From NCBI GenBank assembly GCA_902544065.1, contig CACCAS010000001.1, forward strand, positions 151,088 through 215,087: a stretch of 64,000 bases of DNA, read 5' to 3'. The notes below the pieces were generated by a model. The model was not told the DNA's origin, did not search any database, and saw only the letters and a program-made list of their open reading frames with translations. Both the position numbers and the translations under genes were made by a program. Source of the stretch: an uncultured Pelagibacteraceae bacterium. GTDB lineage: Bacteria > Pseudomonadota > Alphaproteobacteria > Pelagibacterales > AG-422-B15. Below, piece by piece: positions 1-64,000 of this stretch. How positions within the stretch are numbered: position 1 is the first letter of the stretch; each line of letters starts with the position of its first letter.

Positions 1-1
1 T

Positions 2-1396
2 AATGGTTCATACGGAGAAATTCCAATTTTTATTAATTTAGAGAACAGAACAGCAATTTACGCAAGTGAGGACTGTGCAAATGATCCTTCGAACACTTTT
101 ACAACTAATGGTAGTGGAAGAACGAATGCAAATTCTAATGCCATAAGCTGTGACGTGACTTCACTTTTGACTTGGGACGGAGCATCAAATATCAACGTTA
201 CTGGAACCTATCCAAATCACAATACAAATTTTGATGCTAACTCAGATATTGTGGGAGGATGGTTCACGTTCACGGCTGTAAGTGGTAGCAATCAACTTAC
301 AGGTGCATTAACCTCAAAAACAAGCATCAACGCTCGGCCTGAATTAAACAATTCTTCATCTGGAGGTCACAATTTTGCAAACGATCTTTATCTAAAGTGT
401 TATGGCAGTCATTGTGCTTTCCCAACAACAGATGGCACATCTTTGAGCACTACTGGCTATAGCTATGATCAGTTCGTAAACCGTGTTGTAGGTGATGCCC
501 AAGGTGTAAGGACTGGGTCAAATACTGATTTGTATATAGGACCATCATCGGATGCCGATTCTACACGTCAAGGAACGGATGATGACGATTTGGTCTACTT
601 TAAATTTGAGAGAGATAATATGACCTTATACAGATGTTCAGGATTTGATATCGCAACTTCAACATGTACGAATGAAGCAACACAACTTTATCCTGTCATT
701 TGTGATCCTGCAGACGCGTCCTGTCTCACACCTGATTATAGTGCCGAGCGTCGTATGTGGCAAGGTAACTTAGTGCCTTTCGATGAAACAATTGCTACAT
801 GGGGAGATATGGAGACTGCAACAACATATTCTTGGAATACGTCGAATCATGCTCGAAATGATAAAGGCGCTTATGCTGTAGATAGCACAAATGATTTTGT
901 TAACATTGAAAGGCCTTTAGAGTTTCGTTATCAACATACATCTGATAACTACAGAAATGCCACTGACACAGCGCCAGACTCTGATTACTTCTCAATAAAA
1001 TACGAAGGCCCAGGGGAGCTGCACGGTTGGCACTGGACTCAACAGAATATTGATGGTGACTGGGATTACTATCCTGAAATAACGATTGCAGATGGAACGA
1101 CGGTTGATACTGATAGTGTTGCTGGTGATGATCATGCAATACTTGCAACACAAGTAAAATTATTGCCACCAACTGCAGTAGCTTCATCAATATGTCTTGA
1201 TAGAGGGTTAACAGTTACAGCTGATGCGACAACACTCCCAACCATGACTGGCGAAAATGATATAAATACTCTAATAACTCATAACTTTACTCAACTAACA
1301 GATGGAACATATACATTTGTCTCTGATAGTCCTTGTATGATTGAAGGAGTTCGTCAAGAAGTTATTGAAGATGGTGTGGATGTCTGTGCTCCATAA
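2..1396 (+). CDS. C-terminal 464 aa of a larger hypothetical extracellular-type protein (5' end outside window)
   Basis: The frame has no stop codon between nt 2 and the GTG at 155 used by the ORF track, so the gene starts left of the window. The product is Thr/Asp/Asn/Gly/Cys-rich with no TM segment and no family motif I recognise. By eye it is less AT-rich than the neighbouring gsp genes. Confidence 0.55.
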   Translation, partial: NGSYGEIPIFINLENRTAIYASEDCANDPSNTFTTNGSGRTNANSNAISCDVTSLLTWDGASNINVTGTYPNHNTNFDANSDIVGGWFTFTAVSGSNQLTGALTSKTSINARPELNNSSSGGHNFANDLYLKCYGSHCAFPTTDGTSLSTTGYSYDQFVNRVVGDAQGVRTGSNTDLYIGPSSDADSTRQGTDDDDLVYFKFERDNMTLYRCSGFDIATSTCTNEATQLYPVICDPADASCLTPDYSAERRMWQGNLVPFDETIATWGDMETATTYSWNTSNHARNDKGAYAVDSTNDFVNIERPLEFRYQHTSDNYRNATDTAPDSDYFSIKYEGPGELHGWHWTQQNIDGDWDYYPEITIADGTTVDTDSVAGDDHAILATQVKLLPPTAVASSICLDRGLTVTADATTLPTMTGENDINTLITHNFTQLTDGTYTFVSDSPCMIEGVRQEVIEDGVDVCAP

Positions 1397-1405
1397 GGAG
1401 CAGAG
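1384..1405. terminator. Hairpin between convergent genes (possible bidirectional terminator)
   Basis: ctgtgctcc-ataa-ggagcagag pairs at 8 of 9 positions. It spans the stop of the plus-strand ORF and abuts the stop of the minus-strand gspM-like gene. There is no clear U-tract. Confidence 0.3.
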
Positions 1406-1876
1406 CTAATAGATAAGTTTTAAGGTGTAAATATTAAGACTATCAACTACGTTCAGCGTAAATGTATGAATGAGCAATCCGTGGTTATTGTATAAAAGTT
1501 GAATAGCATTAGTCAGTTGTACAATGTTTTCAACTTGACCCTCAATTTCAATAAGATCTTTATTTTCTTTAATGGCGTAGTTATCAAAATCTATTAGTTT
1601 CAGACTATTTTCAATATCAGATGTTGTTGACTTATCCTTTATGTAGTGCATCCATTTTCCTGGGTATGTTGAATCAAAGTCGGCAATAATTTCTAAGGAA
1701 TTATTCATACCCTCGATTTCATTAATTATTTTTTTGCTATAGTTCTGATTAATTATATTTAGAATGATCATGATCAATGAGAACAATATTAGTAAAGATG
1801 AAATGATGAGCAATGTTTTTGTCAATACATTATTTTCTGACCATGCTACTTGTATTATTTTTTGTAGATTATGCAT
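1406..1876 (-). CDS. gspM: T2SS inner-membrane component GspM-like
   Basis: 156 aa with a single N-terminal TM (LLIISSLLILFSLIMIILNII). It is the last gene of the gsp operon and overlaps gspL by 8 nt. The call rests mainly on size, topology and synteny. Confidence 0.45.
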   Translation of the reverse strand: MHNLQKIIQVAWSENNVLTKTLLIISSLLILFSLIMIILNIINQNYSKKIINEIEGMNNSLEIIADFDSTYPGKWMHYIKDKSTTSDIENSLKLIDFDNYAIKENKDLIEIEGQVENIVQLTNAIQLLYNNHGLLIHTFTLNVVDSLNIYTLKLIY

Positions 1877-3077
1877 TGATATATGTAAAAGACAAATTAA
1901 TCATGATTTTTTCACCATCAGTGTTTTCAATTGAGTTTATAGTAAAAGAAAAAGTTTTGTTTTCTTGGATTGCAATATTCAGTTGTTTTAAAACTTGATC
2001 ATTTTGAGCAAATAATGTCATATTCATTTCTTGTTCGTTTAAACTTATTGTTTTAAGTTTGAGTTTAGGCTGAGCAAAAATATTTCCTAATTCATTAAGA
2101 GTTTTAATTAAATTCACTTTTGGCAGACTATTGTTATAAGATATTTCAGAAATAACTCTATCTAAATCATCTAACTGATCCTCTGAGTCAATGTCCATAA
2201 ATACGGAACTGAGAATATTTGCGTATCTTAATTCTATTTGAGACGCGAACTTTGATGTATTGGAATACTGGAAGAGTAACATAATTGAAAGCAATGAAGA
2301 CATTACAAGCAAATTGATAGATTTCCAGTTAGAACGATATGAATAGCTTATATTTTGATTTGAGTGAGAAAGTTTGGAAATATCCAATTGGTTACTATCC
2401 AGAGATATGGCTTTTATTAAATAACTCATGACATGTTTGCACTCTTGAGCAGCATCAACACATGACTTAAGACGCAACTGTAATTTATTTATTTTATCCT
2501 TAGAATGATCAGCATATAAACCATATGACCATTGTATCCTCTCAGGTTTTTGTTCTCGTTTGAGAAGAACTTTCATGTCTCTTTCTAAATTATCATTAGT
2601 AGATTGTAATACCTTTCCATCAAAATATATTTCTATCTCATCTTCTTGATAAGCTAAATACCATATTTGCTGATTTGACTCATACAAGTCCTTTTCAAGT
2701 ATGATTTTATTGTACTTAAGATTTAGTTCGTTTTGTATAAAGTTTAGAGTATCTAAAACAATATTAGAAATCACAACAAATGGAATTTTATTATGCTTGT
2801 GTGGTTGAACTATAATTCTTTGACTTTTGTTATCAATTTTTTGCTCGATAATATTCTTTGCATTGTTGATGAAAATGGATTTATTTTTTGAGGGTATTTC
2901 CAATTTGTCACGATATGCAGCAAATTTTGAGAGAACAAAAGTTATTTTACCTTTATCTATAGAGTTTCTGACCAACTCACCAATATTATTACAATTATAT
3001 TCATATTTTGATTTCTCACTTTTTTTTATGGATACACATTTATCAATCTCAGGGTTGATAATAATAATTTCTGTCAT
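1869..3077 (-). CDS. gspL: T2SS assembly protein GspL-like
   Basis: 402 aa with a cytoplasmic N-domain, one central TM (INLLVMSSLLSIMLLF) and a periplasmic C-domain. It sits between gspK and gspM and is translationally coupled (4-nt overlap with gspK). Confidence 0.5.
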   Translation of the reverse strand: MTEIIIINPEIDKCVSIKKSEKSKYEYNCNNIGELVRNSIDKGKITFVLSKFAAYRDKLEIPSKNKSIFINNAKNIIEQKIDNKSQRIIVQPHKHNKIPFVVISNIVLDTLNFIQNELNLKYNKIILEKDLYESNQQIWYLAYQEDEIEIYFDGKVLQSTNDNLERDMKVLLKREQKPERIQWSYGLYADHSKDKINKLQLRLKSCVDAAQECKHVMSYLIKAISLDSNQLDISKLSHSNQNISYSYRSNWKSINLLVMSSLLSIMLLFQYSNTSKFASQIELRYANILSSVFMDIDSEDQLDDLDRVISEISYNNSLPKVNLIKTLNELGNIFAQPKLKLKTISLNEQEMNMTLFAQNDQVLKQLNIAIQENKTFSFTINSIENTDGEKIMINLSFTYINA

Positions 3078-4075
3078 TTAATTCGGTCTATTTTCTTTAC
3101 AATTCTATTATACTTTTTAGATCTTTCTTCGTCTTTATTTAAATTAATTGAGGTTCTAAAGTCAATAAATGAATTTTTGTAAATAATTTTTGCTTCAAGC
3201 AAGTAGTCATTGCTCTTAGTTGTCACAAGTGATGATATCCGATTAATAGTAATAGTGTCTAATCTTAATTCTTGAAGAAGAAATATTTTAAAATCGTCTA
3301 TACTCTTAAATGGCTGTTCATTTGCTCGTCTACTTATAAGAGATGCGAAAGTTGGACCAATTATAGCATGTAAAGATCTAATTACATTTTCTTCTGCAGT
3401 ATTAATATTAATTAAACTTCCATATGGAATAGCCGTTACATAAGGCTTCATTTTTTTTACAGTTTCAGCGTCAAATCCTCTAATCAAACGTAATTCATCA
3501 AGGTTATGTATTAAATTATTTGCAGCTCTATAAGGTGGAGTTTTTTGTAAATAAAATTGATCTTCAGCCCCTGAGGTTGAATAAATATTATCATTTTTAT
3601 CAATCCAATCAATGAGTGCATATACTTTATCGCTCTCGATATTAAGTATTTCAAATAAACGAAAAAAATTTTCCAAATAAACATAGTTTATATCGGTCAA
3701 GCTTTGATTACTGTTTGGCTGATTCTGTATAACTAAATTATTTAAATTAAGTTTTGCATTACGGTCAAGTAATTTTGAATTTAATATATATGGACCCAAT
3801 GAGAAGTTTGATACAGGAACATTCCAAGTTTGATGTTTGTGTGAATATCCTGGGTCCAGAACACTATCTTGGTTTAAAATATTCATCGCAAAATCTTCAA
3901 CAGATTGTATTTGAAGCAACATTTTTGAATTGTTTTCGTATCTTTGTGTTAAGAATAAGCTTTCCTGATTTGTATCAATAACCACTGCAACTAAAGTTGA
4001 TATAACACCAAGCAATATAAGTACGGCAAATATTGCTGATCCTTGATAGGATTTATAATATGATAATCCGTTCAT
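3074..4075 (-). CDS. gspK: T2SS minor pseudopilin GspK
   Basis: 333 aa with an N-terminal hydrophobic pseudopilin segment (GSAIFAVLILLGVISTLVAVV). GspK-like motifs are present (KLNLNNL, ININTAEENVIRSL). It follows gspJ in the operon. Confidence 0.7.
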   Translation of the reverse strand: MNGLSYYKSYQGSAIFAVLILLGVISTLVAVVIDTNQESLFLTQRYENNSKMLLQIQSVEDFAMNILNQDSVLDPGYSHKHQTWNVPVSNFSLGPYILNSKLLDRNAKLNLNNLVIQNQPNSNQSLTDINYVYLENFFRLFEILNIESDKVYALIDWIDKNDNIYSTSGAEDQFYLQKTPPYRAANNLIHNLDELRLIRGFDAETVKKMKPYVTAIPYGSLININTAEENVIRSLHAIIGPTFASLISRRANEQPFKSIDDFKIFLLQELRLDTITINRISSLVTTKSNDYLLEAKIIYKNSFIDFRTSINLNKDEERSKKYNRIVKKIDRIK

Positions 4076-4742
4076 AAATTCCTAATCTTGAATGTTTAAT
4101 AATTATTTTGAAAGCAAAGGGCAAGACATCTTTGCGCGTGTTTGATCTAGTCGATAATGCTTGGTATCTTAAAATGTCATCTCTACTTATGCTTCTATTT
4201 TGCTCGTTTCCTCCCTTATTTGTTGTCAAACTACTTGTTTCTATTGGCCAATATTCATTCCATTGTCCGTTCACGCCTGCTGCTAGAATTTTAATCTGAT
4301 CAATCTTTGGGTCAAAAGAATGTATTTGATAGGAACTATTTTGGACACGATCAAGGACATTCCATATTCTTCTCTCAAATTTACCTTTATCGTGCGTATA
4401 CCAAACCCTAATTAGCTTAGTCTCATCTAATAAACTATCGTGAAACGACCTAGTAAAACTCAATTGAGAGTAATTATCATTAGTTAATAGAAGTGCTGGT
4501 TCAAATTCACCTAACTCATCTCTTATTGGTCGAATGAATACTGAGGATAAGTCATGCTCGATTGTGGATAACATTGTAATTATAGTTTTTTGATCACTAT
4601 GATTGTCCTTATTAGAAAGTATAGTTAAGTTGAGTGTACTGATCGAAAAAAAAATTATTCCTAAAATTATACCAAGTATTAACGTACTAACGATAACTTC
4701 AATAAGTGTAAACCCACTTTGTGATTTATTTAATGATGCCAT
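4053..4742 (-). CDS. gspJ: T2SS minor pseudopilin GspJ
   Basis: Class III signal SQSG|FTLIEVIVSTLILGIILG, 229 aa, located between gspI and gspK. Confidence 0.7.
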   Translation of the reverse strand: MASLNKSQSGFTLIEVIVSTLILGIILGIIFFSISTLNLTILSNKDNHSDQKTIITMLSTIEHDLSSVFIRPIRDELGEFEPALLLTNDNYSQLSFTRSFHDSLLDETKLIRVWYTHDKGKFERRIWNVLDRVQNSSYQIHSFDPKIDQIKILAAGVNGQWNEYWPIETSSLTTNKGGNEQNRSISRDDILRYQALSTRSNTRKDVLPFAFKIIIKHSRLGIYERIIIL

Positions 4743-5115
4743 AAAAGTATAAATCTGTTTGAGACTTTTTACCGTTAAACTGGTCGTCTGGAAAAATGTT
4801 TAACTCAAATTGATGAATATTGTTTAAAATAGTTGGCTGAAAACTCGATTGCCACTTATATTTTTTATTATTAATGTTTGCTTCACCCTCTAAAAAATTA
4901 ATATTTTCTGCTTTATAAAAAATATATAATTGAGAATAAGAGTTTACTTTGAGATGGTGTTTATCAAAATTTTCCTTGTTGGAAACTAAATTACTTGACT
5001 GTGATTGTATCAAGTAAAAAGTTGAGCCCATTATGATGCCTACAATTGCCATAGCTATAATGGTCTCAACTAAACTAAAACCAAAATTATTTTTTTTCTG
5101 CATATTGAAGACCAT
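4726..5115 (-). CDS. gspI: T2SS minor pseudopilin GspI
   Basis: Class III signal NNFG|FSLVETIIAMAIVGIIMG, 129 aa, consistent operon position. Confidence 0.65.
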   Translation of the reverse strand: MVFNMQKKNNFGFSLVETIIAMAIVGIIMGSTFYLIQSQSSNLVSNKENFDKHHLKVNSYSQLYIFYKAENINFLEGEANINNKKYKWQSSFQPTILNNIHQFELNIFPDDQFNGKKSQTDLYFYGIIK

Positions 5116-5518
5116 TTAAATTTACAATGCCTTCATGAAGTTCTTTCTTATAAGTGAAGGTTACTTGTATATTTTTTATCAGATTTATTTGATCAATAAA
5201 GATCACACTGTCTTGTTTTTTAGAGTTAAATTTTAAATTACTAATATTGGTTAGTTTTATTCGTTTATTATTACTATTTGAAATTAACTGATATCCATCA
5301 ACATGAATTTTAATAGTTTCACCTGTAATAATTGAATGATCAACTTGATCGTCGATGAATTTTTTTAAAGAATTAAGATTATCCTTATTGTTATCTAAGT
5401 ATATATTATTAAATCCTGAAATAGTAAACGAAGCCATTACTCCAATTATGACCAGTACAACTAAAGTTTCTATTAATGTAAAACCATTTTTTTTTGATTT
5501 TACTCGTTCAAATTCCAA
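5087..5518 (-). CDS. gspH: T2SS minor pseudopilin GspH
   Basis: Class III signal KKNG|FTLIETLVVLVIIGVMA, 143 aa, immediately downstream of gspG. Confidence 0.7.
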   Translation of the reverse strand: MEFERVKSKKNGFTLIETLVVLVIIGVMASFTISGFNNIYLDNNKDNLNSLKKFIDDQVDHSIITGETIKIHVDGYQLISNSNNKRIKLTNISNLKFNSKKQDSVIFIDQINLIKNIQVTFTYKKELHEGIVNLNGLQYAEKK

Positions 5519-5910
5519 TTGCCTATATCCTTATCTATACCACTTCCACCTGGTGCCTGATCTGCGCCAAATGAATAAATATCAATTTTATTATTTCTTC
5601 CTGGATTATCATATTGATAGGCATGGCTCCAAGGATCAAGAGGAAGTCTCTTTAAATAGGTATTTTCTTCTTTGCTAATAAGAATTTTTAATCCCTCACT
5701 ATTTGATGGGTATCTGCCGTTGTCAAGCTTGTATAAATCCAGGGCTCCTTCTAAAGCCATAATATCATTTTTTACCTTAGTTAATCTTGCTTCATCAGGA
5801 CGATTTATAACTGATGGAATAACAAATGAAGCCATAATAGCGATTATGATTAGAACAACCATAATTTCAATAAGTGTAAATGCTTGATTTACTTTTCTGC
5901 GGATCATCAT
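5500..5910 (-). CDS. gspG: T2SS major pseudopilin GspG
   Basis: 136 aa with FTLIEIMVVLIIIAIMASFVIPSV..RPDEARLTKVKNDIMALEGALDLYKLDNGRYP and PLDPW..Y, which are classic GspG motifs. The residue before the cleavage site is Ala (NQA|F), not Gly. Confidence 0.9.
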   Translation of the reverse strand: MMIRRKVNQAFTLIEIMVVLIIIAIMASFVIPSVINRPDEARLTKVKNDIMALEGALDLYKLDNGRYPSNSEGLKILISKEENTYLKRLPLDPWSHAYQYDNPGRNNKIDIYSFGADQAPGGSGIDKDIGNWNLNE

Positions 5911-7106
5911 ACTATCTCATTTAAAGTTAAAATAGGTGATAGTATCCCAAAAGCTATAGTAGCTACAACAACTCCAATAATAATAATTACAGATGGCTCG
6001 ATTAATTTACTTATTCGTTCAATACTATTTTCTACTTCTGTATTTAATTGGTTTGATAGCTTGTCAAATACCCTGATAAGTTGATTTGACTCCTCACCAG
6101 CTGAAATCATCGTTAGAGAGTATGCGGGAAATATTTTTACTAATTTAAGTTCTTTTGAAAGACTACTTCCTTTTCTAATTTCCTCAGGAATATGTTTTAA
6201 CTTATTCTTAATCGAAAAATTTGATAGTGAACTAATTGATAAATCAATTGCATGATCAATCTGTAAACCAGATAATAAATTAATGCTCATTTGGCGGCAG
6301 AATAGTACATAATTTCCATTTATTATTAATTTATTCAAATAAGGTATTTTTAGAGAAATTTGAGAGAGTTTACTTTTTATAATTTCATTACTTTTTAAGC
6401 ATGCTAATGCTAGAACAGTAAGAGTAAAACCTATTAACGTTTCAAGTCCATAATTATCAATAAAATTTGAAATTTTAAATAAAAAAAATGTAATTGTTGG
6501 TAGACTCGTATCTGTATTTTGGAAAGTTTGAGCAAACTGAGGAACGACCTGTGTTAATATTATATTTAAAACTATAATCGTAACTAAGAGTAAGAAAAAA
6601 GGATAAATGAGTGCGTTTATTATTTTTTGTCTAAGCATTGTCTTTGTACTCAAAAGTAAATTCATTTCTTTTAAAACAGTTAATAGTTTACCGCTAACTT
6701 CTGCAGCCTCTATCATTTTTATTAGCTCAACTTCGATCGATGGTTTTGATGCTCTCATTGAATTAGCAAGTGATTCACCTCGTCTTAAATTTTGAGAGAT
6801 ATTATTTAAAAACATTAGTATTTTTTTATCATTTTCAGTATCAATTAAATTTTCAATTACATTGCTGATGGTTATTCCTGTCTCCATCATAATTGAAAAA
6901 TTAGTAAAAAATTGAGATGTCTGTTTTAGAGATAAATCAGCCTTACTACTAAAAAAAGATTTAATATTTTTTTTTTCTTTTATTTTAAGAATAACTAATT
7001 TTTGTTGGTTTATAATATCTCTTGCTTCTTCTATGGTATTTGCTTCGACCATATCTTTAGTTATTGAGCCTGATGAGTTCATTGCATTGTAGAGAAACTT
7101 TCTCAT
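5907..7106 (-). CDS. gspF: T2SS inner-membrane platform protein GspF
   Basis: 399 aa, polytopic, with duplicated GspF/PilC-type cytoplasmic domains (AGEVSGKL.., AGEESNQL..). It lies between gspE and gspG. Confidence 0.9.
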   Translation of the reverse strand: MRKFLYNAMNSSGSITKDMVEANTIEEARDIINQQKLVILKIKEKKNIKSFFSSKADLSLKQTSQFFTNFSIMMETGITISNVIENLIDTENDKKILMFLNNISQNLRRGESLANSMRASKPSIEVELIKMIEAAEVSGKLLTVLKEMNLLLSTKTMLRQKIINALIYPFFLLLVTIIVLNIILTQVVPQFAQTFQNTDTSLPTITFFLFKISNFIDNYGLETLIGFTLTVLALACLKSNEIIKSKLSQISLKIPYLNKLIINGNYVLFCRQMSINLLSGLQIDHAIDLSISSLSNFSIKNKLKHIPEEIRKGSSLSKELKLVKIFPAYSLTMISAGEESNQLIRVFDKLSNQLNTEVENSIERISKLIEPSVIIIIGVVVATIAFGILSPILTLNEIV

Positions 7107-7112
7107 ATATCT

Positions 7113-8423
7113 CTATTTAATTTCTTTTTTTTCTCTTTTTATTTGAAGCGCATCATTTAAAGATACGTGGTTTTTTGGAAGGAACTTCTTTAATTGATTT
7201 TCTTCAGTACTTGCACTGATAGCATTCTTTAATTCATCATTCATTTCAATAATTTCAAATATTCCAGATCTTTCATCATCTTCATAGTTTTTTTCTAAGG
7301 TCTGACCAATTACACAAATGACACTTGAGGTTAACATTTTTCTATTAATACCAAGTTCATTGAGCCTATCAAACGCTCCAAGAGGAGAATTAGTATGCAT
7401 GGTTGTTAGTACAAGGTGTCCAGTTAAGCTTGCTCTTATAGCAATATCAGCAGTTTCTTCATCTCTAATTTCTCCAACTAGTATAACATCCGGATCTTGC
7501 CTTAAAATTGATCGCAACCCATTTGCAAAAGACAAATCTATTTTATTATTTACTTGGGTTTGACTAATACCATTGATTTTATACTCAATTGGATCCTCAA
7601 TTGTCATTATATTAATATGCTTTTGTTTTATTTTCTCTATAGCTGCGTATAAGGTTGTAGTTTTTCCTGATCCTGTAGGTCCTGTAACTAAAATAATTCC
7701 ATTTTTGTTTTTCAAATATTGTTCAACTTGACTGATATTTTTTTCAAGCATTCCTAGATCATTTAATAAAAGCCTTTGGTTTTTTTGGTCTAGCAATCTC
7801 AAGACAATCCTCTCACTTTCATAGGAAGGAAGCGTTGATATTCTCAAATCTATTTTACGAGTGCCAAGATTTATTGTTACTCTTCCGTCTTGGGGTTTTC
7901 TTTTTTCAGTAATATCTAGTCCACTTATAATCTTAATTCTTGTAAATAGTCTCGAAGCTAAGCTAGCTTGTAAGGAATAAATACTTTCAAATGATCCATG
8001 AATTCTCATTTTAACATGTAATTTGTTTTCAAAAATTTGGAGGTGAATATCAGATGCTTTTTTGCTTATGGCTTCTTTTAAAATTAAGTTAAAAAGTTTT
8101 ACAACCGGTGCGTCGTCATGTACGTCGAGAATATCTTCTTCATTTTCTATTTCTTTAATTACATCTGAAATTTTTAATTCATCTTCAACAGCATGTATTT
8201 CTGAAAGATCATTATTATTAATGAATTTTTCTTCCAGTATTAGTTTAAATTTTTCGCTCTTATACCACTCTATTCTATACGGTTTATTTAAATTCCATGA
8301 AATTTGCTCTAAGATTTTGAGATCGGCACTCTCGTCAGCTAAAATCTTAAGCTTTGTATCTGTATTCTCTACGATCATTTTATTTTCTTTAGAGAAATTG
8401 TAATTTGTATACATTTCTGACAT
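7113..8423 (-). CDS. gspE: T2SS secretion ATPase GspE
   Basis: Walker A VTGPTGSGKTTTLYA, Asp box and Walker B (ILVGEIRDEETA), His box (GHLVLTTMHTN). At 436 aa it is shorter than the pilB paralogue and lacks the C-terminal tetracysteine motif. Confidence 0.9.
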   Translation of the reverse strand: MSEMYTNYNFSKENKMIVENTDTKLKILADESADLKILEQISWNLNKPYRIEWYKSEKFKLILEEKFINNNDLSEIHAVEDELKISDVIKEIENEEDILDVHDDAPVVKLFNLILKEAISKKASDIHLQIFENKLHVKMRIHGSFESIYSLQASLASRLFTRIKIISGLDITEKRKPQDGRVTINLGTRKIDLRISTLPSYESERIVLRLLDQKNQRLLLNDLGMLEKNISQVEQYLKNKNGIILVTGPTGSGKTTTLYAAIEKIKQKHINIMTIEDPIEYKINGISQTQVNNKIDLSFANGLRSILRQDPDVILVGEIRDEETADIAIRASLTGHLVLTTMHTNSPLGAFDRLNELGINRKMLTSSVICVIGQTLEKNYEDDERSGIFEIIEMNDELKNAISASTEENQLKKFLPKNHVSLNDALQIKREKKEIK

Positions 8424-8425
8424 TG

Positions 8426-10207
8426 CTAATTTTCTAACTTAATATGATCTTCGATTTTTATTTTTGAAGATTTGGGTATTATGCTAAATCCTGACTCATT
8501 TCTATCTAATAAATCTTCTATTTGGGAATATTTACTATTAGTGAGAGCATCAACATTATTAGTCTTTGGATCATTTACTATAGTTGTCTTAATAAATATA
8601 ATTAAATTTCTTTTTTCCATGACTTGAGATTTATTTTTGAAAATGCCCCCTAAGATTGGGATATTTCCAAGTATTGGGATTTTATTTTCAATTTCAACCA
8701 TTTTCTCATCGATAAGTCCACCAATAACTATCAATTCTTGATCGTTTACAATAACATTTGTCTTAATAGATTTTTTACTTGTAACTGTATCATTTAGTGA
8801 TGCAACAGTAGGGTCTATACTTGAAACTTCTTGAAGAATATCTAATCTAATTCGATTATTATTACTTATTTGTGGCTTAATTCTGAGAGTAACACCAACA
8901 TCCTGCCTCTCTAAAGTTTGAAAAGCCGTATTATTGCTATCATTAAACTGTCCTGTTTTGAATGGTACGTTTCTTCCAACAATAATCTCAGCTTCTTCGT
9001 TATCTATAGTAATAAGGCTCGGTGTTGAGAGAATATCTGAAGTTGTATTGGTTGCTAGTAAATCAATTATGCCAACAATATCACTTACGGTATTTTCGGT
9101 AAATTGAAGTATATTTGTAGATCCTAATTTTAGGGTTGTACTTACATCACCGTTAATTGTTCCTGTTAAACTAGAAATACCAAGGGCCAGTGCATCACCA
9201 TCAGAAATATCTGCGACTATTGCTTCAACAAGTACTTGTTTTCTAGCTATATCTAATTTATTGATAATCTCCATCAACATTTTTTGAGTTCCAAGATCGC
9301 CCCTTATAATTAATGCATTTAAATTTGTATCAGCTTGTATTTTAGTAGTTGCAATATCACTGTTATCTGTATTTTGTTGTAACAGTGACCTCAAAGTTTC
9401 TGCAAGAGTTTGAGCTTGAGCGTTCTTTAAATAAACCACTTGAGTTTCGTTTGTTCTTTTATTTCTTTCTTCAATTGACTTAATTAAGTTTTTAATTTTT
9501 ATAGAGTCGCTTTTATGTGATTTAATTATTATTGAGTTAGTATTCTTATCAACCATAAATATTGGGACTGAAAAATTAATACCAATTTCTTTTTTTTCAT
9601 CAGAGAAAAAACGATCTAATACTTTTGCTACATCTATTGCATTTAGATTTTGAATTTCAATAATATCTGTTTCTGTTAAATTCGGTTCGTCAATTTTATT
9701 AATTATTCTTTTAACTTTATCAACATTTACTGCGTTAGATGTCACAATGAGTGAATTTTTTTTTACTAGTGGTACAAGGCTTGACTCGGCTGGAAGCAAT
9801 GGTTGGACTGAGCTTATAAAATCGCCAACTGGAATATTTTTTAACCTAAATAATTGAGTTACAATTTGATCATCAATATAATTATCATTATTAGACAAAA
9901 GTAATGATCCTTCACGCATAAGTTGATCCGGAACTATTTTTACAAGGTTATCTTGATCTTGCATTACGTACCCATATACTTTGAGAATTGAGTAAAGCAT
10001 TTTTTCAGCTTCATTAATGTCCATTTCCTCTGAGGAAATGACATTTACTTTTCCCACAACTCTTGAGTCTATAATATATGATTTTCCAACTAATAATGCA
10101 AAGGCCTCAATAACATCTTTCAATTCCGCATCTTTAAAATTAAAAGTAATTGCGTTTGCTTGTGTGCAAATTAATAAAAAAAAGAAAATTAAAAAAATTT
10201 TTTTCAT
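8426..10207 (-). CDS. gspD: T2SS outer-membrane secretin GspD
   Basis: 593 aa with a signal peptide (FFFLLICTQANA) and N-domain repeats. The secretin core is present (DVGVTLRIKPQIS, NKIPILGNIPILGGIFKNK). Confidence 0.9.
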   Translation of the reverse strand: MKKIFLIFFFLLICTQANAITFNFKDAELKDVIEAFALLVGKSYIIDSRVVGKVNVISSEEMDINEAEKMLYSILKVYGYVMQDQDNLVKIVPDQLMREGSLLLSNNDNYIDDQIVTQLFRLKNIPVGDFISSVQPLLPAESSLVPLVKKNSLIVTSNAVNVDKVKRIINKIDEPNLTETDIIEIQNLNAIDVAKVLDRFFSDEKKEIGINFSVPIFMVDKNTNSIIIKSHKSDSIKIKNLIKSIEERNKRTNETQVVYLKNAQAQTLAETLRSLLQQNTDNSDIATTKIQADTNLNALIIRGDLGTQKMLMEIINKLDIARKQVLVEAIVADISDGDALALGISSLTGTINGDVSTTLKLGSTNILQFTENTVSDIVGIIDLLATNTTSDILSTPSLITIDNEEAEIIVGRNVPFKTGQFNDSNNTAFQTLERQDVGVTLRIKPQISNNNRIRLDILQEVSSIDPTVASLNDTVTSKKSIKTNVIVNDQELIVIGGLIDEKMVEIENKIPILGNIPILGGIFKNKSQVMEKRNLIIFIKTTIVNDPKTNNVDALTNSKYSQIEDLLDRNESGFSIIPKSSKIKIEDHIKLEN

Positions 10208-10971
10208 TAGTTATTAATTCTTCTTGCTACTATTTTTTTTAATTCACCGTTTCTGTATAATGTTGCTACAATATTCTTTCTATCTTTTAATGCTCTATAT
10301 GCATCATTCAAGGATGATAGGTTGAATACATTATTACCACTCAAATTGTACAAAAAATCATTTTGCTCTAAATTAAGCTTTTCTAACACTTTGCCATTAG
10401 CTGTATCTCTAAGAAACACACCCTGCATGCCATTAATGACTCCCGACTCAGCTCTTAAATAAGGAAGAATTTCTATAAGTGAAACATCTAATGCAACTAC
10501 ATCATTAGCCGCAGTGATATTTTTACTATCTGAAATAGATAATTGATAAATTTCATTTTCATATTTCAACTCAATTTTATTTTTTTTTATTTTGTTTAAA
10601 AAAACACTTTCAGCAATTATGTCTCCGGATCTATATAATTTTTTTTTCTTCTTTTCATTCTTTGACTCAAGCATTACGAAACCTTCATTATCATTATTTT
10701 CGATTGCAATTATGCCAACTAGTTTTAAACCCAGGTCACTAAAAAAATCTTTTGCATTAGAAATATTATTTACGTTTATTTGATCTTCTATAAGACTGAT
10801 AAAATTATTTTCGATCACTAAATTTACTTCACTAATTTCAGGAGAGGAATATTCATATAACGTATTTCCAATATTTAGGCGGTCTCTTATTAAGTCAAAT
10901 ATTATAAATGCCATGAAAGGTATAATAACGAAGCTAAGCCACTTATATAAATAGTTAAAATCAGTTTGCAT
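10207..10971 (-). CDS. gspC: T2SS GspC-like protein (TM + HR-like + PDZ-like regions)
   Basis: 254 aa with an N-terminal TM (WLSFVIIPFMAFIIFDLI). It has an HR-like stretch (LKLVGIIAIENNDNEGFVMLES...YRSGDII) and a PDZ-like C-terminus. It is the first gene of the operon and shares its stop/start nucleotide with gspD. Confidence 0.55.
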   Translation of the reverse strand: MQTDFNYLYKWLSFVIIPFMAFIIFDLIRDRLNIGNTLYEYSSPEISEVNLVIENNFISLIEDQINVNNISNAKDFFSDLGLKLVGIIAIENNDNEGFVMLESKNEKKKKKLYRSGDIIAESVFLNKIKKNKIELKYENEIYQLSISDSKNITAANDVVALDVSLIEILPYLRAESGVINGMQGVFLRDTANGKVLEKLNLEQNDFLYNLSGNNVFNLSSLNDAYRALKDRKNIVATLYRNGELKKIVARRINN

Positions 10972-11125
10972 TATCGGGATTTGTAGTTAATTCTTATATT
11001 TTTTAACGAGTTATTATCACATGCTAACATCTACGCGTCAATCAAAGGGTGGCTAAATTAAACGTATAAGACGAAAATATATGATAGTCTGCATATTGAG
11101 ATAAAATAATCCTTATATACCATAA

Positions 11126-11890
11126 ATGTTTGTAATATTTATACTAATAGTAGGTTTAATAATTGGAAGTTTTGTGGCAAGTACGGTCGAGCGATTAGCT
11201 CATAATAAACCTTTTTTATCGCCCAGGTCGATGTGCCCTCATTGCGGGGAAATTATTAAGTTAAAAAATAATATACCGATAATTTCGTATTTTATTCAAA
11301 AAGCCAAAACTGTTTGTTGCCAAAAAAAAATATCATCTATTTATCCAATAATTGAAATAACTTCTGTATTTATATTTTTTATTAACTTTACCTTATTCAG
11401 TGGGCAATCACTATTAATCATCTCACTTTTAACCACTGTATTTTTGTTAATATTTTTTATCGATTTTTATTATTTTATCATTTTTGATAATATACTTTTT
11501 GTATTAATAATTATTTCAATATTCTCATTTCTTATGAACAATTTCAATCCATTTGAGACTGATATTTATTATTCATTCTTTGCTTCTGTGGGCGCAATAC
11601 TTATTTTTTATACAATTAATCGAATATTTTTTATCATAAGAAAAAAAAATGGACTTGGTATAGGTGATATTAAACTGATTGGCATTTTGGCTTTTTGGAC
11701 TGGTTTGAGTTATCTTCCATATTTAATAATCTTTTCATCATTGCTTGCTATACTACATGTCATAATGAATAAATACATTTTACAAAACTCAAATGACATT
11801 CTTTCGATACAATCTCCATATGGAAGTTACCTAGTTACTTCTTTTCTGAGTATGATTTATTTGAAGAATATCTTAGTAACTTTTGCTTAA
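11126..11890 (+). CDS. gspO: Prepilin (leader) peptidase, copy 1, divergent from the gsp operon
   Basis: 254 aa, polytopic, with the Cys motif CPHC...CC, the aspartyl protease motif GLGIGDIKLIG and an upstream Asp (FFIDFYYFIIFD). It is a paralogue of the ORF at 16589..17374. Confidence 0.85.
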   Translation: MFVIFILIVGLIIGSFVASTVERLAHNKPFLSPRSMCPHCGEIIKLKNNIPIISYFIQKAKTVCCQKKISSIYPIIEITSVFIFFINFTLFSGQSLLIISLLTTVFLLIFFIDFYYFIIFDNILFVLIIISIFSFLMNNFNPFETDIYYSFFASVGAILIFYTINRIFFIIRKKNGLGIGDIKLIGILAFWTGLSYLPYLIIFSSLLAILHVIMNKYILQNSNDILSIQSPYGSYLVTSFLSMIYLKNILVTFA

Positions 11891-11919
11891 AGGCGTAAAT
11901 AAAAATAAATGACACAAAG

Positions 11920-11975
11920 TGGTGCCCCCACACGGACTTGAAACGCGAACCTATTGATTACAAGTCAATTGCTCG
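11920..11975 (-). pseudogene. Degenerate 3' fragment of tRNA-Thr (about positions 22-76)
   Basis: Matches 12322..12376 of the intact tRNA-Thr with 2 mismatches in about 55 nt. One mismatch breaks the T-stem G53 pair and one lies in the anticodon loop. Similarity stops in the D-arm, so no 5' part is present. Confidence 0.8.
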
Positions 11976-12016
11976 GTATAATATTTAATAATTATCAAAA
12001 AAAAATGGAGTAATAA

Positions 12017-12289
12017 ATGTTTGTATCTTTTACCGATTGGGAATTTGACGGAAATGTTGAAAATGCAGTTGAAAATATGAAAGGTTTTTGGCCTGAGATG
12101 AAAAAGCATGGAGCAACTAATATGCGTGCAACAGTTACGGGAGAAAAGACACTCAGAACGATGACTATCTGGAGCAGCGAAGAACAAGTGAAAGCTAACA
12201 TCGATGAAATTAGAGCAGCGGCTGGTAAAGCTGTAGGCATGACCACAACAGGTGGCATGATGGGTACAGTCGCAGTTGAGCTTGATTGA
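12017..12289 (+). CDS. Small hypothetical protein (90 aa), possibly ferredoxin-fold ABM/Dabb-like
   Basis: Only plausible ORF between the tRNA-Thr fragment and the intact tRNA-Thr. It is noticeably more GC-rich than its surroundings. The pattern ...TMTIWSSEEQVKANIDE... resembles small monooxygenase-like domains, but this is tentative. The two antisense ORFs over it look spurious. Confidence 0.5.
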   Translation: MFVSFTDWEFDGNVENAVENMKGFWPEMKKHGATNMRATVTGEKTLRTMTIWSSEEQVKANIDEIRAAAGKAVGMTTTGGMMGTVAVELD

Positions 12290-12321
12290 TTTATTAATGA
12301 GAAGCAGTTTTTGTAATTGAG

Positions 12322-12397
12322 TGGTGCCCCCACACGGACTTGAACCGCGAACCTATTGATTACAAATCAATTGCTCTACCAATTGAGCTATAGGGGC
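12322..12397 (-). tRNA. tRNA-Thr (anticodon UGU)
   Basis: The reverse complement is GCCCCTATAGCTCAATTGGTAGAGCAATTGATTTGTAATCAATAGGTTCGCGGTTCAAGTCCGTGTGGGGGCACCA. It folds into a full cloverleaf of 76 nt with anticodon loop TTTGTAA and an encoded CCA. Confidence 0.92.
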
Positions 12398-12404
12398 AAT
12401 AAGG

Positions 12405-12464
12405 CTTTCAAGGGTTAGTAAAATCTGGGACACCACCGGGCCACCATCACTAGACTCTTGAAAG
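12405..12464. other. Imperfect 60-nt hairpin enclosing tandem GGGACACC / GGGCCACC motifs
   Basis: ctttcaagggttagt (12405-12419) pairs with actagactcttgaaag (12449-12464). The loop carries GGGACACC (12427-12434) and GGGCCACC (12438-12445) with 11-nt phasing. It lies between tRNA-Thr and the first pilin gene. Confidence 0.3.
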
Positions 12465-12601
12465 TGTGTTCATGCTTTATAAACTACGTATAAAATTATC
12501 ACAAACAAAACTTAAGTTATTGAAAAGTGTCATCTTTTAGACTATGAACCTTTTAAATATTGAAAAGCATAGAAATAGGCGACCCCAACATCAATTGCAC
12601 T

Positions 12602-13087
12602 ATGAATAATAAAGGTTTCACTCTCATTGAACTTCTCGTCGTCGTTGCGATTATTGGAGTATTGGCTGCAGTTGGAGTCCTGGCGTTCCAAGGTTTTATG
12701 GAAAGAGCAAAAATTAATAGCACAAAATCTCAACATAAAACTGTCGTAAACTACATGCGAACTGAATTCCAAAGATGTTCTCTAGGAGAGGATCTCTTGA
12801 CTTATAAAAAATGGCATTCTACTGGAAATGAATGGAATATTATTGAAACAAGTGTTCTGTGCAGTGCTGATGCAGATATCCATGCTCAAAGTATTGATGA
12901 TCACTTTGAAGCAGAAGGTTTCATGAACTCTTTTGGATATGGAAGAGCAGTTGAAAGAGTCAACGTTGATATAGATCCTACAAGCCCAGGCTTTACAAAT
13001 ATATTTTGTGTTAGTGATAAGCAATGTAAAATTAAGACACATATTCACGGTTATCGCTTCTGGACAGATATGGTGACAAAAGAGTAA
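12602..13087 (+). CDS. Type IV pilin paralogue P1 (array copy 1 of 8)
   Basis: Start moved to the ATG at 12602 (MNNKG|FTLIELLVVVAIIGVLAAVGVLAF); the ORF-track TTG at 12560 gives an implausible leader. It has a class III signal peptide with Glu5. Four Cys lie in the C-domain. The C-terminal half resembles P4 (DDHFEAEGF..AVER; ending VTKE). Confidence 0.85.
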   Translation: MNNKGFTLIELLVVVAIIGVLAAVGVLAFQGFMERAKINSTKSQHKTVVNYMRTEFQRCSLGEDLLTYKKWHSTGNEWNIIETSVLCSADADIHAQSIDDHFEAEGFMNSFGYGRAVERVNVDIDPTSPGFTNIFCVSDKQCKIKTHIHGYRFWTDMVTKE

Positions 13088-13097
13088 TATAAAATAT

Positions 13098-13586
13098 ATG
13101 GCTCAAAAAGGCTTTACCCTCATTGAACTTCTCGTCGTCGTTGCAATCATAGGAGTATTAGCGGCGGTTGGCGTAGTAGCTTTTAATGGATTTATAAATA
13201 CTACTAAGGTTAATGCGACGATTCAAAGTCACAATACTGTGGTTAAATTTATAAGAACAAGTTTAATGAAATGTAATATATCTGGAGAACTTATATTAAA
13301 GCAGAATCCTCGAACAGATACAGGCAACCTATGTGTTTATGTTTCAAATCCAAATCCTGGTGCATTGATCTCTGCTTTTTGGAATCACTTAACAGCTGGA
13401 GAATATTGTAATACATACGGGTTAACCCATAACTCTGGTACATGTCAAGAAGGAGTCGCTCAAGGTGGTGCAATAGGCGCTGGTAATTTAGGTGAGGTAA
13501 AAATGATTACAGTTGGAACTACAATTGTAGTAGATACTCACTACAAGCAGGGTGAAAATTTAAATGATGTTATCAGAATTGAATAA
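13098..13586 (+). CDS. Type IV pilin paralogue P2
   Basis: MAQKG|FTLIELLVVVAIIGVLAAVGVVAFNGF. The C-terminal domain is not alignable by eye to its neighbours. Confidence 0.85.
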   Translation: MAQKGFTLIELLVVVAIIGVLAAVGVVAFNGFINTTKVNATIQSHNTVVKFIRTSLMKCNISGELILKQNPRTDTGNLCVYVSNPNPGALISAFWNHLTAGEYCNTYGLTHNSGTCQEGVAQGGAIGAGNLGEVKMITVGTTIVVDTHYKQGENLNDVIRIE

Positions 13587-14070
13587 AGGCTTCACCCTCA
13601 TTGAACTTCTCGTCGTCGTTGCAATCATTGGAGTACTGGCGGCTGTTGGGGTAGTAGCCTTCAATGGATTCATTTCAAGTTCAAAAAATACAGCATGTCA
13701 GGCTGAACATAGCAACAGAAGCAAATCGGCTCAATTGAAAATTAGTGAAAATATGCTTAATGGACAAAATATCACATTTACAAATATTGACGGAAATAAC
13801 GACACGATAAATTTTAATAGCAATACTTGGATACTTGTTTCGGGTTTATCTTCATATTTAAAATCTGAATATAAGAACCCAAATGGACCACTAAACGGAG
13901 CATGGGATCACTCTACGTATTTTGTAGATATTAATCAAATACCCACATCATGTACAGCCACTCAAATTGGCTACTCCTTTATGACAGGCATAAATGACAC
14001 ACGAACAATAAAATTTGGAACTTGTTGTAAAGTTGATCAACCGGCAATAGAAGAAAAGTTTAAATGGTAA
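13564..14070 (+). CDS. Type IV pilin paralogue P3
   Basis: MMLSELNKG|FTLIELLVVVAIIGVLAAVGVVAFNGF. Its leader peptide is encoded inside the last 23 nt of P2 in another frame. Confidence 0.8.
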   Translation: MMLSELNKGFTLIELLVVVAIIGVLAAVGVVAFNGFISSSKNTACQAEHSNRSKSAQLKISENMLNGQNITFTNIDGNNDTINFNSNTWILVSGLSSYLKSEYKNPNGPLNGAWDHSTYFVDINQIPTSCTATQIGYSFMTGINDTRTIKFGTCCKVDQPAIEEKFKW

Positions 14071-14095
14071 ATCGATATGTTTTAATATTTATTCT

Positions 14096-14584
14096 ATGAC
14101 CCATAAAGGTTTCACTCTCATAGAACTTCTCGTTGTAGTTGCAATTATCGGAGTACTGGCAGCTGTTGGCGTAGTTGCATTTAATGGATTTATGAACTCT
14201 GCAAAAGAGAATAGTACAAAAGCTCAACATCAATCAGTTGTAAAGTTCATGCAAGTTCAATTTACAAGATGCTCGCTCGGCGAAACAGAATTATCATATA
14301 ATAAACCAAATTGGGATGGTTCTGCCTGGGGAGTGATTACGGTAAATGAATCTTGTCTGTCAACAGCGGACACACACGCCAAAAAATTTGACGATCATTT
14401 CGAAGCTGAAGGTTTTTTAAATCCATTCAATACAGAATCAAGAGCAGTTGAAAGAAAAGAAAATTACTTAGAGCCGTCAAGGGCAGGGGCCATATATATT
14501 TTTTGTCCAAATGATACTTCGTGTGAAATAAGAACAAAAATTAATAATAGCTTATGGCTGAAGGACACAGTATCAAAAGAATAA
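14096..14584 (+). CDS. Type IV pilin paralogue P4 (same subfamily as P1 and P9)
   Basis: MTHKG|FTLIELLVVVAIIGVLAAVGVVAFNGF. It shares RCSLGE..LSY, DDHFEAEGFLNPF and the C-terminal DTVSKE with P1 and P9. Confidence 0.85.
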   Translation: MTHKGFTLIELLVVVAIIGVLAAVGVVAFNGFMNSAKENSTKAQHQSVVKFMQVQFTRCSLGETELSYNKPNWDGSAWGVITVNESCLSTADTHAKKFDDHFEAEGFLNPFNTESRAVERKENYLEPSRAGAIYIFCPNDTSCEIRTKINNSLWLKDTVSKE

Positions 14585-14589
14585 ATAAT

Positions 14590-15066
14590 ATGCAAAAAGG
14601 CTTCACCCTAATTGAACTCCTCGTCGTGGTTGCAATCATCGGAATTCTGGCGGCAGTTGGGGTGGTCGCATTTCAGGGATTTATATCAAAATCTAAGCTT
14701 AATACATGTAATAGTAATTTTTCAACAGTATCAAAGTACGTTGGGACAACAATATTACAGTGTGAGACGCAAGGAGGCGTTTGGCCTTTTACAGAAACTA
14801 ATCAAGAAGCTTGTAATGTATGGCCCCCAGAAGTTCTAGCTACACAAATAGGTGCACATATTAATTATATGGGATTTAGAAACCCCTATGATGGAAGAGA
14901 GCTGGTTTTAAGTGGCTCAGATCCAAGCATAGGTGGTATATCAATTCATTCTCCGTCAATCACCTCTAAAGAAATTTATGTTACGAGTTGTTGCCAAGAC
15001 GATTGTTGGGGTGCACAAAATATATATACTGATAGAAGAATTTATACTTGTAATACATGTCCATAA
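14590..15066 (+). CDS. Type IV pilin paralogue P5 (Cys-rich C-domain)
   Basis: Start moved to the ATG at 14590 (MQKG|FTLIELLVVVAIIGILAAVGVVAFQGF). There are eight Cys in the variable domain. Confidence 0.85.
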   Translation: MQKGFTLIELLVVVAIIGILAAVGVVAFQGFISKSKLNTCNSNFSTVSKYVGTTILQCETQGGVWPFTETNQEACNVWPPEVLATQIGAHINYMGFRNPYDGRELVLSGSDPSIGGISIHSPSITSKEIYVTSCCQDDCWGAQNIYTDRRIYTCNTCP

Positions 15067-15542
15067 CCTCTTTGAATAATAAAGGCTTCACACTCATTGA
15101 ACTTCTCGTCGTCGTTGCGATTATAGGTGTACTTGCAGCAGTTGGAGTTCTTGCCTTCCAAGGTTTTTTAAAAAATTCAAAGGAAGTTTGTGCAAAGAGT
15201 AACCACAAGAATATGGTTAATTTTACTAGAGTCACACTAAATAATTGCTCAATAAACCCTACAATTACATTACTTGACAGAAATGGTGAAGATGTTGTCA
15301 GGGACTGTTCCCAACCTGGAAGTCAATGGGATGGTTACATGAGAGATCATTTTGTTGGTTCTGGATTTAGATCGTGTGATGGAAGTGACACAGCTATACC
15401 GATTGGCAGGGCCCATCATACCTATCCACCTGCAGGTCAAACATATTATTCTACAGACAACGTAGCTAACTGGCCTTTTTATATAACAACTTGTTTTGCA
15501 GAAGAAGATTGCAAAAGAGATATTGTTTATTGGACACCTTAA
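15057..15542 (+). CDS. Type IV pilin paralogue P6
   Basis: MSITSLNNKG|FTLIELLVVVAIIGVLAAVGVLAFQGF. The start overlaps the P5 stop by 10 nt. Confidence 0.8.
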   Translation: MSITSLNNKGFTLIELLVVVAIIGVLAAVGVLAFQGFLKNSKEVCAKSNHKNMVNFTRVTLNNCSINPTITLLDRNGEDVVRDCSQPGSQWDGYMRDHFVGSGFRSCDGSDTAIPIGRAHHTYPPAGQTYYSTDNVANWPFYITTCFAEEDCKRDIVYWTP

Positions 15543-15551
15543 TCATTTGAT

Positions 15552-16061
15552 ATGAAACAAAAAGGCTTCACACTCATTGAACTTCTCGTTGTCGTTGCGA
15601 TCATTGGAGTCCTAGCTGCTGTTGGTGTTGTTGCTTTTAATGGATTTATTAACAATGCAAAGATTAATACTGTTAAAGCAAATCATTCTTCAGTAGTTGA
15701 TTATATTCAATCAGAATTGTGGAAGTGTAACCTTGGATCAGAAACAGAAGCATATGAAAAACAACAGGCTAACCCATCAGTATATAGTGGTTATGGGTCG
15801 CCAAAATGCGACCGAGAATTTATAAATATTGCTGCTGGTATCATGTCTTATCTTCATAACTTTGATGAAAAGGGATATGATAATCCTTTTGGTGATACTT
15901 TAGATACAGGCATTAATATGCAAAGATCATGTCCTGACATAGTAAATATTGGTAGAATAAATATTGAATTAATGGCTAATAATAATGAGATTACAATTTG
16001 CTCTAGATGGGGAAGTGGTGAAAGTGAAATTACACAATCTTATATTAAAAATCCTTTTTAA
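15552..16061 (+). CDS. Type IV pilin paralogue P7 (subfamily with P8)
   Basis: MKQKG|FTLIELLVVVAIIGVLAAVGVVAFNGF. The C-terminus CSRWGSGESEITQSYIKNPF parallels P8. Confidence 0.85.
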   Translation: MKQKGFTLIELLVVVAIIGVLAAVGVVAFNGFINNAKINTVKANHSSVVDYIQSELWKCNLGSETEAYEKQQANPSVYSGYGSPKCDREFINIAAGIMSYLHNFDEKGYDNPFGDTLDTGINMQRSCPDIVNIGRINIELMANNNEITICSRWGSGESEITQSYIKNPF

Positions 16062-16070
16062 TAATTATTA

Positions 16071-16580
16071 ATGACTCAAAAAGGCTTCACACTCATTGAA
16101 CTCCTCGTCGTGGTTGCGATCATCGGAGTACTGGCTGCCGTTGGTGTTGTTGCATTTAATGGTTTTATTGGTAACGCTAAGGTAAATGTAGTTAAATCCA
16201 ATCTAGATTTGGCAATTAAACATGTGAGTACTCAGTTGATGAGATGTGAGTTTGGTACAAAAATACAATCATCCTCTGGAGGTGAAGCTTATGAAAGAAA
16301 TTGTGACAATGTTAGCTCGAACACGACTGATCGTTTTATCCAAAACTTTGGCTACACAATGCAAGTTTTAGAGGAGGACACTCAACAATACCCAAATCCA
16401 TTTAAGTCAGGCGATAGAGGATTTGCAATCAGTTCGGGTGTTCCACCAACTTCACAAATCGGACGAGTTCATTGTGGAGTTGATCAATCCATTAATTCAA
16501 ATTTAATCAATTGCCATGCTAGATGGGGAGAGGGTGAAAACGATTACGATACAAAAAGTATCTCCAATCCATATTTATAA
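16071..16580 (+). CDS. Type IV pilin paralogue P8 (subfamily with P7)
   Basis: MTQKG|FTLIELLVVVAIIGVLAAVGVVAFNGF. The C-terminus CHARWGEGENDYDTKSISNPYL parallels P7. Confidence 0.85.
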   Translation: MTQKGFTLIELLVVVAIIGVLAAVGVVAFNGFIGNAKVNVVKSNLDLAIKHVSTQLMRCEFGTKIQSSSGGEAYERNCDNVSSNTTDRFIQNFGYTMQVLEEDTQQYPNPFKSGDRGFAISSGVPPTSQIGRVHCGVDQSINSNLINCHARWGEGENDYDTKSISNPYL

Positions 16581-16588
16581 AATACATT

Positions 16589-24983: not shown

Positions 24984-25992
24984 AATCGATTAAGCCATCC
25001 GCTTTTAACATTTCAATATATTTATCCATCAACACCATGCCATCACTTGACCCAGTCTGCATAACAGTAGGTATTTGGAATACTTTATCTTCTCTTATTA
25101 AATTTTGGATCGCAGCATTGTTTACCATAATTTCAAAAGCTGCCACGCGCCCATCACCATTCTTATTCAGAAGAAGTTTTTGGGTAATAACAGCTTTTAA
25201 CGAAAGAGCTAACTGTGATCTAATTTGTCTTTGTTGTTCTCCTGGGAATACATCAATTATTCTATTTATGGTATTAGGAGCTCCACTTGTATGCAATGTG
25301 GCAAGAACTAAATGTCCGGTTTCTGCAGCTGTTAGTGCAAGCTGAATAGTTTCAAGATCTCTTAACTCTCCAACCAAAATAATATCTGGATCGCCCCTTA
25401 AGGCCGCTCGCAATGCCTCTGCGAAAGAATTTGCATGGGATCCTATTTCTCTTTGCGAGATAATACATTTATTTTCGATGTGTAAATATTCTATAGGGTC
25501 TTCAATTGTTATAATCTTTTTATTTTCGTTTTTGTTATAGTAATCAATCATTGCTGCTAAACTTGTTGTCTTTCCCGCCCCTGTTTCACCAGTTATCAGA
25601 ATGAGACCGTTTTTTCTTTCCAACAAATTTTGAAGGACTGGTGGAAAATTTATTTGATCAAAAGTTAGGAGTGTTTTTGGTAATATACGTAAAACAATAT
25701 TTGTACCATCAACAGAGTGAAACGCATTTCCCCTAATTCTGAAATCCTCAATGCTAAGACTAAAATCAACATTTCTATGTTGTTCTAGTGTTTCAACTAG
25801 TTTCTGATTGAGGATTAATTTTAGTATTTCATCAACCTGAGAGCCAGTAGTAATAAGTTCATCTTTTCGAACAATTTTACCATTTATTCTTACGGCAACG
25901 GGTTTATTAGAGGATATATGAATATCTGATACACCCCCAATTTTTGCAAGATTTTTTATAACTTCATCCATAAGACTGCATACATAATACAT
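24970..25992 (-). CDS. pilT: Twitching-motility retraction ATPase PilT
   Basis: 340 aa. Walker A GLILITGETGAGKTTSLAAM, ILVGELRDLETI, GHLVLATLHTSGAPNTINRIIDVF, and the PilT-type AIQNLIRE motif. The true start may be the internal Met 7 codons downstream (MDEVIKNL). Confidence 0.88.
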   Translation of the reverse strand: MYYVCSLMDEVIKNLAKIGGVSDIHISSNKPVAVRINGKIVRKDELITTGSQVDEILKLILNQKLVETLEQHRNVDFSLSIEDFRIRGNAFHSVDGTNIVLRILPKTLLTFDQINFPPVLQNLLERKNGLILITGETGAGKTTSLAAMIDYYNKNENKKIITIEDPIEYLHIENKCIISQREIGSHANSFAEALRAALRGDPDIILVGELRDLETIQLALTAAETGHLVLATLHTSGAPNTINRIIDVFPGEQQRQIRSQLALSLKAVITQKLLLNKNGDGRVAAFEIMVNNAAIQNLIREDKVFQIPTVMQTGSSDGMVLMDKYIEMLKADGLIDYDAS

Positions 25993-26078
25993 TTATCATC
26001 TAATTTTACCATTGTAAGTACGACTAAAAAAATGTTTAATATTCGATACTTGTATCTGAAATTTAAAGACATTACTTA

Positions 26079-27848
26079 ATGGCTAAATCAAACTTTAATA
26101 CTGGTATAGGGGCAAAGATGAAAAATTTATTTAGCTCAGCTAATCTTAAATTAAGCTCCTCAAAAAAAAGTTCTTTCAGTTCAAATTCTTCTACCTCGTC
26201 TGGTATTGTAGCCAAATTATCAAATTCAATTATTTCAATGCTGAGCGAATACTCCGTTCAACAAGAAGAAGTAGTAGGTATCGACATTACACCAAACTCA
26301 ATAAAACTTGCTCAATTGGCAAAAAAAGATGAAAAGTGGATTGTAGAAAAGTTATCATATAGAAAGTTAGATAGAGTAGAAGATATAAAAAATAGCGCGG
26401 CTAAAATTTCTGAAGAAATAGAAATAGCCTACAAAGCGAGCAAGTTTTCAACATCAAATGCAGCGGTATCATTGCCAGTTTCTAGCTCAATAGTAAAAGT
26501 TATCACCATGCCTTTAATGACAGAAATTGAAATGAAAAAGGCTATAGAATACGACTCGTTGTGGGAAAATCTAACTCAACTTCCTGATGCTCTAGAGGAA
26601 TATTCAATATTTCACCAAACCATAAGAAAAGACAGTGCTCAGAACTTAATGGATGTATTATTCGTTGCATCTAAATTAACGGATGTAAACCAATACATAG
26701 ACATCGTTAAAAATGCAAAAATGATTCCAGTTGTTATGGATGTAAGATGTTTTGCATTAAGAAACGCATTTGAGACAAAAAATATGTCAGAAATGACAAA
26801 AGCTCCACTTGCGATTTTAGAGATGGGAATGTATGAAAATTATCTTTTAATTTTAAAAGATGAAGTACCCTTTGTAAGCGATATATTTGTCAGTGCAAAA
26901 GATAAGGAATTATTAGGATCTGAGCAAACTGATGATAGTCTCCAGCCGATTATAGATAGATTTACGATGCAAATTAAGCAAAATGTAGACTCTTATGTGT
27001 CAAGATTTAAGTCTGAAAAAATTGAAAACTTATTTCTGGTGTCAAATTCTCCAAGTGTTTATCAAATAGCGGATATTTTTACTAAGAAATTTAAAAACAT
27101 GACGGTGGTCGTACTTGATCCATTTAATGCGATGAGCGTTCCTGACCAAATAAGTGAAAAGCTTGTTGCTGAGTCAAACAATTCTTCATTTACTGCAGTT
27201 GTTGGGCTTGCAACAAGAAAACTAGATATATTTGGTTATTATCAAAAAGTAACCGGTGTCAATAATATTAATTTACTGCCTAATAGAGAAAATGTAAGGA
27301 AATCTCAACGAACAAAATTATTTTCAGGGTTTATTTTGGCATCGATTATTGGGATTTTGATTATTGTCTCGCTAGCTATTGGAATAAGTTTTTTTTCTAA
27401 ATCATCTGAAAACAGTCAAAACCTGATTAATTATTCTCAAATTGAAACGCAGCTAGATGGATTACAACTAAAAATGATGAAGTTAAAAAATGAAAATAAA
27501 AATATTATCGAGGGCTTAAGGCTATCTGAAACTGCGACAACTAATCAAGATACGGCAGCCAAAGTTCTTATTGAGCTTGCAGGGAATGCAGGCTTAAATA
27601 TTGCTTTAACTAAAATTTCATTCGATGGAAATATTACATACTTTATTGAAGGTGAGGCGCTATCTGATAGCGATGTAATAAATTATTTATCAAAAATCAG
27701 AGAAATAGATATCTTTGATTCAGTGATTTTGGAAAAATCATTTATTGCTGTAGAAGGCTCTAACATAAAGTCTTTTTTAATAAAGATAGAAGTTAAATAT
27801 GAATTTATGTCTCGTAAAAATTTAGAGAGCGCCATAGGAGGAGATTAA
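26079..27848 (+). CDS. PilM-PilN fusion protein (actin-like PilM domain + TM + PilN domain)
   Basis: 589 aa. The PilM-like part is VVGIDITPNSIKLAQL...VMDVRCFALRNAF. From nt 27267 the PilN signature INLLPNRE is followed by a TM (FSGFILASIIGILIIVSLAIGISFF) and a periplasmic domain. A Ser-rich N-terminal extension precedes PilM. Confidence 0.75.
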   Translation: MAKSNFNTGIGAKMKNLFSSANLKLSSSKKSSFSSNSSTSSGIVAKLSNSIISMLSEYSVQQEEVVGIDITPNSIKLAQLAKKDEKWIVEKLSYRKLDRVEDIKNSAAKISEEIEIAYKASKFSTSNAAVSLPVSSSIVKVITMPLMTEIEMKKAIEYDSLWENLTQLPDALEEYSIFHQTIRKDSAQNLMDVLFVASKLTDVNQYIDIVKNAKMIPVVMDVRCFALRNAFETKNMSEMTKAPLAILEMGMYENYLLILKDEVPFVSDIFVSAKDKELLGSEQTDDSLQPIIDRFTMQIKQNVDSYVSRFKSEKIENLFLVSNSPSVYQIADIFTKKFKNMTVVVLDPFNAMSVPDQISEKLVAESNNSSFTAVVGLATRKLDIFGYYQKVTGVNNINLLPNRENVRKSQRTKLFSGFILASIIGILIIVSLAIGISFFSKSSENSQNLINYSQIETQLDGLQLKMMKLKNENKNIIEGLRLSETATTNQDTAAKVLIELAGNAGLNIALTKISFDGNITYFIEGEALSDSDVINYLSKIREIDIFDSVILEKSFIAVEGSNIKSFLIKIEVKYEFMSRKNLESAIGGD

Positions 27849-27850
27849 TT

Positions 27851-28621
27851 ATGGCATCACTACTTGAAATGGATATTAAAGATCTCTTCTCTAGAAATAA
27901 AAAAGATGGATCTAATAAAAACCCTAATAAAAATAGCCCAATCGACCGAACGGTAATCAACAGAATTATAATTGGTCTTATTGCGATTTCTATAGTTGCT
28001 AGTTTTTATATTTTTTATATAAACCCATCTCTTAAAAAACAAGAAAAACAAATTTTGCAGGTTGAAAAGTGGAATAAGCAAATTCAAAGCTGTATAGTGG
28101 AGATTAAAAGCCTCAATCAAAGTATCGACGAGTTAAATAAAGAAAGTAATCTAAAAGGTGTTTTGTTTGTGAGTGATAACGAGTTTGAAAACTTTTATGC
28201 TGAATTGACTGAGGCTACCATCAGAAATGGGCTAAGAATTATTAATATAACCCGTGGTGATGAAATACCAGTAAGATTATCGGATGAAAACCAAACAAAT
28301 TCATCATATAATTATGAGCCTGCTAGCACCTCTATTCCTTGTGAAGAGGGTTCCAAATATGAGGGAATTTCCTCGAATTCAGAGAGTTTTCAGCCAGATC
28401 CAAATTGCCAAGGTGACGAATGTAAACCAATTGCTTATTACAAGATGACTGTATCATATGAAATTGAAGGTGGATTTTCAAATTATGTCAATTTCAGGAA
28501 TGTGTTAGCAAATAAATCTAAAATCGTTAACATAGAACAAGAAAGTATAACAAAGAGTGAGGGATCAGCTGGTCTAATTTCAGCCACAGCGACAGTTTCA
28601 CTTGTTAAAAATAGGGATTAA
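27851..28621 (+). CDS. pilO: PilO-like alignment-complex protein
   Basis: 256 aa with a TM (IIIGLIAISIVASFYIFYI), then a coiled coil and a C-terminal domain. It sits between pilMN and pilP. It carries an extra Cys-containing insert. Confidence 0.6.
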   Translation: MASLLEMDIKDLFSRNKKDGSNKNPNKNSPIDRTVINRIIIGLIAISIVASFYIFYINPSLKKQEKQILQVEKWNKQIQSCIVEIKSLNQSIDELNKESNLKGVLFVSDNEFENFYAELTEATIRNGLRIINITRGDEIPVRLSDENQTNSSYNYEPASTSIPCEEGSKYEGISSNSESFQPDPNCQGDECKPIAYYKMTVSYEIEGGFSNYVNFRNVLANKSKIVNIEQESITKSEGSAGLISATATVSLVKNRD

Positions 28622-28625
28622 ATTT

Positions 28626-29033
28626 GTGAAATATAAATTTCTTTTAATAATTTTCTATCTAATAATTTGCATAAATACCGCAAAAGCGGAGGACCCATTT
28701 TCGCGTAGCTTTTCTACTCCTTCAACATTATCGAACGATATAGCAACTTTGGATGACTCAGGGGACGGTATCCATCCGATGATGAAATATCCAATATCTA
28801 AATATTTTTTGAAAGGGGTTATAGTTTCCTTAGAGGGATCTATCGCAGTAATGAGTATACCCGGTGGAAAAGATTATATTATGTTTCCTGGCGATCCAAT
28901 AGGTAACGATTTACATATTATAAAAACTATAAATCAAGATTTTATTACAGCAGGAAAGAATTCTTCTGAGGAAGAATTAACAATAGCTGTTTCGAATCCT
29001 ATTCTATCAACTTCCATGTCTGGTTTGAATTAG
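28626..29033 (+). CDS. pilP: PilP-like periplasmic protein
   Basis: Start moved to the in-frame GTG at 28626, giving signal peptide MKYKFLLIIFYLIICINTAKA|EDPF. It has the PilP-type DPF motif and a beta-domain (AVMSIPGGKDYIMFPGDPIG). It is directly upstream of pilQ. Confidence 0.6.
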   Translation: MKYKFLLIIFYLIICINTAKAEDPFSRSFSTPSTLSNDIATLDDSGDGIHPMMKYPISKYFLKGVIVSLEGSIAVMSIPGGKDYIMFPGDPIGNDLHIIKTINQDFITAGKNSSEEELTIAVSNPILSTSMSGLN

Positions 29034-29034
29034 A

Positions 29035-30615
29035 ATGCTTAAAAGAATAGAAAAGATATTTGTTACTTCATTTCTACTTATTATTCTATCTGCCTGTGCG
29101 TCTTCTAATGACATGAAGAAGCCATTTGATCCAAAAGATTTTGCAGAAAAACAAGAGTCAATAATTAATGATACAGCAGAACTAGGCCCACAATTGGGTA
29201 ATAAATTTTCGTCTAGTGAAGATAGAAGAATATATATTGATGAGAATATGGTTACTGATTATACAAAAATCATTAGCAAAAATTTTGCTGAAACTTTCCC
29301 TATTTCAATTAATTTTGACAACGTTGATATTAGAAGTGTCATGCAAACATTTTCTATTATCACTGGTAAAAATATTTTAGTTGGAGATGAAGTGCAGGGT
29401 TTAGTAAAAGCAAGAATTCTTAATGAAGATTGGGATGATGTTCTTGAGGCAATTTTAGAAATGAAGAATATTGCACTAACCCTAAGTCCAAATACCAATA
29501 TTGTAAGGATTCATTCCAAAGAGGTGATTTCTGCACAAGAAGAATATAATCGAAAGCGAAAAGCAGAAGTCAGACAAGCAATGGAATTAAGTAAGTCTAT
29601 TCAGCCTGTTAGATCAGAAATATTCAAATTATTTTACAGTGAACCATCAACAGTTAAAACTCAAATTGAAGACGTTCTATCAAATATGGATGCAACAGCG
29701 TCAGCTGGAGAAGACTCTGCCGGAGGGAGCTCAGGAGCAAGTGATAGAGTTAAAATTACAGTCGACGAAAGGCTTAGAGCGCTTATTGTTCTTGGTGTTA
29801 GAGAAGATTTGGATTTTATTGAAAAGTTAGTAAACGAAATAGATATACCTACAAAACAAATTTTGATTGAGGCTTTTGTTGTCACTGTCACTGATAGTTT
29901 TGAAAAGAATCTCGGCACACGATTAGGAATGTACTACGGTCCAAATGAAACTAATATTGCAAGTGGAGGCTTACTTAGTGCAGGAGGTACTATTGGTGGA
30001 CCCCCAACTACTACAACTGGAGTAAATACTCTTGGTACTTTTGGTACGCAGTCTGTCGGAACTATGGCTGAAAATACAATATCTTCTGCAACAGGAAGTA
30101 TAGGAATGATTTTAGATGCTTCAAAAATAGACTTGAATCTTGAATTACAAGCAATGGAGGCGGATTCAATATCAAAAGTCATAGCTAATCCAAAGATTTT
30201 TACGCTAGATAATCAAACTGCTAAAATTACTCAAGGAGTGCAAATACCTTACACATCCGCATCATCAAGTGGGACGCAAACACAATTTAAGGACGCTGCA
30301 TTAACTCTTGAAGTGACACCAAGTATTATTGGTGATGGTAATATCATAATGGATATATCAGTAAACAATGACTCTGTTACAGACGCAACAGCTTCTAATC
30401 CTCCAATCAGTAAAACTGCTGTGAATACAAAGCTTTTAATTGCTAATGAATCCATTGTAATAATTGGAGGTATATTCCAGGAAACAAGTTCTGACTCAAC
30501 ATCCAAGACACCAGGTTTAGGCGACATACCAGTTTTTGGTAGTTTATTTAAGATGCAAGGAGATAAAGATTTGTTTAATAGGGTTTTCATCTTCATAGCA
30601 CCAAAAATTTTATAG
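29035..30615 (+). CDS. pilQ: Type IV pilus secretin PilQ (with lipobox)
   Basis: 526 aa. The N-terminus FLLIILSAC|ASS is a lipoprotein signal. The secretin core is present (ISKVIANPKIFTLDNQTAKITQG, LTLEVTPSIIGDGNIIMDI, TPGLGDIPVFGSLFK). Confidence 0.88.
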   Translation: MLKRIEKIFVTSFLLIILSACASSNDMKKPFDPKDFAEKQESIINDTAELGPQLGNKFSSSEDRRIYIDENMVTDYTKIISKNFAETFPISINFDNVDIRSVMQTFSIITGKNILVGDEVQGLVKARILNEDWDDVLEAILEMKNIALTLSPNTNIVRIHSKEVISAQEEYNRKRKAEVRQAMELSKSIQPVRSEIFKLFYSEPSTVKTQIEDVLSNMDATASAGEDSAGGSSGASDRVKITVDERLRALIVLGVREDLDFIEKLVNEIDIPTKQILIEAFVVTVTDSFEKNLGTRLGMYYGPNETNIASGGLLSAGGTIGGPPTTTTGVNTLGTFGTQSVGTMAENTISSATGSIGMILDASKIDLNLELQAMEADSISKVIANPKIFTLDNQTAKITQGVQIPYTSASSSGTQTQFKDAALTLEVTPSIIGDGNIIMDISVNNDSVTDATASNPPISKTAVNTKLLIANESIVIIGGIFQETSSDSTSKTPGLGDIPVFGSLFKMQGDKDLFNRVFIFIAPKIL

Positions 30616-30617
30616 TT

Positions 30618-32327
30618 ATGAGTAGGTTAATAAGCGATGAAAGTGCTAGTGAATTAGCAATAATGGCAGTGTCCAAAGGACTGCTAGCAGAAGAAAAATT
30701 CTCACAGATGAAGGTTTTAAATAGAGAGTCGGGCCAATCGATGGTTTCGATAATGTTTGAGAAAGGCGTTATGGATGAGTTTTCTCTTGCACGCTTTGTG
30801 GCAGATAGTTATGGACTTAATTTCAGAGAAGTAGATCCTGAGCAGGTTTCAGCTGAAGCTCAGGCAAAATTAAGTGAAGAATATTTAAGAATTAATAATG
30901 TATGTCCGTTTGAAACAGATGGCTCAAGTCTAAAGGTCGCAATATGTGATCACTCAAAATTATCTCTAGAAAAAAATATAAGAGTTATAACAGGAATGAA
31001 TGTTGAGATGGTACTAGTAACGGTTAGTAATTTTGAAAAACTCCTAACAAAATATGGAATATCCCCAACAACTCAGGAAGTTGGAGTTCTTGGAACTTTA
31101 AAAAAAGCTAAAGACACTGATGAAGGAGATGCTGAGGTCGAGCAAATAACAGAGAGAGATAAAACTGCAGCTGAAATTTTTGTTACAGATATTCTTACCG
31201 AAGCTTATAAAAAGGGTGCAAGTGATATACATATAGAGTCATTCAGAAAATCAAAAAGACTTAGATATAGAATTGACGGCATCTTAATAAATCAAAAAAG
31301 TCGACAAGAAGAGATTAACGATCGATATCTTGCAGTAGTTTCAATCTTAAAACTTTTATCAGGAGCCCGTATTGAGGAAAGAAGATTACCTCAAGATGGA
31401 GCAATTAATTTTAATAATGGAGATATTGAATTTGACTTAAGAGTATCATTTCTTCCCGTACAAGGATTGGCTGAAAGAGTTGTTATGAGAATTTTACGTA
31501 AAGATGCAATACAACTAGATCTTGAAACCCTGGGATTCTCAAAAGCAGATTATTCGAAAATTGATGAAGCGATTCATGCTACGCAAGGTTTAATATTAGT
31601 GACGGGGCCTACAGGAAGTGGAAAGACTACCACTCTTTACTCAGTGCTAAACGAGCTCAATGATGAGAAAAAAAATATAATGACGGCCGAGGATCCAATT
31701 GAGTATGAGCTAGAGGGAATAAGTCAATCGCAAATGAAAAATGATATTAATTTTACATTTGCCGCAGCTCTTAGAACATTTCTACGACAAGATCCAGAAA
31801 TAATTTTAGTAGGTGAAATCAGAGATAAAGAAACAGGCAATATTGCTGTTGAAGCGGCATTAACTGGTCATTTAGTTTTAAGCACTTTACACACAAATGA
31901 CTCAGTAAATACAGTAACAAGGCTTGTCAATATGGGCATACCAAACTATTTAGTTTCCTCTTCCGTATCACTTGTAATCGCCCAGAGGCTAGCAAGAAAA
32001 AATTGTGAAAGTTGTAAGACGAAGGACACGGATGTAAAAACTCATACTCTTGAGCAATTGGGCATTAAAGAGAAAATTACCGTATACAAAGGTAAAGGCT
32101 GTTCTAAATGTAATAACACAGGATTTAAGGGTCGACGCGGTATTTATGAAATACTAAAAATAACTCCTAAAATTCAAGATGCAATTCTTAAAAATAAAAC
32201 TGCTCCTGAAATTATGGAAATTGCTAAATCAGAGGGGTACAGGCCCATGCAAGAAGTAGGAGCTGACTACTTAAAGTCAGGTGATCTTGCTTTTGAAGAA
32301 TTCCAAAGAACATTATTTGTAGGATAA
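30618..32327 (+). CDS. pilB: Type IV pilus extension ATPase PilB
   Basis: 569 aa. Walker A LVTGPTGSGKTTTLYS, ILVGEIRDKETG, GHLVLSTLHTND, and the tetracysteine motif CESC...CSKC. Confidence 0.92.
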   Translation: MSRLISDESASELAIMAVSKGLLAEEKFSQMKVLNRESGQSMVSIMFEKGVMDEFSLARFVADSYGLNFREVDPEQVSAEAQAKLSEEYLRINNVCPFETDGSSLKVAICDHSKLSLEKNIRVITGMNVEMVLVTVSNFEKLLTKYGISPTTQEVGVLGTLKKAKDTDEGDAEVEQITERDKTAAEIFVTDILTEAYKKGASDIHIESFRKSKRLRYRIDGILINQKSRQEEINDRYLAVVSILKLLSGARIEERRLPQDGAINFNNGDIEFDLRVSFLPVQGLAERVVMRILRKDAIQLDLETLGFSKADYSKIDEAIHATQGLILVTGPTGSGKTTTLYSVLNELNDEKKNIMTAEDPIEYELEGISQSQMKNDINFTFAAALRTFLRQDPEIILVGEIRDKETGNIAVEAALTGHLVLSTLHTNDSVNTVTRLVNMGIPNYLVSSSVSLVIAQRLARKNCESCKTKDTDVKTHTLEQLGIKEKITVYKGKGCSKCNNTGFKGRRGIYEILKITPKIQDAILKNKTAPEIMEIAKSEGYRPMQEVGADYLKSGDLAFEEFQRTLFVG

Positions 32328-32329
32328 AA

Positions 32330-33580
32330 ATGCCATCTTTTGAATATAAAGGTATTTCTGGTGAAAAAAATACATATGCTGACGGCATAATAGAAGCAAT
32401 CAATGAAGATGAAGCTGCTTACCGTCTCAGGCAAAAAAAAATAATCATAACTGCAATAAAAGAAGTAAAATCTAATAAAAAAAAAGTTAAGGACAAAGAT
32501 AACAAGTCTTCTTCATTATCTTTTTTAGACAGATTGGGATCAATTAAAACTAAAGAGATAGTTTTATTTACAAAAAAACTCTCAACTATGTCTAGAGCTG
32601 GACTAAACATTTTAGACACTCTTCAAATGGCAAGAGATCAAGTGAATGATAAGAAGTTGAAAGTTATTATTGAAACGATAACTCAGGATTTACAAGGAGG
32701 TACAGATATATCAGGTAGCTTTAAAAAGCATCCAAAAGTTTTTGATAATATTTATGTAAACATGATTAAGGCAGGTGAAACCAGTGGAAAACTAGATATC
32801 TTTCTAGACAAATTAGTTGGTATTTTAGAGAAAAGGGAAAAAATTAAGTCAAAAATTAAAAGCGCATTGATGTATCCTGCAATTATATTGTCAGTAGCAA
32901 CACTTGTAACGATATTTATGATATGGAAAGTAGTGCCTGTTTTTGAGAATATGTATGGAGGCATGGGCGTAGAATTGCCTGGTCCAACTTTATTTTTGAT
33001 TGGTGCTAATAAATTTATAACTGGGTCAGGAGGCATCATAACTTTACTAATAATATTTATGATTGTTTTTCTAAACTCATTCATGATTTCACGAAATGAA
33101 AGTTACAAAAGTATGATGGATAAGGCTATATTAAAGATTCCATTGTTTGGCAAAATAATAATACAAGCCACCATTGCTCGTATTGCACTAATTAAAGCAA
33201 ATTTATTTGCTGCTGGAGTTGATGTATTGGAAATTTTAGATATTGCAAAATCCTCTACTGGAAATGTTCATTTCGTTAAAGCACTAGAGCATGTAAAACG
33301 AGGTGTATTTTCAGGAGAAGACATGTCTAAGCTTATAGAGAAAGAGATAATATTCCCTCCAACATATTCACAATTAATTGCAGTTGGCGAAAAAACTGGA
33401 AATTTAGAAGAAATGTTCTCATCTATAGCTTCTTATTATGAAGAAGAATTTGATAACGTTGTCGATAATCTGTCAACAATGATTGAACCACTTTCCATGG
33501 TGATTATAGGAGCAATTGTTGGAACGTTGTTAATTTCTATGTATATGCCTATATTTAATGCCGGCTCTGTTGTGGGATAA
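32330..33580 (+). CDS. pilC: Type IV pilus platform protein PilC
   Basis: 416 aa, GspF/PilC family, with two repeats (AGETSGKLD, VGEKTGNLEEM) and three TM regions. Confidence 0.9.
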   Translation: MPSFEYKGISGEKNTYADGIIEAINEDEAAYRLRQKKIIITAIKEVKSNKKKVKDKDNKSSSLSFLDRLGSIKTKEIVLFTKKLSTMSRAGLNILDTLQMARDQVNDKKLKVIIETITQDLQGGTDISGSFKKHPKVFDNIYVNMIKAGETSGKLDIFLDKLVGILEKREKIKSKIKSALMYPAIILSVATLVTIFMIWKVVPVFENMYGGMGVELPGPTLFLIGANKFITGSGGIITLLIIFMIVFLNSFMISRNESYKSMMDKAILKIPLFGKIIIQATIARIALIKANLFAAGVDVLEILDIAKSSTGNVHFVKALEHVKRGVFSGEDMSKLIEKEIIFPPTYSQLIAVGEKTGNLEEMFSSIASYYEEEFDNVVDNLSTMIEPLSMVIIGAIVGTLLISMYMPIFNAGSVVG

Positions 33581-33814
33581 TTAAAAAATAGATAGATAAA
33601 AATAGGCTGACCACATTATCATCATAACTGCTGATAAAATTATTATTAATAGACCAGTGAGTGATTCATTATTGTATTTTGGGTTCAATGAATTTTTATT
33701 TGAGTTAACCCTTTCCCTCCATTCTTTTGGAAAAAGATGAAGCGTTGATGAGTAGATTAACAAAAAAATTACAAGAAGACTTATAACAATGCATATATAT
33801 AAAAATTCCATCAT
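33581..33814 (-). CDS. Small two-TM membrane protein, convergent with pilC
   Basis: 77 aa with hydrophobic helices at both ends. It abuts the pilC stop with no spacer. No family recognised. Confidence 0.4.
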   Translation of the reverse strand: MMEFLYICIVISLLVIFLLIYSSTLHLFPKEWRERVNSNKNSLNPKYNNESLTGLLIIILSAVMMIMWSAYFYLSIF

Positions 33815-33966
33815 AAACGTTAAAAATTTTCAATTATCGTATCGGAATTATGGCTTAAAACCTACTTATTTCAATTTATTATGTAATAAAAATAATATTG
33901 TAAAAATATCACAACAACAATAACATAATCACTCAAATATCTTAAACTAATAAAGGGTAGTCGTTT

Positions 33967-34440
33967 ATGAGTAAAAATAAAAAGAACGGTTTTACACTAA
34001 TCGAGCTATTAGTTGTTGTAGCTATTATAGGTGTTTTAGCAGCAGTAGGTGTAGTAGCATTCGGTGGATTCTTAGGTAATGCAAAAGTAAATTCAACAAA
34101 ATCTAACCATAAAGCGGTTGTAAGTTACTTGCAGGCTGAGTTTACTAAATGTTCGTTAGGTGAAACTTCACTCACTTACGACACTGCTAGTGGCACTACA
34201 ACCGAAGCATGTAGCAGCGGTCCAGCAAACCACCAGGCTAAAATAGTTGTTCACTTAAATCAATCTAGTTTTAAGAATCCATATACTCAGGGTGATGGAA
34301 TAGAGTCTGGAACTGGAACTACCGAAGGCGCTACTTATATAAGTTGCGCCACATCTTCAGGAGCAGCTGGCACTTGTACAATAAAAACAACTTTCGATGC
34401 TGCGGAAACGGCTTTAACAGACACTGTTTCTAAAGAATAA
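33967..34440 (+). CDS. pilA: Type IV pilin P9, candidate major pilin
   Basis: MSKNKKNG|FTLIELLVVVAIIGVLAAVGVVAFGGF. The C-domain is Thr/Ser/Gly/Ala-rich and ends DTVSKE like P1 and P4. It is monocistronic in appearance, with a 152-nt AT-rich upstream region and a strong hairpin downstream. Codon choice is AT-rich, unlike P1-P8. Confidence 0.8.
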   Translation: MSKNKKNGFTLIELLVVVAIIGVLAAVGVVAFGGFLGNAKVNSTKSNHKAVVSYLQAEFTKCSLGETSLTYDTASGTTTEACSSGPANHQAKIVVHLNQSSFKNPYTQGDGIESGTGTTEGATYISCATSSGAAGTCTIKTTFDAAETALTDTVSKE

Positions 34441-34447
34441 TTAATTT

Positions 34448-34481
34448 AAACACCTTTCATAAATTTTATGAAAGGTGTTTT
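34448..34481 (+). terminator. Rho-independent-type terminator after P9
   Basis: aaacacctttcata / tatgaaaggtgttt forms a perfect stem of about 13-14 bp around an A/T loop. It runs into TTTT and begins 8 nt after the P9 stop. Confidence 0.7.
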
Positions 34482-34487
34482 ATCATT

Positions 34488-34922
34488 ATGAATATAGGTT
34501 TTTCTCTAATTGAACTTCTAGTAACTTTGGCAATACTTGGAATCATTGCAGCTATAGGTATTGTTTCTTTTTCTGGCTTCGTCGGTAATGCTAAAGAAAA
34601 ACAGGCAACGACAGGACTGAGCTCAATTTATTTAGCACAGGAAGAATACAGATCATTATATGGATCATATTATCAGTCGAGTTCAAATTGTGGAGCTTCA
34701 AATAATCATAGCAGCAATATTAATACTAATTTATTTTCTGGGGATAAGACACTTGATGAAACATCTGAACGTAACTTCAATTTTTGTATCGAATATTTAA
34801 ATGGATCTTCATCTTCATTTCAAGCTAATGCATACGATCTAAGCTCTAATAATTACTTCACAATTACAAATGCCAACTTAAAAAGAAAGTTTAAAGATAA
34901 TACTTGGTCAGATGGATGGTAG
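34488..34922 (+). CDS. Type IV pilin-like protein P10 (divergent, PilE/minor-pilin-like)
   Basis: It has a short leader MNIG|FSLIELLVTLAILGIIAAIGIVSF. The alpha-helix continuation KEKQATTGLSSIYLAQEEYRSLYGSYY differs from the P1-P9/P11 family. Confidence 0.75.
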   Translation: MNIGFSLIELLVTLAILGIIAAIGIVSFSGFVGNAKEKQATTGLSSIYLAQEEYRSLYGSYYQSSSNCGASNNHSSNINTNLFSGDKTLDETSERNFNFCIEYLNGSSSSFQANAYDLSSNNYFTITNANLKRKFKDNTWSDGW

Positions 34923-35415
34923 AAATAGAGGTTTTACTCTAATTGAACTTCTTGTTGTTGTAGCAATTATTGGAGTTTTGGCAGCTGTTGGTGCAGTTGC
35001 TTTTAATGGTTTTATGGAAAGTGCAAAGAAAAGAGCTACGATCGCTAATTTTATGAATGCTTCAAAGTTTATAGAAACAACTCTTTTAAGGTGTGATCTA
35101 GAAGGGGGTACTATAAAATTGTCTAATGATATCTCAATCAATTGTAATGTCACAAACAACACAACGAATGTAAATAATATTGCAGATTCATTTATGAATT
35201 ACTTTATTTCCTCTGGCTTTAAAAATCCTTATAACAGTAGTGATCCTGCCATAATAAGGACTGGTAGTGGAGGAGATACTGTAAATGGGCGTTTAAGACT
35301 AGACGAAACTGAATGTTCTTCGGGCAGCAGTAATAAAAAAATAGCCTTATGGTATAAAGTACATGATGAAGATCCAAGCCTAAAACTTTTTGAAATGTCA
35401 TCGTGGTGTAGTTAA
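34912..35415 (+). CDS. Type IV pilin paralogue P11
   Basis: MDGRNRG|FTLIELLVVVAIIGVLAAVGAVAFNGF. It shares the GFKNPY motif with the family. The start overlaps the P10 stop by 11 nt. Confidence 0.8.
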   Translation: MDGRNRGFTLIELLVVVAIIGVLAAVGAVAFNGFMESAKKRATIANFMNASKFIETTLLRCDLEGGTIKLSNDISINCNVTNNTTNVNNIADSFMNYFISSGFKNPYNSSDPAIIRTGSGGDTVNGRLRLDETECSSGSSNKKIALWYKVHDEDPSLKLFEMSSWCS

Positions 35416-35697
35416 ATTTAAAGAATAATCGTCAAATTCCATCCTACGCTCCATTTTGATAAAAAAATTAAAAATCAAACTATTCTGTCATTTTTTTACA
35501 ATTTTTTATTTGAACTTTTTTTGATAAAGTAAAGTATTGATAGAATTTATTTTCTTAAATTTTGATTTTGAAGTTAACCCTTAATTTGAGCCATTAAGCC
35601 AAAAAGATTAATTTTTTTTATTATCTCTTCAATTTAAACTTTTATTCTGGAGACTTTTTTTCTTAAGAAAATAAGTTAACATTTCATAATCTTTCTC

Positions 35698-35716
35698 GGG
35701 CCACCAATGGGCCACC
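35698..35716 (+). promoter_or_regulatory. Tandem GGGCCACC motifs, 11-nt phase (possible protein-binding site)
   Basis: GGGCCACC occurs at 35698-35705 and again at 35709-35716, in non-coding AT-rich DNA. The same arrangement occurs at 12427-12445 at the other end of the pilus region. Confidence 0.3.
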
Positions 35717-35837
35717 TGAACTATTGAATCACGTGCGCGGAATCCCGTCAATATGAATAGGTAAACTGCGGGAAAATAATTTAAAAGTGAGTCTTTTGAG
35801 TCACAGTGCGCGCTAATGAATCTGACGTGGAAATAAT

Positions 35838-35879
35838 TTACAAATCAATTGCTCTACCAATTGAGCTATAGGGGCAATA
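35838..35879 (-). pseudogene. Perfect 5' half of tRNA-Thr(UGU) (positions 1-38 plus 4 nt upstream)
   Basis: It is 42/42 identical to 12360..12401. Identity begins exactly at the 3' edge of the anticodon loop and extends through the tRNA 5' end. No 3' half follows. Confidence 0.85.
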
Positions 35880-35944
35880 TGCGACTGGAATATTTTTAAA
35901 TTATAAACTTTATTTGTCTATAAATATTTATACAATGCATTTAT

Positions 35945-36043
35945 ATGAAAAAATTTTTAGACTTTATTGGTGGACAAATAGCTCTCGCTTACCTTGTAGT
36001 ATTTTTTATACTTGTGTTAGCTATGATATCTTTAGCTCTCTAG
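35945..36043 (+). CDS. Possible 32-aa hydrophobic micro-protein
   Basis: ATG...TAG encodes MKKFLDFIGGQIALAYLVVFFILVLAMISLAL. It is below the ORF-track cutoff and its 3' end overlaps the convergent rlmB-like stop by 12 nt. There is no supporting signal beyond the single TM-like helix. Confidence 0.2.
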   Translation: MKKFLDFIGGQIALAYLVVFFILVLAMISLAL

Positions 36044-36805
36044 GACAGAATTAGAAATAGCATAAAATGCAATTGCAGCTGTATTTGAAACATTTAAACT
36101 ATCTAAGTCATCATTTATTTTAATTTTGATTACTTCGTCGCAGAGTGAGGTGGTTATTTTTCTAAGTCCTTTATTTTCAGAACCAAGAACAATTACAACT
36201 TTTTCAGGAAATTTTGTTTCTTTTATTGATTTACCCGCTCTCATCGCTAGACCATAAATCCAATAACCTCTTTCTTTTAAGATTTTAATGCAGGAACCTA
36301 TATTCTTTATTTTTGTAAAAGGAACTTTATCTACACCACTGGAAGCTGCTTTAGTTAAAAAAGAATTTTCAGTTACAGAATTGTCTTGTGTAATTATTAT
36401 GCCGTCGAGTTTGAATGCTAACGCGGACCGAAAAATTGCACCCACATTTTGAGAGTCTTCTAACTGATCTAATAAAACTATAATTGATTTTTCTTTATTG
36501 CAGTAATTCAAAAATTCCTTGAGCATTGGCACGCTGAGTTTTTCTACTTTGAGACAAATGCCCTGATGATTTGATATACCACCTAATAGGTTTTCAATCT
36601 CATCTCTCGTTTTTCTTCTCTTGCTAAAAGTAAATTTTTGCATGTTTACCTCTTGAATTAGCTTTTTTTCAGCTTCAATTGTGAAGTTTAACTCATATTT
36701 AATCCTATTATCATTCATTAGAGCGCTAACAACAGCGTGATGACCATAGATCCAGTAGTCCGAATTTTGCCTTTTTTTAGGGAGTTTTTTAAATCTATTT
36801 TTCAT
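36032..36805 (-). CDS. rlmB: SpoU/TrmH-family RNA 2'-O-methyltransferase (RlmB-like)
   Basis: 257 aa with an N-terminal substrate-binding-like region (WIYGHHAVVSAL). SpoU motifs are present (QNVGAIFRSALAF, VLGSENKGLRK, LDSLNVSNTAAIAFYAI). Confidence 0.75.
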   Translation of the reverse strand: MKNRFKKLPKKRQNSDYWIYGHHAVVSALMNDNRIKYELNFTIEAEKKLIQEVNMQKFTFSKRRKTRDEIENLLGGISNHQGICLKVEKLSVPMLKEFLNYCNKEKSIIVLLDQLEDSQNVGAIFRSALAFKLDGIIITQDNSVTENSFLTKAASSGVDKVPFTKIKNIGSCIKILKERGYWIYGLAMRAGKSIKETKFPEKVVIVLGSENKGLRKITTSLCDEVIKIKINDDLDSLNVSNTAAIAFYAISNSVLES

Positions 36806-36860
36806 ATAAAAAATAATTTATCACTTTTAACTTATTTAGGCCCAAAAATATTAATATTTA

Positions 36861-36889
36861 TTGATTTACATTACATTTTTAAATATAAA
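36861..36889 (+). promoter_or_regulatory. Candidate sigma70-type promoter for tRNA-Tyr/tRNA-Gly/tuf
   Basis: TTGATT - 17 nt - TATAAA, about 70 nt upstream of tRNA-Tyr. Such matches are common in AT-rich DNA, so confidence is low. Confidence 0.3.
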
Positions 36890-36958
36890 TCACTCCTTAA
36901 GGTTCATTAGACTATGTCTAGGGAAACTTGCCTAGAGATGTTTATTTAAACTATCTCG

Positions 36959-37043
36959 GGAGGGGTGCCCGAGTGGTTAAAGGGGACGGGCTGTAAACCC
37001 GTTAGCTATGCTTACGTTGGTTCGAATCCAACCCCCTCCACCA
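36959..37043 (+). tRNA. tRNA-Tyr (anticodon GUA)
   Basis: GGAGGGGTGCCCGAGTGGTTAAAGGGGACGGGCTGTAAACCCGT...GGTTCGAATCCAACCCCCTCCACCA. It has a long variable arm, anticodon loop CTGTAAA, and is 85 nt with CCA. Confidence 0.92.
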
Positions 37044-37077
37044 CGTAAAGGTGCCTTATGATAGCTTGAAGGAACAA

Positions 37078-37151
37078 GCGGGTGTAGCTTAGTGGTAAAG
37101 CTCCAGCCTTCCAAGCTGATTACGAGGGTTCGATTCCCTTCACCCGCTCCA
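37078..37151 (+). tRNA. tRNA-Gly (anticodon UCC)
   Basis: GCGGGTGTAGCTTAGTGGTAAAGCTCCAGCCTTCCAAGCTGATTACGAGGGTTCGATTCCCTTCACCCGCTCCA. It forms a 74-nt cloverleaf with anticodon loop CTTCCAA. Confidence 0.92.
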
Positions 37152-37186
37152 AAATTAAAGTTGTTTATAAACTGAGAGGAAAAAAA

Positions 37187-38377
37187 ATGGCTAAAGAAAA
37201 ATTTGATCGAAGCAAACCACACTGCAATGTTGGAACTATCGGTCATGTCGATCATGGTAAAACTACTTTGACCGCAGCAATTACAAAGGTTTTATCAGAA
37301 TCTGGCGGTGCAGAGTTCACTGCATATGATGCAATAGATAAAGCCCCTGAGGAAAAAGAGCGGGGCATTACAATTTCAACTGCTCATGTTGAATATACAA
37401 CTGATGCAAGGCACTACGCTCACGTAGATTGCCCGGGTCATGCTGACTATGTAAAAAATATGATTACAGGAGCTGCTCAAATGGATGGAGCTATTTTAGT
37501 TGTTAACGCTGCAGATGGCCCTATGCCTCAAACACGTGAACATATTTTGTTAGCAAGACAAGTTGGTGTACCGGCAATTGTCGTTTATCTTAATAAAGTT
37601 GATCAAGTAGATGATGCTGAGTTGCTTGAACTTGTAGAAGTTGAGATAAGAGATATTTTAAACGAATATGATTTTCCTGGTGACACGACTCCAATTGTAA
37701 AGGGTTCTGCGCTGGCCGCAGTAGAAAGTAGAGATGATGAAATAGGTAAGAATTCAATTGCCGAGCTAATGAAAGCAGTTGACGAGTTTATTCCGCAGCC
37801 AGAGAGAGATAAGGATAAGCCATTCCTAATGCCAATTGAAGATGTGTTCTCAATTTCTGGAAGGGGTACAGTATGCACAGGTAGAGTTGAAAGTGGAATT
37901 GTTAAAGTTGGAGAAGAACTCGAAATAGTTGGTATAAAGGATACGCAAAAAACAACTTGCACTGGAGTAGAGATGTTTAGGAAACTTTTAGATACGGGAG
38001 AAGCAGGAGATAATATCGGAGCTCTTTTAAGGGGTGTTGAGAGAGATCAAGTTGAGAGAGGTCAAGTACTTGCTCATCCTGGGACTATCACTCCTCACAC
38101 TAAATTTAAATGTGAAGCTTATGTTCTTAAGAAAGAAGAAGGAGGTAGACATACTCCGTTCTTTACTAATTATCGTCCACAGTTTTACTTCAGAACTACA
38201 GACGTGACAGGGGTGTGTAAGCTTCCAGATGGTACTGAGATGGTTATGCCAGGAGACAATATTTCAATGGAAGTTGAGATGATAGCTCCTATTGCAATGG
38301 ATAAGGGAGTCCGCTTTGCGATTAGAGAAGGTGGACGCACAGTTGGTTCCGGGGTTGTAACAGAAATCATCTCATAA
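37187..38377 (+). CDS. tuf: Elongation factor Tu
   Basis: 396 aa, [45 protein letters not shown]. Full-length EF-Tu. Confidence 0.98.
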
Positions 38378-38381
38378 CTGG

Positions 38382-38457
38382 AGGAGTGTAGCTCAACTGG
38401 TAGAGCACCGGTCTCCAAAACCGGGGGTTGGGGGTTCGAGTCCCTTCGCTCCTGCCA
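38382..38457 (+). tRNA. tRNA-Trp (anticodon CCA)
   Basis: AGGAGTGTAGCTCAACTGGTAGAGCACCGGTCTCCAAAACCGG...GGTTCGAGTCCCTTCGCTCCTGCCA. Anticodon loop CTCCAAA, 76 nt. Confidence 0.92.
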
Positions 38458-38471
38458 TTAAAAGAAATATT

Positions 38472-38660
38472 ATGAAACCTTTAAAATTTATTCAAGAAGT
38501 GAGAAGAGAAGGCAGTAAAGTTACGTGGCCATCATCAAGGGAGACACTCACAGGCTCAGTAATGGTAGTTATTATTACTGCTTTTGCTGCTGTATTTTTC
38601 TTAATAATTGACCAAATTTTTAGTTTTGGATTAGACAAATTAATAGGGCTAGTTGTTTAA
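38472..38660 (+). CDS. secE: Preprotein translocase subunit SecE
   Basis: 62 aa with a single TM, KVTWPS motif, conserved position before nusG. Confidence 0.9.
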   Translation: MKPLKFIQEVRREGSKVTWPSSRETLTGSVMVVIITAFAAVFFLIIDQIFSFGLDKLIGLVV

Positions 38661-39194
38661 ATGACACATAAGTGGTACATAGTACATGCCTATTCTGGTT
38701 TTGAAAAAAAGGTTGCTTCAGCTATTTTAGATAAAGCAAAGACAAAAAATATAGATACATCATTTAGCGAAATAATCGTTCCAACAGAAGAAGTTACTGA
38801 GGTAAAAAAAGGTAAAAAAAGAAACGCTGAAAGAAAATTTTTTCCTGGTTATGTACTTGCAAAAATGGAAATGAATGATGAAACATATCATATGGTAAAA
38901 GCGCTGCCAAAAGTTAGTGGTTTTTTAGGGCATACTCAAGGCAAGCCTTCCGCAGTCCCAGAAAGTGAGATAAATAAGATTTTACAAGACATTGAGGAAG
39001 GTGTAACAAGTCCAAAACCATCGATTACTTTTGAGGTTGGTGAACAGGTGCGAGTAAGTGACGGACCTTTTGCTTCATTTAATGGTTTAGTGGAAGAAAT
39101 TGATGAAGAAAGATCACGAGTAAAAGTTTCAGTTTCAATTTTCGGTCGATCAACGCCGGTGGAACTTGAGTATACTCAGGTAGAAAAGGCATAG
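38661..39194 (+). CDS. nusG: Transcription termination/antitermination factor NusG
   Basis: 177 aa, [18 protein letters not shown] motif region ([22 protein letters not shown]). Confidence 0.95.
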
Positions 39195-39195
39195 C

Positions 39196-39624
39196 ATGGC
39201 AAAAGAAATAGAAGGAACGTTAAAATTACAAGTACCAGCAGGACAAGCAAATCCATCACCACCGGTAGGTCCAGCTCTCGGACAAAGAGGCATTAACATT
39301 ATGGATTTCTGTAAAGTCTTTAATGAAAAAAGCAAAGGAGAGCAACCAGGTGTTATGTTGCCTGTAGTTGTCACATATAATACCGATAAAAGTTTCAGTA
39401 TTGAGATCAAGCTACCACCCGCGTCATTTTTTATAAAAGAAGCATTAAAAATTAACAAGGGATCTAAAGAACCTGGAAGAGACATGATTGCAAAAATTTC
39501 TATGTCTCAATGTAAAGACATAGCAGAAAAAAAGCTGAAAGATTTAAATGCCAATACTGTAGATCAAGGGGTAAAAATAATTGTTGGTTCTGCGAAATCA
39601 ATGGGCATTGAGGTAACAAATTAA
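39196..39624 (+). CDS. rplK: 50S ribosomal protein L11
   Basis: 142 aa, [30 protein letters not shown]. Confidence 0.97.
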
Positions 39625-40307
39625 TGAGTAAAAGAATGAAAAATATTTTGAGTGAAAATGACCTAACAAAGTCATATGATATAGGTGATGCAGTTGAAAT
39701 AGCTCTAAAAACCTCAACAACTAAATTTGATGAAACAATTGATATATGCATGAACTTAAACATTGATCCAAAAAATGGAGAGCAAAATGTTCGAGGTAAA
39801 ATAAAATTACCTAAGAGTTTAGGCAAACAAGTTAAAGTTTGTGTATTTGTTACTGAGGACAAACAGCAGGAAGCAAAGGACGCTGGAGCCGATATAGTAG
39901 GATCTGACGAACTTATTCAAAAAGTTGAAGGAGGTTTTACTGATTTTGATAGGTGTATAGCGTCTCCAGACATGATGTCAAAAGTTGGAAAATTAGGAAA
40001 AGTACTAGGCCCTAGGAATTTAATGCCAAATCCTAAATTAGGTACAGTCACAAACGATATTAAACAAGCAATTGATGATGCCAAAGCAGGCGAAATTGAA
40101 TATAAAAATAACGAGACTCTATTGCAAGCAGGTATAGCAAAAGCAAGTTTTGATAAGGAAGATATAACTAAAAATATACAATTTTTTGTAGAGAAAATTT
40201 CAAAGGATCGACCTGCTGGCATAAAGGGAGATTTTGTAAAAAAAATATATATAAGTCCAACTATGGGGCCGGGTATTAACATCAATATAAATACGTTTAA
40301 CGGATAA
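39624..40307 (+). CDS. rplA: 50S ribosomal protein L1
   Basis: 227 aa, L1 motifs and conserved position. Confidence 0.95.
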   Translation: MSKRMKNILSENDLTKSYDIGDAVEIALKTSTTKFDETIDICMNLNIDPKNGEQNVRGKIKLPKSLGKQVKVCVFVTEDKQQEAKDAGADIVGSDELIQKVEGGFTDFDRCIASPDMMSKVGKLGKVLGPRNLMPNPKLGTVTNDIKQAIDDAKAGEIEYKNNETLLQAGIAKASFDKEDITKNIQFFVEKISKDRPAGIKGDFVKKIYISPTMGPGINININTFNG

Positions 40308-40310
40308 ACT

Positions 40311-40817
40311 ATGAATAGAGAACAGAAAGAAATTTTTATTAAAAATATTAAAACTATTGTCGATGAGAACAGTCTTGTTCTTGTATTTCACTATAGGGGT
40401 ATGTCAATGAATGAAATGACAGATTTACGAGTTCAATCGTTTAATAGTGGTTGCAATATTAAAGTTACAAACAATAGATTGGCAAAATTAGCATTAAAAG
40501 AAACAAATAAAGTTGTTCTATCCGACTTCTTTGATGGCCCAACAGCGATTGCATATTCTAATGACCCTGTTTCACTAACAAAACTACTAGTTGAATTCGC
40601 AAAGAATAACAATAACTTAGTTGTCTTGGGTGGAATAATGGATAATGAAATTTTAAGTGTTGAAAAAATTGAAATTTTATCTAAATTGCCAGCTCTCGAG
40701 GAAATAAGGGCAAAATTAATAGGTTTGATCAGTACACCTGCGCAGAAAATAGCTTCGATATTGACTGCACCATCAGGTGATCTAGCAAGAGTAGTTAACG
40801 CATACAGTTCAAAATAA
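40311..40817 (+). CDS. rplJ: 50S ribosomal protein L10
   Basis: 168 aa, conserved position. It starts only 3 nt after rplA. Confidence 0.93.
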   Translation: MNREQKEIFIKNIKTIVDENSLVLVFHYRGMSMNEMTDLRVQSFNSGCNIKVTNNRLAKLALKETNKVVLSDFFDGPTAIAYSNDPVSLTKLLVEFAKNNNNLVVLGGIMDNEILSVEKIEILSKLPALEEIRAKLIGLISTPAQKIASILTAPSGDLARVVNAYSSK

Positions 40818-40844
40818 TATTTTAAATTAAGAAAGGGAATAAAC

Positions 40845-41222
40845 ATGGCTGACCTTCAACAAATAGTTGATCAACTTTCAGATCTAACAGTTATCGAAGC
40901 TGCGGAGCTTTCAAAATTATTAGAAGAAAAGTGGGGGGTTTCTGCTGCTGCACCTGTAGCTGTTGCAGCTGCTGGCGTCACACCTGCAGGAGATGCCGCT
41001 GAAGAAGAAAAAGATGAATTTACAATAGTCCTAGCTGCTGCTGGAGACAAAAAAATTAACGTAATTAAAGAAGTCAGAACGATTACTGGTTTAGGTTTAA
41101 AAGAAGCAAAGGATTTAGTAGAAGGTGCGCCAAAAGAATTAAAGACAGGGGTATCTAAAGACGAAGCAAATGGTTTCAAGGAAAAACTTGAATCTGCAGG
41201 CGCAACAGTAGAACTTAAATAA
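40845..41222 (+). CDS. rplL: 50S ribosomal protein L7/L12
   Basis: 125 aa, Ala-rich hinge, [27 protein letters not shown]. Confidence 0.97.
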
Positions 41223-41287
41223 CTTAAAACAATATTTTAGTTAATAGCTTTTGAAATGAGCTATTATCAATAGGTGAATATACATTA

Positions 41288-44200
41288 GTGGTTAATACAT
41301 TATCATTTACTGAAAGAAAAAGAGTCCGTAAAAATTTTGGGAAACTGAAAGAAGTTTCAAAATTCCCTAACCTAATTGAAATACAAAAAAAATCATACGA
41401 GGAGTTTTTGCTTGAAGAAACTCATCCATCAAAGAGGCCAGATCGTGGTCTTCAAAAAGTATTTAAAAGCGTATTCCCACTTGAGGATTTTTCTGGTTCA
41501 GCCAGGATAGAATACATCGAATACGATTTGCAAGAAACAAAGTTTGATGTAGATGAATGTCGTCAAAGAGACAAAACATACGCTGCACCATTAAATGTAA
41601 AGCTGCGTCTTATAGTTTTCGATATAGATGAAGAAACGGAGTCAAGAACTGTCAAAGATATAAAAGAACAAGAGATATATCTATGTGATCTGCCACTTAT
41701 GACTCAAAAGGGAACTTTTATTACAAATGGTACTGAGAGAGTTGTGGTCAGCCAGATGCACCGAAGCCCAGGAGTATTTTTTGATCACGACAATGGAAAA
41801 ACACATTCAAGTGGAAAACTATTATTTGGAGCAAGAGTAATACCATACAGAGGGTCTTGGTTAGACATTGAATTTGATCATAAAGATATTTTGCACTGCA
41901 GAATAGATCGTAAGAAAAAAATTCCAATTACAACTTTCTTAATGTCGATGGGCATAAAGCGAGAGGAAATACTTGGATTATTTTATAATACAGAAATTTA
42001 TAATTTCATCGCTAAAGACGGAAAATGGAAGTTTAATTTTAACCCTAAAAATATTAAAACTGGAAAGTTGCAGAAAAGTCTAATAAATGCATCTGGAGGC
42101 AGGGTTGCAGTAAAAAAAGGTACTAAAATTAATCCGGCGATTGCAAGAAAATTATTTAATGACGGGCTTAAATATTTACTAATTGATGATGATGACTTGA
42201 TTGGTAAGTATGTTGCTGATGATATTGTTAACGAAAGCACAGGAGAAATCTATTTAGAATCTTCTGATGAAATAACTCCAGAGGCGCTAGAAAAAATCAA
42301 GGACTTAAAAATAAGCAATCTTCCAATATTAGAAATTGATGGAATTAATGTAGGTTCATTTATAAGAGACACTCTAGCAATTGATAAAAACTTAAGTCCG
42401 GAAGAGGCTGTGGTTGAGATTTATAAAGTTCTCAGACCTGGGGAGCCACCTAATTTAGAAACCGCGTTTGAGGTATTTAATTCATTGTTTTTTAAATCCG
42501 ACAAATATGATTTATCGGATGTTGGAAGAGTTAAAATGAACTATCGCTTAAATATAGAGTGTCCTGATACAACTACAGTTTTAAGAAGTGAAGATGTTAT
42601 TGAAGTGGTTAAGACTGTTATGGACTTAAGAACAGGTAAGGGTGAAGTTGACGATATTGACCATCTTGGTAATAGGCGAGTAAGATCTGTTGGTGAGCTA
42701 GTTGAGAATCAATTTAGAATGGGTCTTATAAGAATGGAAAGATCCATAAAAGAAAGGATGAACTCATTAGAGGTAGATGCAGTCACGCCGCAAGATATAA
42801 TTAATGCAAAACCACTGGTTGCGTCACTTAAAGAATTTTTTGGAACTTCTCAGTTATCACAGTTTATGGACCAAACAAATCCTTTAGCCGAAATAACTCA
42901 TAAAAGAAGACTCTCAGCCCTTGGTCCAGGAGGATTAAGTAGAGAAAGAGCTGGGTTTGAAGTAAGAGATGTTCACCCGACTCATTATGGAAGAATTTGT
43001 CCAATTGAAACTCCAGAAGGTCCAAATATTGGTCTAATCAACAGCTTAGCATCACACGCAAGAGTTAATCAATACGGATTTATAGAAAGCCCATACAGAA
43101 AAGTTGTAAATGGAAAAGTAACTAATGAAATTGAGTATTTGCCTGCCATGGAAGAGGCTGATTACACTATTGCTCAAGCTAATAGTGAAATAGACGATGA
43201 AGGTAAGTTTGTCACAAAACTAGTATCTTGCAGGCGTGATGGTGATTTTGTAATGACGATAGCAAATGAAATTAACTATATGGATGTTTCTCCAAAGCAG
43301 GTAGTTTCTTGCGCAGCTTCACTAATTCCTTTTCTTGAGAATGATGATGCGAATAGAGCACTTATGGGATCTAATATGATGAGACAAGCCGTTCCTCTGA
43401 TTCAAGCTGAATCGCCACTAGTAGGAACAGGAGTAGAAAAGGTTGTTGCAATAGATTCTGGAGTAACAATTATAGCGAGAAGAGATGGAATCGTAGACAA
43501 GATTGATGGTAAAAGAATTGTAGTAAGGGTTACTGAAAAAATCAAAACCAATGAGTCTGGTGTTGATATTTATACTTTACAAAAATTTCAAAGGTCAAAT
43601 CAAAGTACTTGTATAAATCAGAGACCATTAGTCAAAGTCGGTGACAAGGTATCTAAAGGTGATATTATTGCTGATGGTCCGTCAACTCATCTTGGAGAAT
43701 TGGGCTTGGGAAGAAATGTTGTTGTAGCATTTATGCCTTGGAGAGGTTACAATTTTGAAGACTCAATTTTAATTTCTGAAAAAATTGTACAAGAAGATAA
43801 ATTTACCTCGATCCATATCGAGGAGTTTGAGGTAATGTCAAGAGATACGAAATTAGGCTCTGAGGAAATAACAAGAGATATTCCAAATGCAGGTGATGAA
43901 ACACTTCGCAACCTTGATGAGGCGGGAATCGTCTATGTAGGTGCAGATGTAAGTCCTGGTGACATACTTGTTGGGAAAGTAACTCCTAAAGGAGAAAGTC
44001 CTGTGACGCCTGAAGAAAAATTATTAAGAGCCATTTTTGGGGAGAAAGCAACAGATGTTAAAGATACTTCTCTAAAACTTCCACCAGGATCTAGTGGCAC
44101 AGTTGTGGATGTGAAAGTATTCAACAGATATGGAATTGAGAAAGACGACCGTGCACTCTCAATTGAAAGAGATGAAATAGAAAAACTTGCAAATGATAGA

Positions 44201-45391
44201 GAGGCTGAACTTGGAATTCTTAATAGCAACACTAGGGAGAGATTAATAAATTTAATTGAAGGAAAAAAAATAGCTGAATTACCAGCTGGTATCACAGATC
44301 AAAATTCCCTTGATGATCTTTCTCTTCAATCAATTAAATTAGACTCTTTCTGGAAAGTAAAGCTTCAAACTGGCAATGATCAAGAGGATATTGATAACTT
44401 AAAAAAACAATACGATATTGCAAGATCTTCAATTCAATCGCGTTTTGACAATAAGGTTGATAAGGTTCAAAGAGGTGATGAATTACTTCCTGGTGTAATG
44501 AAGATGGTTAAAGTGTTTGTTGCAGTAAAGAGAAAGCTTCAACCAGGGGATAAAATGGCTGGAAGACATGGCAATAAAGGGGTAATCAGTAAAATCGCTC
44601 CAGTAGAAGATATGCCTTATTTGGAGAATGGTAGGACTGTAGATATTGTATTAAATCCATTAGGTGTTCCAAGTAGAATGAACGTAGGGCAAATACTAGA
44701 AACCCATCTAGGTTGGGCATGTGCAGGTATTGGAGAAATTATTAATAAATCAATATCCAGATATAAAGTAACTAATGACCACTCAGATATAGTTAAATCC
44801 TTGGAAAAAGTCTATGGGTCTGAGCAGTTTAATAATGAAATAGCTGATTTAAGCAATGAACAACAGAGAGAACTGGCAATGAATATTTCAGCTGGGGTTC
44901 CTATCAAAACTCCTGTCTTTGATGGAGCCTCTGAATATGAAATATCTGAAATGTTAGAAGATGCAGGTTTTGATAAAAGTGGACAAACTCATTTATGGGA
45001 TGGTTTGACAGGTGAGCAGTTTGAGAGAAAAGTCACGGTAGGTTACATATACATGTTGAAGCTTCATCATTTAGTAGATGATAAAATTCATGCTAGATCA
45101 ATTGGTCCATATAGTCTTGTGACCCAACAACCATTAGGTGGTAAAGCACAATTTGGAGGACAGAGATTTGGAGAAATGGAAGTTTGGGCCCTTGAAGCTT
45201 ATGGAGCTGCATATACTTTACAAGAAATACTAACTGTAAAATCAGATGACGTTGCAGGAAGAACTAAAGTATATGAAACTATAATAAGAGGTGAAGATGT
45301 TTTCCAATCAGGAACACCAGAGTCTTTTAATGTTTTGATTAAAGAGATACGTTCGCTTGGTCTTAATATAGAATTATCAAACTTAAATTAG
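41288..45391 (+). CDS. rpoB: DNA-directed RNA polymerase beta subunit
   Basis: 1367 aa with a GTG start. Contains [20 protein letters not shown]-like (NMMRQAVPL), GRHGNKGV. Confidence 0.98.
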
Positions 45392-45403
45392 GAAATTATA
45401 AAT

Positions 45404-48400
45404 ATGAGTCAGTCTTTAATGAATATTTTCAATCCTGCCGCGTCAAGAGATGACTTTAATCAGGTCAAGATTTCTATTGCAAGTCCTGAGAGGATATTGT
45501 CATGGTCATATGGGGAAATAAAAAAGCCCGAAACAATAAATTATCGAACATTTAAGCCTGAACGGGATGGACTCTTTTGCGCAAGGATATTTGGTCCAAT
45601 AAAAGATTATGAATGTTTATGTGGCAAATATAAAAGAATGAAATTCAAGGGTATTATTTGTGAAAAATGTGGTGTTGAAGTTACTAAAAAAGACGTAAGA
45701 AGAGAAAGAATGGGCCATATTCAATTGGCTGCTCCCGTTGCACATATTTGGTTCTTAAAATCACTACCAAGTCGCATCGCACTTATGATGGACATGAAAT
45801 TAAAAGACCTTGAAAAAGTTCTTTACTTTGAAAAATTTATGGTTACTGAACCAGGTTTAACCCCATTAATTCAAAACCAACTCTTAGATGAAGAAGAATT
45901 AGAAAATGCAAAAGAGGAACATGGTGTTGATTCCTTTTCTGCCAGTATTGGAGCTGAAGCAGTTAGAAAAGTATTAGAGAGAATTGAACTTGAACCAGAA
46001 CTTGATTTACTTAGATCAAAGTTAGCCGAAACTAAGGCAGTAGCTTTATCCGAAAAACTAGTTAAAAGAATTAAAATATTTGAAGCTTTCATATCCTCAG
46101 GAAATAGACCCGAGTGGATGATCTTAACTTCGGTACCTGTAATACCTCCGGAACTTAGACCTCTTGTTCCTCTGGATGGAGGAAGGTTTGCATCGTCAGA
46201 TTTGAATGATTTATACAGAAGGGTTATTAATAGAAATAATAGACTATCCAGACTTATTGAATTAAGGGCTCCAGATATCATCATTAGAAATGAGAAGAGA
46301 ATGCTGCAGGAGTCTGTAGATGCGTTATTTGATAATGGTAGAAGGGGAAGAGTAATTACTGGAACGAATAAACGGCCTTTGAAATCACTCGCAGAAATGC
46401 TTAAGGGAAAACAAGGTCGATTTAGACAGAATCTTCTTGGGAAAAGAGTTGATTACTCAGGCAGATCAGTAATTGTGGTGGGCCCAGAATTAAAATTGCA
46501 TCAATGTGGTTTACCAAAAAAGATGGCAATCGAACTATTTAAACCATTTATTTATGCTCGTTTAGAGTCACTGGGACTTGCAACCACATTGAAACAAGCG
46601 AAAAAAATGGTTGAAAAAGAAAGACCTGAAGTATGGGATGTACTAGATAGAGTGATAAGGGAGCATCCAATTATTTTAAATAGAGCCCCAACTCTCCATA
46701 GATTGGGCGTACAGGCTTTTGAGCCAACTTTAATAGAGGGTAAGGCAATACAACTACACCCTCTAGTTTGCACCGCTTTTAATGCAGACTTTGATGGAGA
46801 CCAAATGGCTGTTCACGTGCCTCTTAGCTTAGAGGCACAATTAGAGGCCAGGGTACTAATGATGTCGACAAATAATATTCTAAATCCGGCCAATGGTAAG
46901 CCAGTTATTGTTCCAAGTCAGGATATAGTTTTAGGTATATATTTTTTGTCACAAGAAAAAGATAATGAGCCGGGACAGGGTGCAGTATATAAAGATATTT
47001 TTGAAGTTCAGCAAGCTATTGAAAATGGAGTAACTACAGTTCATGCCAAAGTAGAAGCAAGAATACAATATGTTAATTTTGAAGGAGAAGCTGTTACCAA
47101 AAGAATTAGTACTACTCCAGGAAGAATGCTTTTATGGAACTTGATACCTCAACATAAAGATCTTGATCCAAAACTTGTAAATAGACTTCTTGGTAAAAAA
47201 GAGGTTTCTAATTTGATTGATACTGTTTACCGATACTGCGGGCAAAAAGATACAGTTATTTTTGCAGATCAGCTAATGGCACTTGGTTTCCATTATGCTT
47301 ACAAGGCTGGTATTTCTTTTGGTAAAGATGATATGATTATTCCAGAAACTAAAGAAAAAATGGTTTTGGAAACTTCATCTCAAATAGAAAAATACGAAAA
47401 GCAATATAATGATGGTTTAATTACTAATAGAGAAAAATACAATAAAGTAATTGATGCTTGGGCAAAATGTACTGATAGAGTTGCACAAGAAATGATGAAC
47501 GAAATTTCCTCTATAAAGGTGGATGAAATAACTAAAAGAGAACTTCCTATAAATTCTATCTACATGATGGCAAATTCGGGAGCCAGAGGTTCAGCAGCCC
47601 AAATGAAACAGCTATCAGGAATGCGAGGCCTTATGGCTAAACCATCTGGAGATATAATTGAAACACCAATTATTTCTAATTTTAAAGAGGGCCTAAATGT
47701 ACTTGAATATTTTAATTCTACTCATGGAGCAAGAAAAGGACTTGCAGATACAGCATTGAAGACTGCTAATTCAGGTTATTTGACCAGGAGGTTATGCGAT
47801 GTTGCACAAGATTGTACTATCTCTGAGCATGATTGTGGCACAGATAACGGAGTATGGATATCTGATGTAGTTGAAGGCGGGGAGGTAATAATATCAATTG
47901 CGGATCGACTACTGGGTAGATTTTTGCAAAAGGACATAATTCATCCAGTAACTAATGAGATTGTTGCAAAAAAGGATGATTATATGGATGAAGTACTATC
48001 TGAAAAGGTTGAAACAGCTGGTATACAGAATGCTTATATTAGATCTCCACTAACCTGTGATAGTAAAAAAGGTATATGTGTAAAATGTTACGGACGTGAT
48101 CTTGCCAGAGGGTTTATGGTTAACGAAGGTGAGGCTGTAGGGATGATTGCCGCTCAGTCAATAGGTGAGCCTGGAACACAATTAACAATGAGAACGTTTC
48201 ATATAGGAGGAGCAGCTCAAATAAATGATCAATCATTTATTGAAGTAAATACAAATGGTGTTTTCAAAATTTTGAATAAAAACACAGTAGAAGATAGTAA
48301 TCAGAATCTAATCGTAATGGGAAGAAACTGTCAACTGGCTATTCATGATGAAAATAACAGAGAGCTTGCAAACTATAAAGTTCCATACGGAACAAAAATA

Positions 48401-49594
48401 CTGGTAGAGGAAGATACTGCAGTGTCCTCAGGAACAAAAATTTGCGAGTGGGATCCGTTTACAAACCCTGTTATATCTGAAAAATCTGGTATTGCTAATT
48501 ATGTTGATATGGAGGAAGGAATTTCCTTAATAGAAGAAACAGAGGAGAAAACTGGATTAACATATACCAAAGTTAAAGACTGGAAGTTAGATTCTAAAGG
48601 CTCTGATCTGAAGCCAAGAATTACTCTTAGAGATAAAAATGGTGAAGTAATACTTTTAGCTAATGGCAATGAAGCTAGATATTTTCTTCCACCTGACTCT
48701 ATTTTATCAGTGGCTGATGGTTCGGAGGTGCATGCAGGTGATGTATTAGCAAGAACTCCAAAAGCCGCATCTAAAACAAAAGATATTACTGGTGGCCTGC
48801 CCAGAGTTGCTGAACTGTTTGAAGCAAGAAAGCCTAAAGACCATGCTATTATTTCTGAGCTATCAGGTGTTATTTCTTTTGGAAAAGATATAAGAGGTAA
48901 GCAAAAGGTAATAATTACCCCAAAGGATGGTGAAAATGATCCTGTGGAGGTACTAATTCCGAAAGGTAAACATATTGCTTATCAGGAAGGAGAAAGTATC
49001 GAAAAAGGTGATTACTTACTTGATGGAAATCCTGATCCGCATGATATCCTGGAAATTCTTGGAATCGAAGCATTAGCCGATTATCTTATAAACGAGGTTC
49101 AAGAGGTATATAGACTTCAAGGAGTTTTAATTAATGATAAGCATATTGAGGTTTTATGCAGACAGATGCTTCAAAAAATAAGTATTACTGATGCTGGGGA
49201 CAGTTCATTCATTAAAGGTGAAGAGATTGATAGATATGAATTTTTACTTACAAATGAGCAACTTACTGCTGAAGGTAAAAAACCTGCTATTGGTAAGCCA
49301 GTTCTACTGGGTATAACAAAGGCTTCTCTGCAAACTAGATCATTTATATCTGCAGCATCTTTCCAGGAAACAACACGTATACTTACTGATGCATCAATTA
49401 AAGGCAAAGTAGACAAATTGGAAGGTCTTAAAGAGAACGTCATTGTAGGCAGATTAATACCTGCTGGAACAGGAAGAATTTTTAATCAGATTGAAAATCA
49501 GGCAAAAAATCTTGATAAAGAGGCCAAAATTGAAATTGAAGCAATTCAGGCTGCCAAAGAGCAGGAAGCAAAGGAAATTCAAGAAAATTCCTAA
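45404..49594 (+). CDS. rpoC: DNA-directed RNA polymerase beta' subunit
   Basis: 1396 aa with the Zn motif [23 protein letters not shown] and the catalytic [12 protein letters not shown]. Confidence 0.98.
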
Positions 49595-49603
49595 CAATTT
49601 ATG

Positions 49604-49631
49604 TTGACCAAAGCAAACTATTAAGTATTAT
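49604..49631 (+). promoter_or_regulatory. Candidate sigma70-type promoter of the str operon
   Basis: TTGACC - 16 nt - TATTAT in the 139-nt rpoC-rpsL spacer. GGAGA lies 6 nt before the rpsL ATG. Confidence 0.35.
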
Positions 49632-49733
49632 TCGGCATTCTTAAATAGTAGGTGGTAGAGAAATCTAAACGCTACTTTTTTTAGACTTTTTTTAATAGTT
49701 AACTTTTTACTAGTTTTTAACTGGAGATACTCC

Positions 49734-50578
<845 letters not shown>

Positions 50579-50580
50579 TT

Positions 50581-52656
50581 ATGTCAAGAGAGTATCCATT
50601 AACTAAGTATAGAAATATTGGCATCATGGCTCACATAGATGCCGGAAAGACAACCACCACAGAGCGAATACTCTATTACACAGGAAAAAGTCACAAGATT
50701 GGAGAAGTACATGACGGTGCGGCCACAATGGACTGGATGGAGCAAGAACAAGAGCGTGGCATTACTATTACTTCCGCTGCAACTACTTGTTTTTGGAATG
50801 ACCATAGAATTAATATTATTGACACTCCTGGACACGTTGACTTTACCATCGAAGTTGAGCGTTCTTTAAGAGTACTCGATGGGGCAGTTGCGGTATTTGA
50901 TGGCGTTGCTGGCGTAGAGCCACAAACCGAAACTGTTTGGAGACAAGCAAATAGATACAAGGTACCAAGAATGTGTTTTGTTAATAAAATGGATCGTACT
51001 GGCGCTGACTTTTACAAGTGTTTGGACATGATTAAAGATAGACTTCAGGCAAATGCATTAGTTTTACAGATACCTTACGGAAGTGAGTCAAATTTAAAAG
51101 GCGTGATTGATCTGGTTAAGAATAAAGCAATCGTATGGGCAAATGAGGATCTTGGAGCTAAGTACGAATACGCTGATATTCCAGATGATTTAAAAGATAC
51201 TGCTGAAAAATATAGATCTGAAATGGTCGAAATGGCTGTCGAACAAGATGAAGAAGTCCTTGAAAAATATTTAGATGGAGAAGAACCAGCTGAAGATACG
51301 CTGATCAGGTGTATCAGAAAAGGAACAATTAATTTTGAGTTTGTTCCAATTTTAACTGGAAGTGCTTTCAAAAATAAAGGTGTTCAGCCTTTGTTAGATG
51401 CAATTGTAAATTTCATGCCTGACCCTAGCGAGGTTCAGCAGGCAACTGGTAACATTCCAGGCAAAGAAGAAGAGGAAGTAAGAAAAGCATCAGATGATGA
51501 ACCTTTCTCTGCATTGGCATTCAAGGTAGCCAACGACCCTTTTGTAGGTTCTCTTACATTCACTAGGATATATTCTGGTAAGTTAGAGGCTGGTTCAACA
51601 ATTTTAAATTCAGTTAAAGGTGATAAAGAAAGAATTGGCCGTATGCTTTTAATGCACGCTAACAATAGAGAAGACATAAAAATTGCTTACGCAGGCGACA
51701 TTGTTGCGATTGCTGGTTTAAAAGATACGATAACTGGTGAAACTTTATCAGATGCCCAAAAGCCAATTATTCTTGAATCTATGGACTTTCCGGATCCAGT
51801 TATTGAGATTGCAGTTGAGCCAAAGACAAAAGCTGATCAGGAAAAAATGGGCGAAGCACTGGCTAGATTAGCAAAAGAAGATCCATCATTTAGAGTTACC
51901 TCAGATGAAGAGTCTGGACAAACAGTAATAAAAGGAATGGGTGAACTTCATTTAGATATCATTGTGGATAGGATGAAGAGAGAGTTTAACGTTGAGGCTA
52001 ATGTAGGAGCCCCGCAGGTTGCCTACCGAGAAACCATTTCTAAAAATATGGAAGTAACATATACACACAAAAAACAAAGTGGTGGCGCAGGGCAATTTGC
52101 TGAGGTTAAGATTATTGTCGAAGGTTGTGAGCCGGGAACTGGAAGAATATTTGAAGATAAAATTAAAGGTGGAAATATTCCTAAGGAATACATTCCGGGT
52201 GTAGAGAAAGGTATAGAAGGAGTGGCTGATACTGGAGTTATAGCTGGCTTCCCAATAATTGACTATAAGGTAACTCTTATAGATGGAAAATATCATGATG
52301 TGGACTCAAGCAGCCTTGCATTTGAAATAGCTGGGCGAATGGCGTTTAAGGATGCCTGCCAAAAAGCCAATCCAAAGTTATTAGAACCAATAATGAGAGT
52401 TGAAGTTGTTACACCTGAAGAATTTATGGGAGATGTAATAGGGGACTTAAGTAGTCGAAGAGGTCAAGTAAGTGGAAGCGAAGCAAGAGGCAATACAACG
52501 GCTATTAGTTCAATGGTGCCTTTAGCTAATATGTTTGGCTATGTAAACACACTGCGATCTATGACACAGGGAAGAGCTCAATATTCAATGTTTTTTGATC
52601 ATTATGAGCAGGTTCCACAAAATGTACAAGATGAGGTAAAGGCGAAGTTCGCTTAA
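50581..52656 (+). CDS. fusA: Elongation factor G
   Basis: Start set to the ATG at 50581 ([28 protein letters not shown]), 3 nt after the rpsG stop. The ORF-track start at 50572 overlaps rpsG. Confidence 0.97.
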
Positions 52657-52664
52657 ATAGAATA

Positions 52665-52973
52665 ATGGAAAATCAAAACATTAAAATCAGACTTAAAGCA
52701 TTTGACCATGGGGTTCTGGATAAGTCATCTGTTGAAATAGTGGATACAGCAAAACGAACTGGCGCAATGGTTAAGGGACCAATCCCACTTCCTACTAATA
52801 ATGAAAAATTCACTGTTTTAAGATCACCTCACGTAAATAAAAAAAGTAGAGAGCAATTTGAAATAAGAACGCATAAGCGCTTAATAGAAATCGTTGACCC
52901 TACCCCACAAACAGTAGATGCACTTATGAAATTGGATCTAGCATCGGGAGTTGATGTAGAAATCAAGTTATAG
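52665..52973 (+). CDS. rpsJ: 30S ribosomal protein S10
   Basis: 102 aa, [10 protein letters not shown] motif. It follows fusA directly, with no second tuf. Confidence 0.97.
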
Positions 52974-52975
52974 AT

Positions 52976-53665
52976 ATGAGAACAGGAATCATCGCAAAAA
53001 AAATAGGAATGAGTAACTTGTATACACAAAGTGGTACGAATATTCCAGTGACTGTCTTGCATATTGATCAATGTCAGATCGTTGAAAGAGTTGACTCTAC
53101 AGATACAAATGCTGACAAAGTTTTAGTTGGAGCATGTAAATTAAAAAAGGCTAATAAGGCTCAAAAAGGATTTTTTGAAAAGAAAAAGAGTGAGGCTTTT
53201 AGGTATCTCAGAGAATTTTCAATAGATAAAGAAACTGAATTAAAGTCGGGAGACCAATTGCATGCAAGTCATTTTCAGGAAGGCCAATTTATCGATGTGT
53301 CTGGTTTTACAAAGGGTAAAGGATTTGCTGGAGTGATGAAAAGACATAACTTTTCAGGCTTGAGAGCTTCTCATGGAGTTTCTGTATCTCATAGAAGCGC
53401 TGGTTCAACAGGACAGTGTCAGGATCCCGGCAAGGTCTTTAAAGGAAAGAAAATGGCTGGACAGTATGGCGATGTTCATAAAACACTTCAAAATTTACAA
53501 GTAGTAAAAGTTGATGAAGCAAAAAACATTATCTGCGTAAAGGGAGCTACTCCTGGTGCGCGAGGAACATGGTTAGTGGTTGAAGACTCTATTAAGAGAA
53601 ATGATATTAAAGAAGTTGAAGGTACTTCTGTACAAGCAGAAAAATCAACTAAAAAGGATAAATAG
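52976..53665 (+). CDS. rplC: 50S ribosomal protein L3
   Basis: 229 aa, [13 protein letters not shown], conserved S10-operon order. Confidence 0.96.
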
Positions 53666-53667
53666 GA

Positions 53668-54288
53668 ATGCAAGTAGAGCTGAATAAAATGAATGGCAAG
53701 AGTACAGAATCTATGGAGCTTAATGAGGCCATCTTTAATTTAAAACCAGATTTTTCAGTTATTAGTTCTCTTGTAAGATGGAATGAGTCTAATAAAAAAC
53801 CTCTTCGCGCTAGGACCAAAAATCGTTCCGAAGTTGCAGGTACAACGCAGAAATTGGGTAGGCAAAAAGGTGGTGGTGGCGCAAGACATGGTTCTAAGAA
53901 GGCAAATATTTTTAGAAGTGGTGGTATGGCACATAATCTGCGGGGAGTAAGATCATTAAAGAAGCTTCCAAAACGCCTAAGAAACTTGGCTGTTAAGCAT
54001 ATATTGTCAGAAAAAGTAAAATGTAATGATCTAATTTTAATCGATGAACTCAAGATCGCTGAGCCAAAAACTAAGATCTTAAAGAGCTATTTGGATAAAC
54101 AAAAAATTAACTCTGCATTGTTTTTAGAAGGGGATACGCCTAACCAAAATTTGTCTCTCGCAGCAAGAAATCTAAAGGACATTAAGTACATGAGTGTTAA
54201 ATCTTTGAATGCTCTTGATTTTTTGAGACATCAGAAATTGATTATAAGTAAAGATGCATTAGCCCAACTAGAAAAGAATTATATATAA
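53668..54288 (+). CDS. rplD: 50S ribosomal protein L4
   Basis: 206 aa, QKGGGGARHGS motif, conserved order. Confidence 0.95.
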   Translation: MQVELNKMNGKSTESMELNEAIFNLKPDFSVISSLVRWNESNKKPLRARTKNRSEVAGTTQKLGRQKGGGGARHGSKKANIFRSGGMAHNLRGVRSLKKLPKRLRNLAVKHILSEKVKCNDLILIDELKIAEPKTKILKSYLDKQKINSALFLEGDTPNQNLSLAARNLKDIKYMSVKSLNALDFLRHQKLIISKDALAQLEKNYI

Positions 54289-54289
54289 A

Positions 54290-54583
54290 ATGCCTAGTAT
54301 TAAAGACTTTAAAACAATTATTAAGCCTATTATTACTGAGAAGTCTTCTTTGGGTGCAGAATTTAATCAAGTTACGTTTCAAGTTAATAAAACTAGCAAT
54401 AAGAAAGAAATAAAAACTGCAATAGAAAATATATTTAAAGTAAAAGTAAAAAAAGTGAACACTTCAATAGTAAAGGGTAAGCTAAAAGCATTTAGGGGTT
54501 CGCTTGGAAAACGCTCTGATTACAAGAAAGCTTTTGTAACTCTTGAAGAAGGTCAAACAATTGATTTGAATGCGGGAGTATAA
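54290..54583 (+). CDS. rplW: 50S ribosomal protein L23
   Basis: 97 aa, conserved order, L23 pattern (KPIITEKS, FKVKVKKVNT). Confidence 0.95.
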   Translation: MPSIKDFKTIIKPIITEKSSLGAEFNQVTFQVNKTSNKKEIKTAIENIFKVKVKKVNTSIVKGKLKAFRGSLGKRSDYKKAFVTLEEGQTIDLNAGV

Positions 54584-54589
54584 TAAAAA

Positions 54590-55432
54590 ATGCCTTTAAA
54601 AAAATTCAGACCAAATACTCCAGGAACACGCGGACTAACACTTGTTGATAAAAAAGGTTTATGGACGGGTAAGCCAGTCAAGTCTTTAACCGCTGGCCTT
54701 TCGAAAAAAGGTGGAAGAAATAATACAGGCAGAATTACAATGAGACGAAAAGGTGGTGGACACAAAGCAAAATATAGAATTATTGATTTTAAAAGAAATA
54801 ATACAGAAAGTGCAACTGTTGATAGAATTGAGCATGATCCAAATAGATCTTCTTACATTGCACTAATTACATACACTGACGGAACAAAAAGCTATATCTT
54901 GGCACCAAAGGATTTAAAAGCTGGTGACCAAGTTATATCCGGTGAAAAAAAAGAAATCAGAATTGGCAATTGCATGCCCATGTCTGATATCCCAGTTGGA
55001 ATAGATATACATAATATTGAGTTAAAAATTGGAAGTGGTGCACAATTGGCTAGATCTGCTGGTTCCTCTACACAGATTGTTGGCAAGTCTGACGGATACG
55101 TAGCCATTAAGCTGCCTTCTGGCGAGCAAAGAAAAGTAAGAGAGGAATGCAGAGCTACAATTGGTGTTCTGTCAAATATTGATAAGAAAAACCAAAAATT
55201 AGGAAAAGCTGGAAGAAAAAGATGGTTAGGCGTTAGACCATCAGTAAGAGGTGTGGCTATGAATCCAATTGATCACCCTCATGGCGGAGGAGAAGGTAAA
55301 ACATCTGGCGGTCGAGATCCTGTTACTCCATGGGGAAAACCAACTAAGGGAAAAAAGACAAGAAATAATAAAAGAACGGATAAATTTATTATTAAGAGAA
55401 AAACTGACAAAAAAGCTAGGATAGAGGTTTAA
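54590..55432 (+). CDS. rplB: 50S ribosomal protein L2
   Basis: 280 aa, [23 protein letters not shown]. Confidence 0.98.
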
Positions 55433-55434
55433 AA

Positions 55435-55707
55435 ATGACGAGATCTGTTTGGAAAGGACCATTTGTTGATAGTCATCTATTAAAGAAAGTTAAGGCAGCA
55501 GGAGACGGCGGCAAAGGTGGTGTTATTAAAACGTGGTCAAGAAGATCTACTATTTTGCCTGAGTTCGTAGGGGTAAACTTTGCTGTGCATAATGGTAAGA
55601 GGTTTATTCCAGTTAACATTACAGAGGATATGGTAGGCCATAAACTAGGAGAGTTTTCACCAACAAGAACTTTTAACAGTCATACTGGAGACAAAAAAAC
55701 TAAATAA
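55435..55707 (+). CDS. rpsS: 30S ribosomal protein S19
   Basis: 90 aa, [19 protein letters not shown]. Confidence 0.97.
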
Positions 55708-55709
55708 TC

Positions 55710-56093
55710 ATGAAGCACTTAATAAGAAAAGATAATGAAGCTTATGCCATTTTAAGAAATTTGAGGGTTAGTCCTTCAAAAGCGAATATTGTTCTTGAAA
55801 TGATTAGAGGAAAAAAGGCTTCTGAGGCAATTAACCTTCTAAAATTTTCTTCCAGAGGTATTGCGAAAGATATTAGCAAGGTACTAAATAGTGCGGTAGC
55901 GAATGCTGAAAACAATCATCAGCTAGATATAGACATTTTACAGGTAACAGAGGCTTATTGTGGGAAGAGTATGGTTATGAAGCGATGGAGACCAAGAGCC
56001 AAAGGCAGACCAGGAAGAATAAATAAGCATCTAACTAATGTAACAATTAAAGTTGCGGAAGTACAAAATAAGAAATTGGAGAAAGAAGAATAG
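55710..56093 (+). CDS. rplV: 50S ribosomal protein L22
   Basis: 127 aa, conserved order, RWRPRAKGRPGRINK. Confidence 0.96.
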   Translation: MKHLIRKDNEAYAILRNLRVSPSKANIVLEMIRGKKASEAINLLKFSSRGIAKDISKVLNSAVANAENNHQLDIDILQVTEAYCGKSMVMKRWRPRAKGRPGRINKHLTNVTIKVAEVQNKKLEKEE

Positions 56094-56096
56094 AAT

Positions 56097-56768
56097 ATGG
56101 GACAGAAAGTTAATCCTATTGGCCTTAGATTAATCCTGAATAAGAAATGGCAATCTAAATGGTATGCCAACAAGAAGGAATTTGGTTCATTTTTACAAGA
56201 AGATCTTAAAATCAGATCCTATCTTGAAAAAAAACTGAAAAAATGTGCCGTAGCTAAAATTCAGATAGAAAGACCAGCAAAAAAGGCTCAAGTAACTATT
56301 TATTCAGCTCGACCAGGCTTAATTATTGGTAAAAAGGGTAGTGATATTGAAAAGCTTAAAAAGAAAATTTCAGAATTTACATCGGATGACGTTTCAATAA
56401 ATTTGGTCGAGATCAGAAAGCCAGAGGTTGAAGCTCAACTAATAGCTGATGCAATTGCAGAACAACTTGAGAGAAGGGTTTCATTTAGAAGAGCAATGAA
56501 AAGATCTGTTCAATCTGCAATGAGATTAGGAGCTGATGGCATAAGGGTAAATTGTGGAGGCCGTCTTGGTGGAACTGAAATCGCTAGAACAGAGTGGTAT
56601 AGAGAGGGAAGAGTTCCACTGCACACATTTAGGGCAAATGTTGATTATGCAATAGCAACTGCGCAAACTACATATGGCGCATGCGGCATCAAAGTATGGA
56701 TTTATAAAGGAGACATAGACGATAATGCTCCTCACGAAATGGAAAATAATCCAAATAAATTAGGATAA
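56097..56768 (+). CDS. rpsC: 30S ribosomal protein S3
   Basis: 223 aa, [14 protein letters not shown] domain. Confidence 0.97.
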
Positions 56769-56771
56769 ATT

Positions 56772-57185
56772 ATGTTACAGCCAAAAAAAACAAAATTCAG
56801 AAAAGCTCACAAAGGTAGAATTAAAGGCGTTGCAACTTCTGCTACAAGTTTGAACTACGGAACTTATGGGCTAAAGGCCTTGGAAGCTGAGAGGATTACA
56901 GCAAGACAAATAGAAGCAGCAAGGGTTGCAATGACAAGGTTTATGAAAAGAGCGGGACGTGTTTGGGTTCGAATATTTCCAGATGTTCCAGTATCAAAAA
57001 AGCCAACAGAAGTAAGAATGGGTAAAGGAAAAGGTTCGCCAGAATTTTGGGCATGTCGGGTGAGGCCAGGAAAGATTTTATTTGAAGTTGACGGTGTATC
57101 ACAATCGATAGCAAAAGAAGCTTTTGGAAGAGCTTCCTCAAAGCTACCAATTAAGACCAAAGTAGTTGGACAACTCATAAAATAA
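56772..57185 (+). CDS. rplP: 50S ribosomal protein L16
   Basis: 137 aa, [16 protein letters not shown]. Confidence 0.97.
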
Positions 57186-57194
57186 AGGAAAAAG

Positions 57195-57386
57195 ATGAAA
57201 GTAGAAGAAATAAGAAAAAAAACAAATGATCAGCTTAAAACAGAGTTGAGCAACCTATATAAGGAGTCCTTTAACTTAAGATTCCAAAAGAGCTCTGGTC
57301 AGTTGGAAAATACCTCTCGTATATTTAAAGTTAGAAAGCTAATAGCAAGAATAAAAACAATAATGAATGAAAAATTAGGAAATTAA
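57195..57386 (+). CDS. rpmC: 50S ribosomal protein L29
   Basis: 63 aa, conserved order and L29 pattern. Confidence 0.93.
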
Positions 57387-57387
57387 T

Positions 57388-57615
57388 ATGCCAAAAAAAA
57401 TACTTCAAGGAACAGTAATCAGCAATAAACAAGATAAGACAATCACAGTGCTAGTTGAAAGAAAATTTAAGCATCCTTTTTTAAAGAAAGTTATTAGGCG
57501 CTCAAAAAAGTACAGTGCACACGATCCTGAAAATCAATTTAATAATGGTGATAAGGTAAAGATAATGGAGTCAAAACCAATTTCAAAACTTAAAAGATGG
57601 GTAGCGGTAAGTTAG
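57388..57615 (+). CDS. rpsQ: 30S ribosomal protein S17
   Basis: 75 aa, [18 protein letters not shown]. Confidence 0.95.
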
Positions 57616-57984
57616 ATGATACAGGTTGAATCAAGACTGAGTGTAGCAGATAATTCAGGGGCAAAAGAGGTTCTCTGTGTAAAAGTATTAGGTGGATCTA
57701 AAAGAAGATTTGCATCAGTTGGCGATATAATAGTGGTAACAGTAAAAGATGCTATTCCAAAAGGAAAAGTAAAAAAAGGTACAGTACATAAAGCTGTGAT
57801 AGTAAGGACAAGAAAAGAATTAAAGAGAGTTGATGGCAGTACAATAAAATTTGACTCAAATGCAGCGGTTCTTATTAATACTCAGGGTGAACCAGTGGGT
57901 ACAAGAATATTTGGCCCAGTTTGCAGAGAACTAAGAATGAAGAAACAAATGAAAATTATTTCTCTTGCTCCGGAGGTTTTATAA
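57616..57984 (+). CDS. rplN: 50S ribosomal protein L14
   Basis: 122 aa, [17 protein letters not shown]. Confidence 0.98.
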
Positions 57985-58295
57985 TGTCTATTAGAATAAA
58001 AAAAGGGGACCAAGTAACTGTAAATACAGGAAAAGATAAAGGAAAAGAAGGTGAAGTCATTATGATATTAGGCGACAAAGCTATCGTAAAGGGTGTAAAC
58101 ATGTCAAAAAAACACCAGAAGCAAGACCAAAAAAATGAAGGAGGCATTATCAATAAAGAAATGCCATTAACTCTGTCAAACTTAATGCCGCTTGATAAGA
58201 AAACAAAAAAAGGAACACGGGTTGGCTATTCTTTTTTGAAAGATAATAAAAAGGTAAGAATAAATGTTAAAACAGGAGAGCAAATTGATGGATAA
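57984..58295 (+). CDS. rplX: 50S ribosomal protein L24
   Basis: Start set to the ATG at 57984 ([11 protein letters not shown]), overlapping the rplN stop as TAATG. The ORF-track start at 57921 lies inside rplN. Confidence 0.93.
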
Positions 58296-58839
58296 TTATA
58301 CTCCAAGACTTAAAGAGCTCTATACCGAAACAATAGTACCGAAGTTAAAAGAAAAGCTATCTAGGCAAAACACTCTTTCATTGCCAAAATTGTCTAAAGT
58401 ATCTTTGAATATGGGATTAGGTGATGCTGTGAATGATAATAAAGTTATACAATCAGCATCTGACCAACTTGCAGTTATTTCTGGACAGTTGCCATTGGTT
58501 ACAAAAGCAAGAAAATCCATTGCTACATTTAAAATTAGAGATGGAATGCCACTAGGAGTAAAGGTAACTCTCAGAGGTCATAGAATGTACGAATTTATTG
58601 ACAGACTTGTGACTATTGCTTTACCAAGAATCAGAGATTTTAGAGGCTTAAATAAAAATAGCTTTGATGGTCAAGGCAATTATTCTTTTGGCATTAAGGA
58701 ATGCACAATATTCCCTGAAATTAATGTAGATAAAATTGATAAAACTCGTGGCTTAGATATTGCAATTTGTACAACGGCAAAGAATGATGATGAGGCATTA
58801 CTTCTTTTAAAATTTTTAAATTTTCCAATAATAGATTAG
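58288..58839 (+). CDS. rplE: 50S ribosomal protein L5
   Basis: Start set to the ATG at 58288 ([12 protein letters not shown]). The ORF-track start at 58264 extends into rplX. Confidence 0.93.
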
Positions 58840-58847
58840 GTAAAGAT

Positions 58848-59153
58848 ATGGCAAAAAAAAGCTCTATAGAAAAAAATAAACGCAGAATTCAAATGTCGGA
58901 AAAAGATCTAAATAAGAGATCTCAGTTAAAAGATCTTATTATGAACAAATCTACTCCGATTGATGAAAGATTTCAGGCCCAATTAAAGTTGTCCAAACTT
59001 CGAAGGAATGGAGCGAGAACAAGGGTTAGAAATAGATGTGAATTGACTGGAAGGCCTAGAGGTTATCACAAAAGAGTAAGACTATCTCGCATAGCTCTCA
59101 GAGATTTAGCATCAAAGGGTCAAATACCAGGAATGAATAAATCAAGTTGGTAG
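58848..59153 (+). CDS. rpsN: 30S ribosomal protein S14 (long form)
   Basis: 101 aa, RNRCELTGRPRGY, ends KSSW. Confidence 0.96.
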   Translation: MAKKSSIEKNKRRIQMSEKDLNKRSQLKDLIMNKSTPIDERFQAQLKLSKLRRNGARTRVRNRCELTGRPRGYHKRVRLSRIALRDLASKGQIPGMNKSSW

Positions 59154-59165
59154 AAAGGAAAATAT

Positions 59166-59564
59166 ATGTCATTACAAGATCCATTATCAGATTTATTTAG
59201 CAGAATAAGAAATGCACAAATGCGCAATAAGCCAATTGTTTCTTCTCCTGTTTCTAAGATGAGAGAAAGTATATTAGAGGTTTTAAAAAATGAGGGGTAT
59301 ATAAGAGGTTATGCTCGCACTAAACACACATCAGGAAAAGAGGAATTAGATATAGAATTGAAGTATGATGATAGAGGTCCGGTAATATCTGATATTACAA
59401 GAATTTCTAAACCGGGAAGAAGGGTTTATTCTGGGGCTGAGAGAATACCTTATGTTCATAATGGTCTGGGTATATCTATCATCTCTACATCAAAAGGTGT
59501 CATGACCGATACTGATGCGCGAGAGCAAAAAGTTGGCGGTGAAATAATCTGTAAGGTCTTTTAA
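59166..59564 (+). CDS. rpsH: 30S ribosomal protein S8
   Basis: 132 aa, [22 protein letters not shown]. Confidence 0.97.
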
Positions 59565-59566
59565 TT

Positions 59567-64000: not shown

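What the first reader, a model, noticed from the sequence alone, without database searches (positions are those of the whole stretch)
11918..35879. Pilus region is bracketed by three pieces of one tRNA-Thr(UGU): a 3' fragment, the intact gene and a perfect 5' half
On the minus strand there is an intact tRNA-Thr at 12322-12397. A degenerate copy of its 3' portion lies at 11920-11975 (2 mismatches, one destroying a T-stem pair). A 42/42 identical copy of its 5' half, plus 4 upstream nt, lies at 35838-35879. The breakpoint of that 5' half falls exactly at the 3' edge of the anticodon loop. In tRNA orientation the order is: 5' half, then 23.4 kb (all T4P genes and pilins), then intact tRNA, then 0.35 kb, then the 3' fragment. 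Duplicated tRNA segments are the classical scars of site-specific integration. The 3' fragment fits the usual model, in which the element restores the 3' end. A displaced 5' half is the unusual case: it would require an element carrying the 5' portion, or a different recombination history. No integrase, transposase or excisionase ORF is visible anywhere in the interval. Either the island is immobilised or the recombinase acts in trans. Outside the repeats lie the T2SS cluster on the left and rlmB with the ribosomal core on the right.
Basis: partly seen in the sequence, partly recalled or inferred. Interest (0 to 1): 0.75.

Follow-up and report, generated by a model that had tools for sequence, protein, structure and literature searches.

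The report
Pilus island between satellite attachment sites
In a SAR11 (Pelagibacter) genome, a complete 23.5-kb type IV pilus gene cluster sits inside the tRNA-Thr gene, bounded by the attachment-site arms of small integrase-carrying elements that, unusually, carry the front half of the tRNA instead of the back half; the island has no integrase of its own.

Summary
The window holds an intact tRNA-Thr(UGU) at 12322-12397(-), a 55-57-nt 3' fragment (2 mismatches) at 11918-11974, and a perfect 38-nt 5' half (+4 nt) at 35838-35879. The window is SAR11.

- **Empty site:** 23 relatives have rlmB followed by an intact tRNA-Thr. One has exactly rlmB-tRNA-Thr-ORF90-3' fragment-gspO-T2SS, so 23,478 bp are inserted here.
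- **3' fragment:** it is a separate, older scar shared with island-free relatives. It matches the attP of T7-like pelagiphage contigs.
- **5' half:** it belongs to a small family of roughly 8-10-kb elements encoding a tyrosine integrase with an arm-binding domain, an excisionase-like protein and a primase. Their attP is P arm + tRNA-Thr positions 1-38 + P' arm + int.
- **Island ends:** they are 88-93% identical to these arms. They contain the only three GGGCCACC copies in 64 kb. This repeat changes with the integrase subgroup in both arms.
- **Island content:** type IV pilus genes only, with no recombinase or remnant of one.

Best reading: a non-autonomous, att-flanked cargo island made by this integrase family, possibly mobilisable in trans. 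Mobility and the capture route are inferred. It is a new variant of a known kind.

The parts
11918..11974 (-). Displaced 3' fragment of tRNA-Thr (positions 22-76, 2 mismatches). It is the scar of an older, separate 3'-type integration.
   Evidence: (D7). The same fragment is present in island-free relative L023. Phage contigs carry the same segment as attP.
12017..12289 (+). ORF90, a 90-aa protein of unknown function. It is the cargo of the small cassette between the tRNA and its 3' fragment.
   Evidence: No Pfam, PHROG or NCBIfam hit. It is 92-100% identical in 10 relatives whose rlmB is only 67-82% identical. It also occurs at other loci.
12322..12397 (-). Intact tRNA-Thr(UGU) = attR. By inference, its 5' half (12360-12397) was supplied by the island and its 3' half is the chromosomal one.
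12398..12601 (-). P arm of the attachment site. It holds the arm repeat pair 12427-12445 (GGTGGCCC-GGT-GGTGTCCC on the minus strand) and a conserved promoter-like site reading toward the tRNA (-35 at 12504-12499, -10 at 12481-12476).
   Evidence: 88% identical to L121 3077-3320. Motif counts. Alignment A1. Sequence.
12603..16580 (+). Pilin array A: eight tandem prepilin paralogues.
   Evidence: N_methyl motif. Repeat families D1-D4.
16589..17374 (+). Prepilin peptidase PilD.
   Evidence: PF06750 and PF01478.
17371..24983 (-). PilY1-like protein (17371-21129), a PilX-like protein and minor pilins.
   Evidence: PF05567, PF14341, N_methyl.
24970..25992 (-). PilT-family retraction ATPase.
   Evidence: TIGR01420 scores 426.6 bits, above its cut-off. 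PF00437.
26079..33580 (+). PilM/N fusion, PilO, a PilP-like protein, PilQ secretin, PilB ATPase and PilC platform.
33967..35415 (+). Pilin array B: three prepilins.
   Evidence: Repeat families.
35416..35690 (.). Non-coding spacer between pilin array B and the P' arm. It is conserved with other pilus-island contigs (L120, L123) but absent from the satellites.
35691..35837 (-). P' arm of the attachment site, with the arm repeat pair 35698-35716 (GGTGGCCC-ATT-GGTGGCCC on the minus strand). In the satellites the integrase gene starts about 20 nt beyond this arm.
   Evidence: 93% identical to L121 2929-3115..
35838..35879 (-). Displaced 5' half of tRNA-Thr (positions 1-38 plus 4 upstream nt) = attL core. 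It keeps the native rlmB-tRNA spacer upstream.
   Evidence: (D11).
35880..36805 (-). Native upstream context: rlmB (36032-36805) and the rlmB-tRNA spacer, which holds a promoter-like site at 35920-35892.

Best explanation
The 23,478-bp type IV pilus region is a genomic island lying between the attL and attR sites of a family of small SAR11 integrative elements.

**The element family.** Members are phage-satellite-like and seen on contigs of up to 9.7 kb. They encode a tyrosine integrase with an arm-type DNA-binding domain, an excisionase-like HTH protein and a primase/helicase. Their attP is a mirror image of the usual tRNA-type site. It contains the first 38 nt of tRNA-Thr(UGU), from position 1 to the 3' edge of the anticodon loop. 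Two arms flank this core, each carrying a tandem pair of 8-nt repeats.

**What recombination produces.** Recombination with the chromosomal tRNA probably crosses over in the anticodon loop. It leaves the chromosomal 5' half next to rlmB (attL). It rebuilds the tRNA from an element-borne 5' half, plus an element-borne promoter, joined to the chromosomal 3' half (attR).

**The island.** It has both arms but none of the element's genes. It is therefore a non-autonomous cargo island. It could be excised or integrated only by an integrase supplied in trans or by a tandem neighbour, or it is a fossil of such an event.

**The 3' fragment.** The 3' fragment with ORF90 is an independent, older scar of the ordinary 3'-type kind.

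**Shown versus inferred.** Shown: the anatomy, the empty site, the attP family and the homology of the arms. Inferred: the crossover position, the function of the repeats and promoter, present-day mobility, and how the pilus genes came to lie between the arms.
For: - **Host and empty site.** The relatives retrieved with rlmB are SAR11 genomes. All 23 that include the region have rlmB, about 155 nt, then an intact tRNA-Thr. L023 has rlmB-tRNA-Thr-ORF90-3' fragment-gspO-T2SS. Its homology to the window jumps from 35838 to 12285.
- **5'-half contigs.** A metagenome scan for the 5' half followed by a non-tRNA base gave 4 contigs.
  - L122 has the rlmB spacer, the 5' half, the P' arm and a 418-aa integrase (integrated form).
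  - L121 has the P arm, 5' half, P' arm and integrase contiguously.
  - L120 is 96% identical to window 27570-35873.
  - L123 has P-O-P' joined to the end of pilin P3.
- **Element genes.** The integrase matches PF00589, Arm-DNA-bind_3 and SAM-like domains. Neighbouring genes match HTH_17/excisionase and DUF5906/primase.
- **The whole family carries the site.** The homologue search returned 13 integrase clusters. In all four subgroups sampled (93%, 79%, 60% and 50% integrase identity), every contig that includes the region upstream of int has the same unit there. The tRNA half is 100% identical down to 60% integrase identity and 92% at 50%.
- **Arms in the window.** Window 12360-12601 is 88% identical to the P arm of L121. 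Window 35691-35876 is 93% identical to its P' arm.
- **Arm repeats.** GGGCCACC occurs 3 times in 64 kb, all in these arms, against 0.27 expected. The repeat covaries with the integrase subgroup in both arms: GGTGGCCC, GCTGGCCC or ACTGGCCC.
- **No recombinase.** No recombinase or remnant of one lies in the island.
- **Site activity after capture.** The pilus cluster with its P' junction occurs in two att configurations: attL in the window and L120, and P-O-P' in L123. This implies recombination at that site after the pilus genes were linked to it. Tandem copies of the elements exist (L124).
- **Flexibility of the cluster.** A 93%-identical pilus cluster sits at another locus (tRNA-Leu(UAG)-tig) without the arms (L027). 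The cluster is therefore a flexible module.
Against: - No integrase of this family is present in the 64-kb window, and the rest of the genome is unseen.
- No excised circle of the pilus island was found.
- One of the four arm repeats in the island is mutated (GGTGTCCC). A second genome (L146) shares the mutation, so the site may be decaying.
- The only empty-site relative is about 84% identical in the flanks. It is not a sister strain, so gain and loss cannot be dated.
- Contiguous P-O-P' contigs could be tandem junctions rather than free attP. The ends of L124 are 90% identical, not 100%.
- How 23 kb of pilus genes came to lie between the arms is unexplained.
- Nothing about the integrase has been tested experimentally.
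Confidence: 0.8

Rival explanations
1. In-situ replacement. An ordinary satellite integrated at tRNA-Thr. Its genes were later replaced by the pilus cluster through illegitimate or pilin-mediated recombination. The pilus genes never moved as an att-bounded unit, and the structure is an immobile fossil.
For: - There is no trace of satellite genes between the arms.
- The P arm runs right up to the start codon of the first pilin, and the P' arm is followed by a spacer unrelated to the satellites.
- A near-identical cluster exists elsewhere without arms. There, pilins P3 and P4, which lie at opposite ends of the island in the window, are adjacent (L027).
- One arm repeat is mutated.
Against: - It needs two precise illegitimate joins that remove every satellite gene but keep both arms whole.
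- The P'-pilin junction is found in two different att configurations: attL in the window and L120, and P-O-P' in L123. This points to recombination at the site after capture.
Confidence: 0.2
2. RecA-dependent Campbell-type insertion of a circular DNA through the 38-42-nt tRNA identity, or flank-mediated homologous replacement, with no site-specific recombinase involved.
For: SAR11 is reported to recombine at high frequency (PMC7542561). The repeats are perfect.
Against: - Both island ends are the arms of an integrase-linked attP, with repeats that covary with the integrase.
- The identity ends exactly at the edge of the anticodon loop in every element.
- 22 of 23 relatives have nothing between rlmB and the tRNA, unlike a replacement island.
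Confidence: 0.05
3. Ancient fixed rearrangement. A second full tRNA-Thr copy (from a duplication or an element-borne tRNA) was partly deleted, leaving a 5' half by chance at the anticodon loop.
For: There is no recombinase in the island. The island's composition is like the core.
Against: - The same breakpoint occurs in all integrase-bearing elements.
- The rlmB-tRNA adjacency is conserved in relatives.
- An empty site exists.
Confidence: 0.03
4. Assembly artefact or chimera at a repeated tRNA sequence.
For: Assemblers often break or mis-join at repeats. L120 ends inside the repeat.
Against: Each junction is reproduced in an independent assembly. L120 (TARA metagenome) has the attL side. L146 (single-cell genome) has the attR side. 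L122 and L123 add related junctions.
Confidence: 0.01

Closest known systems
Genomic islands and prophages integrated in tRNA genes by tyrosine integrases (Islander-type islands; P4-like integrases with an arm-binding domain)
   Same: A tyrosine integrase with Arm-DNA-bind_3. The attP holds a piece of a tRNA gene flanked by arms with repeats. After integration there is an intact tRNA plus a displaced fragment in direct orientation. The Islander filter explicitly accepts a 5' fragment upstream of the tDNA (PMC4383910).
   Different: The element carries the 5' half (positions 1-38) instead of the 3' part, so it must also supply the promoter. The island itself has no integrase, so it fails Islander's integrase filter. 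The integrase is under 27% identical to any integrase in the phage collection.
dusA-specific integrases and their islands (PMC4482086)
   Same: [quoted passage not shown] That the element restores the 5' end is from my own knowledge.
   Different: The target is a protein-coding gene, not a tRNA. The integrase families were not compared here.
CIMEs (cis-mobilisable elements: att-flanked islands without recombination genes, described next to streptococcal ICEs; from my own knowledge)
   Same: The island is flanked by functional-looking attL and attR of an integrase-bearing element family and has no int or xis of its own. Tandem accretion is seen in related contigs (L123, L124).
   Different: No excision or mobilisation has been shown. 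The partner is a small satellite-like element, not a conjugative element.
Tycheposons and tRNA-proximal islands of Prochlorococcus (10.1101/2020.12.28.424599); tyrosine-recombinase elements near tRNAs in Pelagibacter (PMC11876622)
   Same: A streamlined marine bacterium with cargo islands abutting a tRNA, partial tRNA repeats, tandem elements separated by a partial tRNA, and PICI-like relatives with integrase plus primase.
   Different: The host and integrase are different. The island lies on the 5' side of the tRNA. The cargo is a whole pilus machine with no recombinase.
VEIME phage satellites reported in Pelagibacter genomes (PMC9618062)
   Same: The L121-L136 elements have the reported kind of content (tyrosine integrase, replication genes, no capsid genes) and the reported host.
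   Different: Encapsidation was not tested. No exact copy of the 5' half exists in the IMG/VR viral contigs. The main text of the paper never contains the word tRNA.
HTVC019P-type pelagiphages (10.1101/410191)
   Same: This applies to the 3' fragment only. The attP lies between the integrase and a T7-like RNA polymerase and matches the 3' part of a SAR11 tRNA.
   Different: tRNA-Thr does not occur in the text of that paper. These contigs have about 38-41% GC, and their host is not established.

Membership tests
tRNA-integrated genomic island (Islander definition) | Intact tDNA plus a displaced fragment, in the same orientation and correct configuration (5' fragment upstream) | tested here: met
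   The configuration rule is in PMC4383910.
tRNA-integrated genomic island (Islander definition) | Integrase gene inside the island | tested here: not met
   Pfam on the island ORFs, and tblastn with the family integrase, find nothing.
tRNA-integrated genomic island (Islander definition) | Uninterrupted target site in a relative | tested here: met
   L023 and 22 further relatives.
Site-specific tyrosine-integrase att system (lambda/P4 type) | attP with a core identical to attB, flanked by arms with repeated arm-type sites, next to an integrase with an arm-binding domain | tested here: met
   L121, L124, L126, L128 and L132 contigs. Alignment A1. Repeats covary with the integrase subgroup. PF13356 is present. 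Protein binding itself was not tested.
Site-specific tyrosine-integrase att system (lambda/P4 type) | Island ends are attL (B-O-P') and attR (P-O-B') | tested here: met
Non-autonomous att-flanked element (CIME-like) | No recombination or transfer genes between the att sites | tested here: met
Non-autonomous att-flanked element (CIME-like) | Excision or mobilisation by a recombinase supplied in trans or in cis | not testable with these tools
   The only indirect support is that the same P'-pilin junction occurs in two att configurations.
Phage satellite (P4/PICI/VEIME-like), considered for the island itself | Integrase, replication (primase) and regulatory genes in a small element | tested here: not met
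   The island is 23.5 kb of pilus genes only. The feature is met by L121-L136, not by the window.
Replacement flexible genomic island (homologous exchange between conserved flanks) | Present at the same locus in essentially all strains, with alternative versions | tested here: not met
   22 of 23 relatives have only about 155 nt between rlmB and tRNA-Thr.
Type IVa pilus system | PilB, PilC, PilD, PilM/N/O, PilQ secretin, PilT, PilY1, minor pilins and major pilin(s) | tested here: met
   PilP is assigned by position only.

The most novel reading that the evidence does not exclude
The pilus island is a live hitch-hiker on a hitch-hiker. A SAR11 phage-satellite integrase, with its excisionase, excises and re-integrates the 23.5-kb pilus machine in trans, spreading pili through SAR11 populations. 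The mirror-image attP also works as a promoter swap. On integration, the satellite's conserved promoter takes over expression of tRNA-Thr (UGU), of which the window holds only one intact copy. The host's tRNA promoter is then placed in front of the satellite's integrase.
Probability: 0.25. Interest if true: 0.75.

Novelty: new variant of a known kind. Interest (0 to 1): 0.6.

Why it matters
SAR11 is the most abundant heterotrophic bacterial group in the surface ocean (PMC12636525). The mechanisms by which it exchanges genes are described as unknown (PMC7542561).

This locus gives a concrete, sequence-defined site-specific system: an attB, an attP with arm repeats, an integrase family and an empty site. 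That system frames a whole surface machine, type IV pili, which in other bacteria serve in DNA uptake, adhesion and as phage receptors.

It also documents a clear natural case of the rare 5'-half mode of tRNA integration. In this mode the mobile element must replace the promoter and front half of a tRNA gene. All parts are short enough to test in a plasmid recombination assay.

Tried and rejected
- **Structured RNA.** Rfam on the whole window and on the junction region found only tRNAs. The GC-rich junction sequences are not a known RNA.
- **Arm-repeat pattern in viral contigs.** The scan gave 65 hits. All but five are at 42% GC or more and none contains the tRNA half, so they are treated as chance matches.
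- **Junction and 5' half in viral contigs.** The exact junction and the exact 5' half each gave 0 hits.
- **Exact-protein look-ups.** The window's PilC and rlmB are not on record.
- **Circular permutation.** In L027, pilins P3 and P4 are adjacent, which suggested the island is a circular permutation of a chromosomal cluster. This is not needed. Related clusters have pilin arrays on both sides (L028, L029, L146), and homology stops at gene borders. The idea is left open as one capture route.
- **L123 methylases versus L026 restriction-modification genes.** They are only about 29-30% identical and are unrelated modules.
- **Composition.** GC and tetranucleotide profiles do not single out the island (r = 0.84 to the core). 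The T2SS cluster is the outlier.
- **sigma-70 scan.** It found no minus-strand promoter in the P arm. A conserved TTGnnn-16/17-TATAAA/G site was found by eye in alignment A1 instead.
- **Literature on 5'-type tRNA integration.** The searches were unproductive because the prime sign cannot be searched. Williams 2002 is not held.
- **Closest known integrases.** The phage collection holds nothing above 27% identity.

Full report
**1. The observation**

ARAGORN finds one tRNA-Thr(UGU) at 12322-12397 on the minus strand. Rfam scores it 73.2 bits. The repeat finder reports two direct repeats:
- 11918-11974 vs 12320-12376: 57 nt at 96%.
- 12360-12401 vs 35838-35879: 42 nt at 100%, with 23,478-nt spacing.

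Searches with each half of the tRNA find exactly these copies and none in shuffled sequence. A sensitive blastn finds no further piece in the window.

The sequence itself shows the following:
- The copy at 35.8 kb is tRNA positions 1-38. It stops on the last base of the anticodon loop (TTTGTAA).
- The copy at 11.9 kb is positions 22-76 with two mismatches, one in the T stem.

It is not an assembly artefact. The 5'-half junction recurs in a TARA scaffold (L120, 96% identity over 8.3 kb). The junction between the intact tRNA and the pilin genes recurs in a single-cell genome contig (L146).

**2. What lies between the repeats**

The interval holds a complete type IVa pilus system:
- eight tandem prepilins;
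- PilD;
- a PilY1-like protein, a PilX-like protein and minor pilins;
- a PilT-family ATPase (above the NCBIfam cut-off);
- a PilM/N fusion, PilO and the PilQ secretin;
- PilB and PilC;
- three more prepilins.

No integrase, excisionase or transposase was found. This holds for the Pfam scans and for tblastn with the integrase family found later.

**3. Organism and the empty site**

The rlmB next to the 5' half retrieves Pelagibacteraceae (SAR11) single-cell and metagenome-assembled genomes. In all 23 that include the region, rlmB is followed after about 155 nt by an intact tRNA-Thr(UGU) with the same sequence.

One relative, AG-337-G06 (L023), has rlmB - tRNA-Thr - ORF90 - degenerate 3' fragment - gspO - T2SS. 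Its homology to the window runs from the ribosomal region down to 35838 and resumes at 12285. So 23,478 bp are inserted in the window relative to this arrangement.

The spacer upstream of the 5' half is the native rlmB-tRNA spacer. The sequence upstream of the intact tRNA is foreign to that spacer.

**4. The 3' fragment is a separate, ordinary scar**

- The tRNA - ORF90 - 3' fragment unit is present in island-free relatives. ORF90 is 92-100% identical in ten relatives whose rlmB is only 67-82% identical.
- Eleven IMG/VR viral contigs contain the 3' part of this tRNA. Eight of them carry only positions 24/29-76.
- In the contigs examined, that segment lies between a tyrosine integrase and a T7-like RNA polymerase. 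This is the layout described for HTVC019P-type pelagiphage attP sites (10.1101/410191).
- The exact 5' half is absent from all viral contigs.

**5. The 5' half belongs to a family of integrase-bearing elements**

I scanned metagenome contigs for the 5' half followed by any base other than the tRNA's. This gave four contigs:
- **L122:** rlmB spacer, 5' half, about 150 nt homologous to window 35691-35837, then a 418-aa ORF.
- **L121:** the sequence homologous to window 12398-12601, the 5' half, the sequence homologous to window 35691-35837 and the same ORF, all contiguous.
- **L120:** 96% identical to window 27570-35873.
- **L123:** P arm, 5' half and P' arm joined to the end of pilin P3.

The 418-aa ORF is a tyrosine integrase with an arm-type DNA-binding domain (PF00589, PF13356 and SAM-like domains). 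Nearby are an HTH_17/excisionase-like protein and a DUF5906 primase/helicase. There are no capsid genes.

The last homologue search returned 13 integrase clusters, all on contigs of at most 9.7 kb. I sampled four subgroups, at 93%, 79%, 60% and 50% identity to the L121 integrase. Every contig that includes the region upstream of int has the same unit there: P arm, tRNA-Thr 5' half, P' arm. The half is 38-39 nt at 100% identity down to 60% integrase identity, and 92% at 50%.

Each arm carries a tandem pair of 8-mers spaced one helical turn apart. The 8-mer changes with the integrase subgroup, and it changes in both arms together: GGTGGCCC, GCTGGCCC or ACTGGCCC. In the window, GGGCCACC occurs three times in 64 kb against 0.27 expected, and all three copies are in these arms.

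I take the repeats to be arm-type integrase sites. This is an inference from position, covariation and the arm-binding domain.

**6. Reading of the window**

In tRNA orientation the structure is:

rlmB - [5' half - P' arm] - pilus genes - [P arm - rebuilt tRNA] - ORF90 - 3' fragment

That is attL (B-O-P') and attR (P-O-B') of this family. The identity block ends exactly at the 3' edge of the anticodon loop in every element. This mirrors the anticodon-loop class of tRNA att sites (class recalled from my own knowledge of Williams 2002, which is not held). It suggests crossover in the loop, which is inferred.

The element supplies the front half of the gene, so it must also supply a promoter. Alignment A1 shows a conserved TTGnnn-16/17-TATAAA/G site in the P arm reading toward the tRNA half. 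In the window the -35 is at 12504-12499 and the -10 at 12481-12476. The simple scanner missed it.

The native promoter-like site (35920-35892) now faces the orphan 5' half. In the satellites that position lies in front of the integrase. The resulting promoter swap is a hypothesis.

**7. Is the island mobile, and how did the pilus genes get there?**

The island has intact-looking arms but no genes from the elements. Homology to L121 stops about 20 nt before the integrase start on one side and at the first pilin's start codon on the other.

Points in favour of activity after capture:
- The same P' arm-spacer-pilin P3 junction occurs as attL (window, L120) and as P-O-P' behind two DNA methylase genes (L123).
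- The ends of L124 are 90%-identical copies of int and the P' arm. This indicates tandem elements separated by a P-O-P' junction.

Points against:
- One arm repeat is GGTGTCCC, in both the window and L146.
- No circle junction and no close-strain empty site was found.

The pilus cluster is a flexible module:
- A 93%-identical copy lies next to tRNA-Leu(UAG) and trigger factor, without the arms. There, pilins P3 and P4 are adjacent (L027).
- More distant copies lie next to restriction-modification genes or an aminotransferase.

The capture route is unresolved. Candidates are accretion in a tandem array followed by loss of the satellite, replacement of a resident satellite's genes, or capture on a circle formed by recombination between pilin arrays.

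**8. Composition**

The island (33-37% GC) is not distinguishable from the ribosomal core. The tetranucleotide correlation is 0.84. The T2SS flank is the outlier, at 28-29% GC and r of about 0.72. This fits exchange within SAR11 and does not bear on mobility.

**9. Comparison with what is known**

The parts are of known kinds:
- tRNA-targeting tyrosine integrases with arm sites;
- islands flanked by a tRNA and its fragment, where Islander explicitly allows a 5' fragment upstream (PMC4383910);
- integration into a gene's 5' end by dusA integrases (PMC4482086);
- att-flanked elements without an integrase (CIMEs; my own knowledge);
- cargo islands and tandem elements at tRNAs in Prochlorococcus (10.1101/2020.12.28.424599);
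- satellites and tyrosine-recombinase elements in Pelagibacter (PMC9618062, PMC11876622).

I did not find the following described in the papers I could search:
- the mirror-image attP with the tRNA-Thr 5' half;
- its covarying arm repeats;
- a whole pilus machine framed by these sites in SAR11.

The island fails the integrase criterion of an autonomous island and is not itself a satellite.

**10. Verdict**

This is a new variant of a known kind. Confidence is 0.8 that the island's borders were made by this integrase family. I put present-day mobilisation in trans at about 0.25-0.35. Interest is 0.6.

Noticed in passing
window 11975-12321; L137, L138, L140, L143, L145 around 5930-6330: ORF90 (90 aa, no family hit) behaves as a tiny mobile cassette. 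The identical protein is listed in 262 blocks of the collection and sits at three or more unrelated SAR11 loci. The conserved block (at least 95% nt identity) begins inside an antisense copy of the tRNA-Thr anticodon arm, about 40 nt before the ATG. At the other loci it ends after a GC-rich hairpin.
   Followed up: partly
window 1406-11890: The T2SS cluster plus gspO is markedly AT-richer (28-29% GC) than the rest and has the lowest tetranucleotide correlation. Among the relatives fetched it is present at this locus only in L023/L141 and L146. It is therefore probably another flexible island, on the 3' side of the same tRNA.
   Followed up: partly
L146 260-4345: In the single-cell genome that shares the pilus island, the T2SS genes are inverted relative to the window. 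They are cut inside gspF about 155 nt from the 3' tRNA fragment, which suggests a rearrangement with a breakpoint at that fragment.
   Followed up: no
L139 and L144, 6382-8700: Two relatives carry a 2.2-kb insert between rlmB and the intact tRNA-Thr, with no tRNA duplication and no P arm. It encodes an inverse-autotransporter beta-domain protein of 312 aa and a 355-aa protein. This is a third kind of variation at this site.
   Followed up: partly
window 12476-12504 (minus strand) and alignment A1 columns ~55-95: A conserved sigma-70-like promoter lies in the P arm of all the elements: TTGTGA, TTGAAC or TTGACT, then 16-17 nt, then TATAAA or TATAAG. It faces the tRNA half and, in attP form, the integrase. 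The consensus scanner missed it because of its rule for the last base of the -10 hexamer.
   Followed up: partly
window 12603-16580 and 33967-35415; L026, L027, L028, L030, L146: There are eleven prepilin paralogues in two arrays. The number and order of pilin cassettes differ even between clusters whose core pilus genes are 93-98% identical. This indicates rapid cassette shuffling.
   Followed up: partly
L121 3320-3750: The satellite has a roughly 430-nt GC-rich non-coding stretch between the P arm and the next gene. It was not examined for a structured RNA.
   Followed up: no
window 11126-11890 and 16589-17374: The window has two prepilin peptidases, one with the T2SS and one inside the pilus island. 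The island's copy has few close relatives: one at 98%, then at most 60%. It is only about 40% identical to the prepilin peptidases of cultured Pelagibacter.
   Followed up: no
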